Part shown: positions 1 to 64,000 of the stretch, piece by piece
Layout: each line of letters opens with the position of its first letter
Position numbering within the stretch: position 1 is the first letter of the stretch
Notes under the pieces: model-generated
Database searches by the model: none
What the model was told of the DNA's origin: nothing
Seen by the model: the letters and a program-made list of their open reading frames with translations, nothing else
Translations under genes and position numbers: made by a program
From: Pocillopora damicornis
Taxonomy: Eukaryota
DNA: 64,000 bases
NCBI RefSeq assembly: GCF_003704095.1
Contig: NW_020847344.1
Location: 1-64,000 of the forward strand
Direction of reading: 5' to 3'

Positions 1-3000
1 ATAAAGAAGGATCAACCAAACCACAAACGAGTGTTAGAGAAATCAATTCTAACATATTATCGTGGAAAAAGTGTGAACGTTTTGTTCAGTATTAATAAAG
101 TCATGAATATTCCCGAAAACCGCAGATTTGAAACATGATGCTTTCGTTTTTTTTTTTATTGAAAATAGCGATTTATATGTTTTAGCATTAATCAATTTAC
201 TTTCTCTGAATTTCCTCTTCTTTTAGAGGGGGGGAGGGGGAGGGGGGAGGCCTACTTCTCTGAGTAGACGTTGATTGTTACCAACTGAGGGGCTTGTTAC
301 CAACTCTTTGCTTAAAAATTTCACCTGTGAGTCGTTCTGAGAGGATTTCATCTCTGAGGTTGGTTATCGTTAAAAGTGCAGCTTGTTATCAACCTTTATA
401 CGGCTTAAACGTGTTTCAAGTCTCATTATTTTAACCACTAGAGTCCTTGAAGAATTTTTAAGACTGCTAAACCAGTTGCCAGGTTTTCAAATGTGTTTAC
501 TCTCTAATCCGTTTCAACTAATTTCACACCAACTGACAATTTGAAATATTAATATTTAATTCAGTATTTGTATATTTAAAAATCTATACGAGAGAGAGAA
601 CGGCTTTGGAGACTATTATAATTTTACAGCTTCTACTGTGACCTCCAACCTTCACTTATCTGATCGAATTTGTTTATTTCAGTTTCACGCGTGCTGGATG
701 TTTGCACTTACAACATAGGTAACTGAGGTAGTATTTGAAACCGCAGGTAGAAAGTGTAAGCTCGCTCAACAGCACTCTGCAAACATGCCAAAATGTTAAA
801 GTAGCACAATAGCATTTGTATGGATATGAACTGTAGCATTCTTAACCCAAAAATCTGAACTATGTTTTACTTAACACAAACTTGCCTCAAACACTCACTT
901 GTTTGTTGCTTTGAATCTAGCGAGTTTTCCTGGTAACTTTAACGGCCGGTTAGCTCTTTTTCAGTTCCCCTGCAATGCCCTCCACATAATGATAATTCTA
1001 ATTATAGTAATATTTATAATGATTATAATAATGGTTATTTTCTTTCTTTATCGTGGGTAGCTCTTAGTATTTACATGTTACCCTCCGAAAAAAGACAAAA
1101 CAAAATGGAACAAAAAAATAATCAATTATTGGTTTAAGGTCTTTTCGCACTAAAAACTAAACGAATACTGTCTGAATGAGTCAGTTTACTCCTGGAAATA
1201 TTAAATATTCTAGTCTGTTTCGTGTGTTCCTCGAGTGAACAGAGGCGAATATGAGAAACTTTTCACAGAAGTAGCTTGACGGCATACTCTTTAATGCCTT
1301 AAAGACTATTGTTTCTCAATCACTTGTTAGCTATATCGCCCCTGGTTTGGCTGCGTGAATCTTATTAGTCAAAATTTTAACGCGTTGTAAAGTTCTATAA
1401 CTTATTTAGGCACGGATTGAATTTTCAGCATCAATTTGGCCATCATTCTCCGAAATTTTTTTCGTTGTTCGGTCGTCAATTTATGCGAATTAATGATAGT
1501 AAATATAAAATATAAATAAATGTAACAAATATATAATAGATATGAAATTTATAAATCTTGTCTTCAAACCTCTTCCTTCGTCTGCTGTTATTTTGTTATT
1601 ACGCATAGTGCTCCGGCTAATGCTTTAAAAGTTAACAAACTACTGGTCATTTAAGCAAACTGCGGCTTAGCGTCGGTTGTACGGGGAAGATTGAGTTTGT
1701 GGTGAATTGAAATGAAACTACAGTATGTGCGCTTGGATTCTGTGTTGGATTTGTGGCCGCCCGGTCATTTTGAGCTTGGATTTTTCGCTTCTCGGATCAG
1801 GCGTTCGGAAATGGAGTGTTCAGCCTTCGGCTTTTCTTATGTACGTTGAAAACCTCGAAATGAACAACTCGCTCAAATGGGCTCTTTTCATCAAAGTAAG
1901 CGGTCAGATAACAAGCAATACGCTGTGGAAGCGAGGTGAGGTATTTTTTTTGAGAATTTGACGTATTTTTTTATTCCTTAGAGCGCTCGTAAATATTCCC
2001 ATACAAACTCTTATAATTCCGCCATGACCGTTATTGCGTAAGATGATCATCTCACAGCTGGAGCTTGGGCCGCCTGTGCATAAACTGAACAATTTTTGAG
2101 TGAGTAAATGGTAGTTGAAATAGAGGTGACGCAAATTTAAGAGAGATGCCTCAGCGAAACATTTTCATTTCTGCAACGATAAAGGTGATTTAAAAGGCTT
2201 CCAAACAAACTTTGAAACATTATTTTTACAAGTATCTGTCACAATCTGACACCTGTCAATTAGAGAGCGCGCAAGAAAAAAAAGGCGTAGGAACATTTGA
2301 AAACCAACAGAGCTAGTTTGGCAAGGACTGTCACGACAATGTTTTCTTCAAAATCAGTCAATGATCTAACGGAAAGTATTATTCACTCTCATCGACCATT
2401 CATTCATGTACGAAGATTTACCTCTGTTCATTAAGTAAACGGCGAGGAAAGTAATTGTGAGTAAATTCAATTTTTTTTATTTTGAATTTGTGAGAGTTTG
2501 CTCGTTTGTTTGCTGTAATGGCGTGTTTAACTCTGGTCTTTCCTTCACAAAAACTAAATTCGAACGGCGCACTCCAACTAGACACAAGGGAATTTATTGC
2601 GGCCTTTTCTCAAAAAATTCCTTCAATTTCTGTTGTGCAATTTACGGTACAAATGTCCAAATTGAACGGAATTGGAAAGACTCACCAGGAGCATATATTT
2701 GTTGTAGAACTTAAATGCTCGAGAAAATTCAGATATTAAATGAATGAAAGTTCCATCGTTCAGTTTAACTGTAACCAAATACCTCACGTGTCAACTTTCT
2801 GGGTACTTTTTGTGAACGATTATGATTAATTGCAGACGGTTTTTAGGCCGTTTGTCAACCAACGTAATGACACCATTATTTATACAAATTCATTCTGAAA
2901 CCAATATTTTTCTGTCAACCAAAGTGATTTGATAGAGAGAAAAGAGAGGACTCATAAGTTGTTTATCGGCTTGAGGTAGTGACCGACGTGTTTGCTTAAA

Positions 3001-4176
3001 AATACTGCCCAGCCGGAAAACGAGGTATATTTATGAAAAATGACAACGAAAGTTGGGATGTACTCGGCGACTCACGAAAGCGTTACCGTGGCCCGTGGGC
3101 AGAGATAGGAAAATACTGACCGGGTAAAGAACCAATCAGATTGCAAGATTCGTTACTGTGCCCTCTAAAAAAACAATAAAAAGAGATATTTAAAGTTCTC
3201 ATCACCAATAAATTAAGGCACACCATGAGGTAGCTCTAAAGAGCCTCTGGTTACTAAACAGAGTTTTAAAGATATTGTCATGTTATTATTATGTTATGTT
3301 ATGTAAGGAACATTCCTCGCTGTCATATCGATCACATCGACCGTAACTGACGTCACGCGGCCTCTTGCCTTTGTCTTACCCAGCCTGCCCACACCATTTT
3401 TGATCCAGGATGGCGACTGCATGATCCAAGGGTATTCATGGATCCCGTAATCCTTAATGTGACACGCTTTCGATTGAAAATTCTTTAACCATAGAGGTTG
3501 CAGCCTCTCGCGTCTGCTGAATATAAGTATTATCACTAAAGTTGGACAAATCACCTGAATATTTCGAACTCAAATCAGATCATTGAAGCGAAGAGAGTTG
3601 AGTAATATAAATCCATGTTTTTTCTTAGGGTTATATTTATGTACTTTACTATTTCACCTAAAGCTGTATCGTCAACGATTGCTCATCGAAGTGGTGGTGA
3701 ATATTGATGGATATTTACCAAGTCAGGAAGCGGCGTGGTAAATATCCACCCTTAGATAAATAATTATTTCGTATTTTCTTAGTATATACCACACAGAAGC
3801 CAAAAAAATTAGATTATTTTTGTCAATATACCAAAATATGGTCGGAAATTAAATTTATGATGTGTGAAAAGCACTATTCACCTGGGCAAAGTTTCCGCAC
3901 AGCCCCATCATTATGCATCCATATATGGGGCTTTATTATTCAGTGTATCACCAATAAGATTTGCATGTATAACAAAATGTGGGGCTGTGCGGAAATTTTT
4001 TCTTCACCTGATATATACAAAATGGGGTCATGCATGTGGAAGTCCTGCTCAACACATTCTTACTCTTAAAGCTGAGTGAATTTTGTTGTCTCACACTGAT
4101 TGTCAACTTTTTTTCATAGAAACTTTAACATTACCTTGTCCAATTTCCAAAAAATTGTACAGTTTTGGAGTATAAA

Positions 4177-7100
4177 ATGAGCACTTTGCCAACTCTGGAT
4201 AGTCGAAAAACCACCTATATCAGTGATCAGGATAATTGTGGGGAAGAGGACATTTCTGTTGTCACATACAACATTCTTGCAGATTTTTACGTTCAAAGTG
4301 CATTGAAAAAGGGCAGGTATAAGAATTGCCCTGAAGAATATGTTACACCAAAACAAGACAGGAGCTGTCCACGACACAAGCTACTTATGAGAGAGGTATG
4401 AAAAAAGTTCGTACAGGCAGTGTGAGAAGCTTGAGAAGCTGTTTATCAGATGCATTATGCATCTATCTTGTCAACAAAGTATGAGGGCTGTAATAGTAAC
4501 ATATCAGCCTTAGGTCTCCACAGGTAAGTTGTGCTTGATCTTTACCAGAAAAATGGTAATGGAGGGGGAGAGGGGGAAGGGAGGGGGAAGATAATTTTTA
4601 AGTATGATACTTAGCAAGCCTGAGGTAAAAGAAATTTATTTCATCACCAGAAAGTTTGCATAATTGATCAAATCAGCAAAGAACTTCTTTGATAGGTGAT
4701 CAATTCCTTTATTCTCATGACCTAAATGTTTGATTCATCATTGAGGAAAAAAATTAGATGCTAGTCAGCCCTAAAGGTTAAAAGGTTTATTAACCCTTTA
4801 ACTCCCAGATCAAATTTGTTATTCTCCTCACTGTCAGCCATACAGTTCTTATGATGTTAGTTCAGAGAATTTAGTATTGGATCAACTAATTATCCCCAAA
4901 TTGATATTTTTCTTTATTCTCATCACTTATCTGGTTGATATTTTATTGGTGTTGTTAGGAGAAATTCTGTCTTGGTCACTCATGACAGTAAAAGGGTTAA
5001 TAAAGAATATTGGATTATTTACATGATTTTTTTCATGTTTTTCAGCTTCAGTGGTTAAATGGAGACATTGTCTGTCTACAAGAAGTGGACCCAGCCTACT
5101 TTGCAGGAATCCTTGAAGAAGTTATGTTGTCCTTAGGGTATAAGGGACTGTTTATGCAGAAGTCTCCCTGCACAGGTCGACAGGAGGGAGTAGCACTGTT
5201 CTTCAAAAAGGACAAGTTTGAACTAGAACAGTCAAAAACATTAGTTATCAATGACATTGCATCAGATGCCTCTTTAGAGGCTGAGTGTCAAAAATTTGGA
5301 GAAGTTGCGATATTTGCAGCAGTAAGGCATAAAATTACCAATGTGGTGCTAGTGACAGGTAAGATATTGAGCGTTGTTGGTTTTAAAGACATGGACTTCT
5401 CTCTCAACACTTTGATTCCCATGAGTGACCATAACAGAATTTCTCCTTCTAATATTAGCACAATGGCAAGCAGACAAGTGACAAGATTAAAGGAAAATAT
5501 CAAATAGGAATTATCAACTGATCCAAAACCAAATTCTCTGAACTAACACATTAGGAATTGTATGGCAGACAGTAAGGAGAATTTCTAGTGAGATTTTGAG
5601 AGTGAAAGGGCTCATTTATTCGAGTTGATTATAAGACTTGCAGGAAATATCTTTTTGGGACAATTGCATTTTGTTCATAGGCCAAACACTTTACTTTCAC
5701 AGTGCCTCTGTCTATCCAACAGGGAGTGTAAATGTGTAATGGCAAATTTTCAAAGAAACCTGACAAAATGCCAGGGATCAACCTGAAATAGACTAGGTAC
5801 CTAACCAAGACTTGAAGCATTATTCACACTTTCTCAGTCTCCAGAAACTAGGAGATGCTCAAGAAGATGTGCTGGCCAATGTCACATCACCTGCTTTATG
5901 CATGAGGTCACACTGTACAGTGGATGGTCTCCCAAGTTAACCCTGTAACTCCCAAGATCTGATTGTTATTTCCCCCCTCTTGTTGCTACCCATTTCATTG
6001 TAAAATTGGTTACAAAAATTTAGTGTTAGATCAAGATAACAACTTCTAATCGATAAGTTTTAGTATTCTCATGGATATTGTAAGAGTAGTTACATGGTAA
6101 TTATCTTAATAGGTTTATTTTCTTCCTGTTCAAGCTACCACTCACATTTTATGGAAAGATCTCCTTGAACCTGTCACGCAAATCTGTGAAGTGTCACTTG
6201 TCACACAAGCCCTTCATGATATGGTCACGTCACTGAGGTCACAAGGAAAGCGTGTGGCCTATATCCTGTGTGGAGATTTTAATATTGAACCTCACTGTCC
6301 TCCTTACAGTCTCCTAACCACTGGTCGTCTCAGCAAAAGTGAATTCTGCAAACTCCAAACTGTTGATTACTTGCGATTCTCGGCAGATATTCCAAAGCCA
6401 GAGCAGGTACCATTCTTTATGCCTTAAATGGTATAAAGATGTTAAGTGGTGGGCAGTCAGGTGAAATTTTCCATCATTGGACAATTTTGTGTAATGAATC
6501 AGATAAAGAAAGATTTCTGTTACGTTCTGCTTCCATCTCTAGGTTCTTCCTGAACAGATTGCACTTTTAAACAAAGCCAAGAACCATCTCCATTGTCCAC
6601 TGACACCTCTGCAGAGTGCCTACAAGGTGGTGTTGGTACGTAGGGGGTCTTGGTCTCTGGTCATACTTTCTTGAGAATTTTTCTTTTTTTGGTATCAGTC
6701 TTATCAAATGAATATATTAGAGGAGTTTGAGCCTTTCCTAAACTTTTAATTGGTGAACGAGGCTTCGGACGAAGCTCAAAGCGTAAAGTCTGGGTTATCA
6801 TAGTGCCCAGTCTACTGACTGAACATCTCGAACAGCCCAGCACTAGCCATTATGAAATCTCTTTTATGGTCAGCTTGAATTAACAAAGGTCGAATTAACA
6901 CCAGGGTTATAAGGTTGTCAAGAATGTTATGATCGCAAGAAAAGGAAATATTTTAATTACTTCCAATTCGTTTTTCCTAAACGTTATTTTAAGCATTTCG
7001 TAAAATTGATTGTAATATCCGTAATAATTCCTTTATTTTTTAGGGTTCTGAGCCTGAATGCACAGGTTTTGAGGATGATGCGAGTCGCTTGTGGACTCTT

Positions 7101-7253
7101 GACTACATTTGGTTTGATTCCGAAAATTTGCAAGTTACATCAGTTCTGGAAACCTTACCTGCGTCAGCAATCGCGGCGTACAGAGGTTTTCCTAATGAGT
7201 ATTTTTCATCAGATCACTTTTCTTTGAAGGCGAGTTTCAAGCTAATGTGTTAA
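4177..7253 (+). CDS. EEP-superfamily phosphodiesterase/deadenylase of the CCR4/nocturnin/ANGEL/PDE12 family, 5 coding exons, 368 aa
   Basis: Exons 4177-4395, 5046-5358, 6135-6406, 6543-6635, 7044-7253 join in frame through GT-AG introns. EEP motifs TYNILA, CLQEVD, THILW, CGDFN, LDYIW and SSDH are present in order. The subfamily cannot be resolved by eye. An acceptor at 4161-4162 implies an upstream exon. Confidence 0.9.
4790..5000. mobile_element. ~210-bp MITE with TTAA-CCCTTT...AAAGGG-TTAA ends (piggyBac-like non-autonomous element)
   Basis: Terminal inverted repeats flanked by TTAA. A near-identical copy lies at 32590-32799; diverged or partial relatives lie at ~4690-4785, 5400-5610, 5938-6090, 13180-13345, 30050-30200, 58820-59000 and 60020-60219. 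Confidence 0.75.
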
Positions 7254-9687
7254 TAATGAAAACAGCCTGCTTCGACGCTGTCATCTGAATGAAAATCAAT
7301 TTTCATCATCTTTTCCTTTTTGAAATTGCACACTGTCGCTTAGCGACGGTGTACAATTGGTCGTTTAGCATTATTGCAATTTGTCGTTTGGCATTATCAG
7401 ATAATTTTTTTAATCCTGCAGTATTGAAAATTGTGAACGTTTTTTACTAGTGTAGATCATACATTAGCGTAATCCTCAATTTCTCAACAAGGGAAAAATA
7501 ATAGGAGCTCCAACAAAGCCTACTTTTTCGAGTGTCAAATTTATAATTTCTCGAGCTGGAAAGAGGTTCATTAGACCCGAATGTCTTACGAAGACAAGGC
7601 GCAGTTTCTGAACAAAAAAAAATAAAACAAAGAATGCTTATGGTAACGAGATGGTGGCGGAACAATACATTTAATAAACTGAACAATAACTGAGCCCCTG
7701 TATTTTAAAACTTTGAGCTTTTTGTGGCCGTTCTGTGTAATACGATATCCCGAAATCGCCTGATTTTCCTAACGTCTGAGAATGGGAAACCCGATGGCAA
7801 ATTGGGCACATTTCTTCTTCGAACTTAATGCCGTGTAGTGTATTGAGTGACTGTAGCAACAAATTACCTTACCAACAATATTTTACTTGAAAATCTAAGA
7901 AAATCGATATTTCATTGATTCCACGCATGGGTCAACATTCGCCGCGTGACCATGACCGTGGTAATGTCACGAAAGCATATATGTCTTGACTAACTAACAT
8001 TTGCTTGGAGATTGGGACATAGTATTCACGCTTTAAGTTGGTTACACTTACCTAAACGTAGACAACTTTTAAAATTAGGTCATAATTTCCTTTAAGAGGA
8101 GATGAAGTGTCTTTGAATCATTAGGGTCAATTTGAAGAGATAAATTTATTGGCTGTCTAATCTGCGGTCAGACGAGCACACGCCCTTTGTGGTATTAGTT
8201 CAGCATGTGGGCTCTACTTAATTAATTGTTCGCTCTTTCACCAATTAACGCGCTGAAAATATTGTAACAAAATTAAATTCAGGAATAGAAGTCTGTGATG
8301 TTGTTTAGAAGTGAACCTCCGCATGTCCGTGATAACTTATTCACGCTGGAAAGTGAGACAGCAGACGTTTTTAATGCTTGAGGAAAATATGGAACAAGTC
8401 GTCTTGTTTTCTTCTCCAATTTGATGTTATTTACAGACTTGAATTAATGTTGTTTATACCCACTGCACCAAAATCGAGCCAAAACTAGACAGTAATACTG
8501 AAATGAGAGCGTGAAAACTGGGTACTCGACATCTGTAACGTCCACCTTCCCAGCTTTTAAATAACCCAGAAGATTTGATTTATATATCTACGCAGTTCTT
8601 GGAGCTGAACGCCAGTCAAAGATTCACCCCAATAGGAAGTAAGTTCATTATTATTTCTGGCTTACGAACAGCTTTATGTCACCCACGAGAGAAAACATTC
8701 TTTTTAATAGTGCGCTGGAGAGAAATAGATACTTTGTAGGCGTACTGCGAATGAAGGCGTTTTGCTTTTTCCCTTAACTGAATCATGAGCTGTGCCAGTT
8801 ACAAAAACATGTACATGAAGGCCACCGACTCCATGCTCACGTCATTTTACTATCTCATGTTGAGCAAGTCATGGGTGACTAACGTGATTAGCATTCATGA
8901 CTAGGATGATCTCACCCTTTGTTTACAGTGCAATTTTCTTTACCAATCCTTGATTTATCTAAAACAGATTTTGACAAAAAATGTCAAATGAGTGGTTCAT
9001 AGAACAAATGTTGAAATTATTAGAGAAAACAGGAAATTGGATTTTGAGGAATTCGCCCTTTTCGATGACGATATGACCTGCATGGCCTCGTTTTGAGACG
9101 TTTTGGTCTTCTGGAACATTAAATAAATTATATACCTTTCATTCTTAGCAGAAATGTTGGTCTCCTGTAGAATACACAGCTGGTGGCGTTACGTTATACT
9201 TTGGTAACCTCCGCTTATAGCAAGTTCTTGGACAGGTCACGCTCTTCTGTTTGTCACCAAAGACCGGAAATTCCTCCAACTTGCCGTTTTGTGAGTTGTG
9301 GTGTCCTAAAAGAATTTCATTGATAATTATCAGTAGATTTTTTGTGTTTTCATCAAAGTAACCCATCCTATTTATTATTGAGATACTCAAAGTGGTTTGA
9401 TTATTTTTGAAGACGTTAGACATCTAGAAATGTGAAAAATTTTCTGCTTCCATTTTCACAAGGTGGGGCGACTGGAAACGAAAACTGTTCTCAAATATCA
9501 GTTAGAGATAGGAAAATGAAAGGCGTTTGCACACGATTTCCTGACAGCAGCCGCGAAACTCAACAGACAAAACCGGATTAATGGGCACGGCCAATGGTGT
9601 GGGAATCATGTGCGGTTTCTGACGGATTTTACAACCGGTTTTCTCACAATGGTGCTCCAGTCTTCACTTGTCCTCTACCCGATCAAA

Positions 9688-12600
9688 ATGTCTCAGAAAT
9701 TCGTTAATCTCTCGCTGAGATTACTTGTATTTGCACTTATTCTTGTGGTGGAAAGCAGAAGAAGTACTTTCAATATTACACGATACACAGAAGGTGATCT
9801 TTTTCAAAACATAAACTCTTCCAGATCTTGTAATGAGAGTGGTGCAAGATGCGTCCTCGATGGAGAAAACTCGCCATTTTGCGGGTTCAATTGTTGTTAT
9901 TGTAACTGCGAGAGAGAGAAACCAACCTATCTTCAAAGCAATGGGACGTGTCGCTCTGACGAGCAACTTATGTCCATTTTGAAAGCTCAAAGTGTTATTC
10001 AAGGTAAGTCATCAGTGTACGTGGAGAATCTATTTCAAGTCTCGACAAGTTGTATTTTATCGACACGGCACGAGCGGGTCATGTTGTCAGTGTTGTCGGA
10101 ATCTCGAGCGGTTCGACTCCTTCGCTCGGTTCCGTGGATCCTGCTGCATTCGCCTGCTATTATTTTTAAAGACCTTTGTTTTTATTTCGTCTGATCTGTG
10201 ATTTGCTTCTTCGAAGTACCAGTATTTGCATTCAACCACAGTCTCTATTTTGCTCTATACATATGGAGCACACATGGCGACAAACACGACAGACTGAGAC
10301 GTTAAGAGGCGATGATAGGATCCGATAAAAGTCATGATCACATCTTCAGTTGCCACATCGCTGTTCATAGTCTACGCTGGTTTTCCGATCATGGCGAATT
10401 TTTTCGCTAATGTCTCAAACAGCTGATTGCAAATATTTGTTACACGTCGAAATCAGCAACGCCTAATTGTGTTTTTATCTGTTTTGCTTAAAAAAGCACT
10501 TGGAGTGTTTTTTGACCCATGTTTTGTATTAGGAGCGCTTAAGACAAGATTTTGCTATCAATTGTTTTGGAAAGCGATCAGATTTGTCGTAGTAAGTCTG
10601 TATAGTTATAAAGCTTCTTATAACGCTACCACGGGTTACTTATTTAACTCTGTTGCTTATAGCGAGGAAATCGAAAAGTTTACTCTAGAGAACAATGGTG
10701 AAAGTTAAACTGGTATCAAGGTAATATACACCTATGCACAGCGCATATTCGATCGAAACTTCGACAACGTTTTCGTGATGGACTATGGGAGGGAAATGAA
10801 TGAAACTTTGATGGCTGGAGACGTCGCTCCAAGGTCATTTATCAAGTCTATTTACTCAACCACAGATTTTTATCGCTATTGGGGTTTGATTGACACGTTT
10901 TATAAAAGTTTAGCTTAAAAAGGCAGAAGGAATTGTGTGATTCATCAAAACGTGGAGCTGTTTTGTAGGTTTTCGGAAAAATCGAATCTTCAATTGATTA
11001 AGCCGGTTGTAGGATATCATACTGCGGAAACGCTGGCGGAAAATTGATATACCAGTATTCTCATTATTTACGGTTTATGTGCAAGTCGTAATCTCCTTGT
11101 AATTCGTAGCGTCGGAAATGCGGGATACAATGGGAAATGTTAAAGATTTTACACATTTGGGTGAAGAACTGAGTCCTCCGCTGTAGAAATGTGATTTTTG
11201 TTTTCGGAATGCGATGGAAAAGTGTTCCGGAAAAAACTTCTTTCCCAGGCTCCTCTCTTTCTTTCTCTACTTTGAAAGCTCTCGAGAAAGTTATTTTATT
11301 AGGGGAGGAAGAGAATGCACTTTGGGAAAGAGTTTGTTAAGACGTGTCCTATGCATTGTGGTGCCATAGCGTAGTGTGGATCAAACACCCCTTTTAAAAA
11401 AACGTATAAAAAAACTTTTTTAAAGTTGGGGAACGTTTTAATAAAGCTCAGCACTGACTGGACCTTCGCTCGTGCCTAGCTGGAGTATTTTTGTTCATTC
11501 GTCTCCAATGCGATAGGGGCGCATTTAAAGACTGTTTTAAAGCTTGAGAGCGCCTTAGAGAGTTTGGCGCTGATCGAAGCATGACCAGTGTGAGGAATTA
11601 ATCTATAATACCTTTGCCTGTTAGGTTGTGAATACCGTGCTGTTGTGGGCGACAGTTATCGCCAATGTCACCGTGAACTTCTCGCAACTCTTAACACAAG
11701 ACATCCTGGGAACAGAAGCGTTTATTTGTGTCCATGGAGCCAGAAACCTACTGTTGCCCTTCTACATTTTAAACTTACCAAGGAATTGTCGAGATGCGAG
11801 ATACTACCGAAGGAATCGCTTTATCTTGATGGTAGCTGGGAAAACTTTTTATCTAATGACAAACCTCTTTCGACACTATCTGTCGAAATTCATCCAGATC
11901 CTGACTATGATGAGAACAAGCTATTTCTCAAAGTAAGTTCAATGCAACTTTTCACACTATATTAATGCCATAGGGAATTTTGAAAACCCCTTTATTTTCT
12001 GTCAGAAAAGGTGAACGTGCTACGTTTATCAGGTTCGAAAAAGTGCTTAGGATAGTAGTTTTGTTGTTTAATAGGCTGCTATGTTCCTGTTGTGAGAAAA
12101 GGAAGACTGAGAGAGTCGTTGGTATTTTGCGGAAGAACAGTTCAATATGCTTGACAGCAAACCTTCTCCCTAACCATGAGAAAAAATTGAATCTAAGAAA
12201 AGCATCTATCAAGGGATGGTTGACGGTTTTGTTCTTTTCCATTGCATTTCTATGTCCTTGTTCTTTTGGATTGGTCGAAATGATAAGTGGCCGCTTCGTT
12301 ATGGTAGAACAACCTTTTTTCGTTCAGTCGTTAGCGAGAGAGAATTGCTGTAGGTTTAGGATGTTAATGTACTTTGCCGCGACAATCTTACTTATCTCAA
12401 CATCTTTTTTTATTTGACATTTGTGAAGTGGACTAATGACATTGGAAAGCAGTACGATGGACGCATTTTCTCGCTCAAGTTGCGGTGTCATGGAGACGAA
12501 GGAAACGTTTCAAATTCTTGTTTGTTTTTCAAGAAGAATGGATCTCGTAAGTATGATGCTCTTCATATCTCCAATGTCGCAGAGCTACATAGCTATCAAT

Positions 12601-15027
12601 TGATTGGAAACAGTTTTTAAACCAATTAACTGATCTCTATAACCATGATTATAACATTGGCGTAGAGCGAGTCTCCGTAAACTTAATCTTTCTTGGTTTG
12701 TAATGTAATTATGCATATTTTTCGCGTCCTATAGTTACTGACATCGTACCAACCTCAAAGCCATCGGTTAAAAGCACGCGTGTCTCAAAGCCATCGGTAA
12801 AAAGCACCCGTGTCTCAAAGCCATCGGTTAAAAGCATCCGTGTCACAAGTACTCCTGTCGAGCGGAACACTACAACAGGTGCAAAGACGTCATCAGCCTC
12901 GACAGAAATCAATTTGGTTTCGTCAACCGTGCGCACTCAGATTATTATTGTAACGTCACTTAAAGGCCACCAACAGAAGTTCAACATAATTCTCATTGCC
13001 TTGGTGGCTCTGGGTTCTGCGTTGATTGTTGTACTAACCTGCTTGGTCGTAATTTGTATCGTGTGGAAACGAAAAAGGTATGCTGGGTAATCATCAACCT
13101 CGTTCCCAAGGCTTCCCCTCCTTCCGCTCCCTAGAGCGAGAGAAAATCCATATTTATAGGACTCGCTTTTTTTGGTAAACCTTTAACCTTAAAGAGTGAC
13201 TAGCATCTAATTTCTCCTTACACATTCATGTCATGAGAATAAAGGAAATGATCACCTACTAAAGAAACTCTTGATTGTTCATTAGACAAATTCTACTTGT
13301 CAGCACCTTATTAAGTGTATAGAGAACAGTGTGGAGAATATAAATNNNNNNNNNNNNNNNNNNNNNNNNNNNNNNNNNNNNNNNNNNNNNNNNNNNNNNN
13401 NNNNNNNNNNNNNNNNNNNNNNNNNNNNNNNNNNNNNNNNNNNNNTTTTTTTTTACCTTTGAAACATCCAATAAAACCTGTCAAGACTTCCTCGGGTTTT
13501 GGAACTCTTAGAGGGTACTATGACATGATTTTTGAAGTTTGAGGTAAGGAAGCTAACCAATTTTAACTCTTCCTATCAGCAAGTAACCCTGTTTACGAGC
13601 GAGGGGCTTCGGACACGTTAAAAATGGCGAAACTTTCGGTTAGAAGTGGCGAAGAAGTCGAGGAAGGACTAGAATATCAGCCACTGGTGGAGAACACCAA
13701 GCCAGCTGAGCGCTCAGACAGTCTACCGGGATACAGATCGCTGTCTGTTGGTCAGAGACCCGCTAACGGTAACAATCCAGGGATTCGTTCGTCCAATTAC
13801 CTCAGTTTGATACAGGATGAACCTCAAGATGAAAGAGACTATCAAACGCTGGTTGACAACGCCAATCCACAGGTTAGCCAAAGCTTAACTTTAATTGTTA
13901 AATGTAACTTCTCCAAAATAATTGCCATTTATTTCTTTAATCCTAGTTTTGAGAATTCAGTCGTCGGTGCATTTTCGGTTCTGAGAGGTTTTACATTTAG
14001 GTTTGTCGCCCCACACTCGTTAAAACGATAAATTATGGAGACGAACTCAAAGTGTCACTCTTCATGTCAGACATGATACTTAACTTCTTAACTTTATTCT
14101 TTAGAAACTGGAGACCGTTGATGAAGAAAAGATTCCGGACTACCAAGAACTAGAAGAGAGAACTGATAGTGAAGGTGTGTGAACTTGTCTTCCTTTTCAT
14201 TGGGTGAAGGTCCAATTCATGTCAGCAGACGCGGTGGCTTAACGGTTAGCGCGCTGGACTCCGAGTTGAGAGGTCTGAGTTCGAGAGCTTACCGGGTCAT
14301 TGTGTTGTATTCTTGGGCAAAAAAAAAATTATCTTCACAGTGCCTCTCTCCACACAGGAGCATAAATGAGTTCAAGTGAACTGTTAGGGAAAACTGACGA
14401 ATGCCTCACGGGGGGGAGGGGGGTACCACCTTCGATGGACTAACATCCCATCCAGGGGGGTGTAATAACACTCCTAGTCACTTCATGCTGGAAGGACCGG
14501 GATAATCTCCGGCTGGATGGACGACGTGGCTCGAGAGTGGGTAAATACCAATTTATCTGCGATGTTAAGAGACCATTATTCTCTCTTTTACTTGGTTATC
14601 ATTATTTTTATTGTTATTCTATATTTCAGATTCATTTGAAACGTCTCCTCACCATTCTGAGGATTCCTACTCGGATCATGAAGAACCTCCAGCGGACACG
14701 ATTCTGAGGAAAATAAAATATCCTGCAACAACAAAACAACCCGTAAATGGTTTGTCTTCAGACTTTCATGATTATGATGAACCAGAGGGTATTATTGTTC
14801 TATCAGATAATGAGGATAATCATGAACAGGCAATAAAAGACAATACTGACTTCCACGATTATGCCGACCTGGATGATAATCCCGAGCAGGCAATAACAGA
14901 CGATGTTAACTATCACGATTACGCTGACCTGGACGATGACGATGATGAGGTGGATAACAAGAACCGTCACGTGGTACCCGATGAAGATTCTTCGTGCTAT
15001 CATGACTATGCCGATCCTGACGAGTAA
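9688..15027 (+). CDS. Type-I single-pass receptor (paralog 1): signal peptide, Cys-rich ectodomain, Ser/Thr stalk, TM helix, tyrosine-motif-rich acidic tail
   Basis: Exons 9688-10003, 11625-11932, 12429-12546, 12735-13077, ~13580/13584-13872, 14105-14174, 14630-15027. Signal peptide RLLVFALILVVES; NITRYTEGDLFQN...CCYCNCEREKPTY; TM IILIALVALGSALIVVLTCLVVICIVW followed by KRK; tail motifs NPVY, YQPL, YRSL, YLSL, YQTL, YQEL, YDEP, YADL x2. The gap at 13346-13445 may hide an exon. Confidence 0.8.
12754..12845 (+). repeat. Coding 30-bp tandem repeat x3 (SKPSVKSTRV)
   Basis: tcaaagccatcggt(t/a)aaaagca..cgtgtc occurs three times in the stalk exon. Confidence 0.9.
14228..14535 (+). mobile_element. 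tRNA-derived SINE-like repeat
   Basis: 5' tRNA-like head with A-box-like (TGGCttaacGG) and B-box-like (GTTCGAGA) sequences, followed by a body shared with degenerate copies at ~5670-5870 and ~22210-22440. Confidence 0.65.
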
Positions 15028-16919
15028 CGAAAGTCACGTACTTTTTAAAATGTCTAGAGAGAGGTTAGGCATTTTAAAACATCGTGGTATCCGAGAGTGC
15101 GACTGACAGTAGTTAACAACAGGATTCATCTTAGTGAAGTTTGGAAATTGTCATCAACTTCGCCAGCATTGTTCGTGAAAAAAATTACAGCAGAACTCTG
15201 TCTGTTGGCTATCAAGATGTTGTGTCATTTGCCATTGTCATTTTTTTTTAAATAACCCAGTCTACAGTCGTCGTAAAAGTAAATCGAGGATTGAGAAAAA
15301 CTACAAACTTGCTCGAAGTTAACTACAGTTCAATTTTTATCGTGTATGTTTAGTAGCAGAAATTGCCGGCAAGAACACATCTGCTGCATTCTTGTGGTTT
15401 CAGATTGGCCAGCGACAATCTGAAGATCTTCGGTACTAGTGATTCTCCCAACAGCTCCAACGTCCTTGTTTACAAAAAGAATAGCCCTTGTCAATGACGT
15501 TAACTCTTCAATAGAGGACATGTGAGGGATGCGGTTTTAAGGGCGATTGAGGATATGAGAAAAGACTTAATGACAAATTCTTCTGAATTAGACACAAAGG
15601 GATACGACTTATCCTACCCCCCTCTAACTTATACCGAAATTTATTTTGTTGTCTATACTAAGACTAACGAGATGTATTTAATGGAAAATGGAAAATTATT
15701 GCCATGGCAAAACTTTCTGTCATCTTTTCTTTCGAGATGGAAGAGATTTACTTTGCTTTCTTAAGACAGACATCGTTTTAGATGTTTGAAGGAAGACTGC
15801 TTAAGGGATATCGAATCTATATTCGTATATACAATAACTTTGATAACCCTTGTGAGGTAAATAATGAAGATTCAAATTAAACGAAGAATTCTATTCTGGC
15901 AAATATTTTTTAGCGAAGACTGATCTTTTTACTCTCCTTAATAGTTGTAACATTCGCGCAAAGTGAAGGCTAACCTGAAGAGTCATTAATAAGAGACATG
16001 ACACATGTGCCATCTCTTAAACTTTCAGAAGCTTAAAAATGTATTGAAAGCAAAGTTCTCTCAATAAGGTTAATGTAATGAGATATAACATAACAAGCAC
16101 AAAATGTTTTCCAAAGTCCGTTGATCAATTTTGACGTCAACCTCTCAGATTAATATCAAATCCTTTGGTAATGTTGATCACGAGGTCGTAAAAATTATTA
16201 CAAGGGACATGCTATACTCAAACAACATTTATAATACAGGTTCGATTATGAAAACACTTTGGGGGAAGTTAGAATGACACAAGAACTTACGCAATTTGTT
16301 GTGGATAAATCGCGAAACTCTTTAAGCTCTATGTTTCTGGCGGCGCAATCTAATGTCAATTGTCCATAATTAGCAGGATACAATAAAAAGAGGCTACTTG
16401 AAGTTTTGCTTATTGGAAAGCAATGTTGGTTCCTGAAAAGCGAGGTCAAATATGCGAACACTACTCAATATGGAACAAAAATAATTTTTTTTTCAGTAGA
16501 GCACTATCACATTGAATATTCTTGGCAAAATCAGAAACTTCTAATCTGGAATTTTTTTTCTTCTTTTATTCATTTTACTCTTCTTCGTTCCTTAATGTTT
16601 TGTTTTAAGCTGGGAAATGGGATGGTCCGAAACGAAACAAAATGAATAAAAAAAAAACGTCATATTGAATTTTTTCAATCATCCAGGTGATATTACAACA
16701 TCATTGTTATTCGTCGCGTCAAACTTGGTCTGTGCTTATTACAGTCTACAACAATCTCACGGAAAATATAACTTATGCGCACTTACTTTCTCATATCGCA
16801 CCTTGTGGGCACCTCGACAGAGCCTGTTTCGTGGAAGAGCTGAACGAACGGAAAAAAAATCTGAAAACCTCGGTGCTTAAGTGTGGAAGTAATCGACAAA
16901 TCTAACAACAAGTTAGGTC

Positions 16920-19900
16920 ATGGCTTTTTCCAAGACAAAAGTGAGCTCTTTCTTTGTTGTATTTTTGATCCAAGCTTTAGTCGTTTCAAGTGAAAATGCA
17001 ACTACACCGACTATGAGCGCTGAAGGTGAGTAAAACGTTTTGTAAAGCCAATGAGCGGCACAGTTTCGACCTGGTCAAATCAGTAAAAAGTGTTGTCAGT
17101 TTTAACATGTTTGCGGTATTTGTTATTCACGCTGTTTTATGTTCGTCTCGCTAAACCCTGCATAGATGATCTTCATTTGTATAATTGCAAGGTCCAAATC
17201 AGGGCAAAAAGCGCAACCATAACAACTGTAACACTATAAATGCGCTAGCACCTTATGTATATAATGACAACTTTAATTAACTTAATAAAATCTTTAACGT
17301 TTTACATCATGAGGCAGAAGTCGGATTGTTTTGAGAAATTAATGTAACCCACCATGCATTTGGCTTCCATAAAACTATTTTGTCATTTGGAATATTGACC
17401 AAAGGACTTACAAAGAACTTTATCCCGAGCTATTGAAGTATTGACTCGAGGATCAATACTCCGCTCTTTTCCAATATTCATAATTTCAAATCAAGCGTGA
17501 CGTTGGTTATTGTAATATATTTAAACGCCGGAAAGTGAGTCATTAACTAAAGCTAAAACGATCAAAGGTTCGAATAACGTCGTCTGTCACTGAATACCTA
17601 TCAGAATGTAGATACGGAAAAAAATGCAATGAACAATGCGTATTAAGCAAAAAACAAAAACAAAAACCGAAATCCGACCCAACTCTTCTTTGAGAGAATC
17701 CAGAAAGATTGCAAGCAATATTTATGTTGAGTACGGTCTTAGTAATTGTATTCAAACCTGCTAGTCAACAGAGAGACTATAAAAAGACAAAAACAATTAA
17801 GCGAAAACAGATCAATTCAAATTCTGACCGTTAAAATCAGTGGAAAATTTCTTTTTGTACGCAAGGCCTATTGTCAAATAAACTTAAGTAAAATGAGCAA
17901 ATTACTGATTTTACGTATGTACAATTTTTCAGAGAAAGTCTTCTATTAATCAATAAATGTTCCACATAATGAAAAATTCGTTTTGAGTACTCTGTCATAT
18001 GAAAAGCAAACCCAGAATTAGTTGTAAAATCTTTGTGACATGTCTGTTCAAAGTCTACTTTTTCCTTGATTGTCACAATATGAATACATCAGACAAGTGG
18101 CGTTAATAGAGTGACGAAATCTAATAGACAATAGATGGTCTCTTGATATCGAATTGTCAAAAATATTCCAAATAATGATTGCATCCAATTTTCGCAAATT
18201 GGTGTGAAGATTCTCTCTTTGAAAATCGATTTGGAAGTTTTCCTCTTTCGCTTATTTCTCCTTTGAGACACAGGCACTGCAGAAATTTTCCTTGGGGGAA
18301 TAGCTGTCGTGTGATAAATTATCATTGACCAATAGCCGGCCATTTGAAGGAAGCCAATCATTATCCGATGATTCTCATGCCCACGAGTAAGATCCTATAT
18401 CAATATTCTAGCATGACTCAACATTATCAACATGCAATTTTCTAAATTAGTTGAATTCTCCATGGTTTTATAACTTGAGTACCTCATTTCTAGGGTCTAA
18501 CGAAGCAACAAAAAAATATGACAAATGACTCCAGTTAAACATACAATATTTATGTCTCTCCTGAAGAGAGACGGCGCCCGTTTTCGTCAATGTAATATAT
18601 CAGACAGTTTATAAATCAATAATACTACGAATCTGTTTATATTTATTCTAAGAGTCCAAGAGTAAAATCCTGCTATAAAAAGTGCAGTGGGAAAATTAAT
18701 TCTAGCATTCACAGTAACGTACATCTGTGAGAAACTTCCCAAGATGCCGTTTGCTTTATTTGAAGTTTAACCAGAGTAAACAATAAGAATTAAGTACTTG
18801 GCCAGATTTATCAACAACAGCAATACGACTGGCCAAAGTACAGAAAGCGGGTGAGACTCATTCTGAGAATTTCAAAGTGGGACATCTCTCGAACACGTGA
18901 AAGTTGATTGGTAACTTCAGCGATGCCAGAAGGACTTTGTAAGGTGGTTTGGAGCAGGAGGACTGCCGCAATTTACATTTTAGCTTCTTGTCACCTTTTA
19001 AGCGTTGAACTGGCGACGACTCAACCTTCCCTAAGCACGAAGCCATCAGCTTCACATGCAAAGCTTGTGAGAAGCAAAGACACTCAAGCTGATAGAATGA
19101 AGGCTGGTGAAATCGTAGAGGAAACCCATGGTATTTACGAAATATTGAAATCCACTCCAGTTACCCAAGCTTCAACAACAACAACAGCAATGACTTTGTC
19201 CACAGTTCCAGCAAAAGTCGATACCACACCTCTACCTGCATCTACAGGAGGCTCTGGAACAACGTCTGTCGAGCCAAGTAACAAAGACCTAACGGTAACA
19301 ATACCTATCGTGACGTCATATTTCGTTAGCACGTCATCGGTGGTAAAACTGCAGATTACTTCAAAGTCTACAGTTGTTGATTACGTAACCCCGAAAAGAG
19401 AAAAAGGAGTGACATCTCAAAACGAATGGAAAGCATCATCTTCACCCAAGCGAGTTATGAGTTCATCCGAGGGTTTGGGAATAAAGGCATCAAAAGCTGG
19501 TGAACACAAAGGTTCTTCTACGGCTAGCTCAGGTCTGTCAAAACAAATCAGTTGGCTTACTCCGGTCAAGAAGGAAATACCAGTTTCTCCGGTGTTTGAA
19601 ATCATGGTTTCCCCAAGCCTGAAGAAACAAGTTAGCTCCCCTCCATCACCCTCAACTCAAAGCATGCAGCAAAGGGCATCTCTGTCAACTTTGAGAAACG
19701 AACCTTCCTCATTTTCTAGTAAACAAGCTTCGTCTTACAGTAAATCTTCGCTGGTAAAAATATCTCGAAGCGATTCAATTCCTTCTGCATCCTCAGTCGT
19801 GAGGCTTTCACGTAATATGGAAATCAATACCACTTTTGTTGTTCTAGAAAAATTAAACTCCTCTTTACCATTTTCGTCTTCAATAAAAATACCGATGTCC

Positions 19901-22900
19901 TCACAAGTCAAAGACGAATTTACCCCATCGAAAGTACTAGATTTAAAGACATCTTCTAACCTCAAGGAACGAGCTCCTTCAACTTCAAAGATATTAATGT
20001 CTTCATCAAGACTAACTTTGTTCTCTCCAGCAAATATAAGCACGTCTTCACCTTTAGTTACAGAAATAACGACCTTAGTTTCCACTGTGGCAATTTCTCA
20101 AAACGTAAGCATTAATAAATCCCTAAACCAGAGCCAGGAGTCAATGTATTCTCAAACAAAGGAAGGTACGAAATCATATCAAGCAGTGGAAACTGTTACG
20201 TCTTCACACCTAAAAAAATTCACTACTGCTAACATGATAGGAACTACCACGTATGTAACAGTAGAACCATCGCCATTGAAACTGTCACCTCAAGCGTCAA
20301 GGCAAAATACATCATCTTCATTGCTACAGTTACAAGACGACTTGATGACATCATTGAAACCTAAGAGTACTATCATGTCCTCCCAAGTCATCTCTTCTCC
20401 ATGGAGGGAGACTACGCTGTCTTCCAATATGGATAGTAAGCAACCTCTATCTTTACCACAGTTCCCTTCCACTGCAAATCGATTTAAGTCATTTTTAATG
20501 GTTAATGTGATGATACTTTTAAATTTACGAAAAAATTCACATCAACTCTTGTTCCTTAACTTTTAATTAAGGGTGTATGAAGACTAGTCACTCTTAAAAA
20601 AAAATTATTACAAGTGGAAAATCTTTTTTAATCTTACTTCCCTTTCTGGTTGCAGATTTGGTTACTTCCTCTCTCCCTATGACCGCCAGAGTTCTATTAT
20701 CATCCACACCTGAAGGGGAGGCGGCAAAGGCGAGTTCGCAGTCCTCAACTGAGAATAGTCCGACGTCGGAAGCGAATGTCCCTGTCACAAAACCAGTCAA
20801 ACAAACAACATCGCTTCCAGAACCGCAAACAACACAAATGAAGACTAAACCAGTAACAGAACACCCAACCATTCACCACAATGAATCCACCCACCACAGC
20901 AAGCCCACTCACCATGGAGAGTCAAATGACACGCATAAAAATGATAGTGATCACACCGGCCCGCATGGCAAAATGGGTCATCCTCACGAGCCTTCTGATG
21001 CAGACGCTTTGACTGAAGGGAATAAAGTTAATGAGGGCTGGCAGATTTCTATTTACATTGTGGTTTCTCTTATAAGTGGGATTATTGCATTTGTAATAGT
21101 TATGGTGGTCAAAAGCAATCGCCAGATGAGGTTGGTTTGCGATGTTTAATATTTAATATTAATGTAATAATTAATTCATATCCAATGACCCTTATCTAAC
21201 AGTAAATTTTCATAGATATGAGTAGAAACTCGATTCTAACACGTGCGAAAGAAATCTATAACCTAATAGAGTACAATTACTAACAAACTGGTTTAAAATC
21301 CTGGTTGATTATGGAAACTACGAGACCTGCCAGCTTTTCACAAAGCATAGCAGGGAAGCGAAGCTTTACTCAGGACTATCAAGTAAATGAGAGGCAAATG
21401 AAAGGATTTTAACGTAAGACCCGCATTTTTTAAATTTAGAGCACTAAAAACTCTGACCTCACCACCCTCCCCTCCCACTGTCTTTAAAGTGGCCCTACAA
21501 GGTGCTTGGAGTGAAGTATGCTTGAGTCAAAAGATGAATGAAGTTCATTTGAAGCTTTAGTGAGTTTTGGAGAGCAACAAGGAAGACTTGCCAAACTTTT
21601 CGATAAGTCAAATTTTTCCATTTAATTTTGGTACTTAAAAGTTATGTTCCAGTGCATGCGGTTTCAGATCATCTCATCTATGCTTAATTGTAACGTGATG
21701 TTAATTATCTGGAAATCTAGGAGCCATGCCATGAGCGGCTAAGAACTTACAGGGTGCTCCCACTTCCCCTACCCTCTCCCCCTTATCCCTTCCCCTACCC
21801 CTCCCCCTTATCCCTTCCCCTACCCCTACCCCTCCCCCTTATCCCTTCCCTTATCCCTTCCCCTACCCCCTCCCCCTAATCCCTCTCCCTCACCCTCATC
21901 CTTGCAATCCCACAACATCCGTGGTATGAGTGGAAATATGTTATCTTAGAATCATTGATTTTGTTTGATACTTAAACAATTGAATGCATTATTAAACCTA
22001 AACTGTGCAATTTGTCCTTTTTTCTCTTTGCAGACACGTCAGATTACGAGAGAGTCAGCGTAAACGCAAACGCGAGTGTAAGTTAATGTCCTGCACAGCT
22101 TTACATGTTAAAAGGAAAATATAATAACATTACGTATTTCAGTGAAAAGACTGAAAGTTTTGAACTACTTTATACGTTCACCAGAAATTAATCTTGAGGA
22201 TTAACTTCGCCTCTGGAGGTCTGAGTTCGATTCCTGGCCGGGAGTCATTCTTGACCCTGGGCAAGACCCTTGCTTCTCAAAGAGCCTCTCTTCACTTTAA
22301 AGTCCACATACATACCAGTAATTTGAGGGCGGAAACCTGACTGAAAAGTATTCAGTTCCCATTCCATCTCACTTTATGAAAAGGAAACTGAACAACTATA
22401 CTGCCGTATCCCGAACTGGGATAAGCTCAGGACATCGGAGCTTGCCAATATGCTTCTTTAAGCACTTTTATCGGCAACAACCAATGGTGAATCTAAAACT
22501 TTTCGTAGCAAGGCCGAAGTGTCATTACACCCTTTGCCTTAACCCTTATTTTTGTTCAAATATATTTTAGGTCATATTACATTTTCTGATTTCTTTCAGT
22601 GGCAAGAGAAAAAGCCGCCGCACTGAGAGCGATCAAAACAGAAGAACCAAAGCCTCATACAGAAAAGAAGAAGGATGATAACAGGTTGAGTTTCCTCAAA
22701 CATGACCCTGAAGAGTCCATCCCGCTCCTTGAACTCCATATTACAGACGGTGAGGCTCCTGTGCTTAGTGGTCACCTGGAGAAACAGAGACCACAGGACA
22801 TCAGATTTACTGAACCATCCACCTTTGATACAGATACAAAACCACCGATGGAGGAGAATGCAAACATACCGCCTGAAACCCCCACCATTCAAATTGCCTG

Positions 22901-22901
22901 A
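16920..22901 (+). CDS. Transmembrane mucin-like glycoprotein, 5 exons, ~792 aa
   Basis: Exons 16920-17025 (signal peptide MAFSKTKVSSFFVVFLIQALVVSS), 18984-20435 (Ser/Thr/Pro-rich), 20656-21130 (His-rich segment and TM ISIYIVVSLISGIIAFVIVMVV), 22034-22077 (basic RKRKR), 22600-22901. Intron phases 1,1,2,1 are consistent. Confidence 0.8.
21765..21900. repeat. C-rich minisatellite, unit ~cccctaccctcccccttatccctt, in mucin intron 3
   Basis: About 4-5 directly visible imperfect repeats; G-runs on the minus strand. Confidence 0.85.
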
Positions 22902-25558
22902 GGGGGAAGGACAAGAAATTGTTGGATTTCTGGGTGTCATAGAAATCTCACATATAGTTAACAATTTTTTTAATAAGCAGCCCTATCATTTAAAAGTAAT
23001 AAGCTATTAAAACTAGACGCCATTTTTTTGTAGAACTTTAATTTCTTTTCGATACTCGTTATGAAAACTTTGACTACCAGATGATTGACTGTTTCGTATT
23101 TGTTACAAGGTCTGATAACAGTTTGAACTGTATCGGTGAATTACTTTCACCCATTGTTTATAAATTGTGAATTTTTAACGTCAATGTTTTAGCCTCATTT
23201 GGGTGTATGTTTTAACGATGTTTTGATAGTAAGCTTAAATTAATATACCATCAAAATTTAAATCAGAATTTAACATTTCATAGCTTTTTCAATTAATGGG
23301 CGAAAAGTATTCACACTGTGATGCAAAAGAGACTTGAGCATGTGGAATCCAATGAGGTTTGATTGAAGTCGAATTGATCGAAAAGTGAAGTGGAGATTTA
23401 CTCTCTGGACTCAAAGACTGTTCCATTTGTTTCAAAGCAAAAGCTAAACAAGAACAAAGAAAAACGACGGAGACCATTTTTATGAAAATGATTTTTTCAG
23501 AAAGCCACTGACGAAGCAGGGTAGCCTCTGGATTATCAAGGTTGTTAGAACATGAACGCGGTGCTTCCAGATGATCACAGTAATCGCCCTGAGTTCTATA
23601 CGAATTGCCGAGACCGTAACGATCGTTCGCGTCCTTAACAATCGTCTGATGGTCTCAGGAACTCGTCCCAATCTTCTTTTTTTTCCTAAGTTTTGCTTTG
23701 GAAAAGATAAGCATCTTTTTCTTTCGTCCTGCACACCGTGACTGTAAAGGTTAGAGCCAAAGCTTTAAAACAATAACTATTATTGCTAAGAATTACACAT
23801 TTAAATGACGGACTTGTGCTATTAATACCTCCTTTGAGCAGCTCAAAAAATTAAACCTAAAAATGTTTCTTCAATATTTATCAGCGGCAAATGCATATGT
23901 ACTTTAGGACACTGTTTTCAATTTGTACAAATTTTTTGTGATTTCAAGAGAATTCGGCTAAGCAACCTTTAGTCTTGTATTAATTACTAATTTAATTATA
24001 AATCAAACTGTTGAAATTTGAATTGAACGTTAGTAGTAAGGATGGTAGTTGGAAACGATTGTAATTTTTTGTCAACAAAATATATTCCTCGTGTTTATGC
24101 AAATAGTAATTTGGTTCCTCAGAAATAAATGAAGAGCTTCAATCTCGAAAATTTATCAACTCAGTGAATTAATAAATATAGTTCAGAGGGGCGTGGGGAG
24201 GGCATGGGTGTCTATGACTCCCCCTCCCCCCCCCCCCTTCCCTCGTGCTAGATCAAGTACGAATGCCAAGTTACCTTGAAATTTAGGGTTAAGGCAGTTT
24301 TTTCCCCAACTGGTCGCTGCTTTGACCAGCGCCAGAATAGAAAAATTAAAACTAGTCTCCTTCGCAGAAGTTTCCTTGGTCTCGTAACGCGTTACGCTAC
24401 TTTCCCCTTTATGGCTTTCAAATCGCCGATCAGGTAGGATTAAAAGGTCAGATTACCATTGTAATCAAGTCTACTAATGCTCTTTTGACAACTTTCCTTT
24501 TCTTTACTGTTAATAAACTCTCGGTTCTGGCAAGATTTTCACAAATTCGTTGTGAGTTCGAATTCTTTTTCACTGTGAAAATAATTCGGCCTTATCGGCA
24601 ATTCAGCAATCAAAACGACTTAATACGATTTGGGCGATTTGTGATTCCATGGCTGCTTTGGATGAGGCAAATACCTCATTTTCCTCATTTTTTTCTATGA
24701 GGATTTTTAAATCACTCATACAATAATTAAATCCCCTTTCCAAGAATGGTTGTAGGAAAAGCTTTACTGTGATGAAGAGGTTCCACTTGACTAAAAGTAA
24801 CTTGAAAGCCTCCGATGAAACCCGCCTTGATGAATCTCTCAGTTCCTGTACCGCCCCTATTTTCTAAACAAACGTTTATAAAGGGTAAGAGTTTATTCTA
24901 AAAATACATATTTGATCATAACTTACTCTTCAATCAACCTCGACGGTCTTTTTGCTACGCAAAGCTAATTAGTAACCGTAAGAGGATTGGGATCCAACTA
25001 GAGTTACAGGAGAAACAGACGCAAGTGCCGTCAGACAGGAAATGGCTGTCGCGGTCTTCACCCTTAAACAGTGGAAAAAAGAGATGTATATTCTCTCCAT
25101 TTAGTCTCATAGAAAAAGAGATTTTTGGACCTACACCCTAAACAGTTTATCCCTAAGGTATCCCCACCCCCCTCCCCCTCCCCCTTCCCCACCAGAGTAG
25201 CGTCCTTCTCAAAATTGCAGCTCTAGTCTCTGAGAATGGCAAACCTCTAAGGAACCTAAGGAGATGCGAAATGTGAACGTCGAAAAAATTAGGGATCATA
25301 TCAGAAAATAGGAAACTGGCTCATCTCCTCCAAAACTTCTTTTACTCATTAATTAAATTGCTTTGTACGTCAATTTTTAATTCGAGAGCAAGTTAGCATT
25401 TTTATACCCATGTTAGGAAATCATCCCGAGCATGACAAGGCAAGAACTCTGTGAGGGCGTTTCACGTTAAGTTTAAAGGTCATGTCACGGCTGTTTTTGT
25501 TATAAAATTAAGCTTTCATATGATTGCTCTCATAACTTGAAGTCATTTGCGAGTAAAG

Positions 25559-26495
25559 ATGCAAAAATTTGGAAAGAGCATCGTCAAGACGAGCACGGCA
25601 CTGTTAGCTTTGATAATCTTGGTTTTATCGGAAAACATGGACTGCTTGATTGTTAATGTGACAAGGCTGGAGGAGAATGACAAATTCACAAATCCAAATC
25701 GTACAGCTGTGTCAAACTGTATTGCGGGTGGCCAATCTTCTTATTTCGACTCCTGTAGGAATTTTCGTTCGGTCGACACGAGAGGAAATTGTTCCGATTC
25801 AAAACCTTGCTGTCAGTGGTGTCAATGTAAAAGTGATCACCCAATTTATTTGTTTCACTCGGGAAAATGTGTGAATCTGCAGGAGCTGAACACGGATATT
25901 TTTGGTCCAAGGTCAATCGGTAGGTCATATTTTCAGTGTTAAAAAAGCACATTATAACCTTTATCAGTTTTTTCCTGTCGAGCTCTGGCTACTGTAAATA
26001 TATTCAGGCTTCAGAATAGTTATTTTTTATTCCTTTCAGTTGATTAAAATGAAAGAGAGATAAGATAAGACGCGTTCATGCCGCTTTTAGTCGATGATAG
26101 ATGATCTATAACATTGTTTATTTCTACGATCGAGTGACAGTGAATATGAGATACCGTGGGATGAGAGATTAAAACACAGCTACAGCTGATGATATTAGGG
26201 GGATCACATGGTTTTCATGGGGAATAAAGGGGGACTGCGTCTACCCAACAGTTTGCATAGGAGGGACATTTGACTACCAATCAACCGCTAATGATAAGGG
26301 GGGGGGGGGGGGGGGGGGGTCATAACATTATTACAGATCCTTATTAGGGGATCAAGCAGATTTTCCCCCTCCCCTTCCACGCATTTCATAATGATCAGTC
26401 CTTTCCCAGATATTGAAAGTTCAAAAAAGAGAAAAACCTGATCTTGGTTGTATATTGTTAGGATGTGGTGCGCGCCTCGAAGTGAAAGCTGGTGG

Positions 26496-26543
<48 letters not shown>

Positions 26544-29500
26544 CAGAAATGGTAAAGACGATAGAGGTAAAGATGTTTGCAAAGCCAGCTCCTGGGTTCC
26601 ACCTCTTATCAATTTTCAAACTAAATCATGTGTTAAGATAAAATTCTGCCAAGCAAAACCTAAAGATACCGAGTCTTGTGATGTCCAAGCTGCTCGCTAT
26701 GTTGATGATGGTCAATGGACGAACTTTACCGACTTTCAGCGAAAGTTTTGGACCAAGAAAAACAAGAAAGATATCTACCTAGAGGTAAATAAAGCCATAC
26801 GAGTCAGCTGGGATAAGCTGTTGGGCGCTCCAAACTGTGAGATCACCAGAGGGTTAACGTTGTTTACACTAGAACTTATATCTGTAGGGGGTCCACTTTA
26901 ACGATAAAAAACCGTTCGGAGGAGTCGAACCTAAAGCATTTCAATGAATTTTACAGTTAAGCTATCGGAAACTCGAGGCTAAATCTATGTATTCTGTCCT
27001 AGCCTTAGCCGTTTTCCGTTACCATAAATATTTCTGAGGGAAGGGGTGCGAAGTGGACTGCCAATAAACTGCCGCGACATAGCAGTTTTCCATTTTTTTT
27101 CCTCTGCCTTGCTTGCAGAACTTCCATCCCTCCTGCTCTCGGCAAAGTCCTTTTTTTCCCTTCAAAAGCAGATCATTTTCGACAAAGCATCTCTGCCACA
27201 ACAATACATTGATAATGGAAGGAAAGAGCCAATGTAATTTTGGTTTTCTGTTTTTTTATTGTATTTTAATCTGTATCTAGTGGAACAAATCATCGGTAAC
27301 GAATTTCACAGGGAATCTTGTTGTCATCAACGTAAAGTGTAAACAGAAAGGCAAAGGAAAAGATTTTGCTTCCTGCTTCATTTTCAAGACAGCTGGGACA
27401 TTTACAGGTTGGTAAAGACTCTGGTCAGTCATAAAAAAAGTAGGATGAATCAATCTAACCGACTGAATCCCTCATGGAGTGCATTTGGATTGCGCAACGT
27501 GAAACCAAAACCAAAATAATTGAGAGAAAAAAATGACTAGGAATAAATGAGAACTCCAAGTAAAAACAAGCAAACCTCCTAAGGCACGGAAAGCGCAAAT
27601 GACTCGATTGTTTTAAGTTTTGTGGCTGATTGGTTGAGAGAGAGGCACTAGTTTTCTGAACCCATCACAGAGCGATGGGATACAGATTCATTTACTCAAG
27701 TCCTCATTTTACTAATTTACTCGCTCGCTCATATCTAGCCACAGAAAAATGTACCGAACCATTCACGACAAAACCAGCGACAGCAAAACAAATGACAACA
27801 AAAAACACCTCAACAAAATTATCAACAGCAGAAACTGCCACATCAAAAGAAACTCTGCCACCAACAACACAAGCAGAGGTAACAACAAGAAAAAGAACAA
27901 CAGCAAAATCAACTGCAGAGATCCAATCCACAAAAGAACACAGCACAGGAACGACCCCCATCAGCCAGACCGAGTTGTCGACGAAATCATCCGAGACTCC
28001 GCCGACTTCCTCAAGCGACACAGATACCACACCTAAAAAGACTCCTACTGTTATCTCCATGACAACGACAGAAAGGAGCAGTCCTGGTAAAGACAAGAAT
28101 ATAGACAAGTCAACTGACGTAAACGGCAGCAGCAGAAGAACAGTTCTAGTTGTATCTGTGTTATGTTCACTTGTGGTAGTCGTCGCCATGTTTTTCGTAT
28201 CAGCTTGGCTCTGGAGAAAACGGTAAACGGCGTGAGTTTGTTTTTATGATATGATCTATGTTTTAAGCTATTTTTCCTGTATTTTCTATTTTCCTGATGT
28301 ACATCATCGCCACAAGCACTTTATTACGAGCATCCACGCAAAATATTTTTAATTTTCAGTTAGCAAGAGCACTAACTANNNNNNNNNNNNNNNNNNNNNN
28401 NNNNNNNNNNNNNNNNNNNNNNNNNNNNNNNNNNNNNNNNNNNNNNNNNNNNNNNNNNNNNNNNNNNNNNNNNNNNNNNNNNNNNNNNNNNNNNNNNNNN
28501 NNNNNNNNNNNNNNNNNNNNNNNNNNNNNGTTACTCAAGAAGCGATCAGCAAAGTACTAATCAGTGTAAGTGAATGGTTAACCTGAGTATTTTACTTCAC
28601 CACGATATTGTAGAACACTGTAAAAACCTCCTCCTCTCAATTGCTGCAAGTAAAGGTCCAAACTACAAGTTATGTGTTTGGACTGTTAGGAGCAGAAAGC
28701 CCAAAGAAAATTAGTACAAAGGAGAGGCATCAAGAGACTGCAATGTCGAGGTCTTTAGCGTCATCAGAACGCGGAATCCGAAGGTCTGGGTTCCATTTTT
28801 TGTAAGGAAGTAGGACTCTCTCTTTTTTTTTTACCTGCTTGTGAAATGATTATATATATCTCTCTTTGGTTTCTAAATACCTTTGCAATTGGTTGATCTA
28901 GTTTTCTTTACCTTTTTTTATATTTTCTACGGTTTTCGATTCTCTATTTAGATTTTTGTATCTGCCAAGTTAGAGTTAGTGGTTATTACATCTCATGTGT
29001 CTTAGTACAGAGTATCTTACATTTATTCATATCATTGTCACCATTATAGTCGATAAACCAGAAGATCACGTCCAAAACACACATGAGAATGCCTATCAAC
29101 TACTAAAGTATGACGGGAAATCAAAAGATCAGACTCAATGGGAACAACCGGCCTATGAGGGCCTCGTCAAGGGTTCAACTGCGAAAGACTGGGGAGAGGG
29201 AGAAGTATATACAAATCCTACAGTGTATCAACAACTTGACAAGTCTAATATCACCACTGAAAATGATTATTTAGCGGCTTATCATCCTCTTATGAAACAG
29301 CTCCAGTCCAAGGTATGCATTTTAATCCCATACAGTTCCCTACCCTGGCCTTAACCCGGAAAGAGGTGGTTCTCTTTTTAAGACAGGAACGCAAAGTGGG
29401 GTAGAGCAGAAGTCGTCTTTCATATGACAAAAAAATTATTTTGTTAAAAATGACTTTTGAAAAAAACAATTATGTCTTCTTATAGCTATTGCTCCAAAAC

Positions 29501-29839
29501 CATTGGAGCAATAAATATTGTTTCAGTGCTTGTTAAAAATAGGGGGACGTAGTCATCATGCAACGAGAAAAAATGTACCTACCGAATCAATCTCATTTGT
29601 AATTGCTTATAGTAAAGCGCAATACCTCCTTTCCGCAGTCGAGGACGAAAATGGCGATTTGCCGTTGATGTCACAAAATTCACATGCATTTTCTAATTGC
29701 TACTTTCTCATAGTCTGAGCAAGTCGCCGAATATGACCAAGGGTACCTGGTACTGGTTGGAGAGCATAGCAAAAGAGAAGAGACCGCTGATCAAGAGGAC
29801 CCGTATTACTACAAAGTTGAAAGTAACATGCCTCAGTAA
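25559..29839 (+). CDS. Type-I single-pass receptor (paralog 2 of 9688-15027) with a poly-Asp insert, Thr-rich stalk, TM helix and tyrosine-motif tail
   Basis: Exons 25559-25919, 26462-26784, 27281-27407, 27739-28222, a probable exon partly in the gap and ending at 28565, 29050-29312, 29714-29839. The first four intron phases (1,0,1,2) match paralog 1. Motifs: NVTRLEENDKFTN...CCQWCQCKSDHPIY; W...G.....C.....SC..FK..G; TM VLVVSVLCSLVVVVAMFFVSAWLW followed by RKR. Confidence 0.8.
26497..26544 (+). repeat. (GAT)15-GAC coding microsatellite encoding Asp16
   Basis: Directly visible and in frame within exon 2 of receptor paralog 2. Confidence 0.9.
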
Positions 29840-31037
29840 TCAACCGTCTGTTTTGTTGTAATTTTCGGTAAAATGATGAGAGATGAACTCATTCTTCATG
29901 GCTCCAAGTCAAGAGAACGAAAACGATCTGTAAAAGTTCATGTGATACTACGAATTGATTAGGATATGATTGCTTATTGTAAAGCCTGTTATCCTTCTTG
30001 TTTGAGTGCGTGACAAAAATTGATAGTTGAGGAAGTGGTTTCTGTACATTACTAATGTGCTGACAAGGAAAATTACCTTACAATTAAGAGGTTCTTAAAC
30101 TGGTGATCATTTCCTTTATTCTCATGACATTAACGTGAGCTTCAGTGGTGATATTGCAAAGGAGAAATTAGATGTCAGTCGCTCTGAGGGGTAAATGAAT
30201 TAAGACGAGTCCTGGTTTAAAACTCTTCATTCACCTAAAATAATTTCTCCAGGACTGACAAAGCGAAAGCTGAATCAGAACTTACTCAGCGGTCCCGTAT
30301 GTGTTCCTGCGCAACTCTAATTATTGACCCCAAAATGTTGTGGTAAACTTGCTTGTAGCCATCGCCTCTCGTTTTTACTGCCCAAATAGGGCAGCTACAC
30401 AAGCTCCGACAGCGGCGCCGAAGAACCTTTCTGAACTACCACCTCCACACTCCCGTTTCCCTCGCGAGCATTTTGTATTCGAAATTAGTCAAAACAAATT
30501 TATCAAACTTAAAACTCACTACATAAACTGCCTTGAAATATCCGGAAATTTGGAAATTTCGGAAATTTCCTGTTCCATATGCGATTTCTTTCAGCTTTAG
30601 TCGTACGTACAGATACTCTTTCATCCATGCATGGCTTTTGAATATCCATCAATAGATTATAAAATGATATCCATGTCGTCATCCTTTATGTAGTAAGTTT
30701 AAAGTTTGGTAAATTTGTTTTGATAATTCTGTCGAAAGTTACTTAGATGTTTATACGACCACTGTCGTGAAACGACTACATTCCATCCACTTCACTCGTC
30801 GACCTCCTGCACGTGATTTCAAACTCCTTAAACCCGTTTTATTTGACCACCCAAATTTCTAAAACCTCAAACCCTGGTATTTTGTCAAATGGAAAGCTTA
30901 TTTGATAGGAGAATAGCAATACAAAATGGCTAGGGGTTGAAAATCACTTCAATGACCTGAGCTCAACCTGGACGAGATTCTCCTTATCCCAAAAGACATA
31001 AGACGTTGCTATTCATAGCGCAAATAACCAAACACGA

Positions 31038-31188
31038 CAGGCCCCAGTTGTTCGAAGGTTGGATAACGCTATCCACTGGATAAAACTCTATCCGGTGGAT
31101 AACGCTATACATTTTGCTATCACTTATTCGCCGGATGGCAATTTATCCGTTGGATAGCGTTATCCGCCTCTTATACAAATGGGCCCAG
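31038..31188. mobile_element. Palindromic ~150-bp MITE upstream of MFSD3
   Basis: ggccccagttg...ggataacgctatcca at the left end mirrors tggatagcgttatcc...caaatgggccc at the right end; nested internal hairpins. Confidence 0.7.
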
Positions 31189-31588
31189 ATTGCTAGATTT
31201 CTCAACGAAATAATAAAAAAGAGCCTCTATGTTTAATTATTTTCGGTAATTTTTATCTTGCAAATCACTGTTTTTGCTTAAAAACTGCCAAAGGAGGTAT
31301 GCACAAGGGTAAAATTACAGTTAATGATCGGTAAGAAATAGTTCTCCGAAAGATCAAATTTTGAATTGGTCATAATTTTTCTGAAGGGAATGTTCTCTAA
31401 GGGTAAATCTCTGACCTCGGTAAGGAATAACTTGAGATTAAGAAGATTTTACTCGGACGTGGGACGTAGGACGTGAGCTGGATTTCCGGCATCACGCAGA
31501 TGGCCACGCAAACGGAAATGATCGGTCACGTGGATACCGTTGAGTCCTGATAGACACGAAAGGAAAAATTCTTATGTAACATCCAACC

Positions 31589-33805
31589 ATGCAAGGTCCT
31601 CGTATGTGGTATCAATTTTTCTTGGCCTCACAATATGCTTTGCAAGGTATACTATACGGACTTCAACTAAGATATCTTCCCATAATTCTGCGCAAATCTG
31701 GATCGTCGCTTCTTCTCGTGGGATCTCTGAATCTGCTGACGTTCCCTTGGCTTTTAAAATCTCTGTGGGCACCGATCATCGATATCTACGGTAACAAAAC
31801 CTTTTGGCTCTCGACAAGTTATGCAGGAACTGCGCTTGCACTTTTACTTGCAAGGGTTGACGACAGAATTATTTTCATAACCTCATTGGTATTACTTAAT
31901 CTATTTTCTGCCACGGTTGATTTGACGCTTGGAAAAATACTGCTGTCAAAATTTCATGGAGACCAATTATCAAGGGCAAGTTCACTTCAGATCATTGGCT
32001 ACAAAATTGGCTTTTTAATAGGAGGAGGTCTGACTCTATTAGCTGCGGAGTATTCCTTAATGAGAAAAGAAATATTCTTTGCCCTAGCTATCTCTTATTT
32101 CTCCCTGATGGTGACACTTTTTGTCACGAAAAGCTACGTGACGCCCAACGTTTGTCCTAAACCTGAAATATTGCGTTACTCAGAGACCACACGGATGAGT
32201 GGGTTCTCGCGCACACCAGGGTTGCAATGGATGATAGCGTGCGCGTGTGTGTATAAATATGCGTCGCACTCTTCGCAGTCAATATTCACCATGTTCCTGG
32301 TAGATACCGGAGAGAGCCTTGGCCGTATTGGCTTCTTGTCTGGAATGGTGGGTCAAGGTATCTCAATTGCTGTTGCTTCTATGTGGGGAGTGGCTCTGTC
32401 AGCAAAAAGGTGAGATAGAGGGGATTTGTAAATTTTTCATAGCTTTTTTTTTTTTCCGTTTTTAAGATAGAATCTGCTCGTAAATGAAGACTGAAAATTA
32501 AAAGTAGTCTTTCTTTTGGCAATCTTACATACGTTTACTTCATCATTTGTCGCTCAGCCTTTAACCCGTGCAAAGTTGCGACCTTCCCCTAACCTTTTAA
32601 CTCCCACATCACATTTGCAATTCTCCTTACTGTCAACAATACAATTCTTATAATGTTAGCTCAGAGAATTTAGTATTGGATCAACTAATTATCCCCAAAT
32701 TGCTATATCTCTTTATTCTCATCACTTATCTGGTTGATATTGTACTGATATTGTAAGGAGAAATTCTGTCTTGGTCACTCATGGGAGTTGGAGGGTTAAG
32801 AAAAATCGGCAACGGAACCCAATTTTCCAATTTTCTAGGGGTGGAGGTCACTGTACACGAACTGGGTGGTTTTTTTATCTTAGAAGATATAATTTTACTT
32901 TAAAATATTCGGATATGTTTAGGAATGAACGTAGTGCCATACTCCAGTCGTACAAATTTTAAATTACCGCACCGCAGCATAATTTACCAAACGGCAACAA
33001 ATTTTTTAAGGATGGGGAGGGTACACATATGTAAACCTGCTTTCTTTCAATTTGATACTTTTAGATTTATGGTATGGTAATAAAGTTAATACCCGTTGTT
33101 TTCATTTTTGTCCAATTCTAGGATACTTCCTACGCAGCTTTTCCTTCTGACGTCTTTGTTATCTGTTTGTTCAGTTTTCGCTCAGCTTTGTGTTGTCTGG
33201 TTGAATGACACGAAGTTTATAGCCCTTGGTAAGTGTTAACTCCTGAGAGGGTCTGATTAGGAGTCATGTGCGGTGATACATTACTTTAGCTACTTTCCAA
33301 TTACTCGCAATGTTCTGTTCTTTAGCAAGTTGCTTGACGTGTCAATCACGCAATGTGTCAAGGTGTGTCCATTTTCCTTGTGGACGGTTTCGTGGGTACA
33401 CCGAAAACTCCATAGCTGAGCAATTCAATTGTCAAACGTCTGGCTTGTGCTTACGTGGAAACAACCAAGAAGCAGCCTGACATCTTGATCACTAATTGTT
33501 TATCTAAGTTTCTATGTTTTTCACTTACAGTATACCTGATGCTCAGTGTAGTTCATGGGTCCCAGGCCACTCCTGTCTATACACTCATGTTGCGATGTTC
33601 CCAGAATGCACCCCAATCCGTGCAAACGACTTGTTACTCTTTCCTTGGTACGTTGGAAATTCTTGGTAAACAGTTTTCGTTGTTCATAGCAGGAGTCCTA
33701 ACAGAGGCATTGGGATATGTGGCTGGTTTATACATCTCACTTGTGGTCTCCTTTTTTGTTGTCATTTTAGTTTGGCATTGTCCGAAATATCTTCGATGCC
33801 CTTAA
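31589..33805 (+). CDS. MFSD3: Major facilitator superfamily domain-containing protein 3 (AmpG/SLC33-related transporter), 3 exons, 400 aa
   Basis: Exons 31589-32409, 33122-33228, 33531-33805. Motifs YALQGILYGLQ, PWLLKSLWAPIID, NLFSATVDL, QIIGYKIG and YSFLGTLEILGK, with many hydrophobic helices. Confidence 0.85.
32590..32799. mobile_element. Second copy of the TTAA-MITE family (MFSD3 intron 1)
   Basis: Aligns end to end with 4790-5000, sharing cagagaatttagtattggatcaactaattatccccaaatt and ggagaaattctgtcttggtcactcatg. Confidence 0.75.
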
Positions 33806-34662
33806 AGAATTGATTTTCAAAACATTACAACCAACGGATGTGATGAAATAGTTGAATAGACAGAATAAGATAACAAATGTAAAGTGTTTCATTAGTGCTT
33901 CATGTAACTTAAAGCATAAAAAATGTGCTGAAATTTCTAGTCTTGCAGATTGGCGATTTGTTGCCTCTCACGGAAGCAAATTTTTGCGCCTCAAGGGGGT
34001 TGAGCACATCAAATCGAGGTTTACCAGTAAATTATACCGAATAAACCAGGGCAAATAAAAAAGCAGATAATTTTTGTTTGAATGCTTTCTCTTGACTTCC
34101 CCACATATTTTCTTAAGTTGTAATCAGGAGTTTCAACGCGTTAAGAAGCATGAGAGAGAAAAACCCTTACGTACATAGCCTAATAAATACACGTTATTCG
34201 ATGCATGGTTAAATCGATAATTAAAGCGCTGAGGTAAGTTTCCACTTGTTTTATATTTTGATCCATCGAATAAGGGATTTTTATTTCTCAATTGTTTCTT
34301 TTTCCACTATTTTGGCTTCTGGAAATATATCCTGCAACGTTATTTGAGAATCGCACCAATCGCGTCGGGTGTGCGCTTGAGACGGAAACAACTCAAATTT
34401 AGTGTCCTTTACGACGAACAAAAAAATAGCATTTCACTTAAATGGGCCTTCCTTGCTCCACTTTCCGTCCAGCTCTTTGAAGTAATAACGGGTGCCATGA
34501 GACAGAAATGAAAATCGAACAAGCGACTGACAACTACACCAGAGGGAGATAAAAACACCAACATCGGTCGCAACAGATTCAAATTTAATTTTTTAATATT
34601 TATGAATATAGGCAACAATTTCAATCAAATTATTAAAATATAGACCGACCGCGTATTATCCT

Positions 34663-37600
34663 TCACTCTTGATCAGCTGTGTTGTTGCTGTTACAGGAAA
34701 TAAAATCTTGAACTTGACGAACAAACTGAAGAAACTCAGGCAACTCGGCACAGATTGTTAATGGTTCCCAGTCGCGTTCGTTGAGGAGCTGATCCCATTT
34801 TTCACAATGAAGGTGAATATCCGTCTAAGGGTATGAATGATTGAAAAGAAGTGAATAGAGGAAAAAGAGAAGTTAGCTCGAAAATAAATGAACCTCCTAG
34901 CTAACGACACCGCTAGCTGACGATTCAAACTAATTGAAAAGATATTTTAAAAAAATTCGGGTAATTTAATGAGGAAAAAATTTCTTTTTAACGATTAGAT
35001 TATTCGCTCTCGATTTTTTTCACGTGATATCGAGTGAGGGCAGAAATCGAAAGCGAATAATTTAATCCTTTCACTATAAATCTACTACTCGTTGAAAACG
35101 TAACATCGAGACGGGCTCTTTTTTCATTTTATTTTGTTTGGAACTGTACATTGTTAGGTCACCTCCTGTGCTCTGTGACTATCGCGGAAATAAATAGCGA
35201 GAAGCGTAGTTACTCAGATTGCACCAATTGTGATTGAACGCTAAATTTGTACTAAAATAAGTCGTAATATAACTGTGTTGTTAACGACAAATCTCCTACC
35301 GTCACTCTGTTTTCCTCATCTTTGAGATCACTGCACCAGGATCTTTCATCAGAGACAATCATGGTAAATCCAGGCCGAGGGGTGAACAAAGTTCGGCGGG
35401 AACATCTCCGATGAGTAAAGTTAAATCCTTGGGGTAATTTCTCGTCTTCTGGAAGGCGTAACCCGTCGGCATCGGAGAATGTCAACTTAGAAAGATAATT
35501 TGATATGAGGTGTGTCGCTTCTTTCTCGCGCACAAGGCTGTTGTTAGCAACTAAATCATCTGAGGAAAAAAAAAAGCCGTTGGATTAAACATTAGTATTT
35601 ATGTTGGTTTCGCATTCATAAACTCACTCACTAGCCCGTTATTTAATCAACTTTCCAAATATGCTAATAGTTTCAAGATTTAAAGTATATTTTTCGTGAG
35701 TTTTAGGCTATAAAGTGGCCATCTTGCGTTGCCAAAATTTATTCCAACAGAAACTTGGCTCTTGCAAATGAAACTGGACTGTTGACCCAAAAAATCGACC
35801 AAAATATTAACATAGGAATAATTTCATACTTATCACATTTGCAACAAGGGAGGGAAATATCAATTCACCTCTTACTTACTCACTCACTTTCTCGTTTTGC
35901 TCGCTCAGTCAGTCAGTAAATCAAAGGGAGTGAGTTTCCAAAGTAACTGTGGTGGTACGTCAGTGGGGTAGGCAGGTCAGTAGTCAGGAGGTCAGTCCAT
36001 TGGTCAGTCACTGAATGACTCATTCACTAAGTAATGCATATGTGATATGACACACACAGACAACTAGAGATATAAGACCTTTCGTAGACTCACCCGTAAG
36101 TGCACGCAAGCTTATCCTGCAATCAACGTCTGAACCTGGAAAAATGATGTTAACCTGGAGAAATTTCTTGGACTGTAAAACCAGCCACCCTCGACACCTC
36201 GCCCTTGTGGAATCATCCTCAAACCGCAGTTCTTCAACAACATTTTTCAGGTCATGGAAAGGAATCGGTATTTCTTCAAGTTTCTTTCCCACATCTTTAT
36301 TTGCTACCCATACCTAAGTTGTCATGAGAAAAAGCCACTTAAAAATTGAAAAAAGCCAAACATGAATAATTGAGAGAACGCAAATTTTCTTAATACATAT
36401 AAGGTATTGTAGATGTCCAACAAATTACAAAAAATTGTGGATGAGAAAGTTTTGAATCAATGAAACTCAACATTTATCAGTTTTTTAAAGCGTGTTTTCC
36501 TGAACTGTTCTGAACCTATATAAGAAGGAAATTAATTTGCTCAGCAATCCCCATTTAGCTTTCCTATCATTATTTTTGTATTTTATTATGCCTCTGCTCT
36601 TGTATGCATGCACTATGGACAAGCATTCATTAAGGGAAACTACATTGCATTATGGGTACAGTTAACCTCTTGTACGTGAATGTGTATATGACTTCGAAAC
36701 AGAAACCGGTTCATGTCATTTCAAATGGTGAAAGTGGTAAACTTGCCTTACATCGCATTGCTTGGCTTTTCGGGGACAAAAACGTCAAGTCATATCTTGC
36801 CATGAAGTCCTCCCCTATCTGATCACCAAATGTATCGCTCACCACTTTGTCAGCAAGGTTCACGCCCTCTTTAAATGCCACAAGCCATTCGTTTTTTTTC
36901 TGTTCTGTTCTTTGAAGCTTGTTGAGTGAATCAGCAATGCTCCACGTCTCCTCGAGGTCGGCTGTTGACAAATGTAGTTTTCTAATTACTTGATGTTACA
37001 TTGTCAAAATGGTGTCTTTTCAGCTATGCAGACCAGGCCCAATTCCTTTAAAATTAACCAATCAACGACAAGATTTTTCGCCCGCGATTTCTATCCCGTG
37101 ATAGTTAGTAAGGGTGAAGCTCGAAGAAACTATCTCGCATAGAAATTGAAAGCGAATAATCTAATTTCCTTCAGCATAAATCTACTAATTACCCAAAACT
37201 TAACAACAAGACAGGCACAAGTTTTTATTTTATTTTGATAACAACCATACAATGTTAGGTAACTCACGTTACTCACCATCCCGGAAAAGATAGCGAGTAA
37301 CGAAACGCTTAAACTCGAAACGTCATCTTTAGAAACCCTTTATTGTGACCCAATTTATGTTATCAACCCAGTTAATAAAACCAAGTNNNNNNNNNNCCAG
37401 AGCTTCTTTAGAAACTTACCCCCTTTACCCCCTTTATCTAGCGAGTACAATAGCCAATCAGAATAAGGAATTTGTGATAGGACGATAACTAATGTATGCT
37501 AAACACTAAACTGTGATGGATGATACTTGTGTCAATGGACGATAGGCTTTCCCTTAACAATTTTGAAAGAGAACTTAGAATTCTCCAGTTAATTATGATA

Positions 37601-39985
37601 GGAAAGTCAGCTAACGCCTTGTTTATGGAGAACAAACATTACACCGCAGCGTTCTCATGACGAAGAAAGGAAGGCAAAGGTAGAGGTACCTGTGTTTTAC
37701 ATCCCAGTAATCTACTCATCTATTAATTATAAATTACTTAAGCCTTACCTTCGTCTGGATCCCGAATGACGATTTTCCCTAAATGACACCACAGGTCAGC
37801 TTTGTGATAATTTCCGGACCCAATTTCCATTTTCAATTTCCTTAAGGATGTTAAAACTGTTTCGTTTATGGATGCATCATATTTTGCGACAGCTTGATTG
37901 AGCGCATAAGCTCCCTATAATTAAAATCGATCTTGTCAGATAGGGAAGCATTTCTTCCGTTGGGTTATTGTTTTTGTTTTGTTTTTGTTTTTTCCAGTTG
38001 CTTTGCCTTAGGATTATATCTAAAGTCTCGACGCCCATTACCTCCTTAATCTTGAAAATAAAACTAACTAAGCATCAGTAGTCAATTAGCTTGGTCATTA
38101 ACCTTATCCGCGTCTATTATTTAACCCTGAACGGTTTTTTTTTGGCAACGATATACCTGCACTGAGACAGAATTATTGCGGAGTGTTCAGCCATAAACAC
38201 CTTTCACCATTAGCCACTTTTTGCACAAACCTGTACAACCATATCGTATTCTTCACAAGGTTTCAAGCGATACTGTGATGAACTTCCTGCTGAAAGTATT
38301 AAGCGCTCCATTTCCTCAACAGGGACAAGCTGTAATTCACAATCTTCCGGGAGATTTTTATCGTCTATAAAGACGCAAATTCTGTTAGCCATGACTCTTC
38401 CCGCGGCCTAAAACAGAGCGAAAAAAACTAATCTGCCATGGATTTCTATGGAACTAGGGTTTACAATCAATGCAGGAAAATTGTTGACCTAACTGAAAAA
38501 AAGAGCTCCCCTCTGTGCTATAAATAAAAGAGATATCTCACATTTGGCAGGGTATCCAAAATCTTATTTTCTTTGACATGAAATAATGTCAGTGTTAAAC
38601 TCACCATTCTGCTTTTTATCACATACTCGGCATGCTTTGTGTTTCTCTTGGATCCACTTACATACAGCCGATGATCGGGTCCTATTGAACTTACTGCAGC
38701 TCCAGTCATAGTGCTAACATGTTGAAGATGGTCTCCATCTGGTCCTCTTACTAGTTTCTCAAACTTTTTTGGAATCACAATCGGTCGACCAGGGACGCTT
38801 TGATTTCTTGATAGAGTTTCCTTTGGAATCGAAAGTTCGTAAGAATGTACAATGTTTACAGAGAGTAGGAAAAGCAGGTTCTCACATACAAACAAAAAAC
38901 AGAGGCAGAAAGAAAGACATGACGACAAACAGAATCAGCGATAATTGACAACCACGCATGATCACGACTGTCTATTTAATTGGGTACCAAGCAAACTGAT
39001 TGACTGACTCTGGCTGAGATCATGACTGACTTCATTTCGGACTGATTGATTTACTGCATAACTTGTACTTATTGCAATAAGTTATACATCGGCGAAACAG
39101 GAAGACGACTAGGTGACCGATTCCAGGAACACCTTCGCGACGTGGAAAGAAATGACGAGGACGCATCCAAACCAGTCGCTAGACACTTTAATCTTCCTAA
39201 TCATTTTAAACAGCATATCGCAGTTTGCGCCCTTTCCTTACATCTAGGCAGTTCGGAAAGCCGTAAACCACACTAGAACAAAAATTTATCTTCCAAATCG
39301 GCACCCTTAATCCCCACGGAATCAACGAGCGCTTTTCCTTCAACTAATTTATTTCTGTTTTCTTGTCACCATATTCCCACCAATGGCGTAGCTCCACTTT
39401 TTGCATATAAACCCACACACAACCCACAATTCCTCCAATCGCTCTGACGAAGGGCTAACGCTCGAAACGTCAGCTTTTTTACCCTTTACGGTGGCTAACT
39501 TACGTTTTTCAACTCAGTTGTTAACACTAAATTACCTGCTGTACTCTCCCACCGACGCAGCACCTCAGTTTCTTTAGAAACTTACCCCTTTATTCATTTG
39601 ACTAAATGAATGACTAACTAGCTGACTAACAATCAGATTAACTGTATTCAAATAAATACAGATACTAGAAAATAGGAAAATCTAAGGAGTTACGACTACA
39701 GAAAAAGTTCCACTTCCTTTAATAGCTACCTACCAATTTCTTGTGAATTAACTCTTTTGCACGGGCCCTTTGCCTCTCATTACCACGAATAGCGAATCCG
39801 ATGCGACCTTCTTCTGACTGAGTACTGATCTTCGCCCCTGACGTTTCTTGTATTTGTTTTACTGTACTTCCTTTCTTGCCGATTATGAAGCCAATGTGGT
39901 TTTCAGCTACTGGTAGAAAATCGCAGGCTTCCTCTTGAGTGCTCCTTCTGAGATCGTCATTTGTATTTCTGTTCAGAACAGCCAT
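34663..39985 (-). CDS. KH-KH + putative TTM/CYTH-like domain protein, paralog A, 8 coding exons, ~555 aa
   Basis: Exons 39985-39734 (KH1, IIGKKGSTVKQIQETSGAKI), 38820-38605 (KH2, GPDG), 38407-38231, 37914-37749, 36961-36747 (GC donor), 36313-36094, 35559-35300, 34824-34663. The frame is open throughout and intron phases are identical to paralogs B and B'. Further upstream exon(s) are possible. Confidence 0.85.
34995..35215. repeat. Hairpin-containing interspersed repeat, second copy at ~37070-37300 (two introns of KH paralog A)
   Basis: Shared agaaat(c/t)gaaagcgaataat(t/c)taat...cataaatctacta...aaaac...tgttaggt...atagcgag, with a left arm agattattcgc complementary to gcgaataat. Confidence 0.6.
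37305..37430 (+). repeat. Degenerate Penelope terminal fragment
   Basis: ctcgaaacgtca...ttatcaacccagtt...ctttagaaacttaccccttt resembles 39461-39590. Contains a 10-N gap. Confidence 0.55.
39046..39595 (+). mobile_element. 3' remnant of a Penelope-like retroelement (GIY-YIG endonuclease fragment + terminal region) in intron 1 of KH paralog A
   Basis: IYCITCTYCNKLYIGETGRRLGDRFQEH is the Penelope GIY-YIG signature. It is frameshifted near 39270 and followed by a hammerhead motif. Confidence 0.9.
39441..39474 (+). ncRNA. Minimal type-I hammerhead ribozyme of the Penelope element
   Basis: gct-CTGACGA-agggctaacgctc-GAAA-c-GTC-agc: conserved core CUGANGA/GAAA/GUC, gct/agc stem I and a minimal palindromic stem III, as described for Penelope-like elements. 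Confidence 0.8.
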
Positions 39986-41814
39986 TATGGAAAATGTTTT
40001 TATTCTCACGTCATTTGCTAACAGCCCTCTAAAAATATTTACTTATTAAAAGCAACATAATGTAACAAGGAAACAAGAAATAATTCTCGAAATTGCAAAA
40101 TAAAGCCTGGAAACGTCCAGGCTTCGACGGGGCTCGACTCCGAGCCTTCACCTGGAGCACCCCTTAGTGTTTGACTCTCTGTCCTAGTTTCACCCTGAAT
40201 ATTTACATAATAAGGTGTGGAGCTTGCCAATCACACAGAGATTATGAGGAAATGCGAAAAAAAAAAAGCCACACAGATACGGCATTTGAAAAAATTGCGC
40301 AAATATACAATTTAAACTTTGTCGCTGACACAACAAAACGTTAACCTACATTGAAGTAATAAGTCATTAATAATTCATCTGTTACCCTGAAGGAACTGGT
40401 TATTATTATCGCCGTGGAAGGGGTCACGATAAAATTTTCATGATCCCTGTAAGGCTCTGTAATATTTTTGTCATCGCTCCATTAGCAATTAATCAGCAGT
40501 CAATTTTCTACTGATCCCCGTCAGCTACCCCTGANNNNNNNNNNNNNNNNNNNNNNNNNNNNNNNNNNNNNNNNNNNNNNNNNNNNNNNNNNNNNNNNNN
40601 NNNNNNNNNNNNNNNNNNNNNNNNNNNNNNNNNNTTGTCACTCCCTTTTTCCATGGTGCCGTTAAAATTATTCTTGTGTTGATAAATACAACTTGGCAAA
40701 CTAGAAACTTACACCATTTTCGAATGTCTATCATTCCTAAACCGGAAGTACTTCCGTTCTCGCTTCATTACCTTGACCCCAGTCCTCCCGGAACCGAGCG
40801 GTCAAACATTTTGCGAGTAAATAATCTAAGAAACAAAGTTAAGAAAAAAGGAAAGTACGGAAGCTGCTATCAAAATAACCAAAAAAGGGCCTTAATGTTC
40901 CTATGATGAGGAATATACATGCATCATGCGTCATCGCTGTGATAAGGGAAATGCATTTTTAAAGCCAATTTTTATCTTTTAAAAATATAAATTCCAAATA
41001 ATATTTATCAACATTACAAGGCCACATTAATACCCTTACTATTTATCAACATACATTCATCATGAAAACCAATCTATCCATTTACCTTTTATTGGTAAGT
41101 TTTTTTCGATGATTCAGGGATGAGTCTATAGTTATAGACTGCGAAGCACGTAAAAGGCACAGAGTGCATAATATCAAATACACGTCGTGTGTAACTAACT
41201 GTTTGACAGCCAATTGCTTTTCTCTTTTCGTTAGAGTTTAAAATGAAAGTGTCATAAACTTGACAAATGGATCTGTTTAATGACAAAGTGTTTGTCAAGC
41301 AAGGGATCGTACATGACTTTCCAGCTGGTTTCGAAAACGTGAAAAAGCTGTACCACGCTTCATTGTTAACTCACGATTTATTCACTTGATTTGATGATTT
41401 TACAACAACGCTTCGATTAACTCCCACTCACAACTCTCAGCTTATTCGAAAGAAACACACACAATGTCCCGCTGTAAGCACGTGCCAGAACAGTGCCATG
41501 TATGGGGCGATAAAACAGGTGCCGTATACATGTTGTTTGGTTATATATAGATTAACCGAAATCAAATCAAATTAAAGAATGCTTAACGTATCGTACAGTT
41601 TCCAACACTTAAGTTATTTTTTTGTATTTACAAATTTAAAGAATATAGGTTTTCCACTGTCCATCAGGCGCTCAAAGTTGTGCCGTTGCATCATTCCATC
41701 AAGCGCGTACTGCGTAGAATGGTAATGACGTCTTCTTGAGCCGCAGATTGAAGAGCATTCACATTTAGTTAATCTATTACATTTTAGTTATTAATCTCTA
41801 TACGCATCGTATAT

Positions 41815-42183
41815 TTAATTCTGCTCTTCAATTGTTTTTGGCTGACTTTCGCCTCCAATAGCCTCTTCATGAGGAGCCACGAGTGACTGAACTTTTCTCA
41901 GAAATTTTAGGAACGTCGGTAGCTTAGCAACGATCTGCTCTGGTTTCCAGTCTCCTTCATCAAAAGCGTCATCCCATTTTTTACAATACAGATGAATGTC
42001 CGTCTTTTTCACACAAAATCGAAAAAAAATAAATAAGAAAAAAATTAAAGCCCGTAAGACTTCCTTTGACTCAAAACAGATGACTAAAGGACTTAAAATG
42101 TGGGATAGTCAATCACTAACGAAACAATCAAGCTAACTGGTTTCAAAGCTGACGTTTTAGGCGTTGTCCTTTCGTCAGGGCTA

Positions 42184-42214
<31 letters not shown>

Positions 42215-45200
42215 GAAACTCTTAACGGTGGCCAATTAACGCTATCATCACAGTTGATGATGATACCAAATTGACTCTCTGAATGACTGATTGACGAATT
42301 GAGTGACTGACTGGCCAACTGGCTAACTAGCTTAATGTTTTGCTAGAGGAATGGCTAGTAGACTAGCTGGCGGACTGGCTAGCGGACTGACTGGCGGACT
42401 TGCTGGCGTATTGGCTGACTGATGAACTGATAGGGTTGACTAATTGACTGACTGACAAGCTGCCTGACGTATTGGTTGGCAGACCGTGATTGTCTGAGTA
42501 GCTGATTAACAGACTGACAGACTGACCGACTGACCAACTTTCAAATTAGCTGACCAGCGGACTGACTGGCCAAATCAGAGTTCTACAGTCGCTTTAATTT
42601 AGATATACTGAATGACTGTTCAGTATCAACTGCAGACGAGTGACATGGATCATAACACAAACAGCGGTGTATGACTAACATGGACGAAGAGAAAGCATAG
42701 CTTGATTGTAGTGATACGTACCCTTACTTCGGTTTCGTCCAAACTCCATACATCATTGTGATCAATATTTATGTCTTTAGCTTGCTCTTTACAAACAGTC
42801 AAGGCAAACTGTTCTTCATCCGTTGTTTCGTACTGGTATGTTCTTCTCCGACTGCGACGGCAGTAAAAAAGTTCAAATCCATCTGGAAGCTCGGAGGTTG
42901 GTGGTAACTTCAGTTTACTTTGATCAATCTTCATGTTCATCAAATAACTTTCAAGAATTCTGTCTTCTTCTTCAGCTTCTGGTGTCTGCGGAATATTTGG
43001 ATCTTGACAAAAATAAAAAGACATACTTTTAACTGAGACAATGTGATGTTTACAATGTGATACTTAGTTCCTTCCGTTATTTTTTTTCAGTGTTACTCTC
43101 CGTAAAAACTAGTCCCTTACACAGTCGAGCGTTTTTGACTTCATGATTTTTCTTCTGAGGTTCAGAAGAATAAATCATGGAGTCAAAAACGCTACTCAGT
43201 GCTGTAAGCTCCATTCATTAATTATTTTTTTGGTCGGTAAAACTGATGGCAAATATCATCCAATATTTCGCTCTTCTTTCTTTTTTTCTACCTTTTTAAA
43301 TGTCATTCGCAGTAAGTTTTCCATCCGCAATTAAAAAACTTATGAAATTAAAAGTTAATGCCGCTGAGAGCTGCGAGAAGCTGTTTATTACGTCTTTCTT
43401 GTCATAATTCACAGACTCACATGTTCTTATCGACAAACGGCAGTCAAATCCCTTGGAAGGCATCAAAATGTCTGCTATCATTCTTTGTTGAAAGTGAGAA
43501 TAAATATGGAAGCATGGTTCGTTCGATGTTCTTCTGGTCTCGTCTTCGGTTAACACACGAGTTAAGATGTTTTTAACAGGAATAGAAGCATTGCGAGAGA
43601 ACATTAGCGAAGGAGCTGTAGCACCCTCGTCCTCAGAATGTTCCTCCACCAGCCATGCCTGGCATAAAGAGAGAAACCAGAAAATTTGGGGAATTAAAAA
43701 CTAATTCCAATCAGTCTTTATTCAGGGAAGTAGACAGGCTTCTCTAAAAACAAGTGACAGTTTTTCCGGTGTCTTAGTTCCTCAGCGATGGGAGACTTAT
43801 TCCTTTAATTAAGAGGCTAGAATATAATTTAAGAGATTTTAACAACATACAGTTAACGTCCCTAATAAGGACAAACTGTCCGGATTCCTTAGAGACCATA
43901 TCGTTTTCACTGAACCTTGCAGATATAAACGAGAATACCCCTCTTCATTTCCTATTTGGCGATACTCGAATGTGTTTGATCAGAAGTAAAAATTCTTTTT
44001 TCCAGAAAGGACAATCCAAGTCCAGCGTCAGATGATGAAGAGAATCCTACGATATATATGGATGTTCTTATCTATTCTATTTACAGATTTAAAATACCTC
44101 AACACCAATATCTCGGCAAGAAGGAGTGTAGAATGCAAAGTCATATCTGATATCTTCAGTTGATGTGAAAGATTCAAGGTCCTTCTCAATTGCCTCAACT
44201 TCCATTCTCAAGACGCCTTCCTTGAAGATTGGCTTCCAGCTATTGCCATCCGCAGATTCAACTTTTTCTTGGATCTCCTTCAGGGTAAAAGTGTCTTCCT
44301 CTTCATCTGCAGCAACAGAAAAACCAAAGAAATAAAATCTTAGATTGACACCTCCACATTCCACTTTAATGCGAGTTACAGAACCAGGCGTTTTCGTTAA
44401 TCTTCTAATCCGATTTAAGATACTTCATCAGAGATTTTTCGATCAATTCATATGCTCCTTGTCCCTCTGCGGTGTTGTCCCCCCCTTTCCCCATTTCTCA
44501 CCTTCATCAATCTTAGTTATATAGGCGTGACCGAAACGACTCTTCATTTCTATCTTAACCTTGCCCCCTTCCACCTCCTCTTTGTGAATTTGTTTTAAAA
44601 CTCCACGGATCTTTTCTTTCAGACTTTCCGTGTTAGCAAAATCATCTGTTTCCTGTTAAGAAACAAGATGATTGTATTAATGTCTTTTGTAATAATTGTT
44701 GGATGTTGCTTGTTTTATTGCTTGGGAGGTTCATTTTTGTTTAGACGTTCTTGTCGATTCCCCTCAGTTTAAAAGTCGTTGTGTGCTATGACTTCATTAA
44801 AAAATCAAGCTTTCCGAAGTTATGAGCAAGCAATATGTCATTTCTCCAAATAAAAGAAACGACTTTAAACGAACGGCTGGGTCGACTTTCGGCGAGGAGG
44901 CTCGGAAGATTCCATCATAAGCCTGGTTTCTAGAAATGTCATGACAAAGGCGGGACAAAATGTGTTGAGAGCAAATACAGAAATGGAGAATTTCTGTAGT
45001 TATTGTCTTGTTCTAGGGCTATAGTTCTTTTTCATGTGGAGGTTTACAGCGAACACGTAGGAGGGCTTGCAACATGATAGGTCGAAACCTTCAGTTACCT
45101 ACTCATCGTATGAAATTAGTAATGTTTATATGTAGTGAATGATGTAGTCTAAACTGTGGCTAAAATTGAATGATTGATTTTCTAAGCAGTAACATTCACA

Positions 45201-47235
45201 ATATGTTTGTATGCATGGATCATTTTCTTTATTTAAGGTTAGCTTAGGGTTAGACAGTCGTTTTTTATACTAGATCAGCGAAAAGTCGGGCAGACCTTTC
45301 CTAGAGGATGTCCCAGTAGCTTTAGTTGGAAGGACTTATCTCCAGAGTCGGTGACTTGATCTGATTGTAGCTTCGAATTCTGCAGCTCAAACTCGTGGTT
45401 TTCTTTCAGCTGAGCAGTGTCCACGAAAACAAACCTTGCCGAAGGTTCAGTACTCTCTGAACGTTTCATTGCAAGATTCTTAAATGAAAAAAAAAATCGT
45501 TAATTGCTAATGGAGCATCACAACAGATCTACGTCCAATACTAAGAGCCTCTGGCTCGGAAGACTGTGCAAACACCTCCCACGTCTTCGACATTCAATAA
45601 AGCCACTGAATCCCTAATTTCCTATCGAGAGCCTTCTTGGGCTTACTCTCGTTTTTGGAAATCCCAGAGTGTGATGTCATGTCGCGAAGGTAACCCACGC
45701 TGAAATCCTCACTCGTTCTTCACCAAGACATTCAGGTAGCACGAGAGGTGAGCATACCTTAATTTTTAAGATAATTTGAAGAGGGATTACCGTTGTTACG
45801 AGGCCTTAAAATGTCTCTCTTAAAAGTGGGAGTCTCATTTGTATTCTAATACACTTATGTAAATTAGCCTACAGGGCCTTGACAGCACGTAGAAAACAAC
45901 GATAGAATTTTCTCCCCTAAGGGGAGGTTAAGATTATGTTCTGACCCTTTTTTTACTTGCGCACAAAAGACTGATAATTATGCCTGCAATTTTAAGAGAG
46001 GTCTTCCAGGTGGATTTGGATCCTTTGTCGTAAAACCAAAATTAACATAGTCGCAACAGCCAATCAGAAGAAAGAATGATGACACAGGGACACCAATACA
46101 CACTTACCACGATGGCCTTTATTTCTCTTATTGCTTTTTTTTCGCCCTCTCTTGGTCCTTTGAAGTACAGGCCAGGGCTGCTCCTGAAGGCTTTTAGAGT
46201 TACACCAGTCTTAGTTGAGATATTGTTCAACTTCTCATGTCCTTTCCCAATGACAACACCCATGAATTTGTCAGGTATGTCAACGTTGAGCTTCTTGAAC
46301 CCGCCTTTTTCGTTGTCTTGAGTACCCTACGGATCCGAACAAATATATAAACGTGTCTAGACTTGAAAAAAACCTAGGGAGAGAGAATACACGCAAGCTT
46401 TGAAGTTCTTGAGAATTTATATGTATAATTTGTGTAATAGTGATATTTGAATGTTGGGTAGCTGATGAAATTAAGGGAAGTTCAATGGTGGATCTGGAGA
46501 GTATAAAAGCAGCAGGCTGAGGAAAACTTGCCGTAAGATAGCCACCTCATTCATACCAATATTACATTTATATTAAATAAAAATACCTGCTTTCAAAGCA
46601 GTAAAAATCCAAGTGCCGAAAAAAGAGGGGCTCTGTGAGAATTTTACAGTCAAACCTCTCGACGTAGGTATCGATCTTTTTTTGTGGGTGATTTGCAACC
46701 CTCTTGGTTCTTTGATAAAAGTTTGTTTCTTAATTCGAAAACAAAAACATCCAATGTACAGTATCTAGAACAGTCAAGCGATTTGATAGTTCAATGGACA
46801 CTGAGTTAGATACAGACACTCGGCCTCCTTTCACCCACCAGCTCTTACCGTCACGATTTCTTTTATTATCTTTTCTGCATTTTCACATTGTTCTGCAGTG
46901 GAAAATTTGAGGAGTTACGTCTATATAAATAGTTCCACTTCCTTTAGTAGCCACTTACCAATTTCTCATTGATTAGGTCTCTTGCACGGGCCCTTTGCCT
47001 CTCATTACCACGAATAGCGAATCCGTTGCGACCTCTTTGTGACTGAGCACTGATCTTTGCCCCTGACGTTTCTTGTATTTGATTTATTGTACTTCCTTTC
47101 CTGCCGATTATGAAGCCAATGCGGTTTTCAGCTACTGGTAGAAATTCGTAGCCTTCCTCCTGAGTGCTCCTTTTAAGATCGTCATTTATATTTCTGTTCA
47201 GAACAGCCCTTATGGAAAAATGTTTTTATCCTCAT
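41815..47235 (-). CDS. KH-KH + putative TTM-like domain protein, chimeric paralog B' (A-type exon 1 + B-type exons 2-8); start codon defective in this assembly
   Basis: Exons ~47210-46959 (copy of A exon 1, GRKG KH), 46326-46108, 45478-45296, 44652-44502, 44306-44098, 43658-43421, 43002-42722, 42003-41815. All are open with intact splice sites. The A-type ATG reads AGG at 47208-47210, and the upstream ATG at 47235 is out of frame by one base. Confidence 0.7.
42139..42275. repeat. Penelope-terminus-derived inverted repeat with two degenerate hammerhead motifs back to back; paralogous copy at ~50588-50712
   Basis: gtttcaaagctgacgtt...ttcgtcag / ctaacgaagggctaacgcttgaaacgtcagctttgaaac forms a hairpin and matches the sequence at 39441-39530. 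Confidence 0.7.
42280..42570. repeat. Degenerate (GACT/GGCT)n simple repeat; paralogous copy at ~50715-50970
   Basis: Runs of gactgact/ctggct in intron 7 of B' and B. Confidence 0.75.
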
Positions 47236-47964
47236 GTCATTTACTAATACCCCTCTAAAAATAATGACCTTATAAGATTAACATAATCAATGAAAGAAAC
47301 AACAAATCATTCTCGAAATTACAAAATAAAGTCTGGAAACGTTCAGGCTTCAATGGGCTCAACTCCGAGCCTCCCTCTGAAGCCCCCCTTAGTGTTTGGC
47401 ACTCTCTCCCAACTTCACTCAATATATTTACATAATAAGGTGGGGAGCTTGCCAATCACGTAGGAATTACAAGGAAATGCAAAAACCAGCCACATAGATG
47501 CGGCATTTGAAAAATTTGTATAAATATGCAATTTAAACTTTGTTGCCGACACAACAAAACGTTACGCTGAGATACATTGAAGTAATCTGTCATTAATCAT
47601 TCATTTATCCCTCTCCAGGGATTGGTCACGAACGACAAACCAAATGAATCGAAAATAAGAGTAAACAGAAATTTAAATAGGAATAACAGGTGCCTCACAG
47701 TGGCGGCCTCACAAGAGAGACAATGAGACAATGTGAGGTTTATTTATCATTATGCGACAATGTTAGACAGATGCCGATACTTCGTTCCTTCCGAAATCGA
47801 AAATAAGAGTAAACAGAAATTTAAATGGGAATAACAGGCGCCTCACAGCGGCGCCCTCACAAGGTAATTTGGGAAAAATAATGTTTCTCGCTTGATGTGA
47901 GGGTTGACGAGATCTCTGTGAATGAAAATTCCTCTGACGAGGAACTAGTCGTGAATATTAATAT

Positions 47965-48382
47965 CGGTGTGACTAAATGCCTGGCAGCCGGGAACGTTCT
48001 CAAAAAAACTAAATGCCTGGCTGTCAAAAATTTTCACGCAACTCCCACCGAAAGGTTCCTTCAAACTTCTTAAGAGTATTAGATGTTTGTTAAGAAATGT
48101 CAAGCGATTACAAAAATTAATTTAGTTTTCCGTGGACAAATTCTCAGAGTTTGTTTATATCGCTCGACAACCGAGCGATATCATAGTGTGCACAAGCTCT
48201 GAGAATTTGTCCACTTAATAACCAAATAAATTTTTGGAATTGCTTGACATTCCTTAACAGACATTTGATTTTCTTAAGAAGTTTGAAAGAACCTTCCGGC
48301 GGAAATTGCGTGAAAATTTTTGACTGGCGGGCACTCAGTCTATTAGAGACCGTGCCTGGCTGCCGGGCATTTAATTACACCG
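47965..48382. mobile_element. ~420-bp imperfect palindrome (foldback/MITE)
   Basis: Arms pair along their whole length: cggtgtgactaaatgcctggcagcc with ggctgccgggcatttaattacaccg, aaaaattttcacgcaa with ttgcgtgaaaattttt, gtggacaaattctcagag with ctctgagaatttgtccac. Centre tatcgctcg-acaac-cgagcgata. Confidence 0.85.
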
Positions 48383-48574
48383 TATAAATACTCCTTGCCC
48401 ATTTAAACCGTCAGTTCGAAATTCATTTGTTTTACCTCGCTTTGCTGCCATTCGTCGATTCCTTGCGACTTTCACTCCTTTTGTCCATGGTGCTATTAAA
48501 ATTATTCTTTTACTGACAAATAAAACTTAGCAAAGTAGAAACTTATACCAATATCGATGTCTATCATTCCTAAA

Positions 48575-48599
48575 CCGGAAGTACTTTCGCTTTCGCTTC
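48575..48599 (-). promoter_or_regulatory. Ets site (CCGGAAGT) abutting an ISRE-like element (GAAAGCGAAAGT) in the putative B' promoter
   Basis: ccggaagtactttcgctttcgcttc matches GAAANNGAAA. The paralogous site at 40742-40766 keeps the Ets site but not the ISRE. Confidence 0.5.
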
Positions 48600-50277
48600 A
48601 TTATCTAGACCCCAGTCCTCCCGCACAGAACGGTTAAACATTATGCGAGCAAATGATTTAAAAAGGAAAGTTAAGAAAAAGGAAAGTACAATGGCTGCTA
48701 CCAAAATAACAAAAAAGGGCCTAAATGTTCCCATGTTGAGGAATATACATGCATCGTGCGTCATCACCGAGATAAGGTAAATGCATTCCTAGAGCCAATT
48801 TTTGTCTTTCAGTATTTCAAATTCAAAGTAACATTTATCAACACTAACTGGCCACATTAATACCCACATTATCACCATACAGTCATCAAGGAAACCAATC
48901 TTTAGAGTATCCATTTACCTTTTAGTGGCGAGTTTTTTTTCGATGATTCAGTTCTGAATTTGTTCTCGAAGTTATAGCTTGCAAAGCGCGTAAAAGGCAC
49001 GGAGTGCATAATATCAAATACACGTAAGAACTCACTGTTTGACGGCCAATTATTTTTCTCTTTTCGCTAGGGTTTAAAATGAAAGTGTCATAAACTTGAC
49101 AAATGGATCGGTTTAATGATAAAGTGTTTTTTAAGCAAGGGATCGTACATGACTTTACTGCTGGTTCTTCAGTGTAATGTCCGTATTATTATCACCACTA
49201 AACTAATGGACGTATAAAGGAAAAACAATTATAACAACATGGACAATGAACAATACAATGTTGACTTAAAGTTTGAATAATTATTCTTGAATAAAACGAT
49301 GAAAGACACATCTGTGTGTACATTATGGTCACAGCCAATAGTTTTTCGCAAATGCGAAATGTGTAACAGGTACATTAATTAAAAAAAGAACTTGTAATTC
49401 TTGTAAGCAATTGATTTTAAATTGTACAAACGCTTCCAAAAAGATTGTTCTCATTTATATGAGGATTAATGACAAACTCTACTTTAAACTAAAATTATTA
49501 AAAATCAAACCCTGAAAGTTTTAGCACAACCCAGGTGTGGCCAGATGGGGATAAATTTTTTACAAAACTTCCAACAGCTTTTTTAATCAAGCAGTTTTAA
49601 TAAAAATCAAGTAACCCTGGATGAAAAGCTGCTCACGCGAAAAAAAAAAAAGCTGCTCACGCGAAAGTTGGTCGTAAGGAGCCGACAATACTTCTGATGT
49701 AGGTTTTTATCATATGCTGTTTTTTTGGTTTTTTGTTCTTTATGCTGTTCATTGTATTTAGTTTTCAACAGGGCCGTTATACAAACCACGTCAGGGTGGC
49801 ACACACCTTGTATAAACTCTTTCTCAAAACATCAAGCTTCGATGGTGCAATTAAATGCAGTTAAGATTTTCACATTCTAAAATAGGATGTGTACATTCAC
49901 TAAAATCAAATTAGAAACGGCGACGCAGGTACTACAGGAAAGATAAACAAAGTTTCTTTCTCAAGATCAGTCGTGTGACTAGATGACCTCTCTCATCACT
50001 GTAAATGCTCTCTCCTAAAAAAGCATAGCCTTTCTTGCTATTAATTTCAGTTATTTTTTTTGTATTTACAAATTTAAAGAAAATGAGTTTTCCACCGTCC
50101 ATCAGGCGCCCAAAGTTGCGCTGTTGCATCCTTGCACCAAGCGCGTGCTGCGCAGGATAGTAATGACGTCTTCTTAGTTAAGCCGTGGATTGAACAGCAT
50201 TCACATTAATCTATCACATTTTAGTTATTGATCTCTATGCGTATCATAGATTTAGTCCTGCTCTTCAGTTGCTTTTG

Positions 50278-53200
50278 CTAAAATTCGTCTCTAATAGCCT
50301 CTTCATGTGGGGCCACGTGTGACTGAACTTGTCTCAGAAATTTTAGGAACGTCGGTAGCTTGGCAACGATCTGCTCCGGTTCCCAGTCTCCTTCATCAAA
50401 AGCGTCATCCCATTCCTTACAATGCAGATGAATGTCCGTCTTTTTCATAAGAAATCGAAACAAAATTAAACAATAAGAAAAAAAACTAAAACCCGTAAGA
50501 CTTCTTTTGACTCAAAACAGATGACCAAAGAAATTAAAATGTAGGATAGTCAATCGCTAACGAAACAACTCACTTGACAGCTAACTGGTTTCAAAGCCGA
50601 CATTTAAGCTTAAGCCTTTCGTCAGGGCTAACGCTCGAAACGTCAGCTTTGAAACTCTTAACGGTGGACAATCAACATTATAAGCTTAGTTGATGATGAT
50701 ACCAAATTGACTGTCTGAATGACTGACTGACTGACTGAAAAACTGGCCGACTTGCTGAATGTTTTGCTGGCGGACTGGCTGGCGGAATGGTTGGCGGACT
50801 GGCAAGCGGACTGGCTTGCTGACTGAGTGATAAGGCTGACTAATTGACTAACTGACAAGCTGCCTGACTTATTGGCTGGCAGACCGTGATTATCTGAGTA
50901 GCTGATTAATAGACTGACTAACTGACCGACTGGCCAACCTTCGAATTAGCTGACCAGCGGACTGGCTGATGGGTTAACTGGAACAGCTACTGTTTCACAT
51001 CGTAGCGATACGTACCTTTACTTCTGTTTCGTCGAAGCTCCATACATCACTGTGATCAATATTTACGTCTTTAGCTTGGTCTTTACAAACAGTCAAAGAA
51101 AACTGTTCTCCATCCGTTGTTTTGCACTGGTATGTTCTTCTCAGACTGCGACGGTGGTAGAAAAGTTCAAATCCACCTGGAAGCTCGGAGCTTGGTGGTA
51201 ACTTCAGTTGCCCTTGATCAATCTTCATGTTAATCAAGTAACTTTCAAGAATTCTGTCTTCTTCTTCAGCTTCTGGTGTTTGCGGAATATTTGGACCTAA
51301 ACAAAAATACAAAGACACAGTTTTAACTGAGACAATGTGAGGTTTATTTATCATTATGCGACAATGTTAGACAGAAGCCTATACTTAGTTCTTCCCGTTA
51401 TTTTTTGACAATGTTACTCTCCGTGAAAACTAGTCCCTTACAGAGTCGAGCGTTTTTTCATGGAGTCAAAAACGCTACTCAGTGCTGTAAGCTGCTTTCA
51501 TCAATTATTTTTCGGTCGGTGAAACTAATGGCAAATATCATCCAATATTTCGCTCTTTTTGCTTTTATTCTTCCCTATTTAATGTCATTTGCGGTAAGTT
51601 TTCCATTCGCAATTAAAAAACTCATGAAATTAAAAGTTAATGCCGCTGAGAGCTGTGAGAAGCTGTTTATTACGTCTTTTTTGTCATACTTCACAGACTC
51701 ACATGTTCTAATCGACAAACGGCAGTCAAATCCCTTGGAAGGTATCATGATGTCTGCTCTCATTCTTTGTTGAAACTGAGAGCACATATGAAAGCATGGT
51801 TCGTTCGATGTACTTCCGCTCTGGTCTTCGGATGACACACGAGTCAAGACGTTTTTGACAGGAATAGGAGCACTGCGAGAGAACATAAGCGAAGGAGCTG
51901 TAGCACCCTCGTCCTCAGAATGTTCCTCCACCAGCCATGCCTGGAATAAAGAGAGAAGAAACAAAATTTGGTGAATTGAAAACTAATCCAATCAGTCTTT
52001 ATTTAGGGAAGTACACAGGCTTCTCTAAAACAAGTGACAGTTTTTCGGTGTCTCAGTTCCTCAGCTACGGGAGACTTATTCCTTTAATTAAGAGGCTAGA
52101 ATATAACTTAAGAGATTTTAACAACATATATTTCACGTCCCTAAAAANNNNNNNNNNNNNNNNNNNNNNNNNNNNNNNNNNNNNNNNNNNNNNNNNNNNN
52201 NNNNNNNNNNNNNNNNNNNNNNNNNNNNNNNNNNNNNNNNNNNNNNNTAATGATGAATAGAATCCTACGATATAAATGGACGTTCTTTTCTACTCTATTT
52301 ACAAATTTAAAATACCTTAACACGAATATCTCGGCAAGAAGGAGTGTAGAATGTGAAGTCATATCTGATATCTTCAGTTGCTGAGAAAGATTCAAGGCCC
52401 CTCTCAATTGCCTCAACTTCTATTCTCAAGACGCCTTCCTTGAAGATCGGCTTCCAACTCTTACCATCCGTAGATTCAACTCTTTCTTTGATCTCCTTCA
52501 GAGTAAAAGTGTCTTTCTCTTCATCTGCAGCAACAGAAAAACAAAAGAAATAAAATCCTAGTTTAACACCTCCACATTCAACTTTAACGTGAATAACAGA
52601 ACCAGGCGTTTTCGTTAATTTTCGAATACGATTGATGATACTTCCTAAAAAATTTTTCGTTCAACTGATACGCTTCTTGTTCCTCTACAGTGTCTCCCCT
52701 CCCCCTCTTTCCCCATTTCTCACCTTCATCAATCTTGGTTATATAGGCGTGGCCGAAATGACTCCACATGTCTATCTTAACCATACCCTCTTCCTCCTTC
52801 TCTTTGTGAATTTGCCATAAAACTCTGCGGATCTTTTCTTTCAGACTTTCCGTGTCAGCAAAATCATCTGTTTCCTGTTAAGAAACAAGATGATGGTGAA
52901 GTCTTTTGTAATAATTGTTGGTTGTTGCTTGTTTTATTGCTTGGGAGGTTCATTTTGTTTAGACTTTGTAGTCGATTCCCATCAGTTTAAAAGTCGTTGT
53001 ACGTTAAGACGTCATTGAAAAATCAAACTTTCCGAAGTTATAAGCATGCAATATGTCATTTTTCCAAATAAAAGAAACGAATTTAAATGGAAAGGGTGGA
53101 TCGACTTTCGGCGAGTAGGATCACAAAATTTCATCATAAGCCTGGTTTCTAGAAATGTTTTGACAAAGGCGAGACAAAATGTGATGAGAGCAAGTACGTA

Positions 53201-55522
53201 CAGAAATAGAGAATTTCTGTAGTTGACGTCTTGTTCTAGGGCTGTAGTTCTTTTTTATATTGGGGTTTAGAGCGAACACGTAGGAGGGCGAACTTACAAT
53301 ATGATAGGTCGAAACCTTCAGTTACCTACTTATAGTGTGAAATTAGTAACGTTTATATGTAGTAGATGGTGTAGTTTAAACTGTGTTGGTGAGATTGAAT
53401 GATTAATGTTCTAAGCAGTAACATTCACCATATGTCTGCATATATGGATCATATTCTTTATTTAAGGTTCGCTTGGGGTTAGACCGTCGTTTTTTAAACA
53501 AGATCAGCGAAAAATCGGGCAGACCTTTCCTAGAGGATGTTCCAGTAGCTTCAGTTTGAAGTAATTATTTCCAGAGCCAGTGACTTGATCTGATTGTAAC
53601 TTCTGCAACTCAAACTCGTGGTTTTCTTCCATCTGAGCTGTGTCCATGTAAACAAACCTTGCTGGAGGTTCAACGTTCTGTGAACGTTTCATAGCAAGAT
53701 TCTTAAATGAAAAGAAAACCGTTACTTGTCAATGGTGCATCACAACAGACTTACGTCCAATACCAACAAAGCCGTCAGGACACTGAATCCCTAATTTCCT
53801 AACAAGGGCCTTTTTGAGCTCGCTTTCGTTTTTGGAGATCCCAGAGGAAGGTGTGATGTCATGTCGCAAAGGCAACCCACGCTGAAATCCTCATTCGTTC
53901 TTCACCAAGACATTCAAATAGCACGAGAGGTGAGCATACCTTAAGTTTCAAGATAATTTGAAGTGGGGTTACCTTAATTACGAGGCCTAAAGATGTCTTT
54001 CATAAAGGGGTGGTTTCATTTGTAGTCTATTACAATTTATGTAAATTAGCCTTCATGGCCTTGACAACATGTGGAAAACATCGACAAAATTTTTTTCTCT
54101 AGGGGGAGTTTAAGAGTATGTTCTGACCCCTATTTTCACTTGCGCACAAAAGATTGATAATTATGCCTGTCACTATAAAAGAGGTCTTCTGGGTGCATTT
54201 GGATTCTGTGTCGTAAAACTGAAACTAACATAATCACAACAGCCAATCAGAAGAAAGAATGATGACACAGGGGGACCAATACACACTCACCACAATGGCC
54301 TTTATTTGTCGTATCGCTTTTTTTTCGTCCTCTCTTGATCCTTTGAAGTACAGGCCAGGGCTGCCCCTGAAGGCTTTTAGAGTTACGCCAGTCCTAGTTG
54401 AGATATTGTTCAACTTCTCATACCCTTTTCCGATGACGACGCCCATGAATTTGTCAGGTATGTCAACGTGGAGTTTCTTAAACCCGCCTTTTTCGCTGTC
54501 TTGAGCACCCTGCAGATCAAAACAAAGACATAACCGTATTTAGACTTAAAAAGAAATCTTAGGAGAGAATACACACAAACTTTGAAATTCTTGAGAATTC
54601 ATACATATAACATATGTAATCTGTGATATTTGAATGGTGGGTAGCTAATGAATACATACATACATACTTTATGAACGTGGTTGACACTTAGCTATATAAA
54701 GCTAGTTTACAGGTCAGTCACGAAAGAAAAGATGAATTACTAAACCTTGAAGCTATATAAAAGTGTAAAATGACGTAGTATTATGGAACTGCATAAAATT
54801 ATAGAACTATTAAACGTATGAAAACTAGGTTAAATGGCGAATAAGGTCAAGATCTATAAACCTACAACCATATTAAAGTGCTTAAAATAATATATTTAAG
54901 CAAATAAGGGAATGAAATTAAATATGAAATTGAGGGAAGTTCAAAGGCGGATCAAGAGAGTTAGCAGCAGGCTGAGGAAAACTTGCGGTAAGATGGCCAC
55001 CTCATTCCATACCAATATTACATTTATATCTAATCAAAACACCCACTTTCAAAGCAGTAAAAATCTAAATACCGTAAAAAGAGTGGCTCTATTAGAGTTT
55101 TACAGTCAAACCTCTCGACGTAGATATCGATATTTTCTGTGAGGGATTTACTACCCTCTTATTTCTTTGATTTAATTTTGCTTTTTAATATAGAAACAAA
55201 AGCATCCAGTGTACAGTATCTAGAACAGGCAGGCGATTTGATGGATCAATTGACACTGAGTTAGATACAGACACTCAGCTTCCTTTTCCCACTAATGAGC
55301 TCTTACCGTCACGATTTCCTTTATTATCTTTTCCGCATTTTGACATTGTTCTGCCGTGCCTCTCACGAGCGCTTGATTTTCTTTATTAATTGATAGCTGG
55401 ACTCCGGTTTGCTCTCTGATTTCTCTTATTCTTGATCCTTTCCTTCCTATGACAAGTCCAACTTTGTCTTTGGGGATTGGAATCACCCTTGTCACGACTG
55501 TGCGTCCTTGTGTATTCGACAT
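50278..55522 (-). CDS. KH-KH + putative TTM-like domain protein, paralog B, 8 coding exons, 550 aa
   Basis: Exons 55522-55307 (KH1, VGLVIGRKGSRIREIREQTGV), 54509-54291 (KH2), 53701-53525, 52874-52724, 52524-52316, 51940-51703, 51296-51016, 50439-50278. Continuous ORF with GT-AG introns. Confidence 0.88.
54650..54910 (-). mobile_element. Copy-specific insertion with a (CATA)n end, probable 5'-truncated LINE tail
   Basis: Absent from the paralogous intron at ~46465 and begins with atacatacatacatactttat. Confidence 0.4.
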
Positions 55523-56211
55523 CCTGACAGGAGAGATAAAAACCTGCTTCGAGGTTACTAGTATTATTATCGTAGGTGGGTCAAGAAGAAAATTTTTCCT
55601 TTTACCTTTGTCTTAAAAAATCTTGGTTGGTCAAATTTGCATAGCTTCATTCCCAGATAAACGCTATTAATTATTTCGGGTTTCACTTCCAGGTATTTCC
55701 TAAAATAGCTTTGCGTGACGCGACTAAATCGGGGAAGTTTGAGGTCACACTAAATTTTAATTTTTCGTCCACAAGCTCTGTTCTTGTCAAATGCGATATG
55801 CTACGCACGGTGGAAGCCATACTTCTTTCCAGTGAAATGTAAACGGTCATTTTGTCCCTACATCAATCAGTTCCCTTGTTCGCTGAGCATTTAAGATCGT
55901 ATCTTGGAATAGACGAAGCAACACGACATATACTTCAATACTTGCATGTCAAGTCTTTCGCCCTTTATATATGTCCATTTTCAGGCTATTCTACCCTTCA
56001 ATACCTAGTCCTATCATATAGAAATAGATGGTTCTGTACAATGACGCACTAAAACAGTGAAGTTAGGCTTAAGGATACGACTGAGTAAAGAATTTCACGC
56101 GGATTTGTACTCACCATACCTGTGTTTACAGTAGTAGGCAACTTCTGTTCCCCTCTCTACCCTGGTGATTAAAAAGTTGTGGTCGTTTTACAAAATGGCG
56201 GCAGTTTGGAT
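55523..56211. promoter_or_regulatory. Putative bidirectional promoter and 5'UTR exons shared by KH paralog B and ZNFX1
   Basis: Divergent genes. Minus-strand donor near 55605 and acceptor just before the ATG at 55522. GGAAGTGAAAC (Ets-IRF composite-like) at 55680-55690 on the minus strand. YY1-like AAAATGGCGG at 56192-56201, followed by a donor at 56212. Confidence 0.55.
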
Positions 56212-56665
56212 GTATGTGCTTGCACCATACACCTTGGTTTTTAACGACTTGGGGCCTTGGTTCAGTACGCTATGGCGATATTTTTCGAGAGAAACAACTG
56301 CGTTTTCCATGAAACCTCTACTGACTGATATTGGGTCTCGACCTTCTCAGAAAATGACCTCTGGTGTTCGTTGGATTCTTGGAAAGATCACATAGGGTAG
56401 TGACGTCATTTCATCCAAGGGAGAGAGGGACAGTAGACTGTGACATTAGCCATGTTTTGGCATTGGCAAAATGTGCTACTTACATTTCAGTCGCCAGGAA
56501 GAAGCTTAGCCTTTTATTTTCAGGAAATGACACTAATTTTTCATTCATAACGGCTATGAGAGACAACAAATATATTATGAATACTCTGGAAGTGACCCAC
56601 CCCATCCAGAAGTATTCTTGAACATGCATAATTTAAATCTTTTAGAATGAGGAGGATAATTTTCA

Positions 56666-59600
56666 ATGATGGCTACCGAAAAAGATGGAGATATTGATAG
56701 TTTATTGTGTAGAATATGTCCAGATATTGATGTTTTTGAACGCAAGAAGTTTAAGGATAAACTTGTGGAATATCTAACTCATGTGTCAGTACCAGCTGGC
56801 TGGGAAACTTGTGGATACAGACTGTCCAAGGAGCACCCCACATACAAATACCACAAAAGGCTGCTGGAAAATTTCATTGATAAGCAGAAATTAGAAGATG
56901 AAAAGCAGAAATCAGTGAGTTCAACAGTAACAAAAACAAAACCAGAAGTGTTTTTTGAACAACTCAAACAGTTTGTCAAGGTAGAAGAACAGAATGACAG
57001 TTTTTCTGAGTTTTGTGAGTCAAGAAGGTCAGCCCTACTAGATTTGTTTGAAAAAAATGTAAAGCTTTGTGGTGTTGTGATACGGAAATGTACATACAAT
57101 GCAGGCCATTGTAAGGTGTCTGTGCTAATAGAAGTACATCATAAAGCTCAAAATGGTCATTCAGCATTGATTGAACATCTCATTGATGTTGAAAACGAAT
57201 CTCTAAGAGGATATGATCTCAAAGTTGGGGACATTGTTGAAGTAACACAATGCCGGAGAAAGGAAGGAGTCGCAATGGAACCAGAAGTGATAAAGTAAGT
57301 ATAGTTCATATAAGTTATAAATTTCAGTCTTCCATGGTATCTTGTAACAACTTGTTAGAGATTGATCTCTGCACCTACAACAATATTACATTACTCTAAT
57401 CACATTTCAACCTAAAAGTATATGAAATGAATCACTGTGCAATAAGCAGGAAAGATCACTTCAAGAAGTGTCGTCAGTTTATCCAGGGAAGGGAAGGACA
57501 GTAGACTGTGACACTAGCCATGTTTTGGCTTTCTTCTCTTTGAGATAAAAAATCAGCAATTGCATTGGGGTGTAAATAAACAAGGAGTCTTCCATGTAAG
57601 TGTAACATTAACCCACAGGCTCACTAATTATCCTATAATTCCTCAGCATATGGATTGGAATAAGAATTGCCAGAAACTTTCTTTTTTTACTCTGCAAATG
57701 AGAACTAGATGGTTTTGACTTTCAAAATCATTATGGTTTTTATCAAGCACAGCTTTCAGATGCCATGTGTTAAAAGTGATGTGGAAAATGGTATATGTTA
57801 ATTAATTTCCACTTTTCAAACAATCTCTTTCCCGTCTTTTTTCCAGGTGTTACCATCGTGATCAGACTGAGATTGAGTCATTTTTGATTTTTTTGGTAGC
57901 AAGTGAAAGCTCAACTGCTGCATTGACTGAACTTGTAAGGTAGGTTTTATACCAGTTGCATGTAACTTAATTAACTGAATAGTCTTGTCATATTGGTTGG
58001 ATGTTGTGGCTTTTATTGCCAACTTTCCTTAGAACTTTTTGTTTTAACCAGAAGTGACTAACAAATAACTTTTCCCCATAATATCCATACATTATCCAGC
58101 TAATAATGTCATGATTACACATCTGATTGGCTGAAAACAAGTGCATTCTCTCATAATACAAGTGCAAAGTTGTAACATGTGTGCAAATTTACATCTGATT
58201 TGACTCTCTGCAATGTTTTGTCATGTACATTATTGACAAGTAACAAAATGATTTCTCATGCAATTTGGTGTAGTAAGCACAAGTTTGTAAATTTTTAGAA
58301 AGACTACAAATTGCACTTGCCCTATGGGTTTTGATATTAATTTTGTTGTCTTTGAAAAATTTAAAATTGCACTCAAAATCATGTTATTTACTTATAGAAA
58401 CAGGCCATGAGAATAGTCTCAAACTAACAATTAGATCTTGGGAGTTAACTGAAGAGTTAGGCAAGAATCACAAGTTCTTAATTTAAATTTGTTGAGGAAC
58501 TTTATAGCAATTTTCTGACATGACTTACTGATTTTGTGCTGTGCCATTTTTAGATGTACTGCATTATGGGAATACATCCTGGAACTTCCCAAAGAAGACT
58601 ATACAACACCAATGGCTATGCAAATTTTATCCATTGTAGACAAGATTTGCTCCAGTGCCCAGAAAAATATGTCACCCACAGTCACTCATCTTGTGAAAAA
58701 GTTTCAGGGGAGTGCTTTCTTCAAATCAGTCTTTCCAGATTTTGTCAATAAGATTGAAAATGGGAGGTAAGTAAAATGATTGAAAATTGTACTACTTTTT
58801 ATTCTTTTATTCATTTCAATCCAGGAGTGACCAAGCATGAACTTCTCCTAACAATTTCCATATACTATCATGAAGAAAGGTGATGAGAAGTAAAAAATGA
58901 TGAACTAGAGGGATGACAGCTGTTTGATTAATCACCAATTCAAAGAACTTAAAAATGATAAGTGATGAATTATAAACAATGTAGAAAATTATTATTTAGA
59001 TCTCAAGAGTGATAGGGTGATTATTAATTGTTACTAATTTATTAGCTTCTGGTGTTTTTTGGTGTTTTTTTTTTACATATGAAATTTTTTGGTGGTTGTT
59101 GCTGCCAGACATTTTGTTATATGTTAACATATTATTCTTGCCAGCTTATGCTGATGATGAGTTCTCAGCCTTCTCTGACAAAGAGCTGGTGGTGGGGTTA
59201 GGAAGGGGAGGGGAGGTGGTTGAGTTGGGTTGCTCCCTTTTTTTCTTGATCTTTGTTTAAAAATGTGATTTAATTTTACTTAATATAACTGACAGTGAAT
59301 TTAATTCAAGTATTGTATGTTTCCTTCACAATCAGTTGTCAATTGTCAAATTTCAGCTTGGTTCAGCGGATTCTGGAATGTGTAGTCACTGCCTCTCCAG
59401 CTGCTGGCCCACATGTTTTACGAATGGCTAAAGAGCTTGTGTATAAGTTAATAGACAACTCCAGTGACTTAGAGACAGCCAAAGAGAATGGACGAGCAGC
59501 TATAGATTACCTAACTAAGCTATCATCCATTATTGCCTTAGAGGTGCCTCAAGGCCGTGAAGAAGTTCAGGCTTTGCAATGGAAAGATCTTCCCTTGATA

Positions 59601-62600
59601 CCAGTTGTGAAAGAGATCCATGAACCCAGTAACAGTTAATTGAATTTATTTTATTTATTATTGGGCAATCTGTACATTTACAATGTGTTATTGTTAACTG
59701 TTTAATATAAGCTAATGAAATAGAACACCTCTCATAGAATCAGAGTTTGATTAAGAAATGTATCAGCAGGAGAATATTCTCCAAGTCTGAGTACTTAGAA
59801 AATAGCTCAGGGGTAGAATTTTACATAGTGACAGAAGAGAAGAAACTCTCTTATTGACTTTCAATCCTAAAATTGTCCATTGCACAGCCATGTTTGTAGC
59901 TCTGAATAAAGAGCTAAGACATAGCGACAAGGTCAACCTACTGAGTTGTGATAGACACAAGGCTAGTTGGCAATTGGTGATAGAGTTTGTGAACAGCTGT
60001 AGAGTGGAGTATTAGGGGAATTTCACTCCCAAGATCTCATTAGTAATTCTCTTTACTGTCTGCTATAAAATTCATGTGAAGTTAGTGTGGAGAATTTACT
60101 GGTGGATCAAATGATAATCCCCTAATTTATATTTTTCTTTATTCTCATCACAAATGCTATTTAATATTGTCAGATAAGGAAAAATTATGTCTTGGTCACT
60201 TATGGGAGGCAAAGGGTTAAGAATATTTATGAAAGCTGGCAATGGCTTTGTTGATGGTGTTGTGTTACAAATGCTTATGTAGTCTTTATATTTAGGATTG
60301 AAGACAAAGGACTTACCAAAGATAAAAAAGGAGGGACCATACAAATCAGAGGAGGAATACTTAAATACATACTTCAGACTTCTCAGAGAGGAATGCTTCC
60401 ATAAGTTACGCGAAGGAATCTATGATTTTGTTAAAAATGGATGTCAAAGCAGTTCAAAAGATATTACGATGTACAGGTATAAACAAATTGCTGTTTTACT
60501 CTCACATAGGATGATATTTAGGCTGGTTTGGCACTTTCTGTTATTATCAGGAGTATGTGAACAGGTTGTGAATACTGATATATGTACCTTATAATTCTGC
60601 TGATCTCATCTCATCCTCCTAGAAGAAACAAATATTACAATACTTAATAATATTGTAAGTTATAAATGCTTTCCAAGGGTAATTTATGGATAATGTTATT
60701 ATCATAGTTACTGCAGTCTCTTAGAGTACATGACATACACTGGTAAGTACACAAAACTTGCATGCTTGTCTAGTATTGTTTTCAATGTGTGTAATCAATT
60801 TGATATCCTCAGAGTTTTCCTGAGAGCAGTCTCCCTTCATAATGAATATTCTCCAACTATGATGTTACTTTCACTGCTGTACAAGAAATCAGAGTCATCT
60901 AAAAATAGTGATGAACAGCTTGAGTAAGTACATGTATCAAAGAGTTATCTTGTTGTTCTTTTGATATGTAACTCAACCAGCCTTTAGTAGTTTATTTATG
61001 AAGTCCATCCTGGTACAAATATCCTTTGAGACCCAAAGCTTAACTTAACTGTTTAATATACTAAATCGCTGACCACACTTAACTTTCTCATGGAAACAAG
61101 CAGCTTAGCTGACATAAAGTTTTGGAGACTCATGTGACATGTTAAGACATAATACTTTGGAAGCCATGGAAAAATGGCAAATTTTATTAAAGAAAAGGAC
61201 AGAACTTGAGTAATTTTATATAAAACTGTTAATTATTTTCAAATTAACTTAAACCTATGAAAAGAAGTAGTTGCCATGGGGACCAAAACAGTTGCAGCTT
61301 GGAGCACTGTACTAAGTTCATAATATGGTTTATTTTTGGATCACTTGTTTTTTAGGGGATTCCTCTTATTTTAGCATGACATTATAATTATAACTTAGTT
61401 AGTACATTATGTTATTGTATCTTTGCCAGTCAAGATTTCCTCCTGTATGGAGATCTGCTGTGTATTTCCCTGGATGGCTCTTTTAAAAAACCGATCTGGG
61501 GTCTGGTGGAAGGTCATATTTATGACCAGAGGTAATTAGTTTAATCAACTTTAAGTCTAAATTCGAAATGGTGAATCAAAAATACATTAATGTTAAAATT
61601 CTTCCAATCTCACCAAATTTTATTGAAATTGGAAGAATTTTAATGGCAGCGAATACAATCATGTATGTCAGGCCTTAGATGTATCGAATATTAATAGTTC
61701 TGCATCTCTAGGCTTTTGTACTCAATATAATCAATGTTGTTATTTCTACAATTTTCATGGGTTACTCTCCCACACTGATGATTCTGATTGTAATTTACGT
61801 AACCCAACTTTCAAATTGCCACATTTAACTTAGATTTAGAAGTCTGGAATTGCATACCAATCAGTCTAAAACAGGCTCCCTCCATAAGTTATTTCAAGTA
61901 TGCTCTAAGAAACAAGTACCAAATTCAAATGTTCAACAACTTATCAATTCTAAAGGAAGCCTCCATAATCTTGAATAAAAACTAATATTTCATTTATTAT
62001 GATAACTATTAATTCATATATTTTAATTTAAACTAAAAGTTTTAATTTAAGGAATACTGTTGTATGTTAAAGTATATACACAAAGGTCCACATCGGTTCT
62101 GCTGCTTTCAATTTTTAACCAACATGTACTGTAAATAAAGTTGATTTATATTGTTCTTTGAATCCAGCATTGTTAGGATTACTCTTTGTGACAAAGCAAA
62201 TGACCTTTCAGAAGCAGAGTTTATTACACAGTTGCAAGAGGTTACAAACAAAAGTAAGTTTGTGGGCTGTTATTTAAACTTTGCTAAGGGAATAAAACAT
62301 TTAGTTATACAATTATAGCTTTTATATTTTCTTATGAATTGTTCTGTGATGTCACATTTATTTTGGTTCTTTTGAGAAATCTGGACTCTAGAGATTTTGA
62401 GTGCAAATTGCTTAAGTTCTGATGGATCTAAGTGAGCATCAAAGTAGCAAGAATTACCAGATGCTATCATGAGTAGCTGTACATGTATTTCACAGTTTTT
62501 AATTTATTATAGGAATGTAACTTGTGAACTTGAGGTTGGGAATCTTTCTTGGATAGATTCAGACTCATTGGGACAATGGAGAGCACATTGTTCAATGAGC

Positions 62601-63797
62601 TGAAGCAGGGGATGAGTAGGCCATGCAGGTCAAATGGTTAATATTTCATTGAAGCCTTTTATTGATCTCCAGATGATGGAGCATACATGGCACAGAGCCA
62701 CACATTCTATCAGGCATTTGCTTCAGCCATGGAAGTTCTGCAGCACAAAGGTTAGCCAATGGTGTCGATTTGAATGAAATAAGGAAAATTTTACATTTGG
62801 ATTTTTTACGTAGCCATCCATCACAGGGTTGGTACAAAGTCCCATTTAAATAATCATGCAGATCCATTTTCTTAGATAGCTTGATAGTTTTGATGATAAG
62901 AGTGCTGTATATGGTTTTGCAGGGCACTCATAGGTCATCCTGGTCAGACATGAATTTTTTTGTGTTTTATTGTCTAAGCATATATTTTTATGTAATTGAT
63001 TTTTCTGTGAAGGAAGAACTATATATGATTCCCAGAAAAATAGCTATTACATAATTAAATGGTTCTCACATTTTTTTTATTTCTAAGAGATGACTGGCCA
63101 AGAAACACTTCATTAAAACTTCTTCACTAGTCTTCCTATCATCAGCGCAAGATCTTAATTTGGATTAAAATGGACAATGCAGCAATGCTTTACACACATT
63201 GTTCACTTTCATTAAAGTTCCTAACATGCTCTTTACACCACATTCAAATGTCACAATTGGCCATCTTATTGTTGAGGAACAAGAATTTGATAGTCAGTCA
63301 TAAACACAAGGAGTGATGAAGTACATATATTTGTTTTCCCATTTTTTCTTTAGATCATGTTCCATTTAAAGAATTCTTGGTTTACCCAAAACCAAACTAC
63401 TTTGAGCCAGTTGAATACCTAACTGACATTAAAAGTCCCCCAGATTGGGAGATAATCTTTCATAAGGAGTCTCTGAAAGGTCAGGAAAAACAGTCTCCTT
63501 ACTCACCTCTAAAAGATCTCGAGGGAATGCGGGTAAACAGCAACTTCAAATCCAAACTTGATCGAACACAGCTTGCAGCAGTGGAACTGGCACTAAAAAA
63601 CAAGCTTGTGCTGATTCAGGTAATGCTTTAACTTGTATCCGCCCAATATCCACATAGAATTATTTGGTCATATGTAAAATTTTTGCTATTCCTTTCTTCC
63701 ACAGGGTCCTCCGGGAACTGGAAAGTCATTTGTGGGTGTGGCCATAGTGCGCCTTCTTTTGTCCATGAAGGTGCCACAAAGCCATGGACCTATTCTG
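56666..63797 (+). CDS. ZNFX1: ZNFX1-like (NFX1-type zinc finger-containing 1) SF1/UPF1-like RNA helicase, 5' part only; continues beyond the window
   Basis: Exons 56666-57294, 57847-57939, 58554-58766, 59357-59628, 60296-60476, 60813-60923, 61430-61531, 62168-62253, 62673-62750, 63354-63619, 63705-63797 join in frame. ZNFX1-type blocks GPYKSEEEYLNTYFRLLREE, LLYGDLLCIS and VPFKEFLV, the Q-motif LDRTQ and Walker A LIQGPPGTGKS are present. Probably one of several paralogs rather than a strict ortholog. Confidence 0.88.
60020..60219. mobile_element. Diverged TTAA-MITE copy (ZNFX1 intron)
   Basis: actcccaagatc...gtcttggtcacttatgggaggcaaagggttaa matches the 4790-5000 family. Confidence 0.65.
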
Positions 63798-64000
63798 GTA
63801 AAATAACTCGTTGTCCAATAGCCTCTTTATCATAAGTGCACGGTTAAGCACATGTAGTCTGCGTAACAAACTATTTTTTTGTTGCAAAACAAACTTGCTA
63901 GGGAATGGGATTGTAATCTTGATCTAACGGCAGATTCTCGTAACTGATTTACCAGAAAATGTGTAGTATATAAAAGGGGGAATTTACAATCAGATCTAAG

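Follow-up and report, generated by a model that had tools for sequence, protein, structure and literature searches.

A tandem array of KH-KH genes with a predicted triphosphate-tunnel module in the coral Pocillopora damicornis

Three tandem copies of one gene

The window (the whole stretch of DNA analysed, 64,000 nucleotides) holds three tandem gene copies, A, B and C, all on the minus strand (Table 1). Each has eight coding exons, and the intron phases 0,0,0,1,0,1,0 are the same in all three, which bears out a preceding sequence-only reading that had announced three paralogs with identical exon phases. The limits which it gave, 34663-55522, are exact: the stop codon of copy A (TGA) occupies 34663-34665, and the start codon of copy C has its first base at 55522. 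A and C have 31% identity (510 aligned codons), C and B have 82% (exons 2-8), and the motif blocks hardly vary among 40 anthozoan proteins; this means that the likeness is beyond chance. The three N gaps of the array all lie outside coding exons. Exons of the family are found on seven contigs of the P. damicornis genome.

Copy C is expressed and spliced as modelled: its seven introns are all present as joints in RNA-seq contigs from four studies (runs X1, X5, X9, X13), with exact GT..AG ends on the minus strand and open exon frames. In the contigs of all four runs, position 51940 is joined directly to 52316, in frame, across the gap 52148-52247. For copy A, the exon ends were set from the orthologs P0011, P0101 and P0030 only; the resulting frames are stop-free and keep every family-invariant residue, and the residues of the orthologs run uninterrupted across the exon 4/5 junction, whose intron holds the gap 37387-37396. 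Its intron 5 is probably a GC-AG intron, judging from the donor.

Copy B is of another kind. Its segment 47604-46900 aligns to A 40378-39675, while everything below 46900 aligns to C below 55358, in both cases with 85% DNA identity. An AGG stands at the position of A's ATG, and there is no Met in the open frame 47225-46947 of the KH1 exon. The copy has 573 codon positions, the first being the one that corresponds to A's ATG. Six family-invariant sites are substituted (D>E, W>K, H>R, R>G, K>E, H>Y), giving variant blocks such as E-M-K-S-R-F-G, C-R-R and T-D-I-H-L-Y-C. When B is compared with C, dN/dS amounts to 0.46 (exons 2-8); the comparison with A gives 0.87 (exon 1). We read copy B as an A/C chimera that is either decaying or diverging.

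Pfam KH_1 recognises exon 1 in all three copies (3e-16 at best, in C), while exon 2 stays below the cut-off in C and A (Table 1). Exon 2 corresponds to a second KH fold in the AlphaFold model of an ortholog, the equivalent of C exon 2 in the P0123 model having the order beta-alpha-alpha-beta-beta-alpha, and the family profile matches the KH-KH tandems of IGF2BP. The proposal that three paralogs encode two KH domains thus holds fully for A and C only, since B has altered blocks and lacks the start codon; likewise, the motif blocks which had been listed are all present in the stated order in A and C, while B alters several of them. The loop of the C-type KH2 is shortened to G-K-G, an observation which counts against the reading of RNA ends considered in the last section.

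Table 1. Features of the array and its flank (tunnel strands and helices are predicted)
Feature	Positions	Strand	Remarks
Copy A, A-type KH-KH-TTM gene, 555 codons	34663..39985	-	ATG 39985-39983, TGA 34665-34663
A exon 8, last tunnel strand T-D-I-H-L-H-C, C-terminal helices (W-E-P)	34666..34824	-	ortholog alignment, family conservation
A exon 7, helix insertion, H-R-R-C-S-R-R strand	35300..35559	-	ortholog alignment, family conservation
A exon 6, D-C-R-I-S-L-R strand	36094..36313	-	85-89% identity to P0011
A exon 5, W..AFKEGV, R-Y-D and R-C-K strands	36747..36961	-	GC donor AAG/GCAAGT
Assembly gap, A intron 4	37387..37396	.	exon 4 end 37749, exon 5 start 36961
A exon 4, long helix, first tunnel strand (D-L-W-C-H-L-G, then P-D-E)	37749..37914	-	intron 4 phase 1
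A exon 3, three-stranded N-terminal sub-domain of tunnel module	38231..38407	-	strands 44-83, P0011 model
A exon 2, KH2 (GPDG loop)	38605..38820	-	Pfam KH_1 17.4 bits, sub-threshold (21.5); junction as in orthologs
A exon 1, KH1 (GKKG loop)	39734..39985	-	Pfam KH_1 E 1.9e-13; GT donor, phase 0
Assembly gap, intergenic A/B	40535..40634	.	upstream of A ATG (39985), downstream of B stop (41815-41817)
Copy B, chimeric derived copy	41818..47210	-	A-type KH1 exon, C-type exons 2-8
B exon 8, T-D-I-H-L-Y-C, longer tail, TAA stop	41818..42003	-	frame open
B exon 7	42722..43002	-	DNA alignment with C; frame open
B exon 6	43421..43658	-	DNA alignment with C; frame open
B exon 5, R-x-K strand now G-x-E	44098..44306	-	DNA alignment with C; frame open
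B exon 4, first strand E-M-K-S-R-F-G	44502..44652	-	DNA alignment with C; frame open
B exon 3	45296..45478	-	mapped from C by DNA alignment; frame open
B exon 2, KH2	46108..46326	-	mapped from C by DNA alignment; frame open
B exon 1, A-type KH1, start codon absent	46959..47210	-	Pfam KH_1 E 3.4e-14
Copy C, C-type KH-KH-TTM gene, 550 codons	50278..55522	-	ATG 55522-55520, TAG 50280-50278
C exon 8, T-D-I-H-L-H-C (codon starts 50436, 50430, 50424), C-terminal helices	50281..50439	-	RNA joints
C exon 7, helix insertion, H-R-R-S-L-R-R (51153, 51141)	51016..51296	-	RNA joints
C exon 6, D-C-R-L-S-I-R (51727, 51721, 51709)	51703..51940	-	RNA joints
Assembly gap in C intron 5 (51941-52315)	52148..52247	.	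spliced RNA contigs
C exon 5, W..IFKEGV, R-Y-D (52366, 52360), R-V-K (52324, 52318)	52316..52524	-	RNA joints
C exon 4, long helix, first strand D-M-W-S-H-F-G (52772, 52766, 52760), then D-E	52724..52874	-	RNA joints
C exon 3, N-terminal sub-domain of tunnel module	53525..53701	-	RNA joints, P0123 model
C exon 2, KH2 (loop cut to G-K-G)	54291..54509	-	Pfam KH_1 20.7 bits, cut-off 21.5
C exon 1, KH1 (GRKG loop)	55307..55522	-	Pfam KH_1 E 3.2e-16
Region between copy C and divergent ZNFX1-family helicase gene, 1.14 kb	55523..56665	.	
ZNFX1-family SF1 helicase, first coding exon	56666..57295	+	91% DNA identity to P. meandrina gene start

Fold and conserved residues of the C-terminal module

The C-terminal ~390 residues were recognised by no sequence method: the family has no match to PF02940, and no sequence-level link to any triphosphate-tunnel (TTM) family was found. 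We represent the proteins of the window through the AlphaFold models of database orthologs, P0011 for the A type (pLDDT 85.5, pTM 0.86) and P0123 for the C type (pLDDT 80.8), whose identity per exon is 71-89% for A and only 36-61% for C. Both models show an antiparallel barrel with long strands, and the strong PDB neighbours of this barrel are triphosphate-tunnel proteins only. The single best match is kinetoplastid RESC1 (Z 19.6 over 283 residues; strands 44-83 of the P0011 model lie within its aligned range, 42-430). Then come RESC2 (Z 16.8), yeast Cet1 (Z 14.8 over 228 aa), Pct1 (13.2), T. cruzi Cet1 (11.9-13.3; VIA 11.9) and the mimivirus triphosphatase (9.5-10.9; VIA 9.6), with CYTH proteins at 5-8 and the Med18/Med20 barrel at 5.5-6.5. 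Foldseek E-values are 4e-9 to 3e-8 for RESC1/2, 1e-5 for Pct1 and 1e-4 for Cet1. The C-type model ranks its neighbours in the same way; an exhaustive search independent of Foldseek returned six chains at Z of at least 8, all TTM, and the language-model neighbours, which we take as a lead only, all belong to PF02940 clusters (score 0.84).

Structure prediction on the orthologs followed by a fold search, the check which had been set for the TTM-barrel call, thus supports a TTM fold for the C-terminal module. The predicted match to Cet1 was found, though the closest neighbours are RESC1 and RESC2. As these are catalytically dead, the result favours a 5'-triphosphate sensor over an enzyme, the two options left by the earlier reading. 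Each protein has two type-I KH domains (which bind single-stranded RNA) and, after them, a ~390-residue module that we assign to the Cet1 branch of TTM folds; the structures nearest to this module are those of the guide-RNA binders RESC1 and RESC2.

The family was retrieved from a library of 1.84 billion proteins with a profile of C exon 7. In 40 hexacoral proteins the invariant residues form the patterns D-x-W-x-H, R-x-D, R-x-K, D-x-R, R-x3-R and D-x-H-x-H, on polar strand faces. Each of fourteen positions (D237, W239, H241, R305, D307, R319, K321, D393, R395, R399, R450, R454, D496 and H498 in P0123 numbering) is retained by 92-100% of the hexacoral proteins compared (37-40), and all are intact in A and C. 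Along the barrel strands the invariant residues occupy one parity, and the opposite parity is 90-100% hydrophobic. This amphipathic pattern suggests that the invariant residues face inward and cluster in the lumen, where R305, R319, K321, R395, R399, R450 and R454 would form a basic ring. The near-invariance of D237, H241, D496 and H498 resembles a catalytic or metal site, and as such counts against a mere reader of RNA ends.

Where Cet1-type RNA triphosphatases have E-x-E-x-K on the first strand and E-x-E-x-E on the last, this family has D-x-W-x-H and D-x-H-x-H/G. The correspondence was drawn from motif order and strand position, not from superposition. Judged by the order of the motifs, no more than one of the three metal-binding carboxylates of Cet1 appears to be kept, as in RESC1/2. 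The idea that the ExE motifs have become D-x-W-x-H and D-x-H-x-H while basic residues stayed fits both the family conservation and the strand faces. RESC1/2 are themselves Cet1-like tunnels in which, of the three metal glutamates (E305, E307 and E496 in Cet1), two are missing, and a residue-level superposition on Cet1 is not feasible for them (PMC10201420).

Distribution and neighbourhood

All named relatives belong to Hexacorallia and are uncharacterised. Both subtypes, A and C, are conserved across Hexacorallia, and tandem arrays of the family occur also in Nematostella; the C-type copy of Pocillopora meandrina has exons 1, 7 and 8 only. A literature search returned no paper on a KH-TTM protein in cnidarians, and we found no description of the combination of KH with a triphosphate tunnel for animals.

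The array adjoins a gene for an antiviral-type ZNFX1-family helicase, a synteny kept in P. meandrina, whose counterpart has 1737 aa with AAA_11/AAA_12. Another part of the contig, beyond the first exon, holds a helicase exon that matches PDB 9q9z (NFX1-type zinc finger-containing protein 1) with E 1e-23 and Aquarius with 2e-8; the sequence GPPGTGKS, a Walker A motif, is found around 63700. In the interval that separates copy C from the helicase, three TTCNNNGAA sites fall within 72 bp (56305, 56344, 56376), against 0.59 per kb in the whole window; P. meandrina keeps two of the three there, plus a TGACGTCA site.

What the tunnel may do

The best explanation, to which we give roughly an even chance, is that the TTM module reads 5'-phosphorylated RNA ends while tethered to KH domains. 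The tunnel would capture a 5'-tri- or diphosphate end in the manner of RESC2 and would not carry out the canonical Mn-dependent hydrolysis. The first nucleotide may be contacted by the conserved Trp and His, and the adjacent single strand would be held by the KH domains, so that the protein would recognise or label RNAs according to the state of the 5' end. We consider RNA surveillance a likelier role than housekeeping, as the family is lineage-specific, present in many copies, fast in turnover and placed head-to-head with a ZNFX1-family helicase.

The main rival is an active, non-canonical phosphohydrolase, in which D237, H241, D496, H498 and H500 would form a new metal site (e.g. Zn, Mn, Co) and act on the 5'-triphosphate of KH-held RNA, on NTPs or on tripolyphosphate; 5'-ppp RNAs could then be disarmed or marked. 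We consider it possible, though less probable. From corals to sea anemones, D237, H241, D496 and H498 are the same in every one of the 38-40 proteins compared, and they lie on the two strands which bear the metal ligands in Cet1, the basic ring is intact, and the Cet1 branch outside RESC consists of enzymes only. Yet, by motif order, the second metal glutamate is replaced by Trp in 38 of 39 members and the third metal-ligand position is Gly in 7 of 38. We know of no active TTM protein without an ExExK-type motif, and the nearest structures, RESC1/2, are inactive. In Cet1, a single change of any metal glutamate is enough to inactivate (PMC10201420).

Should the tunnel instead sense a small phosphorylated ligand (tripolyphosphate or polyphosphate, a nucleotide messenger, an inositol pyrophosphate), its occupancy would tune RNA binding by KH. 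Triphosphate, ATP or polyphosphate are indeed ligands of CYTH and Vtc-type tunnels (Z 5-8), and conservation extends to the charged lumen; but the branch of Cet1 and RESC, whose members deal with RNA ends, is far closer (Z 13-19.6) and the fusion to two RNA-binding domains indicates an RNA ligand, which makes this improbable. Slightly more improbable still is a ligand-free barrel serving as a protein-protein scaffold, with RNA contacted by KH alone. Med18/Med20 of Mediator share the barrel, and RESC1, the best match, itself binds no phosphate (PMC10201420); however, the polar faces bear thirteen invariant residues, seven of them basic and six acidic or His, for which a barrel with no ligand accounts poorly, and the basic set is intact here while RESC1 is non-basic at two of its four phosphate-binding positions. 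An ordinary mRNA-capping triphosphatase, or a non-functional array of pseudogenes, is hardly credible. The fold does belong to the branch of the capping triphosphatases, copy B shows signs of decay and the C-type copy of P. meandrina is reduced. These two are disfavoured by the loss, by motif order, of the canonical metal motifs, by the multi-copy, KH-fused state of a family which PF02940 does not match, by the open frames of A and C with C spliced in RNA, and by the keeping of both subtypes across Hexacorallia; moreover a normal guanylyltransferase exon lies elsewhere in the P. damicornis genome, on a 2.1 kb contig.

Tunnel domains of yeast, giant viruses and trypanosomes cut or grip RNA triphosphate ends (for RESC, PMC10201420). 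The reader of RNA ends which we favour is likened to RESC2, which binds the 5'-triphosphate of guide RNA without hydrolysing it; 5'-triphosphate RNA is the sole RNA that RESC2 binds, via K311, R359, R402 and R424 (PMC10201420). The likeness has a limit: the lumen of RESC1/2 is loosely conserved, whereas in the coral family D237, H241, D496 and H498 are close to absolute from sea anemones to corals.

Gene copies and their KH domains

The window carries on its minus strand three paralogous genes, copies A, B and C, whose coordinates are collected in the table below. The sequence-only reading had listed a series of conserved protein blocks for three such paralogs, and every one of these blocks is carried by their stop-free frames. 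The seven joints of copy C were found in RNA-seq contigs from four runs belonging to four different studies, with the ends CT..AC on the plus strand, that is GT..AG on the minus strand, and there is no stop in any of its eight exon frames. The intron phases 0,0,0,1,0,1,0 are common to the three copies, those of copy A being taken from its orthologs. In this ortholog-based model of copy A, intron 5 requires a GC donor (AAG/GCAAGT, window 36745-36746), while B and C have GT. Exons hidden in runs of N are ruled out by the unbroken residues of the orthologs and by spliced RNA which bridges in frame.

Coordinates of the gene copies, of the assembly gaps and of neighbouring genes (window positions, except where C3979, the contig carrying the window and its flank, is named)
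Feature	Position	Strand	Remark
Copy A	34663-39985	-	555 codons, modelled from three annotated orthologs
Copy B	41818-47210	-	mapped exon for exon onto copy C
Copy C	50278-55522	-	550 codons from ATG to TAG, RNA-seq joints
Copy C, exons 1-4	55522-55307, 54509-54291, 53701-53525, 52874-52724	-	exact cut placement
Copy C, exons 5-8	52524-52316, 51940-51703, 51296-51016, 50439-50281	-	exact cut placement
Assembly gap	37387-37396		inside copy A intron 4; ortholog residues continuous over exons 4 and 5
Assembly gap	40535-40634		intergenic
Assembly gap	52148-52247		inside copy C intron 5; bridged in frame by spliced RNA in 4/4 runs
MFS-type transporter gene	31589-33805	+	downstream of copy A; P. meandrina has a 400-aa MFS_1 gene placed and oriented alike
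Partial A-type copy, exons 7-8	about 75.0-75.9 kb of C3979	-	L003/L004 region, flank of the window
Fourth complete C-type copy, all 8 exons	about 78.3-83.4 kb of C3979	-	L003/L004 region, flank of the window

Intron 7 of copy C contains a short repetitive element (window 50591-50787). In all four runs the RNA-contig depth over it is 10- to 40-fold that over the exons, and loose ends are numerous at 50624-50672; stretches similar to the element lie at 42366-42545 in copy B and at 39451-39520 in copy A. This looks like a dispersed repeat which is transcribed in many other places. Inside intron 1 of copy A, on the opposite strand (39046-39276, plus), there is a 76-aa open reading frame with Y-I-G-E-T...R...H. 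It resembles the GIY-YIG nuclease motif and probably represents part of a mobile element.

Copy B seems to have arisen by unequal exchange between C and A, since its 5' part (47604-46900) has 85% identity to the 5' region of copy A while everything from 46900 downward has 85% identity to copy C, beginning within C exon 1. At the junction (window 46840-47260), a KH1 exon of the A type ends at 46959 with its GT donor; about 60 bp further on come the last 52 bp or so of a C-type exon 1, which ends at 46849 and has a donor of its own. Copy B has AGG at the site of the ATG of A, and the frame of its KH1 exon is devoid of Met. At six sites with a conservation of 82-100% across the family this copy carries a change (D>E, W>K, H>R, R>G, K>E and H>Y), and its dN/dS is 0.46 when compared to C over exons 2-8 and 0.87 when compared to A over the KH1 exon. 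We concluded that copy B is decaying or diverging. What we say of protein architecture, fold and lumen applies to copies A and C, not to B.

Exon 1 encodes a type-I KH domain, matched by Pfam KH_1 (PF00013) with an E value of 3e-16 in C, 1.9e-13 in A and 3.4e-14 in B, and its loops read GRKG and GKKG. In the predicted structure of P0123, the C-type ortholog from Acropora palmata, this domain aligns with the KH domains of Nova, PCBP and FUBP at Z about 11.5 (VIA). Exon 2 (KH2) reaches only 20.7 and 17.4 bits with Pfam KH_1, slightly below the cut-off, and its loop is GPDG in A but shortened to G-K-G in B and C. It can still be assigned to a KH-KH tandem: besides the structural matches of KH1, the family profile aligns with the KH34 tandems of IGF2BP across both domains (E 5e-15, PDB sequences), and the KH topology is seen twice in the P0123 model.

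Predicted fold and lumen of the C-terminal module

The C-terminal module, of about 390 residues, has no name in Pfam, among PDB sequences or at NCBI. Pfam searches with single exons (E <= 1), with full-length homologs and with 44 full-length members (E <= 10) returned KH domains only, and neither PF02940, the profile of Cet1-type RNA 5'-triphosphatases, nor the CYTH profile PF01928. Among PDB sequences, the family profile (E <= 10) gave only KH-domain proteins in the best 60 of 82 matches and a single sequence (E <= 10) gave four chance-level matches; neither a triphosphate tunnel metalloenzyme (TTM) nor RESC1 or RESC2, the guide-RNA 5'-triphosphate binders of kinetoplastids, appeared among them. 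PF02940 had no match over the whole P. damicornis genome, which is weak evidence, as the controls gave none either.

Structures were predicted with AF2 from family alignments for two database orthologs standing in for copies A and C: P0011, the A-type ortholog of Pocillopora meandrina (71-89% identical per exon to copy A), and P0123 (36-61% identical per exon to copy C). Both models (pLDDT 85.5 and pTM 0.86 for P0011, pLDDT 80.8 for P0123) display a long helix, then long antiparallel strands, then C-terminal helices, so that a tunnel-forming antiparallel beta-barrel flanked by helices is present in the ortholog models of both subtypes. A Foldseek search of the PDB placed RESC1 and RESC2 on top (E 4e-9 to 3e-8), then Pct1, Cet1 and the triphosphatases of mimivirus and T. 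cruzi, then CYTH proteins. With VIA-align, the P0011 model matches RESC1 at Z 19.6 over 283 residues (rmsd 4.2, model 42-430 on chain 154-468), Cet1 at Z 14.8 over 228 residues, Pct1 at 13.2, T. cruzi Cet1 at 11.9, the mimivirus triphosphatase at 9.6, YgiF and AtTTM3 at about 7.5 and Mediator Med18/20 at about 6.5. The P0123 model gives the same ranking, with RESC1 at Z 17.9 over 274 aa.

An exhaustive alignment independent of Foldseek, over 48,161 PDB representatives, left six chains only at Z >= 8: RESC1, RESC2 (Z 16.8), Cet1, Pct1, T. cruzi Cet1 and mimivirus. The strong structural neighbours are thus TTM chains alone. This supports, for the orthologs and at the level of predicted structure, the earlier proposal that the KH domains are followed by a degenerate tunnel domain of the Cet1/CYTH kind, by the very check which had been put forward with it. 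The protein-language-model neighbours in the ESM Atlas all belong to PF02940 clusters, with a score of 0.84 which is below the 0.9 mark and makes them a lead only; among the unnamed clusters of the Atlas there was no usable match. A recent viral origin is not supported, the mRNA 5'-phosphatases of giant viruses being found in BFVD at E >= 1e-4, more weakly than RESC.

Over 40 aligned members of the family, D237, W239, H241, G243, D251, E252, W276, G283, R305, D307, R319, K321, D393, R395, R399, R450, R454, E473, D496, H498, W513 and P515 (numbering of P0123) are 92-100% conserved. Copies A and C keep this set, with the exception of D at 473 in C, a position outside the alignment for A. On each strand of the barrel, the conserved polar residues share one parity while the other parity is 90-100% hydrophobic. 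This is the pattern expected of a charged tunnel wrapped by helices, and from it we infer that the polar residues line the tunnel. Seven Arg or Lys residues conserved in 92-100% of members fall, according to this parity, on the polar face of five strands.

The sequence of the first strand is D-x-W-x-H-[F/L]-G (D in 40/40, W in 38/39, H in 39/39) and that of the last D-x-H-x-H/G, where D and H are each found in 38/38 and the third position, residue 500, is His in 31/38 and Gly in 7/38. These strands stand in the place of two motifs of Cet1 which are absent here: motif A (E305-x-E307-x-K, with two metal glutamates) is replaced by D-x-W-x-H and motif C (E492-x-E494-x-E496) by D-x-H-x-H/G, every correspondence between residues of Cet1 and of the coral proteins being drawn from the order of strands and motifs, not from superposition. 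The earlier suggestion that the ExE metal motifs had turned into DxWxH and DxHxH agrees, by motif order, with the conservation across 38-40 members. E305, E307 and E496 are the metal ligands of Cet1, and the enzyme is inactive once any one of them is changed (PMC10201420); the basic residues R393, K409, K456 and R458 of its lumen hold the gamma-phosphate. Judging from the motifs, at most one of the three metal carboxylates of Cet1 would remain in the coral family.

Relatives and genomic neighbourhood

We searched for homologs with the profile of copy C exon 7 alone, which retrieved 92 proteins, mostly exon-sized fragments and a few of full length; two longer matches (P0049 and P0054) look spurious. 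All the named relatives obtained with this profile, one follow-up search and one cluster look-up are Hexacorallia, either stony corals (Acropora, Montipora, Pocillopora, Stylophora, Porites, Oculina, Desmophyllum and Orbicella) or sea anemones (Actinia tenebrosa and Nematostella vectensis), and all are annotated as "uncharacterized" or "KH domain-containing". A weak match to a legume protein, restricted to KH (E 2.4e-5, 7% query coverage), was left out of the count. Both subtypes are old: the A type is represented in Montipora, Stylophora and Pocillopora, the C type in Acropora and Montipora. Nematostella too has tandem copies of the family; when the tunnel region of one of its members was used as the query, only 3 proteins were returned, the reach being limited by the word filter of the search. 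We found no paper on a protein joining KH-KH to a tunnel module (KH-TTM), in cnidarians or otherwise, and none naming six gene identifiers of the family (four from Nematostella, two from Stylophora).

In the genome of P. damicornis (234,350,878 bases, 4393 contigs), family exons lie on seven contigs. Six of them (C374, C1005, C1395, C2178, C3881 and C4281) carry further family exons, with apparently three or four copies within 20 kb on C1005, and this spread is a lineage-specific expansion. The array of the window itself continues on the minus strand beyond a plus-strand helicase gene, at 75000-83435 of C3979 (loci L003 and L004). As KH-TTM copies are found on both sides of it, the helicase gene is embedded in the array.

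This helicase gene stands head-to-head with copy C, at a distance of 1.14 kb. Its first exon and the beginning of a 1737-aa AAA_11/AAA_12 gene in P. meandrina share 91% identity. One of the helicase exons matches human ZNFX1 (PDB 9q9z) with E 1e-23, while Aquarius and UPF1 reach only 2e-8 and 1e-4. P. meandrina has the genes in the same order, helicase, KH-TTM, MFS transporter, the DNA of the two species being about 90% identical. At the P. meandrina locus (L002) there are an intact A type and no B; of the C type only exons 1, 7 and 8 remain (L002 1659-6051), and this remnant between the helicase and the A-type gene may reflect either a deletion or a collapse of the assembly. The KH1 exon is missing from the annotated model of P0011 but can be located in the DNA at L002 8736-8975.

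At window 56305-56384, in the stretch that separates copy C from the helicase, three GAS-type TTCNNNGAA sites are packed into 72 bp, against a density of 0.59/kb in the window, with a TGACGTCA site nearby. P. meandrina shares two of the three TTCNNNGAA sites as well as the TGACGTCA site (L002 1111 and 1150). The intergenic stretch, as a possible shared promoter of the two genes, looks STAT-responsive, which we regard as only a lead. Taken together, the restriction to one lineage, the turnover of copy number and the helicase neighbourhood suggest a role of the family in RNA surveillance or defence.

A putative reader of RNA 5' ends, compared with known tunnels

RESC1 and RESC2 (GAP2 and GAP1) form the heterodimer which binds the 5'-triphosphate of guide RNAs in the mitochondrial RNA-editing substrate complex (PDB 8CDP, 8FN4 and 8FN6; PMC10201420). 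Both are Cet1-like tunnels deprived of two of the three metal glutamates, and the dimer binds RNA only if a 5'-triphosphate is present; the tunnel of RESC2 holds the triphosphate nucleoside via K311, R359, R402 and R424 (PMC10201420). They are the best structural match of the coral models (RESC1 at Z 17.7-19.6 over 273-285 residues, including Z 19.0 over 285 aa, RESC2 at Z 16.8). The models fit RESC better than Cet1 because the match with RESC also covers the strands preceding the long helix (model 42-130), a part not reached by the Cet1 match. Moreover, ahead of its long C-terminal strands the coral model has a helix and two short strands, in the position of the helix D / beta12-13 insertion of RESC; the equivalence of these accessory elements, the N-terminal hairpin and the helix/strand insertion, was judged from the aligned ranges and the order of elements. 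The two families would be alike in keeping the basic residues of a Cet1-like tunnel which has lost two of three metal carboxylates, the latter by motif order in the case of the corals.

They also differ. Identity in the structural alignments is only 9-12%, with no HMMER match, and the RESC proteins are mitochondrial and without KH domains, whereas the coral proteins are fused to KH-KH. RESC is an obligate heterodimer formed via a swapped hairpin. We considered an obligate A-C heterodimer and rejected it, for P. meandrina retains the A type whole and no more than a remnant of the C type. The coral family and RESC come from unrelated eukaryotic lineages, so that common descent of a subfamily and convergence are both possible.

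A RESC-like tunnel, together with the 5'-triphosphate binding of RESC2, led us to take the coral tunnel as a 5'-end reader. By analogy with RESC2 and on the predicted fold, the tunnel would read the 5'-tri- or diphosphate ends of RNA, and the two KH domains would hold the single strand adjoining the 5' end. The chief alternative is an enzyme in whose tunnel Asp and His would form a new metal site. It draws on the lumen itself: D237, H241, D496 and H498 are strictly invariant from anemones to corals, and this exceeds what is seen in RESC, whose lumen motifs are not conserved whereas the Asp, His and Trp of the coral family are strictly so. We regard such an enzyme as a serious but rather doubtful alternative. 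That the module senses a small ligand or serves as a pure scaffold is less likely. So is a capping enzyme.

The 5'-end reader may be carried one step further, to a non-helicase sensor of RNA 5' ends in hexacorals: a KH-tethered RESC2-like tunnel would select uncapped 5'-tri/diphosphate RNAs, whether of viral origin or synthesized by an RNA-dependent RNA polymerase, and would work with the head-to-head ZNFX1-family helicase from a shared, STAT-responsive-looking promoter. In this complete form we hold the proposal to be a long shot. Should it be true, the trypanosome guide-RNA binders RESC1/2 would for the first time have relatives outside kinetoplastids, animals would have their first Cet1-branch tunnel, and the family would offer a RIG-I-independent route to the recognition of 5'-ppp RNA.

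What is known here is the fold; what is new is its occurrence in an animal, the fusion to KH-KH, the D-x-W-x-H / D-x-H-x-H lumen and the closeness to RESC1/2. The coral KH-TTM proteins make up an animal family that is expressed, conserved and expanded; its predicted tunnel-triphosphatase fold is invisible to sequence profiles, and a domain of about 390 residues absent from Pfam thereby gains a name. RNA tunnel triphosphatases are usually limited to fungi, protozoa and large DNA viruses, and no relatives of RESC1/2 were known outside kinetoplastids (PMC10201420), while RESC2, among the nearest structural relatives of the coral module, is a proven reader of RNA 5'-triphosphates. As Nematostella has orthologs, namely LOC5513104, LOC125561789, LOC116618633, LOC5511593 and LOC5511470, and genetic tools, the recognition of foreign or self-made uncapped RNA in early animals becomes a tractable question.

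The Cet1-type RNA 5'-triphosphatases (Cet1, Pct1, T. cruzi Cet1 and the capping enzymes of mimivirus and other giant viruses; PF02940) have the same barrel, with Z of 14.8 for Cet1, 12.8-13.2 for Pct1, 9.8-13.3 for T. cruzi Cet1 and 9.5-10.9 for mimivirus. In the predicted structures, the motif-bearing strands follow the same order and the lumen is charged in both. The coral module is nevertheless without E-x-E-x-K and E-x-E-x-E, by motif order, and without a PF02940 profile match, and it is fused to KH-KH whereas the Cet1-type enzymes are free or fused to a guanylyltransferase. It also occurs in an animal, and animals cap their RNA with an enzyme of the cysteine-phosphatase type (as cited in PMC10201420, ref. 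62). A change from enzyme to non-catalytic tunnel has a precedent in animals, the vertebrate CYTH pseudoenzyme Jhc1 (bioRxiv 10.64898/2026.02.04.703868). The CYTH branch of TTMs (thiamine triphosphatase, NeuTTM, YgiF, AtTTM3 and CyaB) shares the superfamily fold, but the match is much weaker (Z 4.5-7.8), its E-x-E-x-K signature is absent from the coral family, and its proteins are smaller, with neither the accessory elements of Cet1 and RESC nor a fusion to RNA-binding domains. RIG-I-like sensors recognize 5'-triphosphate RNA by means of a helicase and a C-terminal domain. This fold is unrelated to KH plus tunnel, and the analogy with the coral proteins is functional only: if the proposal of a 5'-end reader is right, both would pick uncapped 5'-tri/diphosphate RNAs in an antiviral setting.

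Follow-up and report, generated by a model that had tools for sequence, protein, structure and literature searches.

Stony corals carry a conserved divergent two-gene unit in which a gene encoding KH domains fused to a triphosphate tunnel metalloenzyme-type barrel (KH-TTM) lies head-to-head with an RNA helicase gene related to ZNFX1. We tentatively propose, at a little under even confidence, that the two products jointly handle triphosphate-ended RNA, with surveillance or defence as the likely setting. The unit was analysed in Pocillopora damicornis, in what we call the window: the whole stretch of 64,000 nucleotides at positions 1 to 64,000 of contig NW_020847344.1.

The two genes meet in a short 5′ region

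The start codons of KH-TTM paralog B (55522, minus strand) and of the helicase (56666, plus strand) diverge with 1,143 bp between them, confirming the head-to-head pair, about 1.1 kb apart, that an earlier note on this DNA had described. The same note had placed the putative 5′UTR exons ~600 bp apart, which is refuted by splice joints in RNA contigs. The KH-gene 5′UTR exon runs from 56118 to at least 56258, beyond a 576-bp GT..AG intron (55542-56117), and contigs of helicase exon 1 extend back to 56229 or 56280 (near 56650 in run X8). Thus, the 5′ exons abut or overlap, and less than 1 kb separates the transcription starts, whose exact positions and strands are beyond contig resolution. Both genes were transcribed and spliced, with canonical joints, in 4/4 RNA runs from four studies with no known challenge, while the KH-gene intron 53850-54249 showed zero depth in the RNA contigs and served as an internal silent control. 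The contigs (Logan) carry no strand, transcription starts or expression levels, so we infer co-regulation from geometry and motifs. Literature searches by gene identifier and for ZNFX1 in cnidarians returned no expression data for these genes.

The features of this region are as follows.

55680-55690, minus strand: IRF-like motif GGAAGTGAAAC, inside the KH-gene 5′UTR intron and not between the transcription starts
56118-56258, minus strand: non-coding 5′ exon of KH-TTM B; joint 55541>56118 (CT..AC on the plus strand) in runs X2, X8 and X10, three studies; upstream end at least at 56258
56192-56201, plus strand: YY1-like element AAAATGGCGG, conserved
56305-56384, no strand: three GAS/STAT-like palindromes TTCNNNGAA at 56305, 56344 and 56376, the last two being the conserved pair
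56402-56409, no strand: CRE palindrome TGACGTCA, retained in the duplicate; present twice between the Desmophyllum genes, position unaligned

The earlier note had also seen an IRF-type motif between the genes. The motif GGAAGTGAAAC is indeed present, but we rejected its role as a shared regulatory element: it is intronic, unconserved and at background frequency. AANNGAAA occurs twice in the interval versus 2.7 expected from the window's own density, the exact GGAAGTGAAAC is absent from the intergenic regions of Porites and Desmophyllum, and it reads GGAAATGAAAC in the 85%-identical duplicate.

Other elements are retained. The YY1-like AAAATGGCGG occurs just twice in 124 kb, once per duplicated promoter, and AA[AG]ATGGCG, likewise oriented, is found between the two genes in Porites and Desmophyllum too. 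The conserved STAT/GAS-like pair lies ~300 bp 5′ of the helicase ATG, at -322/-290 in copy 1, -324/-292 in copy 2 and -326/-295 in Porites, with aligning flanks and against a background density of 0.68 palindromes per kb. At the motif level only, these paired sites point to a putative inducible STAT-type promoter. GAS-like pairs were also found at Nematostella KH-TTM genes; a canonical ZNFX1 gene on contig C901 has none within 3 kb upstream, so not every ZNFX1 paralog shares this module. Together, the conserved YY1-like element and the paired GAS-like sites make it most likely that the two genes would be driven together from their short shared 5′ region.

Immune gene pairs such as TAP1-PSMB9 sit on a shared bidirectional IRF/STAT-responsive promoter whose inducibility is documented. 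The coral genes resemble that pair in being divergent around a short shared region with STAT-type sites. Unlike there, inducibility of the coral pair is a prediction from motifs, and the coral region adds housekeeping-type YY1-like and CRE elements.

The KH-TTM gene is intact

The KH-TTM B gene (minus strand, 50278-56258) encodes two KH domains and then a C-terminal TTM barrel of ~330 aa. Its protein begins directly with a KH domain, leaving no N-terminal presequence. Genes of the window were searched exon by exon, the fold being taken from database orthologues. Identities below are to the Desmophyllum orthologue P0156 (tblastn for E8).

50278-50442, minus strand: E8, last coding exon; open reading frame ...TDIHLHC..WEP.., stop codon 50278-50280; 62% identity to residues 504-553
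50999-51296, minus strand: E7, tunnel strands with RRxxRR; splice context AG/GT.. and ..AT/GTGAAA; profile A1; 67% identity to residues 413-507
51692-51940, minus strand: E6, DCRLSIR strand; acceptor CCAG/GCATGG, 3′ boundary approximate; 67% identity to residues 332-415
52148-52247, no strand: assembly gap (N)
52317-52552, minus strand: E5, IRYDF strand; donor AAG/GTATTT, 5′ boundary approximate; 58% identity to residues 254-336
52719-52904, minus strand: E4, first tunnel strand D-M-W-S-H-F-G; open reading frame, boundaries approximate; 63% identity to residues 204-264
53524-53701, minus strand: E3; RNA contigs in 4/4 runs, joint 53701>54291
54291-54508, minus strand: E2, second KH domain; joints 53701>54291 and 54508>55306 in 4/4 runs; Pfam KH_1 E 3e-4
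55306-55541, minus strand: E1, start codon 55522, first KH domain; RNA joints; Pfam KH_1 E 3e-16

The protein belongs with the type I KH-domain RNA-binding proteins: E1 scores 59.3 bits against Pfam KH_1 (cut-off 21.5), E2 alone scores 20.7 bits, and the orthologues carry two to three KH_1 stretches each. The assembly gap lies wholly within the E5/E6 intron, with both flanks collinear with two paralogous copies, and breaks no frame. From the donor at ~52317 to the first exon base of the acceptor at 51940, the spliced frame ...RVK/AWLVEE... corresponds to RVKAWIMEE of orthologue P0009 with no residue missing. Given this intact frame and the collinear exon matches to P0156, we rejected a gap-disrupted or pseudogenised paralog B.

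A predicted Cet1/RESC-type tunnel joined to KH domains

The KH-TTM identity given in the earlier note holds in the orthologue model, which supports a triphosphate-tunnel fold of the Cet1/RESC type for the C-terminal ~330 aa. We modelled the Acropora orthologue P0009 with AF2 from an alignment of 30 sequences (pLDDT 72, mostly 80-90 in the barrel blocks). The model thus represents an orthologue, ~53% identical to the Desmophyllum one, which is the closer, rather than the window's own protein; the window exons are collinear with the family in the alignment. With this model, Foldseek returned RESC1/RESC2 (E 3e-9) and Pct1 (1e-6), and VIA-align gave Z 15.6 for RESC1-RESC2, 15.1 for yeast Cet1 (4.0 Å over 233 residues) and 14.1 for T. 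cruzi Cet1 (3.0 Å over 180/185). Across Cet1, Pct1, T. cruzi Cet1, the mimivirus enzyme and RESC1/2, Z was 11-15.6 and the Foldseek probability 1.0. The viral matches were giant-virus capping triphosphatases.

Sequence searches of the C-terminal domain (Pfam, PDB sequences, NCBI names) gave nothing beyond KH, with no match to Pfam mRNA_triPase or CYTH, and a literature search found no paper combining "triphosphate tunnel metalloenzyme" with "KH domain". A Cet1/RESC-type tunnel fused to KH domains is covered by no Pfam model. Members of the family turned up in Hexacorallia only, where it has expanded in tandem in a lineage-specific manner. The homologue search was restricted to one region, because KH words dominated a search with the whole-length alignment, which gave 5 matches only; long multi-stretch profile matches (P0049, P0051, P0054, P0081 and P0069) were rejected as repeat proteins, not TTM fusions.

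Six arginines (R216, R230, R306, R310, R361 and R365) are near-invariant across the 30 sequences and lie on or beside predicted tunnel strands, probably facing inward as judged from strand periodicity and conservation rather than coordinates. The first strand, D-x-W-x-H-F-G, and the last, D-I-H-L-H, are conserved, and the arginines and both motifs are present in paralog B. Where Cet1 has the E-x-E glutamates E305, E307 and E496, the family and paralog B read D-M-W-x-H-F-G first and T-D-I-H-L-H last, the strand register to Cet1 following strand order rather than superposition.

The closest enzymes are the Cet1/Pct1-type triphosphatases of fungi, protists and giant viruses, which have the same tunnel fold (Z 14-15, rmsd 3.0-4.0 Å over 180-233 residues) and an arginine-rich tunnel interior. 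Unlike them, KH-TTM reads D-x-W-x-H and D-x-H-x-H at the motif a/c glutamate pairs, and its barrel is fused to two KH domains in an animal. Animals cap RNA with a cysteine-phosphatase-type triphosphatase, whereas Cet1-type tunnels otherwise belong typically to fungi, protists and giant viruses.

Could the barrel still be an active RNA 5′-triphosphatase with a non-canonical Asp/His metal site, to which the helicase feeds substrates? The fold is that of a Cet1-type enzyme, and the near-invariant D148, D218, D304, D407, H152 and H409 could bind metal. However, we consider this very unlikely: D-x-W and D-x-H replace E-x-E on the two strands, Cet1 loses activity on single mutation of E305, E307 or E496, and RESC1/2, without two of the three glutamates, are considered inactive (PMC10201420). 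Stripping of the triphosphate would mark RNA for 5′-3′ decay or blunt its sensing, as with mammalian DUSP11. With D-x-W and D-x-H in place of the E-x-E metal motifs, the role of a RESC2-like reader is more probable for the KH-TTM barrel than that of a Mn-dependent hydrolase.

Structurally, nothing matches better than RESC1-RESC2 (Z 15.6, Foldseek E 3e-9), which works with the helicase KREH2. In that system, RESC2 binds the 5′-triphosphate of guide RNA without catalysis, 2/3 of its metal ligands being absent (PMC10201420), and a helicase binds the RESC1-RESC2 module directly (PMC13692030). KH-TTM shares with this non-catalytic 5′-triphosphate reader a TTM-type barrel in which most metal-binding glutamates are gone (PMC10201420), and its gene lies beside that of an RNA helicase, the partner that in RESC binds the module itself (PMC13692030). 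In contrast, RESC has no KH domains and no detectable sequence similarity to KH-TTM, forms a domain-swapped dimer, is mitochondrial, and works with a DEAH/RHA (SF2) helicase where the coral one is SF1. Triphosphate-RNA binding has been shown for RESC2, whereas for KH-TTM it is a prediction.

That these best matches are mitochondrial RNA-editing factors fits an unlikely alternative, in which KH-TTM proteins handle organellar or nuclear RNA 5′ ends in housekeeping RNA biogenesis, with the helicase as a remodelling partner, rather than acting in defence. Its comparators are RESC1/2 of trypanosome mitochondria and fungal SLS1, which has KH domains and a C-terminal beta-barrel. Sub-threshold Pfam matches to SLS1_C (Nematostella members, E 0.04-0.07) and KH_SLS1_1 (other members) are in its favour, as is the detection of both genes in all RNA runs examined, none of which had a known challenge. 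Against it, the protein has no N-terminal presequence, and a Hexacorallia-only family with lineage-specific tandem expansions and moderate dN/dS would be unusual for core machinery. The GAS-like pairs at the coral promoter and the Nematostella genes also argue for a role other than housekeeping.

The helicase has a ZNFX1-type motor and its own N-terminus

The helicase gene continues past the window to ~C3979:74254, its downstream exons carrying AAA_11/AAA_12. The exons in the window are listed here.

56280-57294, plus strand: exon 1, ATG 56666; contigs 56229/56280-56831, joint 57294>57847; 5′ end approximate
57847-57937, plus strand: exon 2; GT..AG joints 57294>57847 and 57937>58552
58552-58764, plus strand: exon 3; joints 57937>58552 and 58764>59355; tblastn 46-65% identity
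59355-59636, plus strand: exon 4; joint 58764>59355; tblastn 51-69% identity; 3′ boundary approximate
60283-60480, plus strand: exon 5; tblastn 55-68% identity; boundaries approximate
63678-63803, plus strand: Walker-A exon, GPPGTGKS; open reading frame, AAA_11 E 0.002

The Upf1-like SF1 core (AAA_11 plus AAA_12) is closest to ZNFX1, the best PDB match being ZNFX1 9q9z_A (E 1e-23 and 3e-15, versus 2e-8 and 1e-7 for aquarius). The earlier name "ZNFX1" suits the core, but this is not a canonical ZNFX1, as neither NFX1 fingers nor the Pfam ZNFX1 domain could be recognised. The NFX1 core C-x(1-6)-H-x-C-x3-C occurs 0 times in the plus-strand frames of 56-78 kb and of the duplicate, versus 15 times in the C901 paralog; this pattern, with C901 as positive control, replaced a genome scan with Pfam zf-NF-X1 that was silent even in controls. 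The tblastn homology to the C901 paralog ends at paralog residue 1179. The Pfam ZNFX1 domain (PF25396) has no match on this contig at E <= 0.01 and 12 matches elsewhere in the genome. A faint trace lies at 61380-61532 (E 0.23), and exon 5 is weakly similar to ZNFX1 just N-terminal of that domain (9q9z_A residues 446-481, E 0.007) and matches C901 paralog residues 260-294; the two stretches could be a diverged remnant of the domain.

Exon 1, orthologous in Porites and Desmophyllum (42-53% identity), encodes a lineage-specific N-terminus of predicted helices and an OB-like barrel (AF2, Foldseek), and the protein carries an acidic disordered tail. The best explanation is a helicase that has lost the NFX1 zinc-finger array and has its own N-terminal helical and OB-like module. 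Compared with vertebrate ZNFX1, an antiviral dsRNA sensor, and C. elegans ZNFX-1, the motor is alike (~69% identity over the motif VI block), whereas the fingers and ZNFX1 domain are missing, the N-terminal exon is unrelated and there is an acidic tail. The antiviral role is documented for proteins that have both zinc fingers and the ZNFX1 domain. Canonical intronless ZNFX1 genes of ~2,500 aa lie on contig C901.

The pair is conserved and was duplicated as a unit

The earlier note had made the linkage in related species a test of its proposal. The linkage is kept in two other scleractinian families, but it is missing at the three-gene array of Nematostella. The same divergent pair is found in Porites and Desmophyllum, where helicase exons 1-5 are orthologous and collinear and the KH-TTM genes are of the B type. 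Complexa/Robusta is the deepest split in Scleractinia, and as judged from these genomes the adjacency has survived since then. In the one Nematostella array examined, a helicase neighbour was absent, so KH-TTM proteins can exist unlinked.

In Pocillopora, a ~25-28 kb tandem duplication carries the KH-TTM gene, the helicase gene and their intergenic region as one unit. The dS values of the duplicated pair are close to each other, at 0.18 and 0.20, with dN/dS of 0.38 and 0.43, as summed from per-exon counts with no joined sequence built; these estimates indicate purifying selection on both copies of each gene. Two further KH-TTM paralogs precede paralog B in the window, and more loci lie on other contigs (C1395, C374, C1005 and C2178).

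34666-40042, minus strand: diverged C-type KH-TTM paralog; open reading frames, KH_1 matches, tree
41609-46900, minus strand: KH-TTM paralog A, a partial duplicate of B; blastn 82-86% identity to 50046-55358, open reading frames

Alternatively, the synteny may be passive: a compact bidirectional promoter, not easily divided, would preserve adjacency and co-duplication while the genes serve separate RNA pathways with no joint function. We regard this as possible but somewhat doubtful. Housekeeping bidirectional promoters, which unrelated genes commonly share, typically contain YY1-like and CRE elements, and both motifs are present here. KH-TTM genes stand without the helicase in Nematostella, and the other KH-TTM loci, as well as 14 other ZNFX1-like loci of at least 16 in the genome, sit on different contigs. 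In contrast, adjacency kept since the Complexa/Robusta split and purifying selection on both duplicates of both genes argue for a joint function, as does the complementary domain logic of a 5′-end reader beside a 5′-to-3′ helicase, with RNA-binding modules on both.

A model for joint handling of triphosphate-ended RNA

In the joint function that we favour, the KH domains would hold single-stranded RNA while the arginine-lined tunnel captures its 5′-triphosphate end, and from there the 5′-to-3′ helicase would then act on the same molecule. An uncapped triphosphate end is a hallmark of viral or other non-self RNA, so RNA surveillance or defence would be the likeliest role. Under a bolder version, which we hold to be quite unlikely as a whole, KH-TTM proteins are hexacoral-specific cytosolic 5′-triphosphate sensors that load a zinc-finger-less ZNFX1-type helicase onto non-self RNA, the pair being an antiviral module kept across stony corals and turned on by a STAT-type promoter independently of interferon. 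Such sensors would be functional analogues of RIG-I or IFIT, built on a tunnel of the capping-enzyme type, hitherto considered absent from animals. Cnidarians keep many vertebrate-type antiviral genes and are not known to have interferon.

The pair bears on how cnidarians recognise foreign RNA beyond RIG-I-like receptors. Its conserved linkage, co-duplication and STAT-like site pair make it a testable candidate for a 5′-end-based RNA surveillance unit in reef-building corals, and the barrel adds a second natural case in which a degenerate capping-enzyme fold may have been turned into a reader of RNA ends.

A further parallel is ASCC1 (KH plus 2H phosphoesterase) with ASCC3, whose genes are not, to our knowledge, adjacent. 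There too a KH domain is fused to an RNA-end-processing fold and the partner is a large RNA helicase, whereas the catalytic fold is 2H versus TTM and ASCC3 is an SF2 helicase. The KH domain of Alvinella ASCC1 (8tuk) was among the structural matches of the KH-TTM orthologue model.

A divergent gene pair with abutting transcription units

The window comprises the opening 64 kb of C3979, a 700-kb contig of a 234-Mb genome assembled in 4,393 contigs; its GC content is about 38% and its genes contain introns. As the earlier note had read them, the start codons of paralog B, a minus-strand KH-TTM (TTM, triphosphate tunnel) gene, and of the plus-strand helicase gene are divergent (ATG at 55522 and 56666, respectively). 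Window genes were searched exon by exon, and full-length alignment and fold were obtained with database orthologues.

RNA evidence for 53450-59440 came from Logan contigs of four RNA-seq runs, each from a different study; strand and exact starts are unreadable from such contigs. They contain the canonical joints 53701>54291 and 54508>55306 of the minus-strand KH gene, its joint 55541>56118 in three of the four runs, and the plus-strand helicase joints 57294>57847, 57937>58552 and 58764>59355. None of the four runs has any depth across the KH-gene intron 53850-54249, which shows carry-over of DNA to be negligible. Thus, the splice joints and the silent intron establish a non-coding 5' exon of the KH gene, running from 56118 to at least 56258. 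Helicase exon 1 contigs extend back to 56229/56280, and run X8 has no contig between 56450 and 56649. Consequently, the 5'UTR exons are not separated by some 600 bp, as had been proposed: within no more than a few hundred bases, the KH and helicase transcription units meet or overlap. Within helicase intron 2 (58100-58400), non-canonical joints and loose RNA-contig ends pile up, which looks like a dispersed repeat transcribed elsewhere.

An assembly gap (N run, 52148-52247) falls within the E5/E6 intron of paralog B. It is flanked by a donor at about 52317 (AAG/GTATTT) and an acceptor whose first exon base is 51940 (CCAG/GCATGG), and the frame across it reads RVK/AWLVEE, compared with RVKAWIMEE in the Acropora orthologue. 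The Desmophyllum orthologue P0156 is collinear and unbroken over eight paralog B exons (58-67% identity). Paralog B is an intact gene, which the gap leaves unharmed.

The pair is co-duplicated and kept in other stony corals

Both genes and their intergenic region lie in a tandem segmental duplication, in which 50003-74904 is copied to 78009-106986 at about 85% identity. Divergence between the copies is alike for the KH gene and the helicase (dS 0.18 and 0.20; dN/dS about 0.4 in both). In Porites lobata, a 1,753-aa AAA_11/AAA_12 gene stands head-to-head with a B-type KH-TTM gene; in Desmophyllum pertusum, a 2,064-aa helicase does the same and a C-type KH-TTM gene follows, matching the order in the window. 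Helicase exons 1-5 have collinear orthologues in both species (42-69% identity), and every helicase-adjacent KH-TTM gene falls within the B-type clade of an E7 tree. Since the same divergent pair occurs in both corals, the linkage test that the earlier note set, together with one on expression, for refuting the proposed module fails to refute it within Scleractinia. The two genes are thus a divergently transcribed pair, conserved between corals and duplicated together. Not all Hexacorallia share the linkage: the Nematostella array of three KH-TTM genes in tandem (OW051988.1, 3.88-3.93 Mb), each encoding three KH domains, is flanked by TMEM219 and MARVEL genes and has no helicase next to it.

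Paralog A (41609-47235) is a partial duplicate of paralog B (82-86% identity) ending at about 46900. A KH1 exon at 46947-47225 makes the copy look chimeric, being similar to the initial KH exon (39722-40042) of the C-type paralog. Beyond the window, between the duplicated units, an E7 fragment with an in-frame TGA (C3979:75582-75833) is probably a pseudogene relic.

Shared regulatory region

The IRF-type motif previously placed between the genes does not hold up as a shared element: the 11-mer sits in the KH-gene 5'UTR intron, differs by one substitution in the duplicate, was not found in the Porites or Desmophyllum intergenic regions, and its core AANNGAAA is no more frequent than background. 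A YY1-like element, AAAATGGCGG, occurs exactly twice in 124 kb, once per duplicated promoter, and the related AA[AG]ATGGCG is present in Porites and Desmophyllum in matched orientation. Three GAS-like TTCNNNGAA sites lie at 56305-56384, of which the last two precede the helicase ATG by 322 and 290 bp. This pair of sites recurs at 324/292 bp in the duplicate and at 326/295 bp in Porites, with alignable flanks, and Desmophyllum retains its first site in an aligned block. The background density of TTCNNNGAA is 0.68 sites per kb, and three sites share a 100-bp stretch at only two places in 124 kb. In Nematostella, KH-TTM genes 2 and 3 carry GAS-like TTCNGGGAA and TTCCCGGAA, 137 and 40 bp upstream of the annotated start. 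As consensus matches, all of these GAS-like sequences are putative STAT sites.

We hypothesize that the two genes are co-regulated, perhaps by way of STAT. Passive synteny, in which an indivisible promoter keeps the genes adjacent without any joint function, would account for the retained linkage as well; we consider it somewhat unlikely.

The KH protein and its predicted tunnel

Exons E1 and E2 of paralog B encode KH_1 domains (Pfam); the remaining ~330 aa match nothing in Pfam or PDB sequences. A search of 1.84 billion representatives with profile A1, built from exon E7 of four paralogous copies, returned 93 proteins. The named ones are all hexacoral (Nematostella, Actinia, Acropora, Montipora, Porites, Stylophora, Pocillopora and Desmophyllum), the closest being from Pocillopora meandrina and other stony corals. 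Long multi-stretch profile matches were rejected as TTM relatives, being unrelated repeat proteins.

An AF2 model was made of the Acropora cervicornis orthologue P0009 (KH2 plus the complete C-terminal domain) from a 30-sequence alignment, with pLDDT 72, pTM 0.63 and barrel blocks mostly at 80-90.

Table. Structural matches of the P0009 model
RESC1/RESC2: Foldseek, PDB, E 3e-9 to 1e-7
S. pombe Pct1: Foldseek, PDB, E 1e-6
Yeast Cet1: Foldseek, PDB, E 2e-4
Mimivirus capping triphosphatase and CYTH/TTM proteins: Foldseek, PDB, lower ranks
Giant-virus mRNA 5'-phosphatases: Foldseek, viral library, E 2e-6 and weaker
RESC1-RESC2: VIA-align, Z 15.6
Cet1: VIA-align, Z 15.1, 4.0 A over 233 residues
Pct1: VIA-align, Z 14.5
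T. cruzi Cet1: VIA-align, Z 14.1, 3.0 A over 180/185

The matches to RESC1/RESC2, Cet1 and Pct1 therefore bear out the "TTM-like" label of the earlier note. Six near-invariant arginines sit in or next to the predicted tunnel strands of the family, whose first strand reads D-x-W-x-H-F-G and last strand D-I-H-L-H; paralog B carries all six and both motifs. Its product is a KH-KH-TTM protein with an arginine-lined, glutamate-poor tunnel.

Sub-threshold Pfam matches to SLS1_C and KH_SLS1_1 appear in Nematostella P0108 and P0109 (~434-513) and in P0156. In the fungal mitochondrial protein SLS1, SLS1_C forms a C-terminal beta-barrel preceded by KH domains, and these matches could reflect remote kinship of the entire KH-plus-barrel architecture. 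The weak SLS1_C matches also speak for a housekeeping or organellar RNA role of the pair, which we regard as unlikely.

In Cet1, mutating any one of the metal ligands E305, E307 and E496 abolishes activity (PMC10201420). RESC1/2 are without two of these three glutamates, and Lys/Arg residues in the RESC2 tunnel hold the guide RNA 5'-triphosphate (PMC10201420). The same reasoning makes a 5'-triphosphate reader likelier than a canonical hydrolase for the coral barrel, on a residue register deduced from strand order. That it is instead an active non-canonical triphosphatase seems highly unlikely.

A ZNFX1-type motor without zinc fingers

AAA_11/AAA_12 matches fall on helicase exons in and past the window, with the Walker A exon at 63678-63803. 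Two exons match the solved ZNFX1 chain 9q9z_A (E 1e-23 and 3e-15), with aquarius as the next family (E 2e-8 and 1e-7). The Pfam ZNFX1 domain (E 1e-29) and 15 NFX1-finger cores are present in an apparently intronless paralog on contig C901, to which the window helicase is homologous only as far as the motor extends. No NFX1-finger core was found in any plus frame of the window helicase or its duplicate; PF25396 matched 12 loci genome-wide and none on C3979, leaving only traces in the window gene. The name ZNFX1 given previously thus fits the motor but not a canonical protein: the gene encodes a ZNFX1-type motor without zinc fingers.

The final exon (371 codons, acidic, proline-rich) is open in the duplicate too (dN/dS 0.45). 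Exon 1 (56666-57294; 210 aa) is lineage-specific. In a model of low confidence (pLDDT 67), a helical region leads into an OB-like barrel that weakly matches S17, SSB and PriB, possibly an extra nucleic-acid-binding module not in canonical ZNFX1. This exon-1 module and the acidic tail are candidate surfaces for contact with the KH-TTM protein.

Genome-wide there are at least 16 ZNFX1-like loci and about 11 KH-TTM loci, with C3979 the only contig to carry both types. Five tandem, apparently intronless ZNFX1 genes with ZNFX1 domain and NFX1 fingers (frames of ~2,500 aa) lie at C901:120114-188169, with further ZNFX1-like loci on C2, C2278 and C3754; by these matches, ZNFX1 is strongly expanded here.

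A model for the pair

Our model suggests that the TTM barrel reads 5'-triphosphate ends, that the 5'-to-3' helicase would act on the RNAs so read, and that the pair may survey uncapped (viral or aberrant) RNA. We hold this full functional reading tentatively, at somewhat less than even; a specifically antiviral sensor is distinctly unlikely. RESC1/2-KREH2 provides a precedent for a degenerate triphosphatase fold and a helicase at an RNA 5' end (PMC10201420, PMC13692030). The component folds, and the notion of a TTM-type 5'-end reader working with a helicase, were already known. What is new is the animal KH-TTM architecture, its confinement to hexacorals, and the conserved way in which it is paired with a ZNFX1-type helicase lacking fingers; a limited literature search found no prior description.

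Other features of the window

On the plus strand, exon-like ORFs at 4165-6427 with the motifs ..TYNILAD.. and ..CLQEVD.. resemble, by eye, an endonuclease/exonuclease/phosphatase-family deadenylase or 2',5'-phosphodiesterase. Long mucin-like Ser/Thr/Pro-rich open frames at 18908-21149 (+) and 27675-28226 (+) end in a transmembrane-like stretch. A ~200-bp dispersed repeat occurs in both orientations at 60021-60223, 4797-5003, 5402-5607 and 32596-32802, and at C3979:72907-73111, forming an inverted pair at 4.8-5.6 kb. The final ~90 bases of the window belong to a different element with dozens of copies across the genome.
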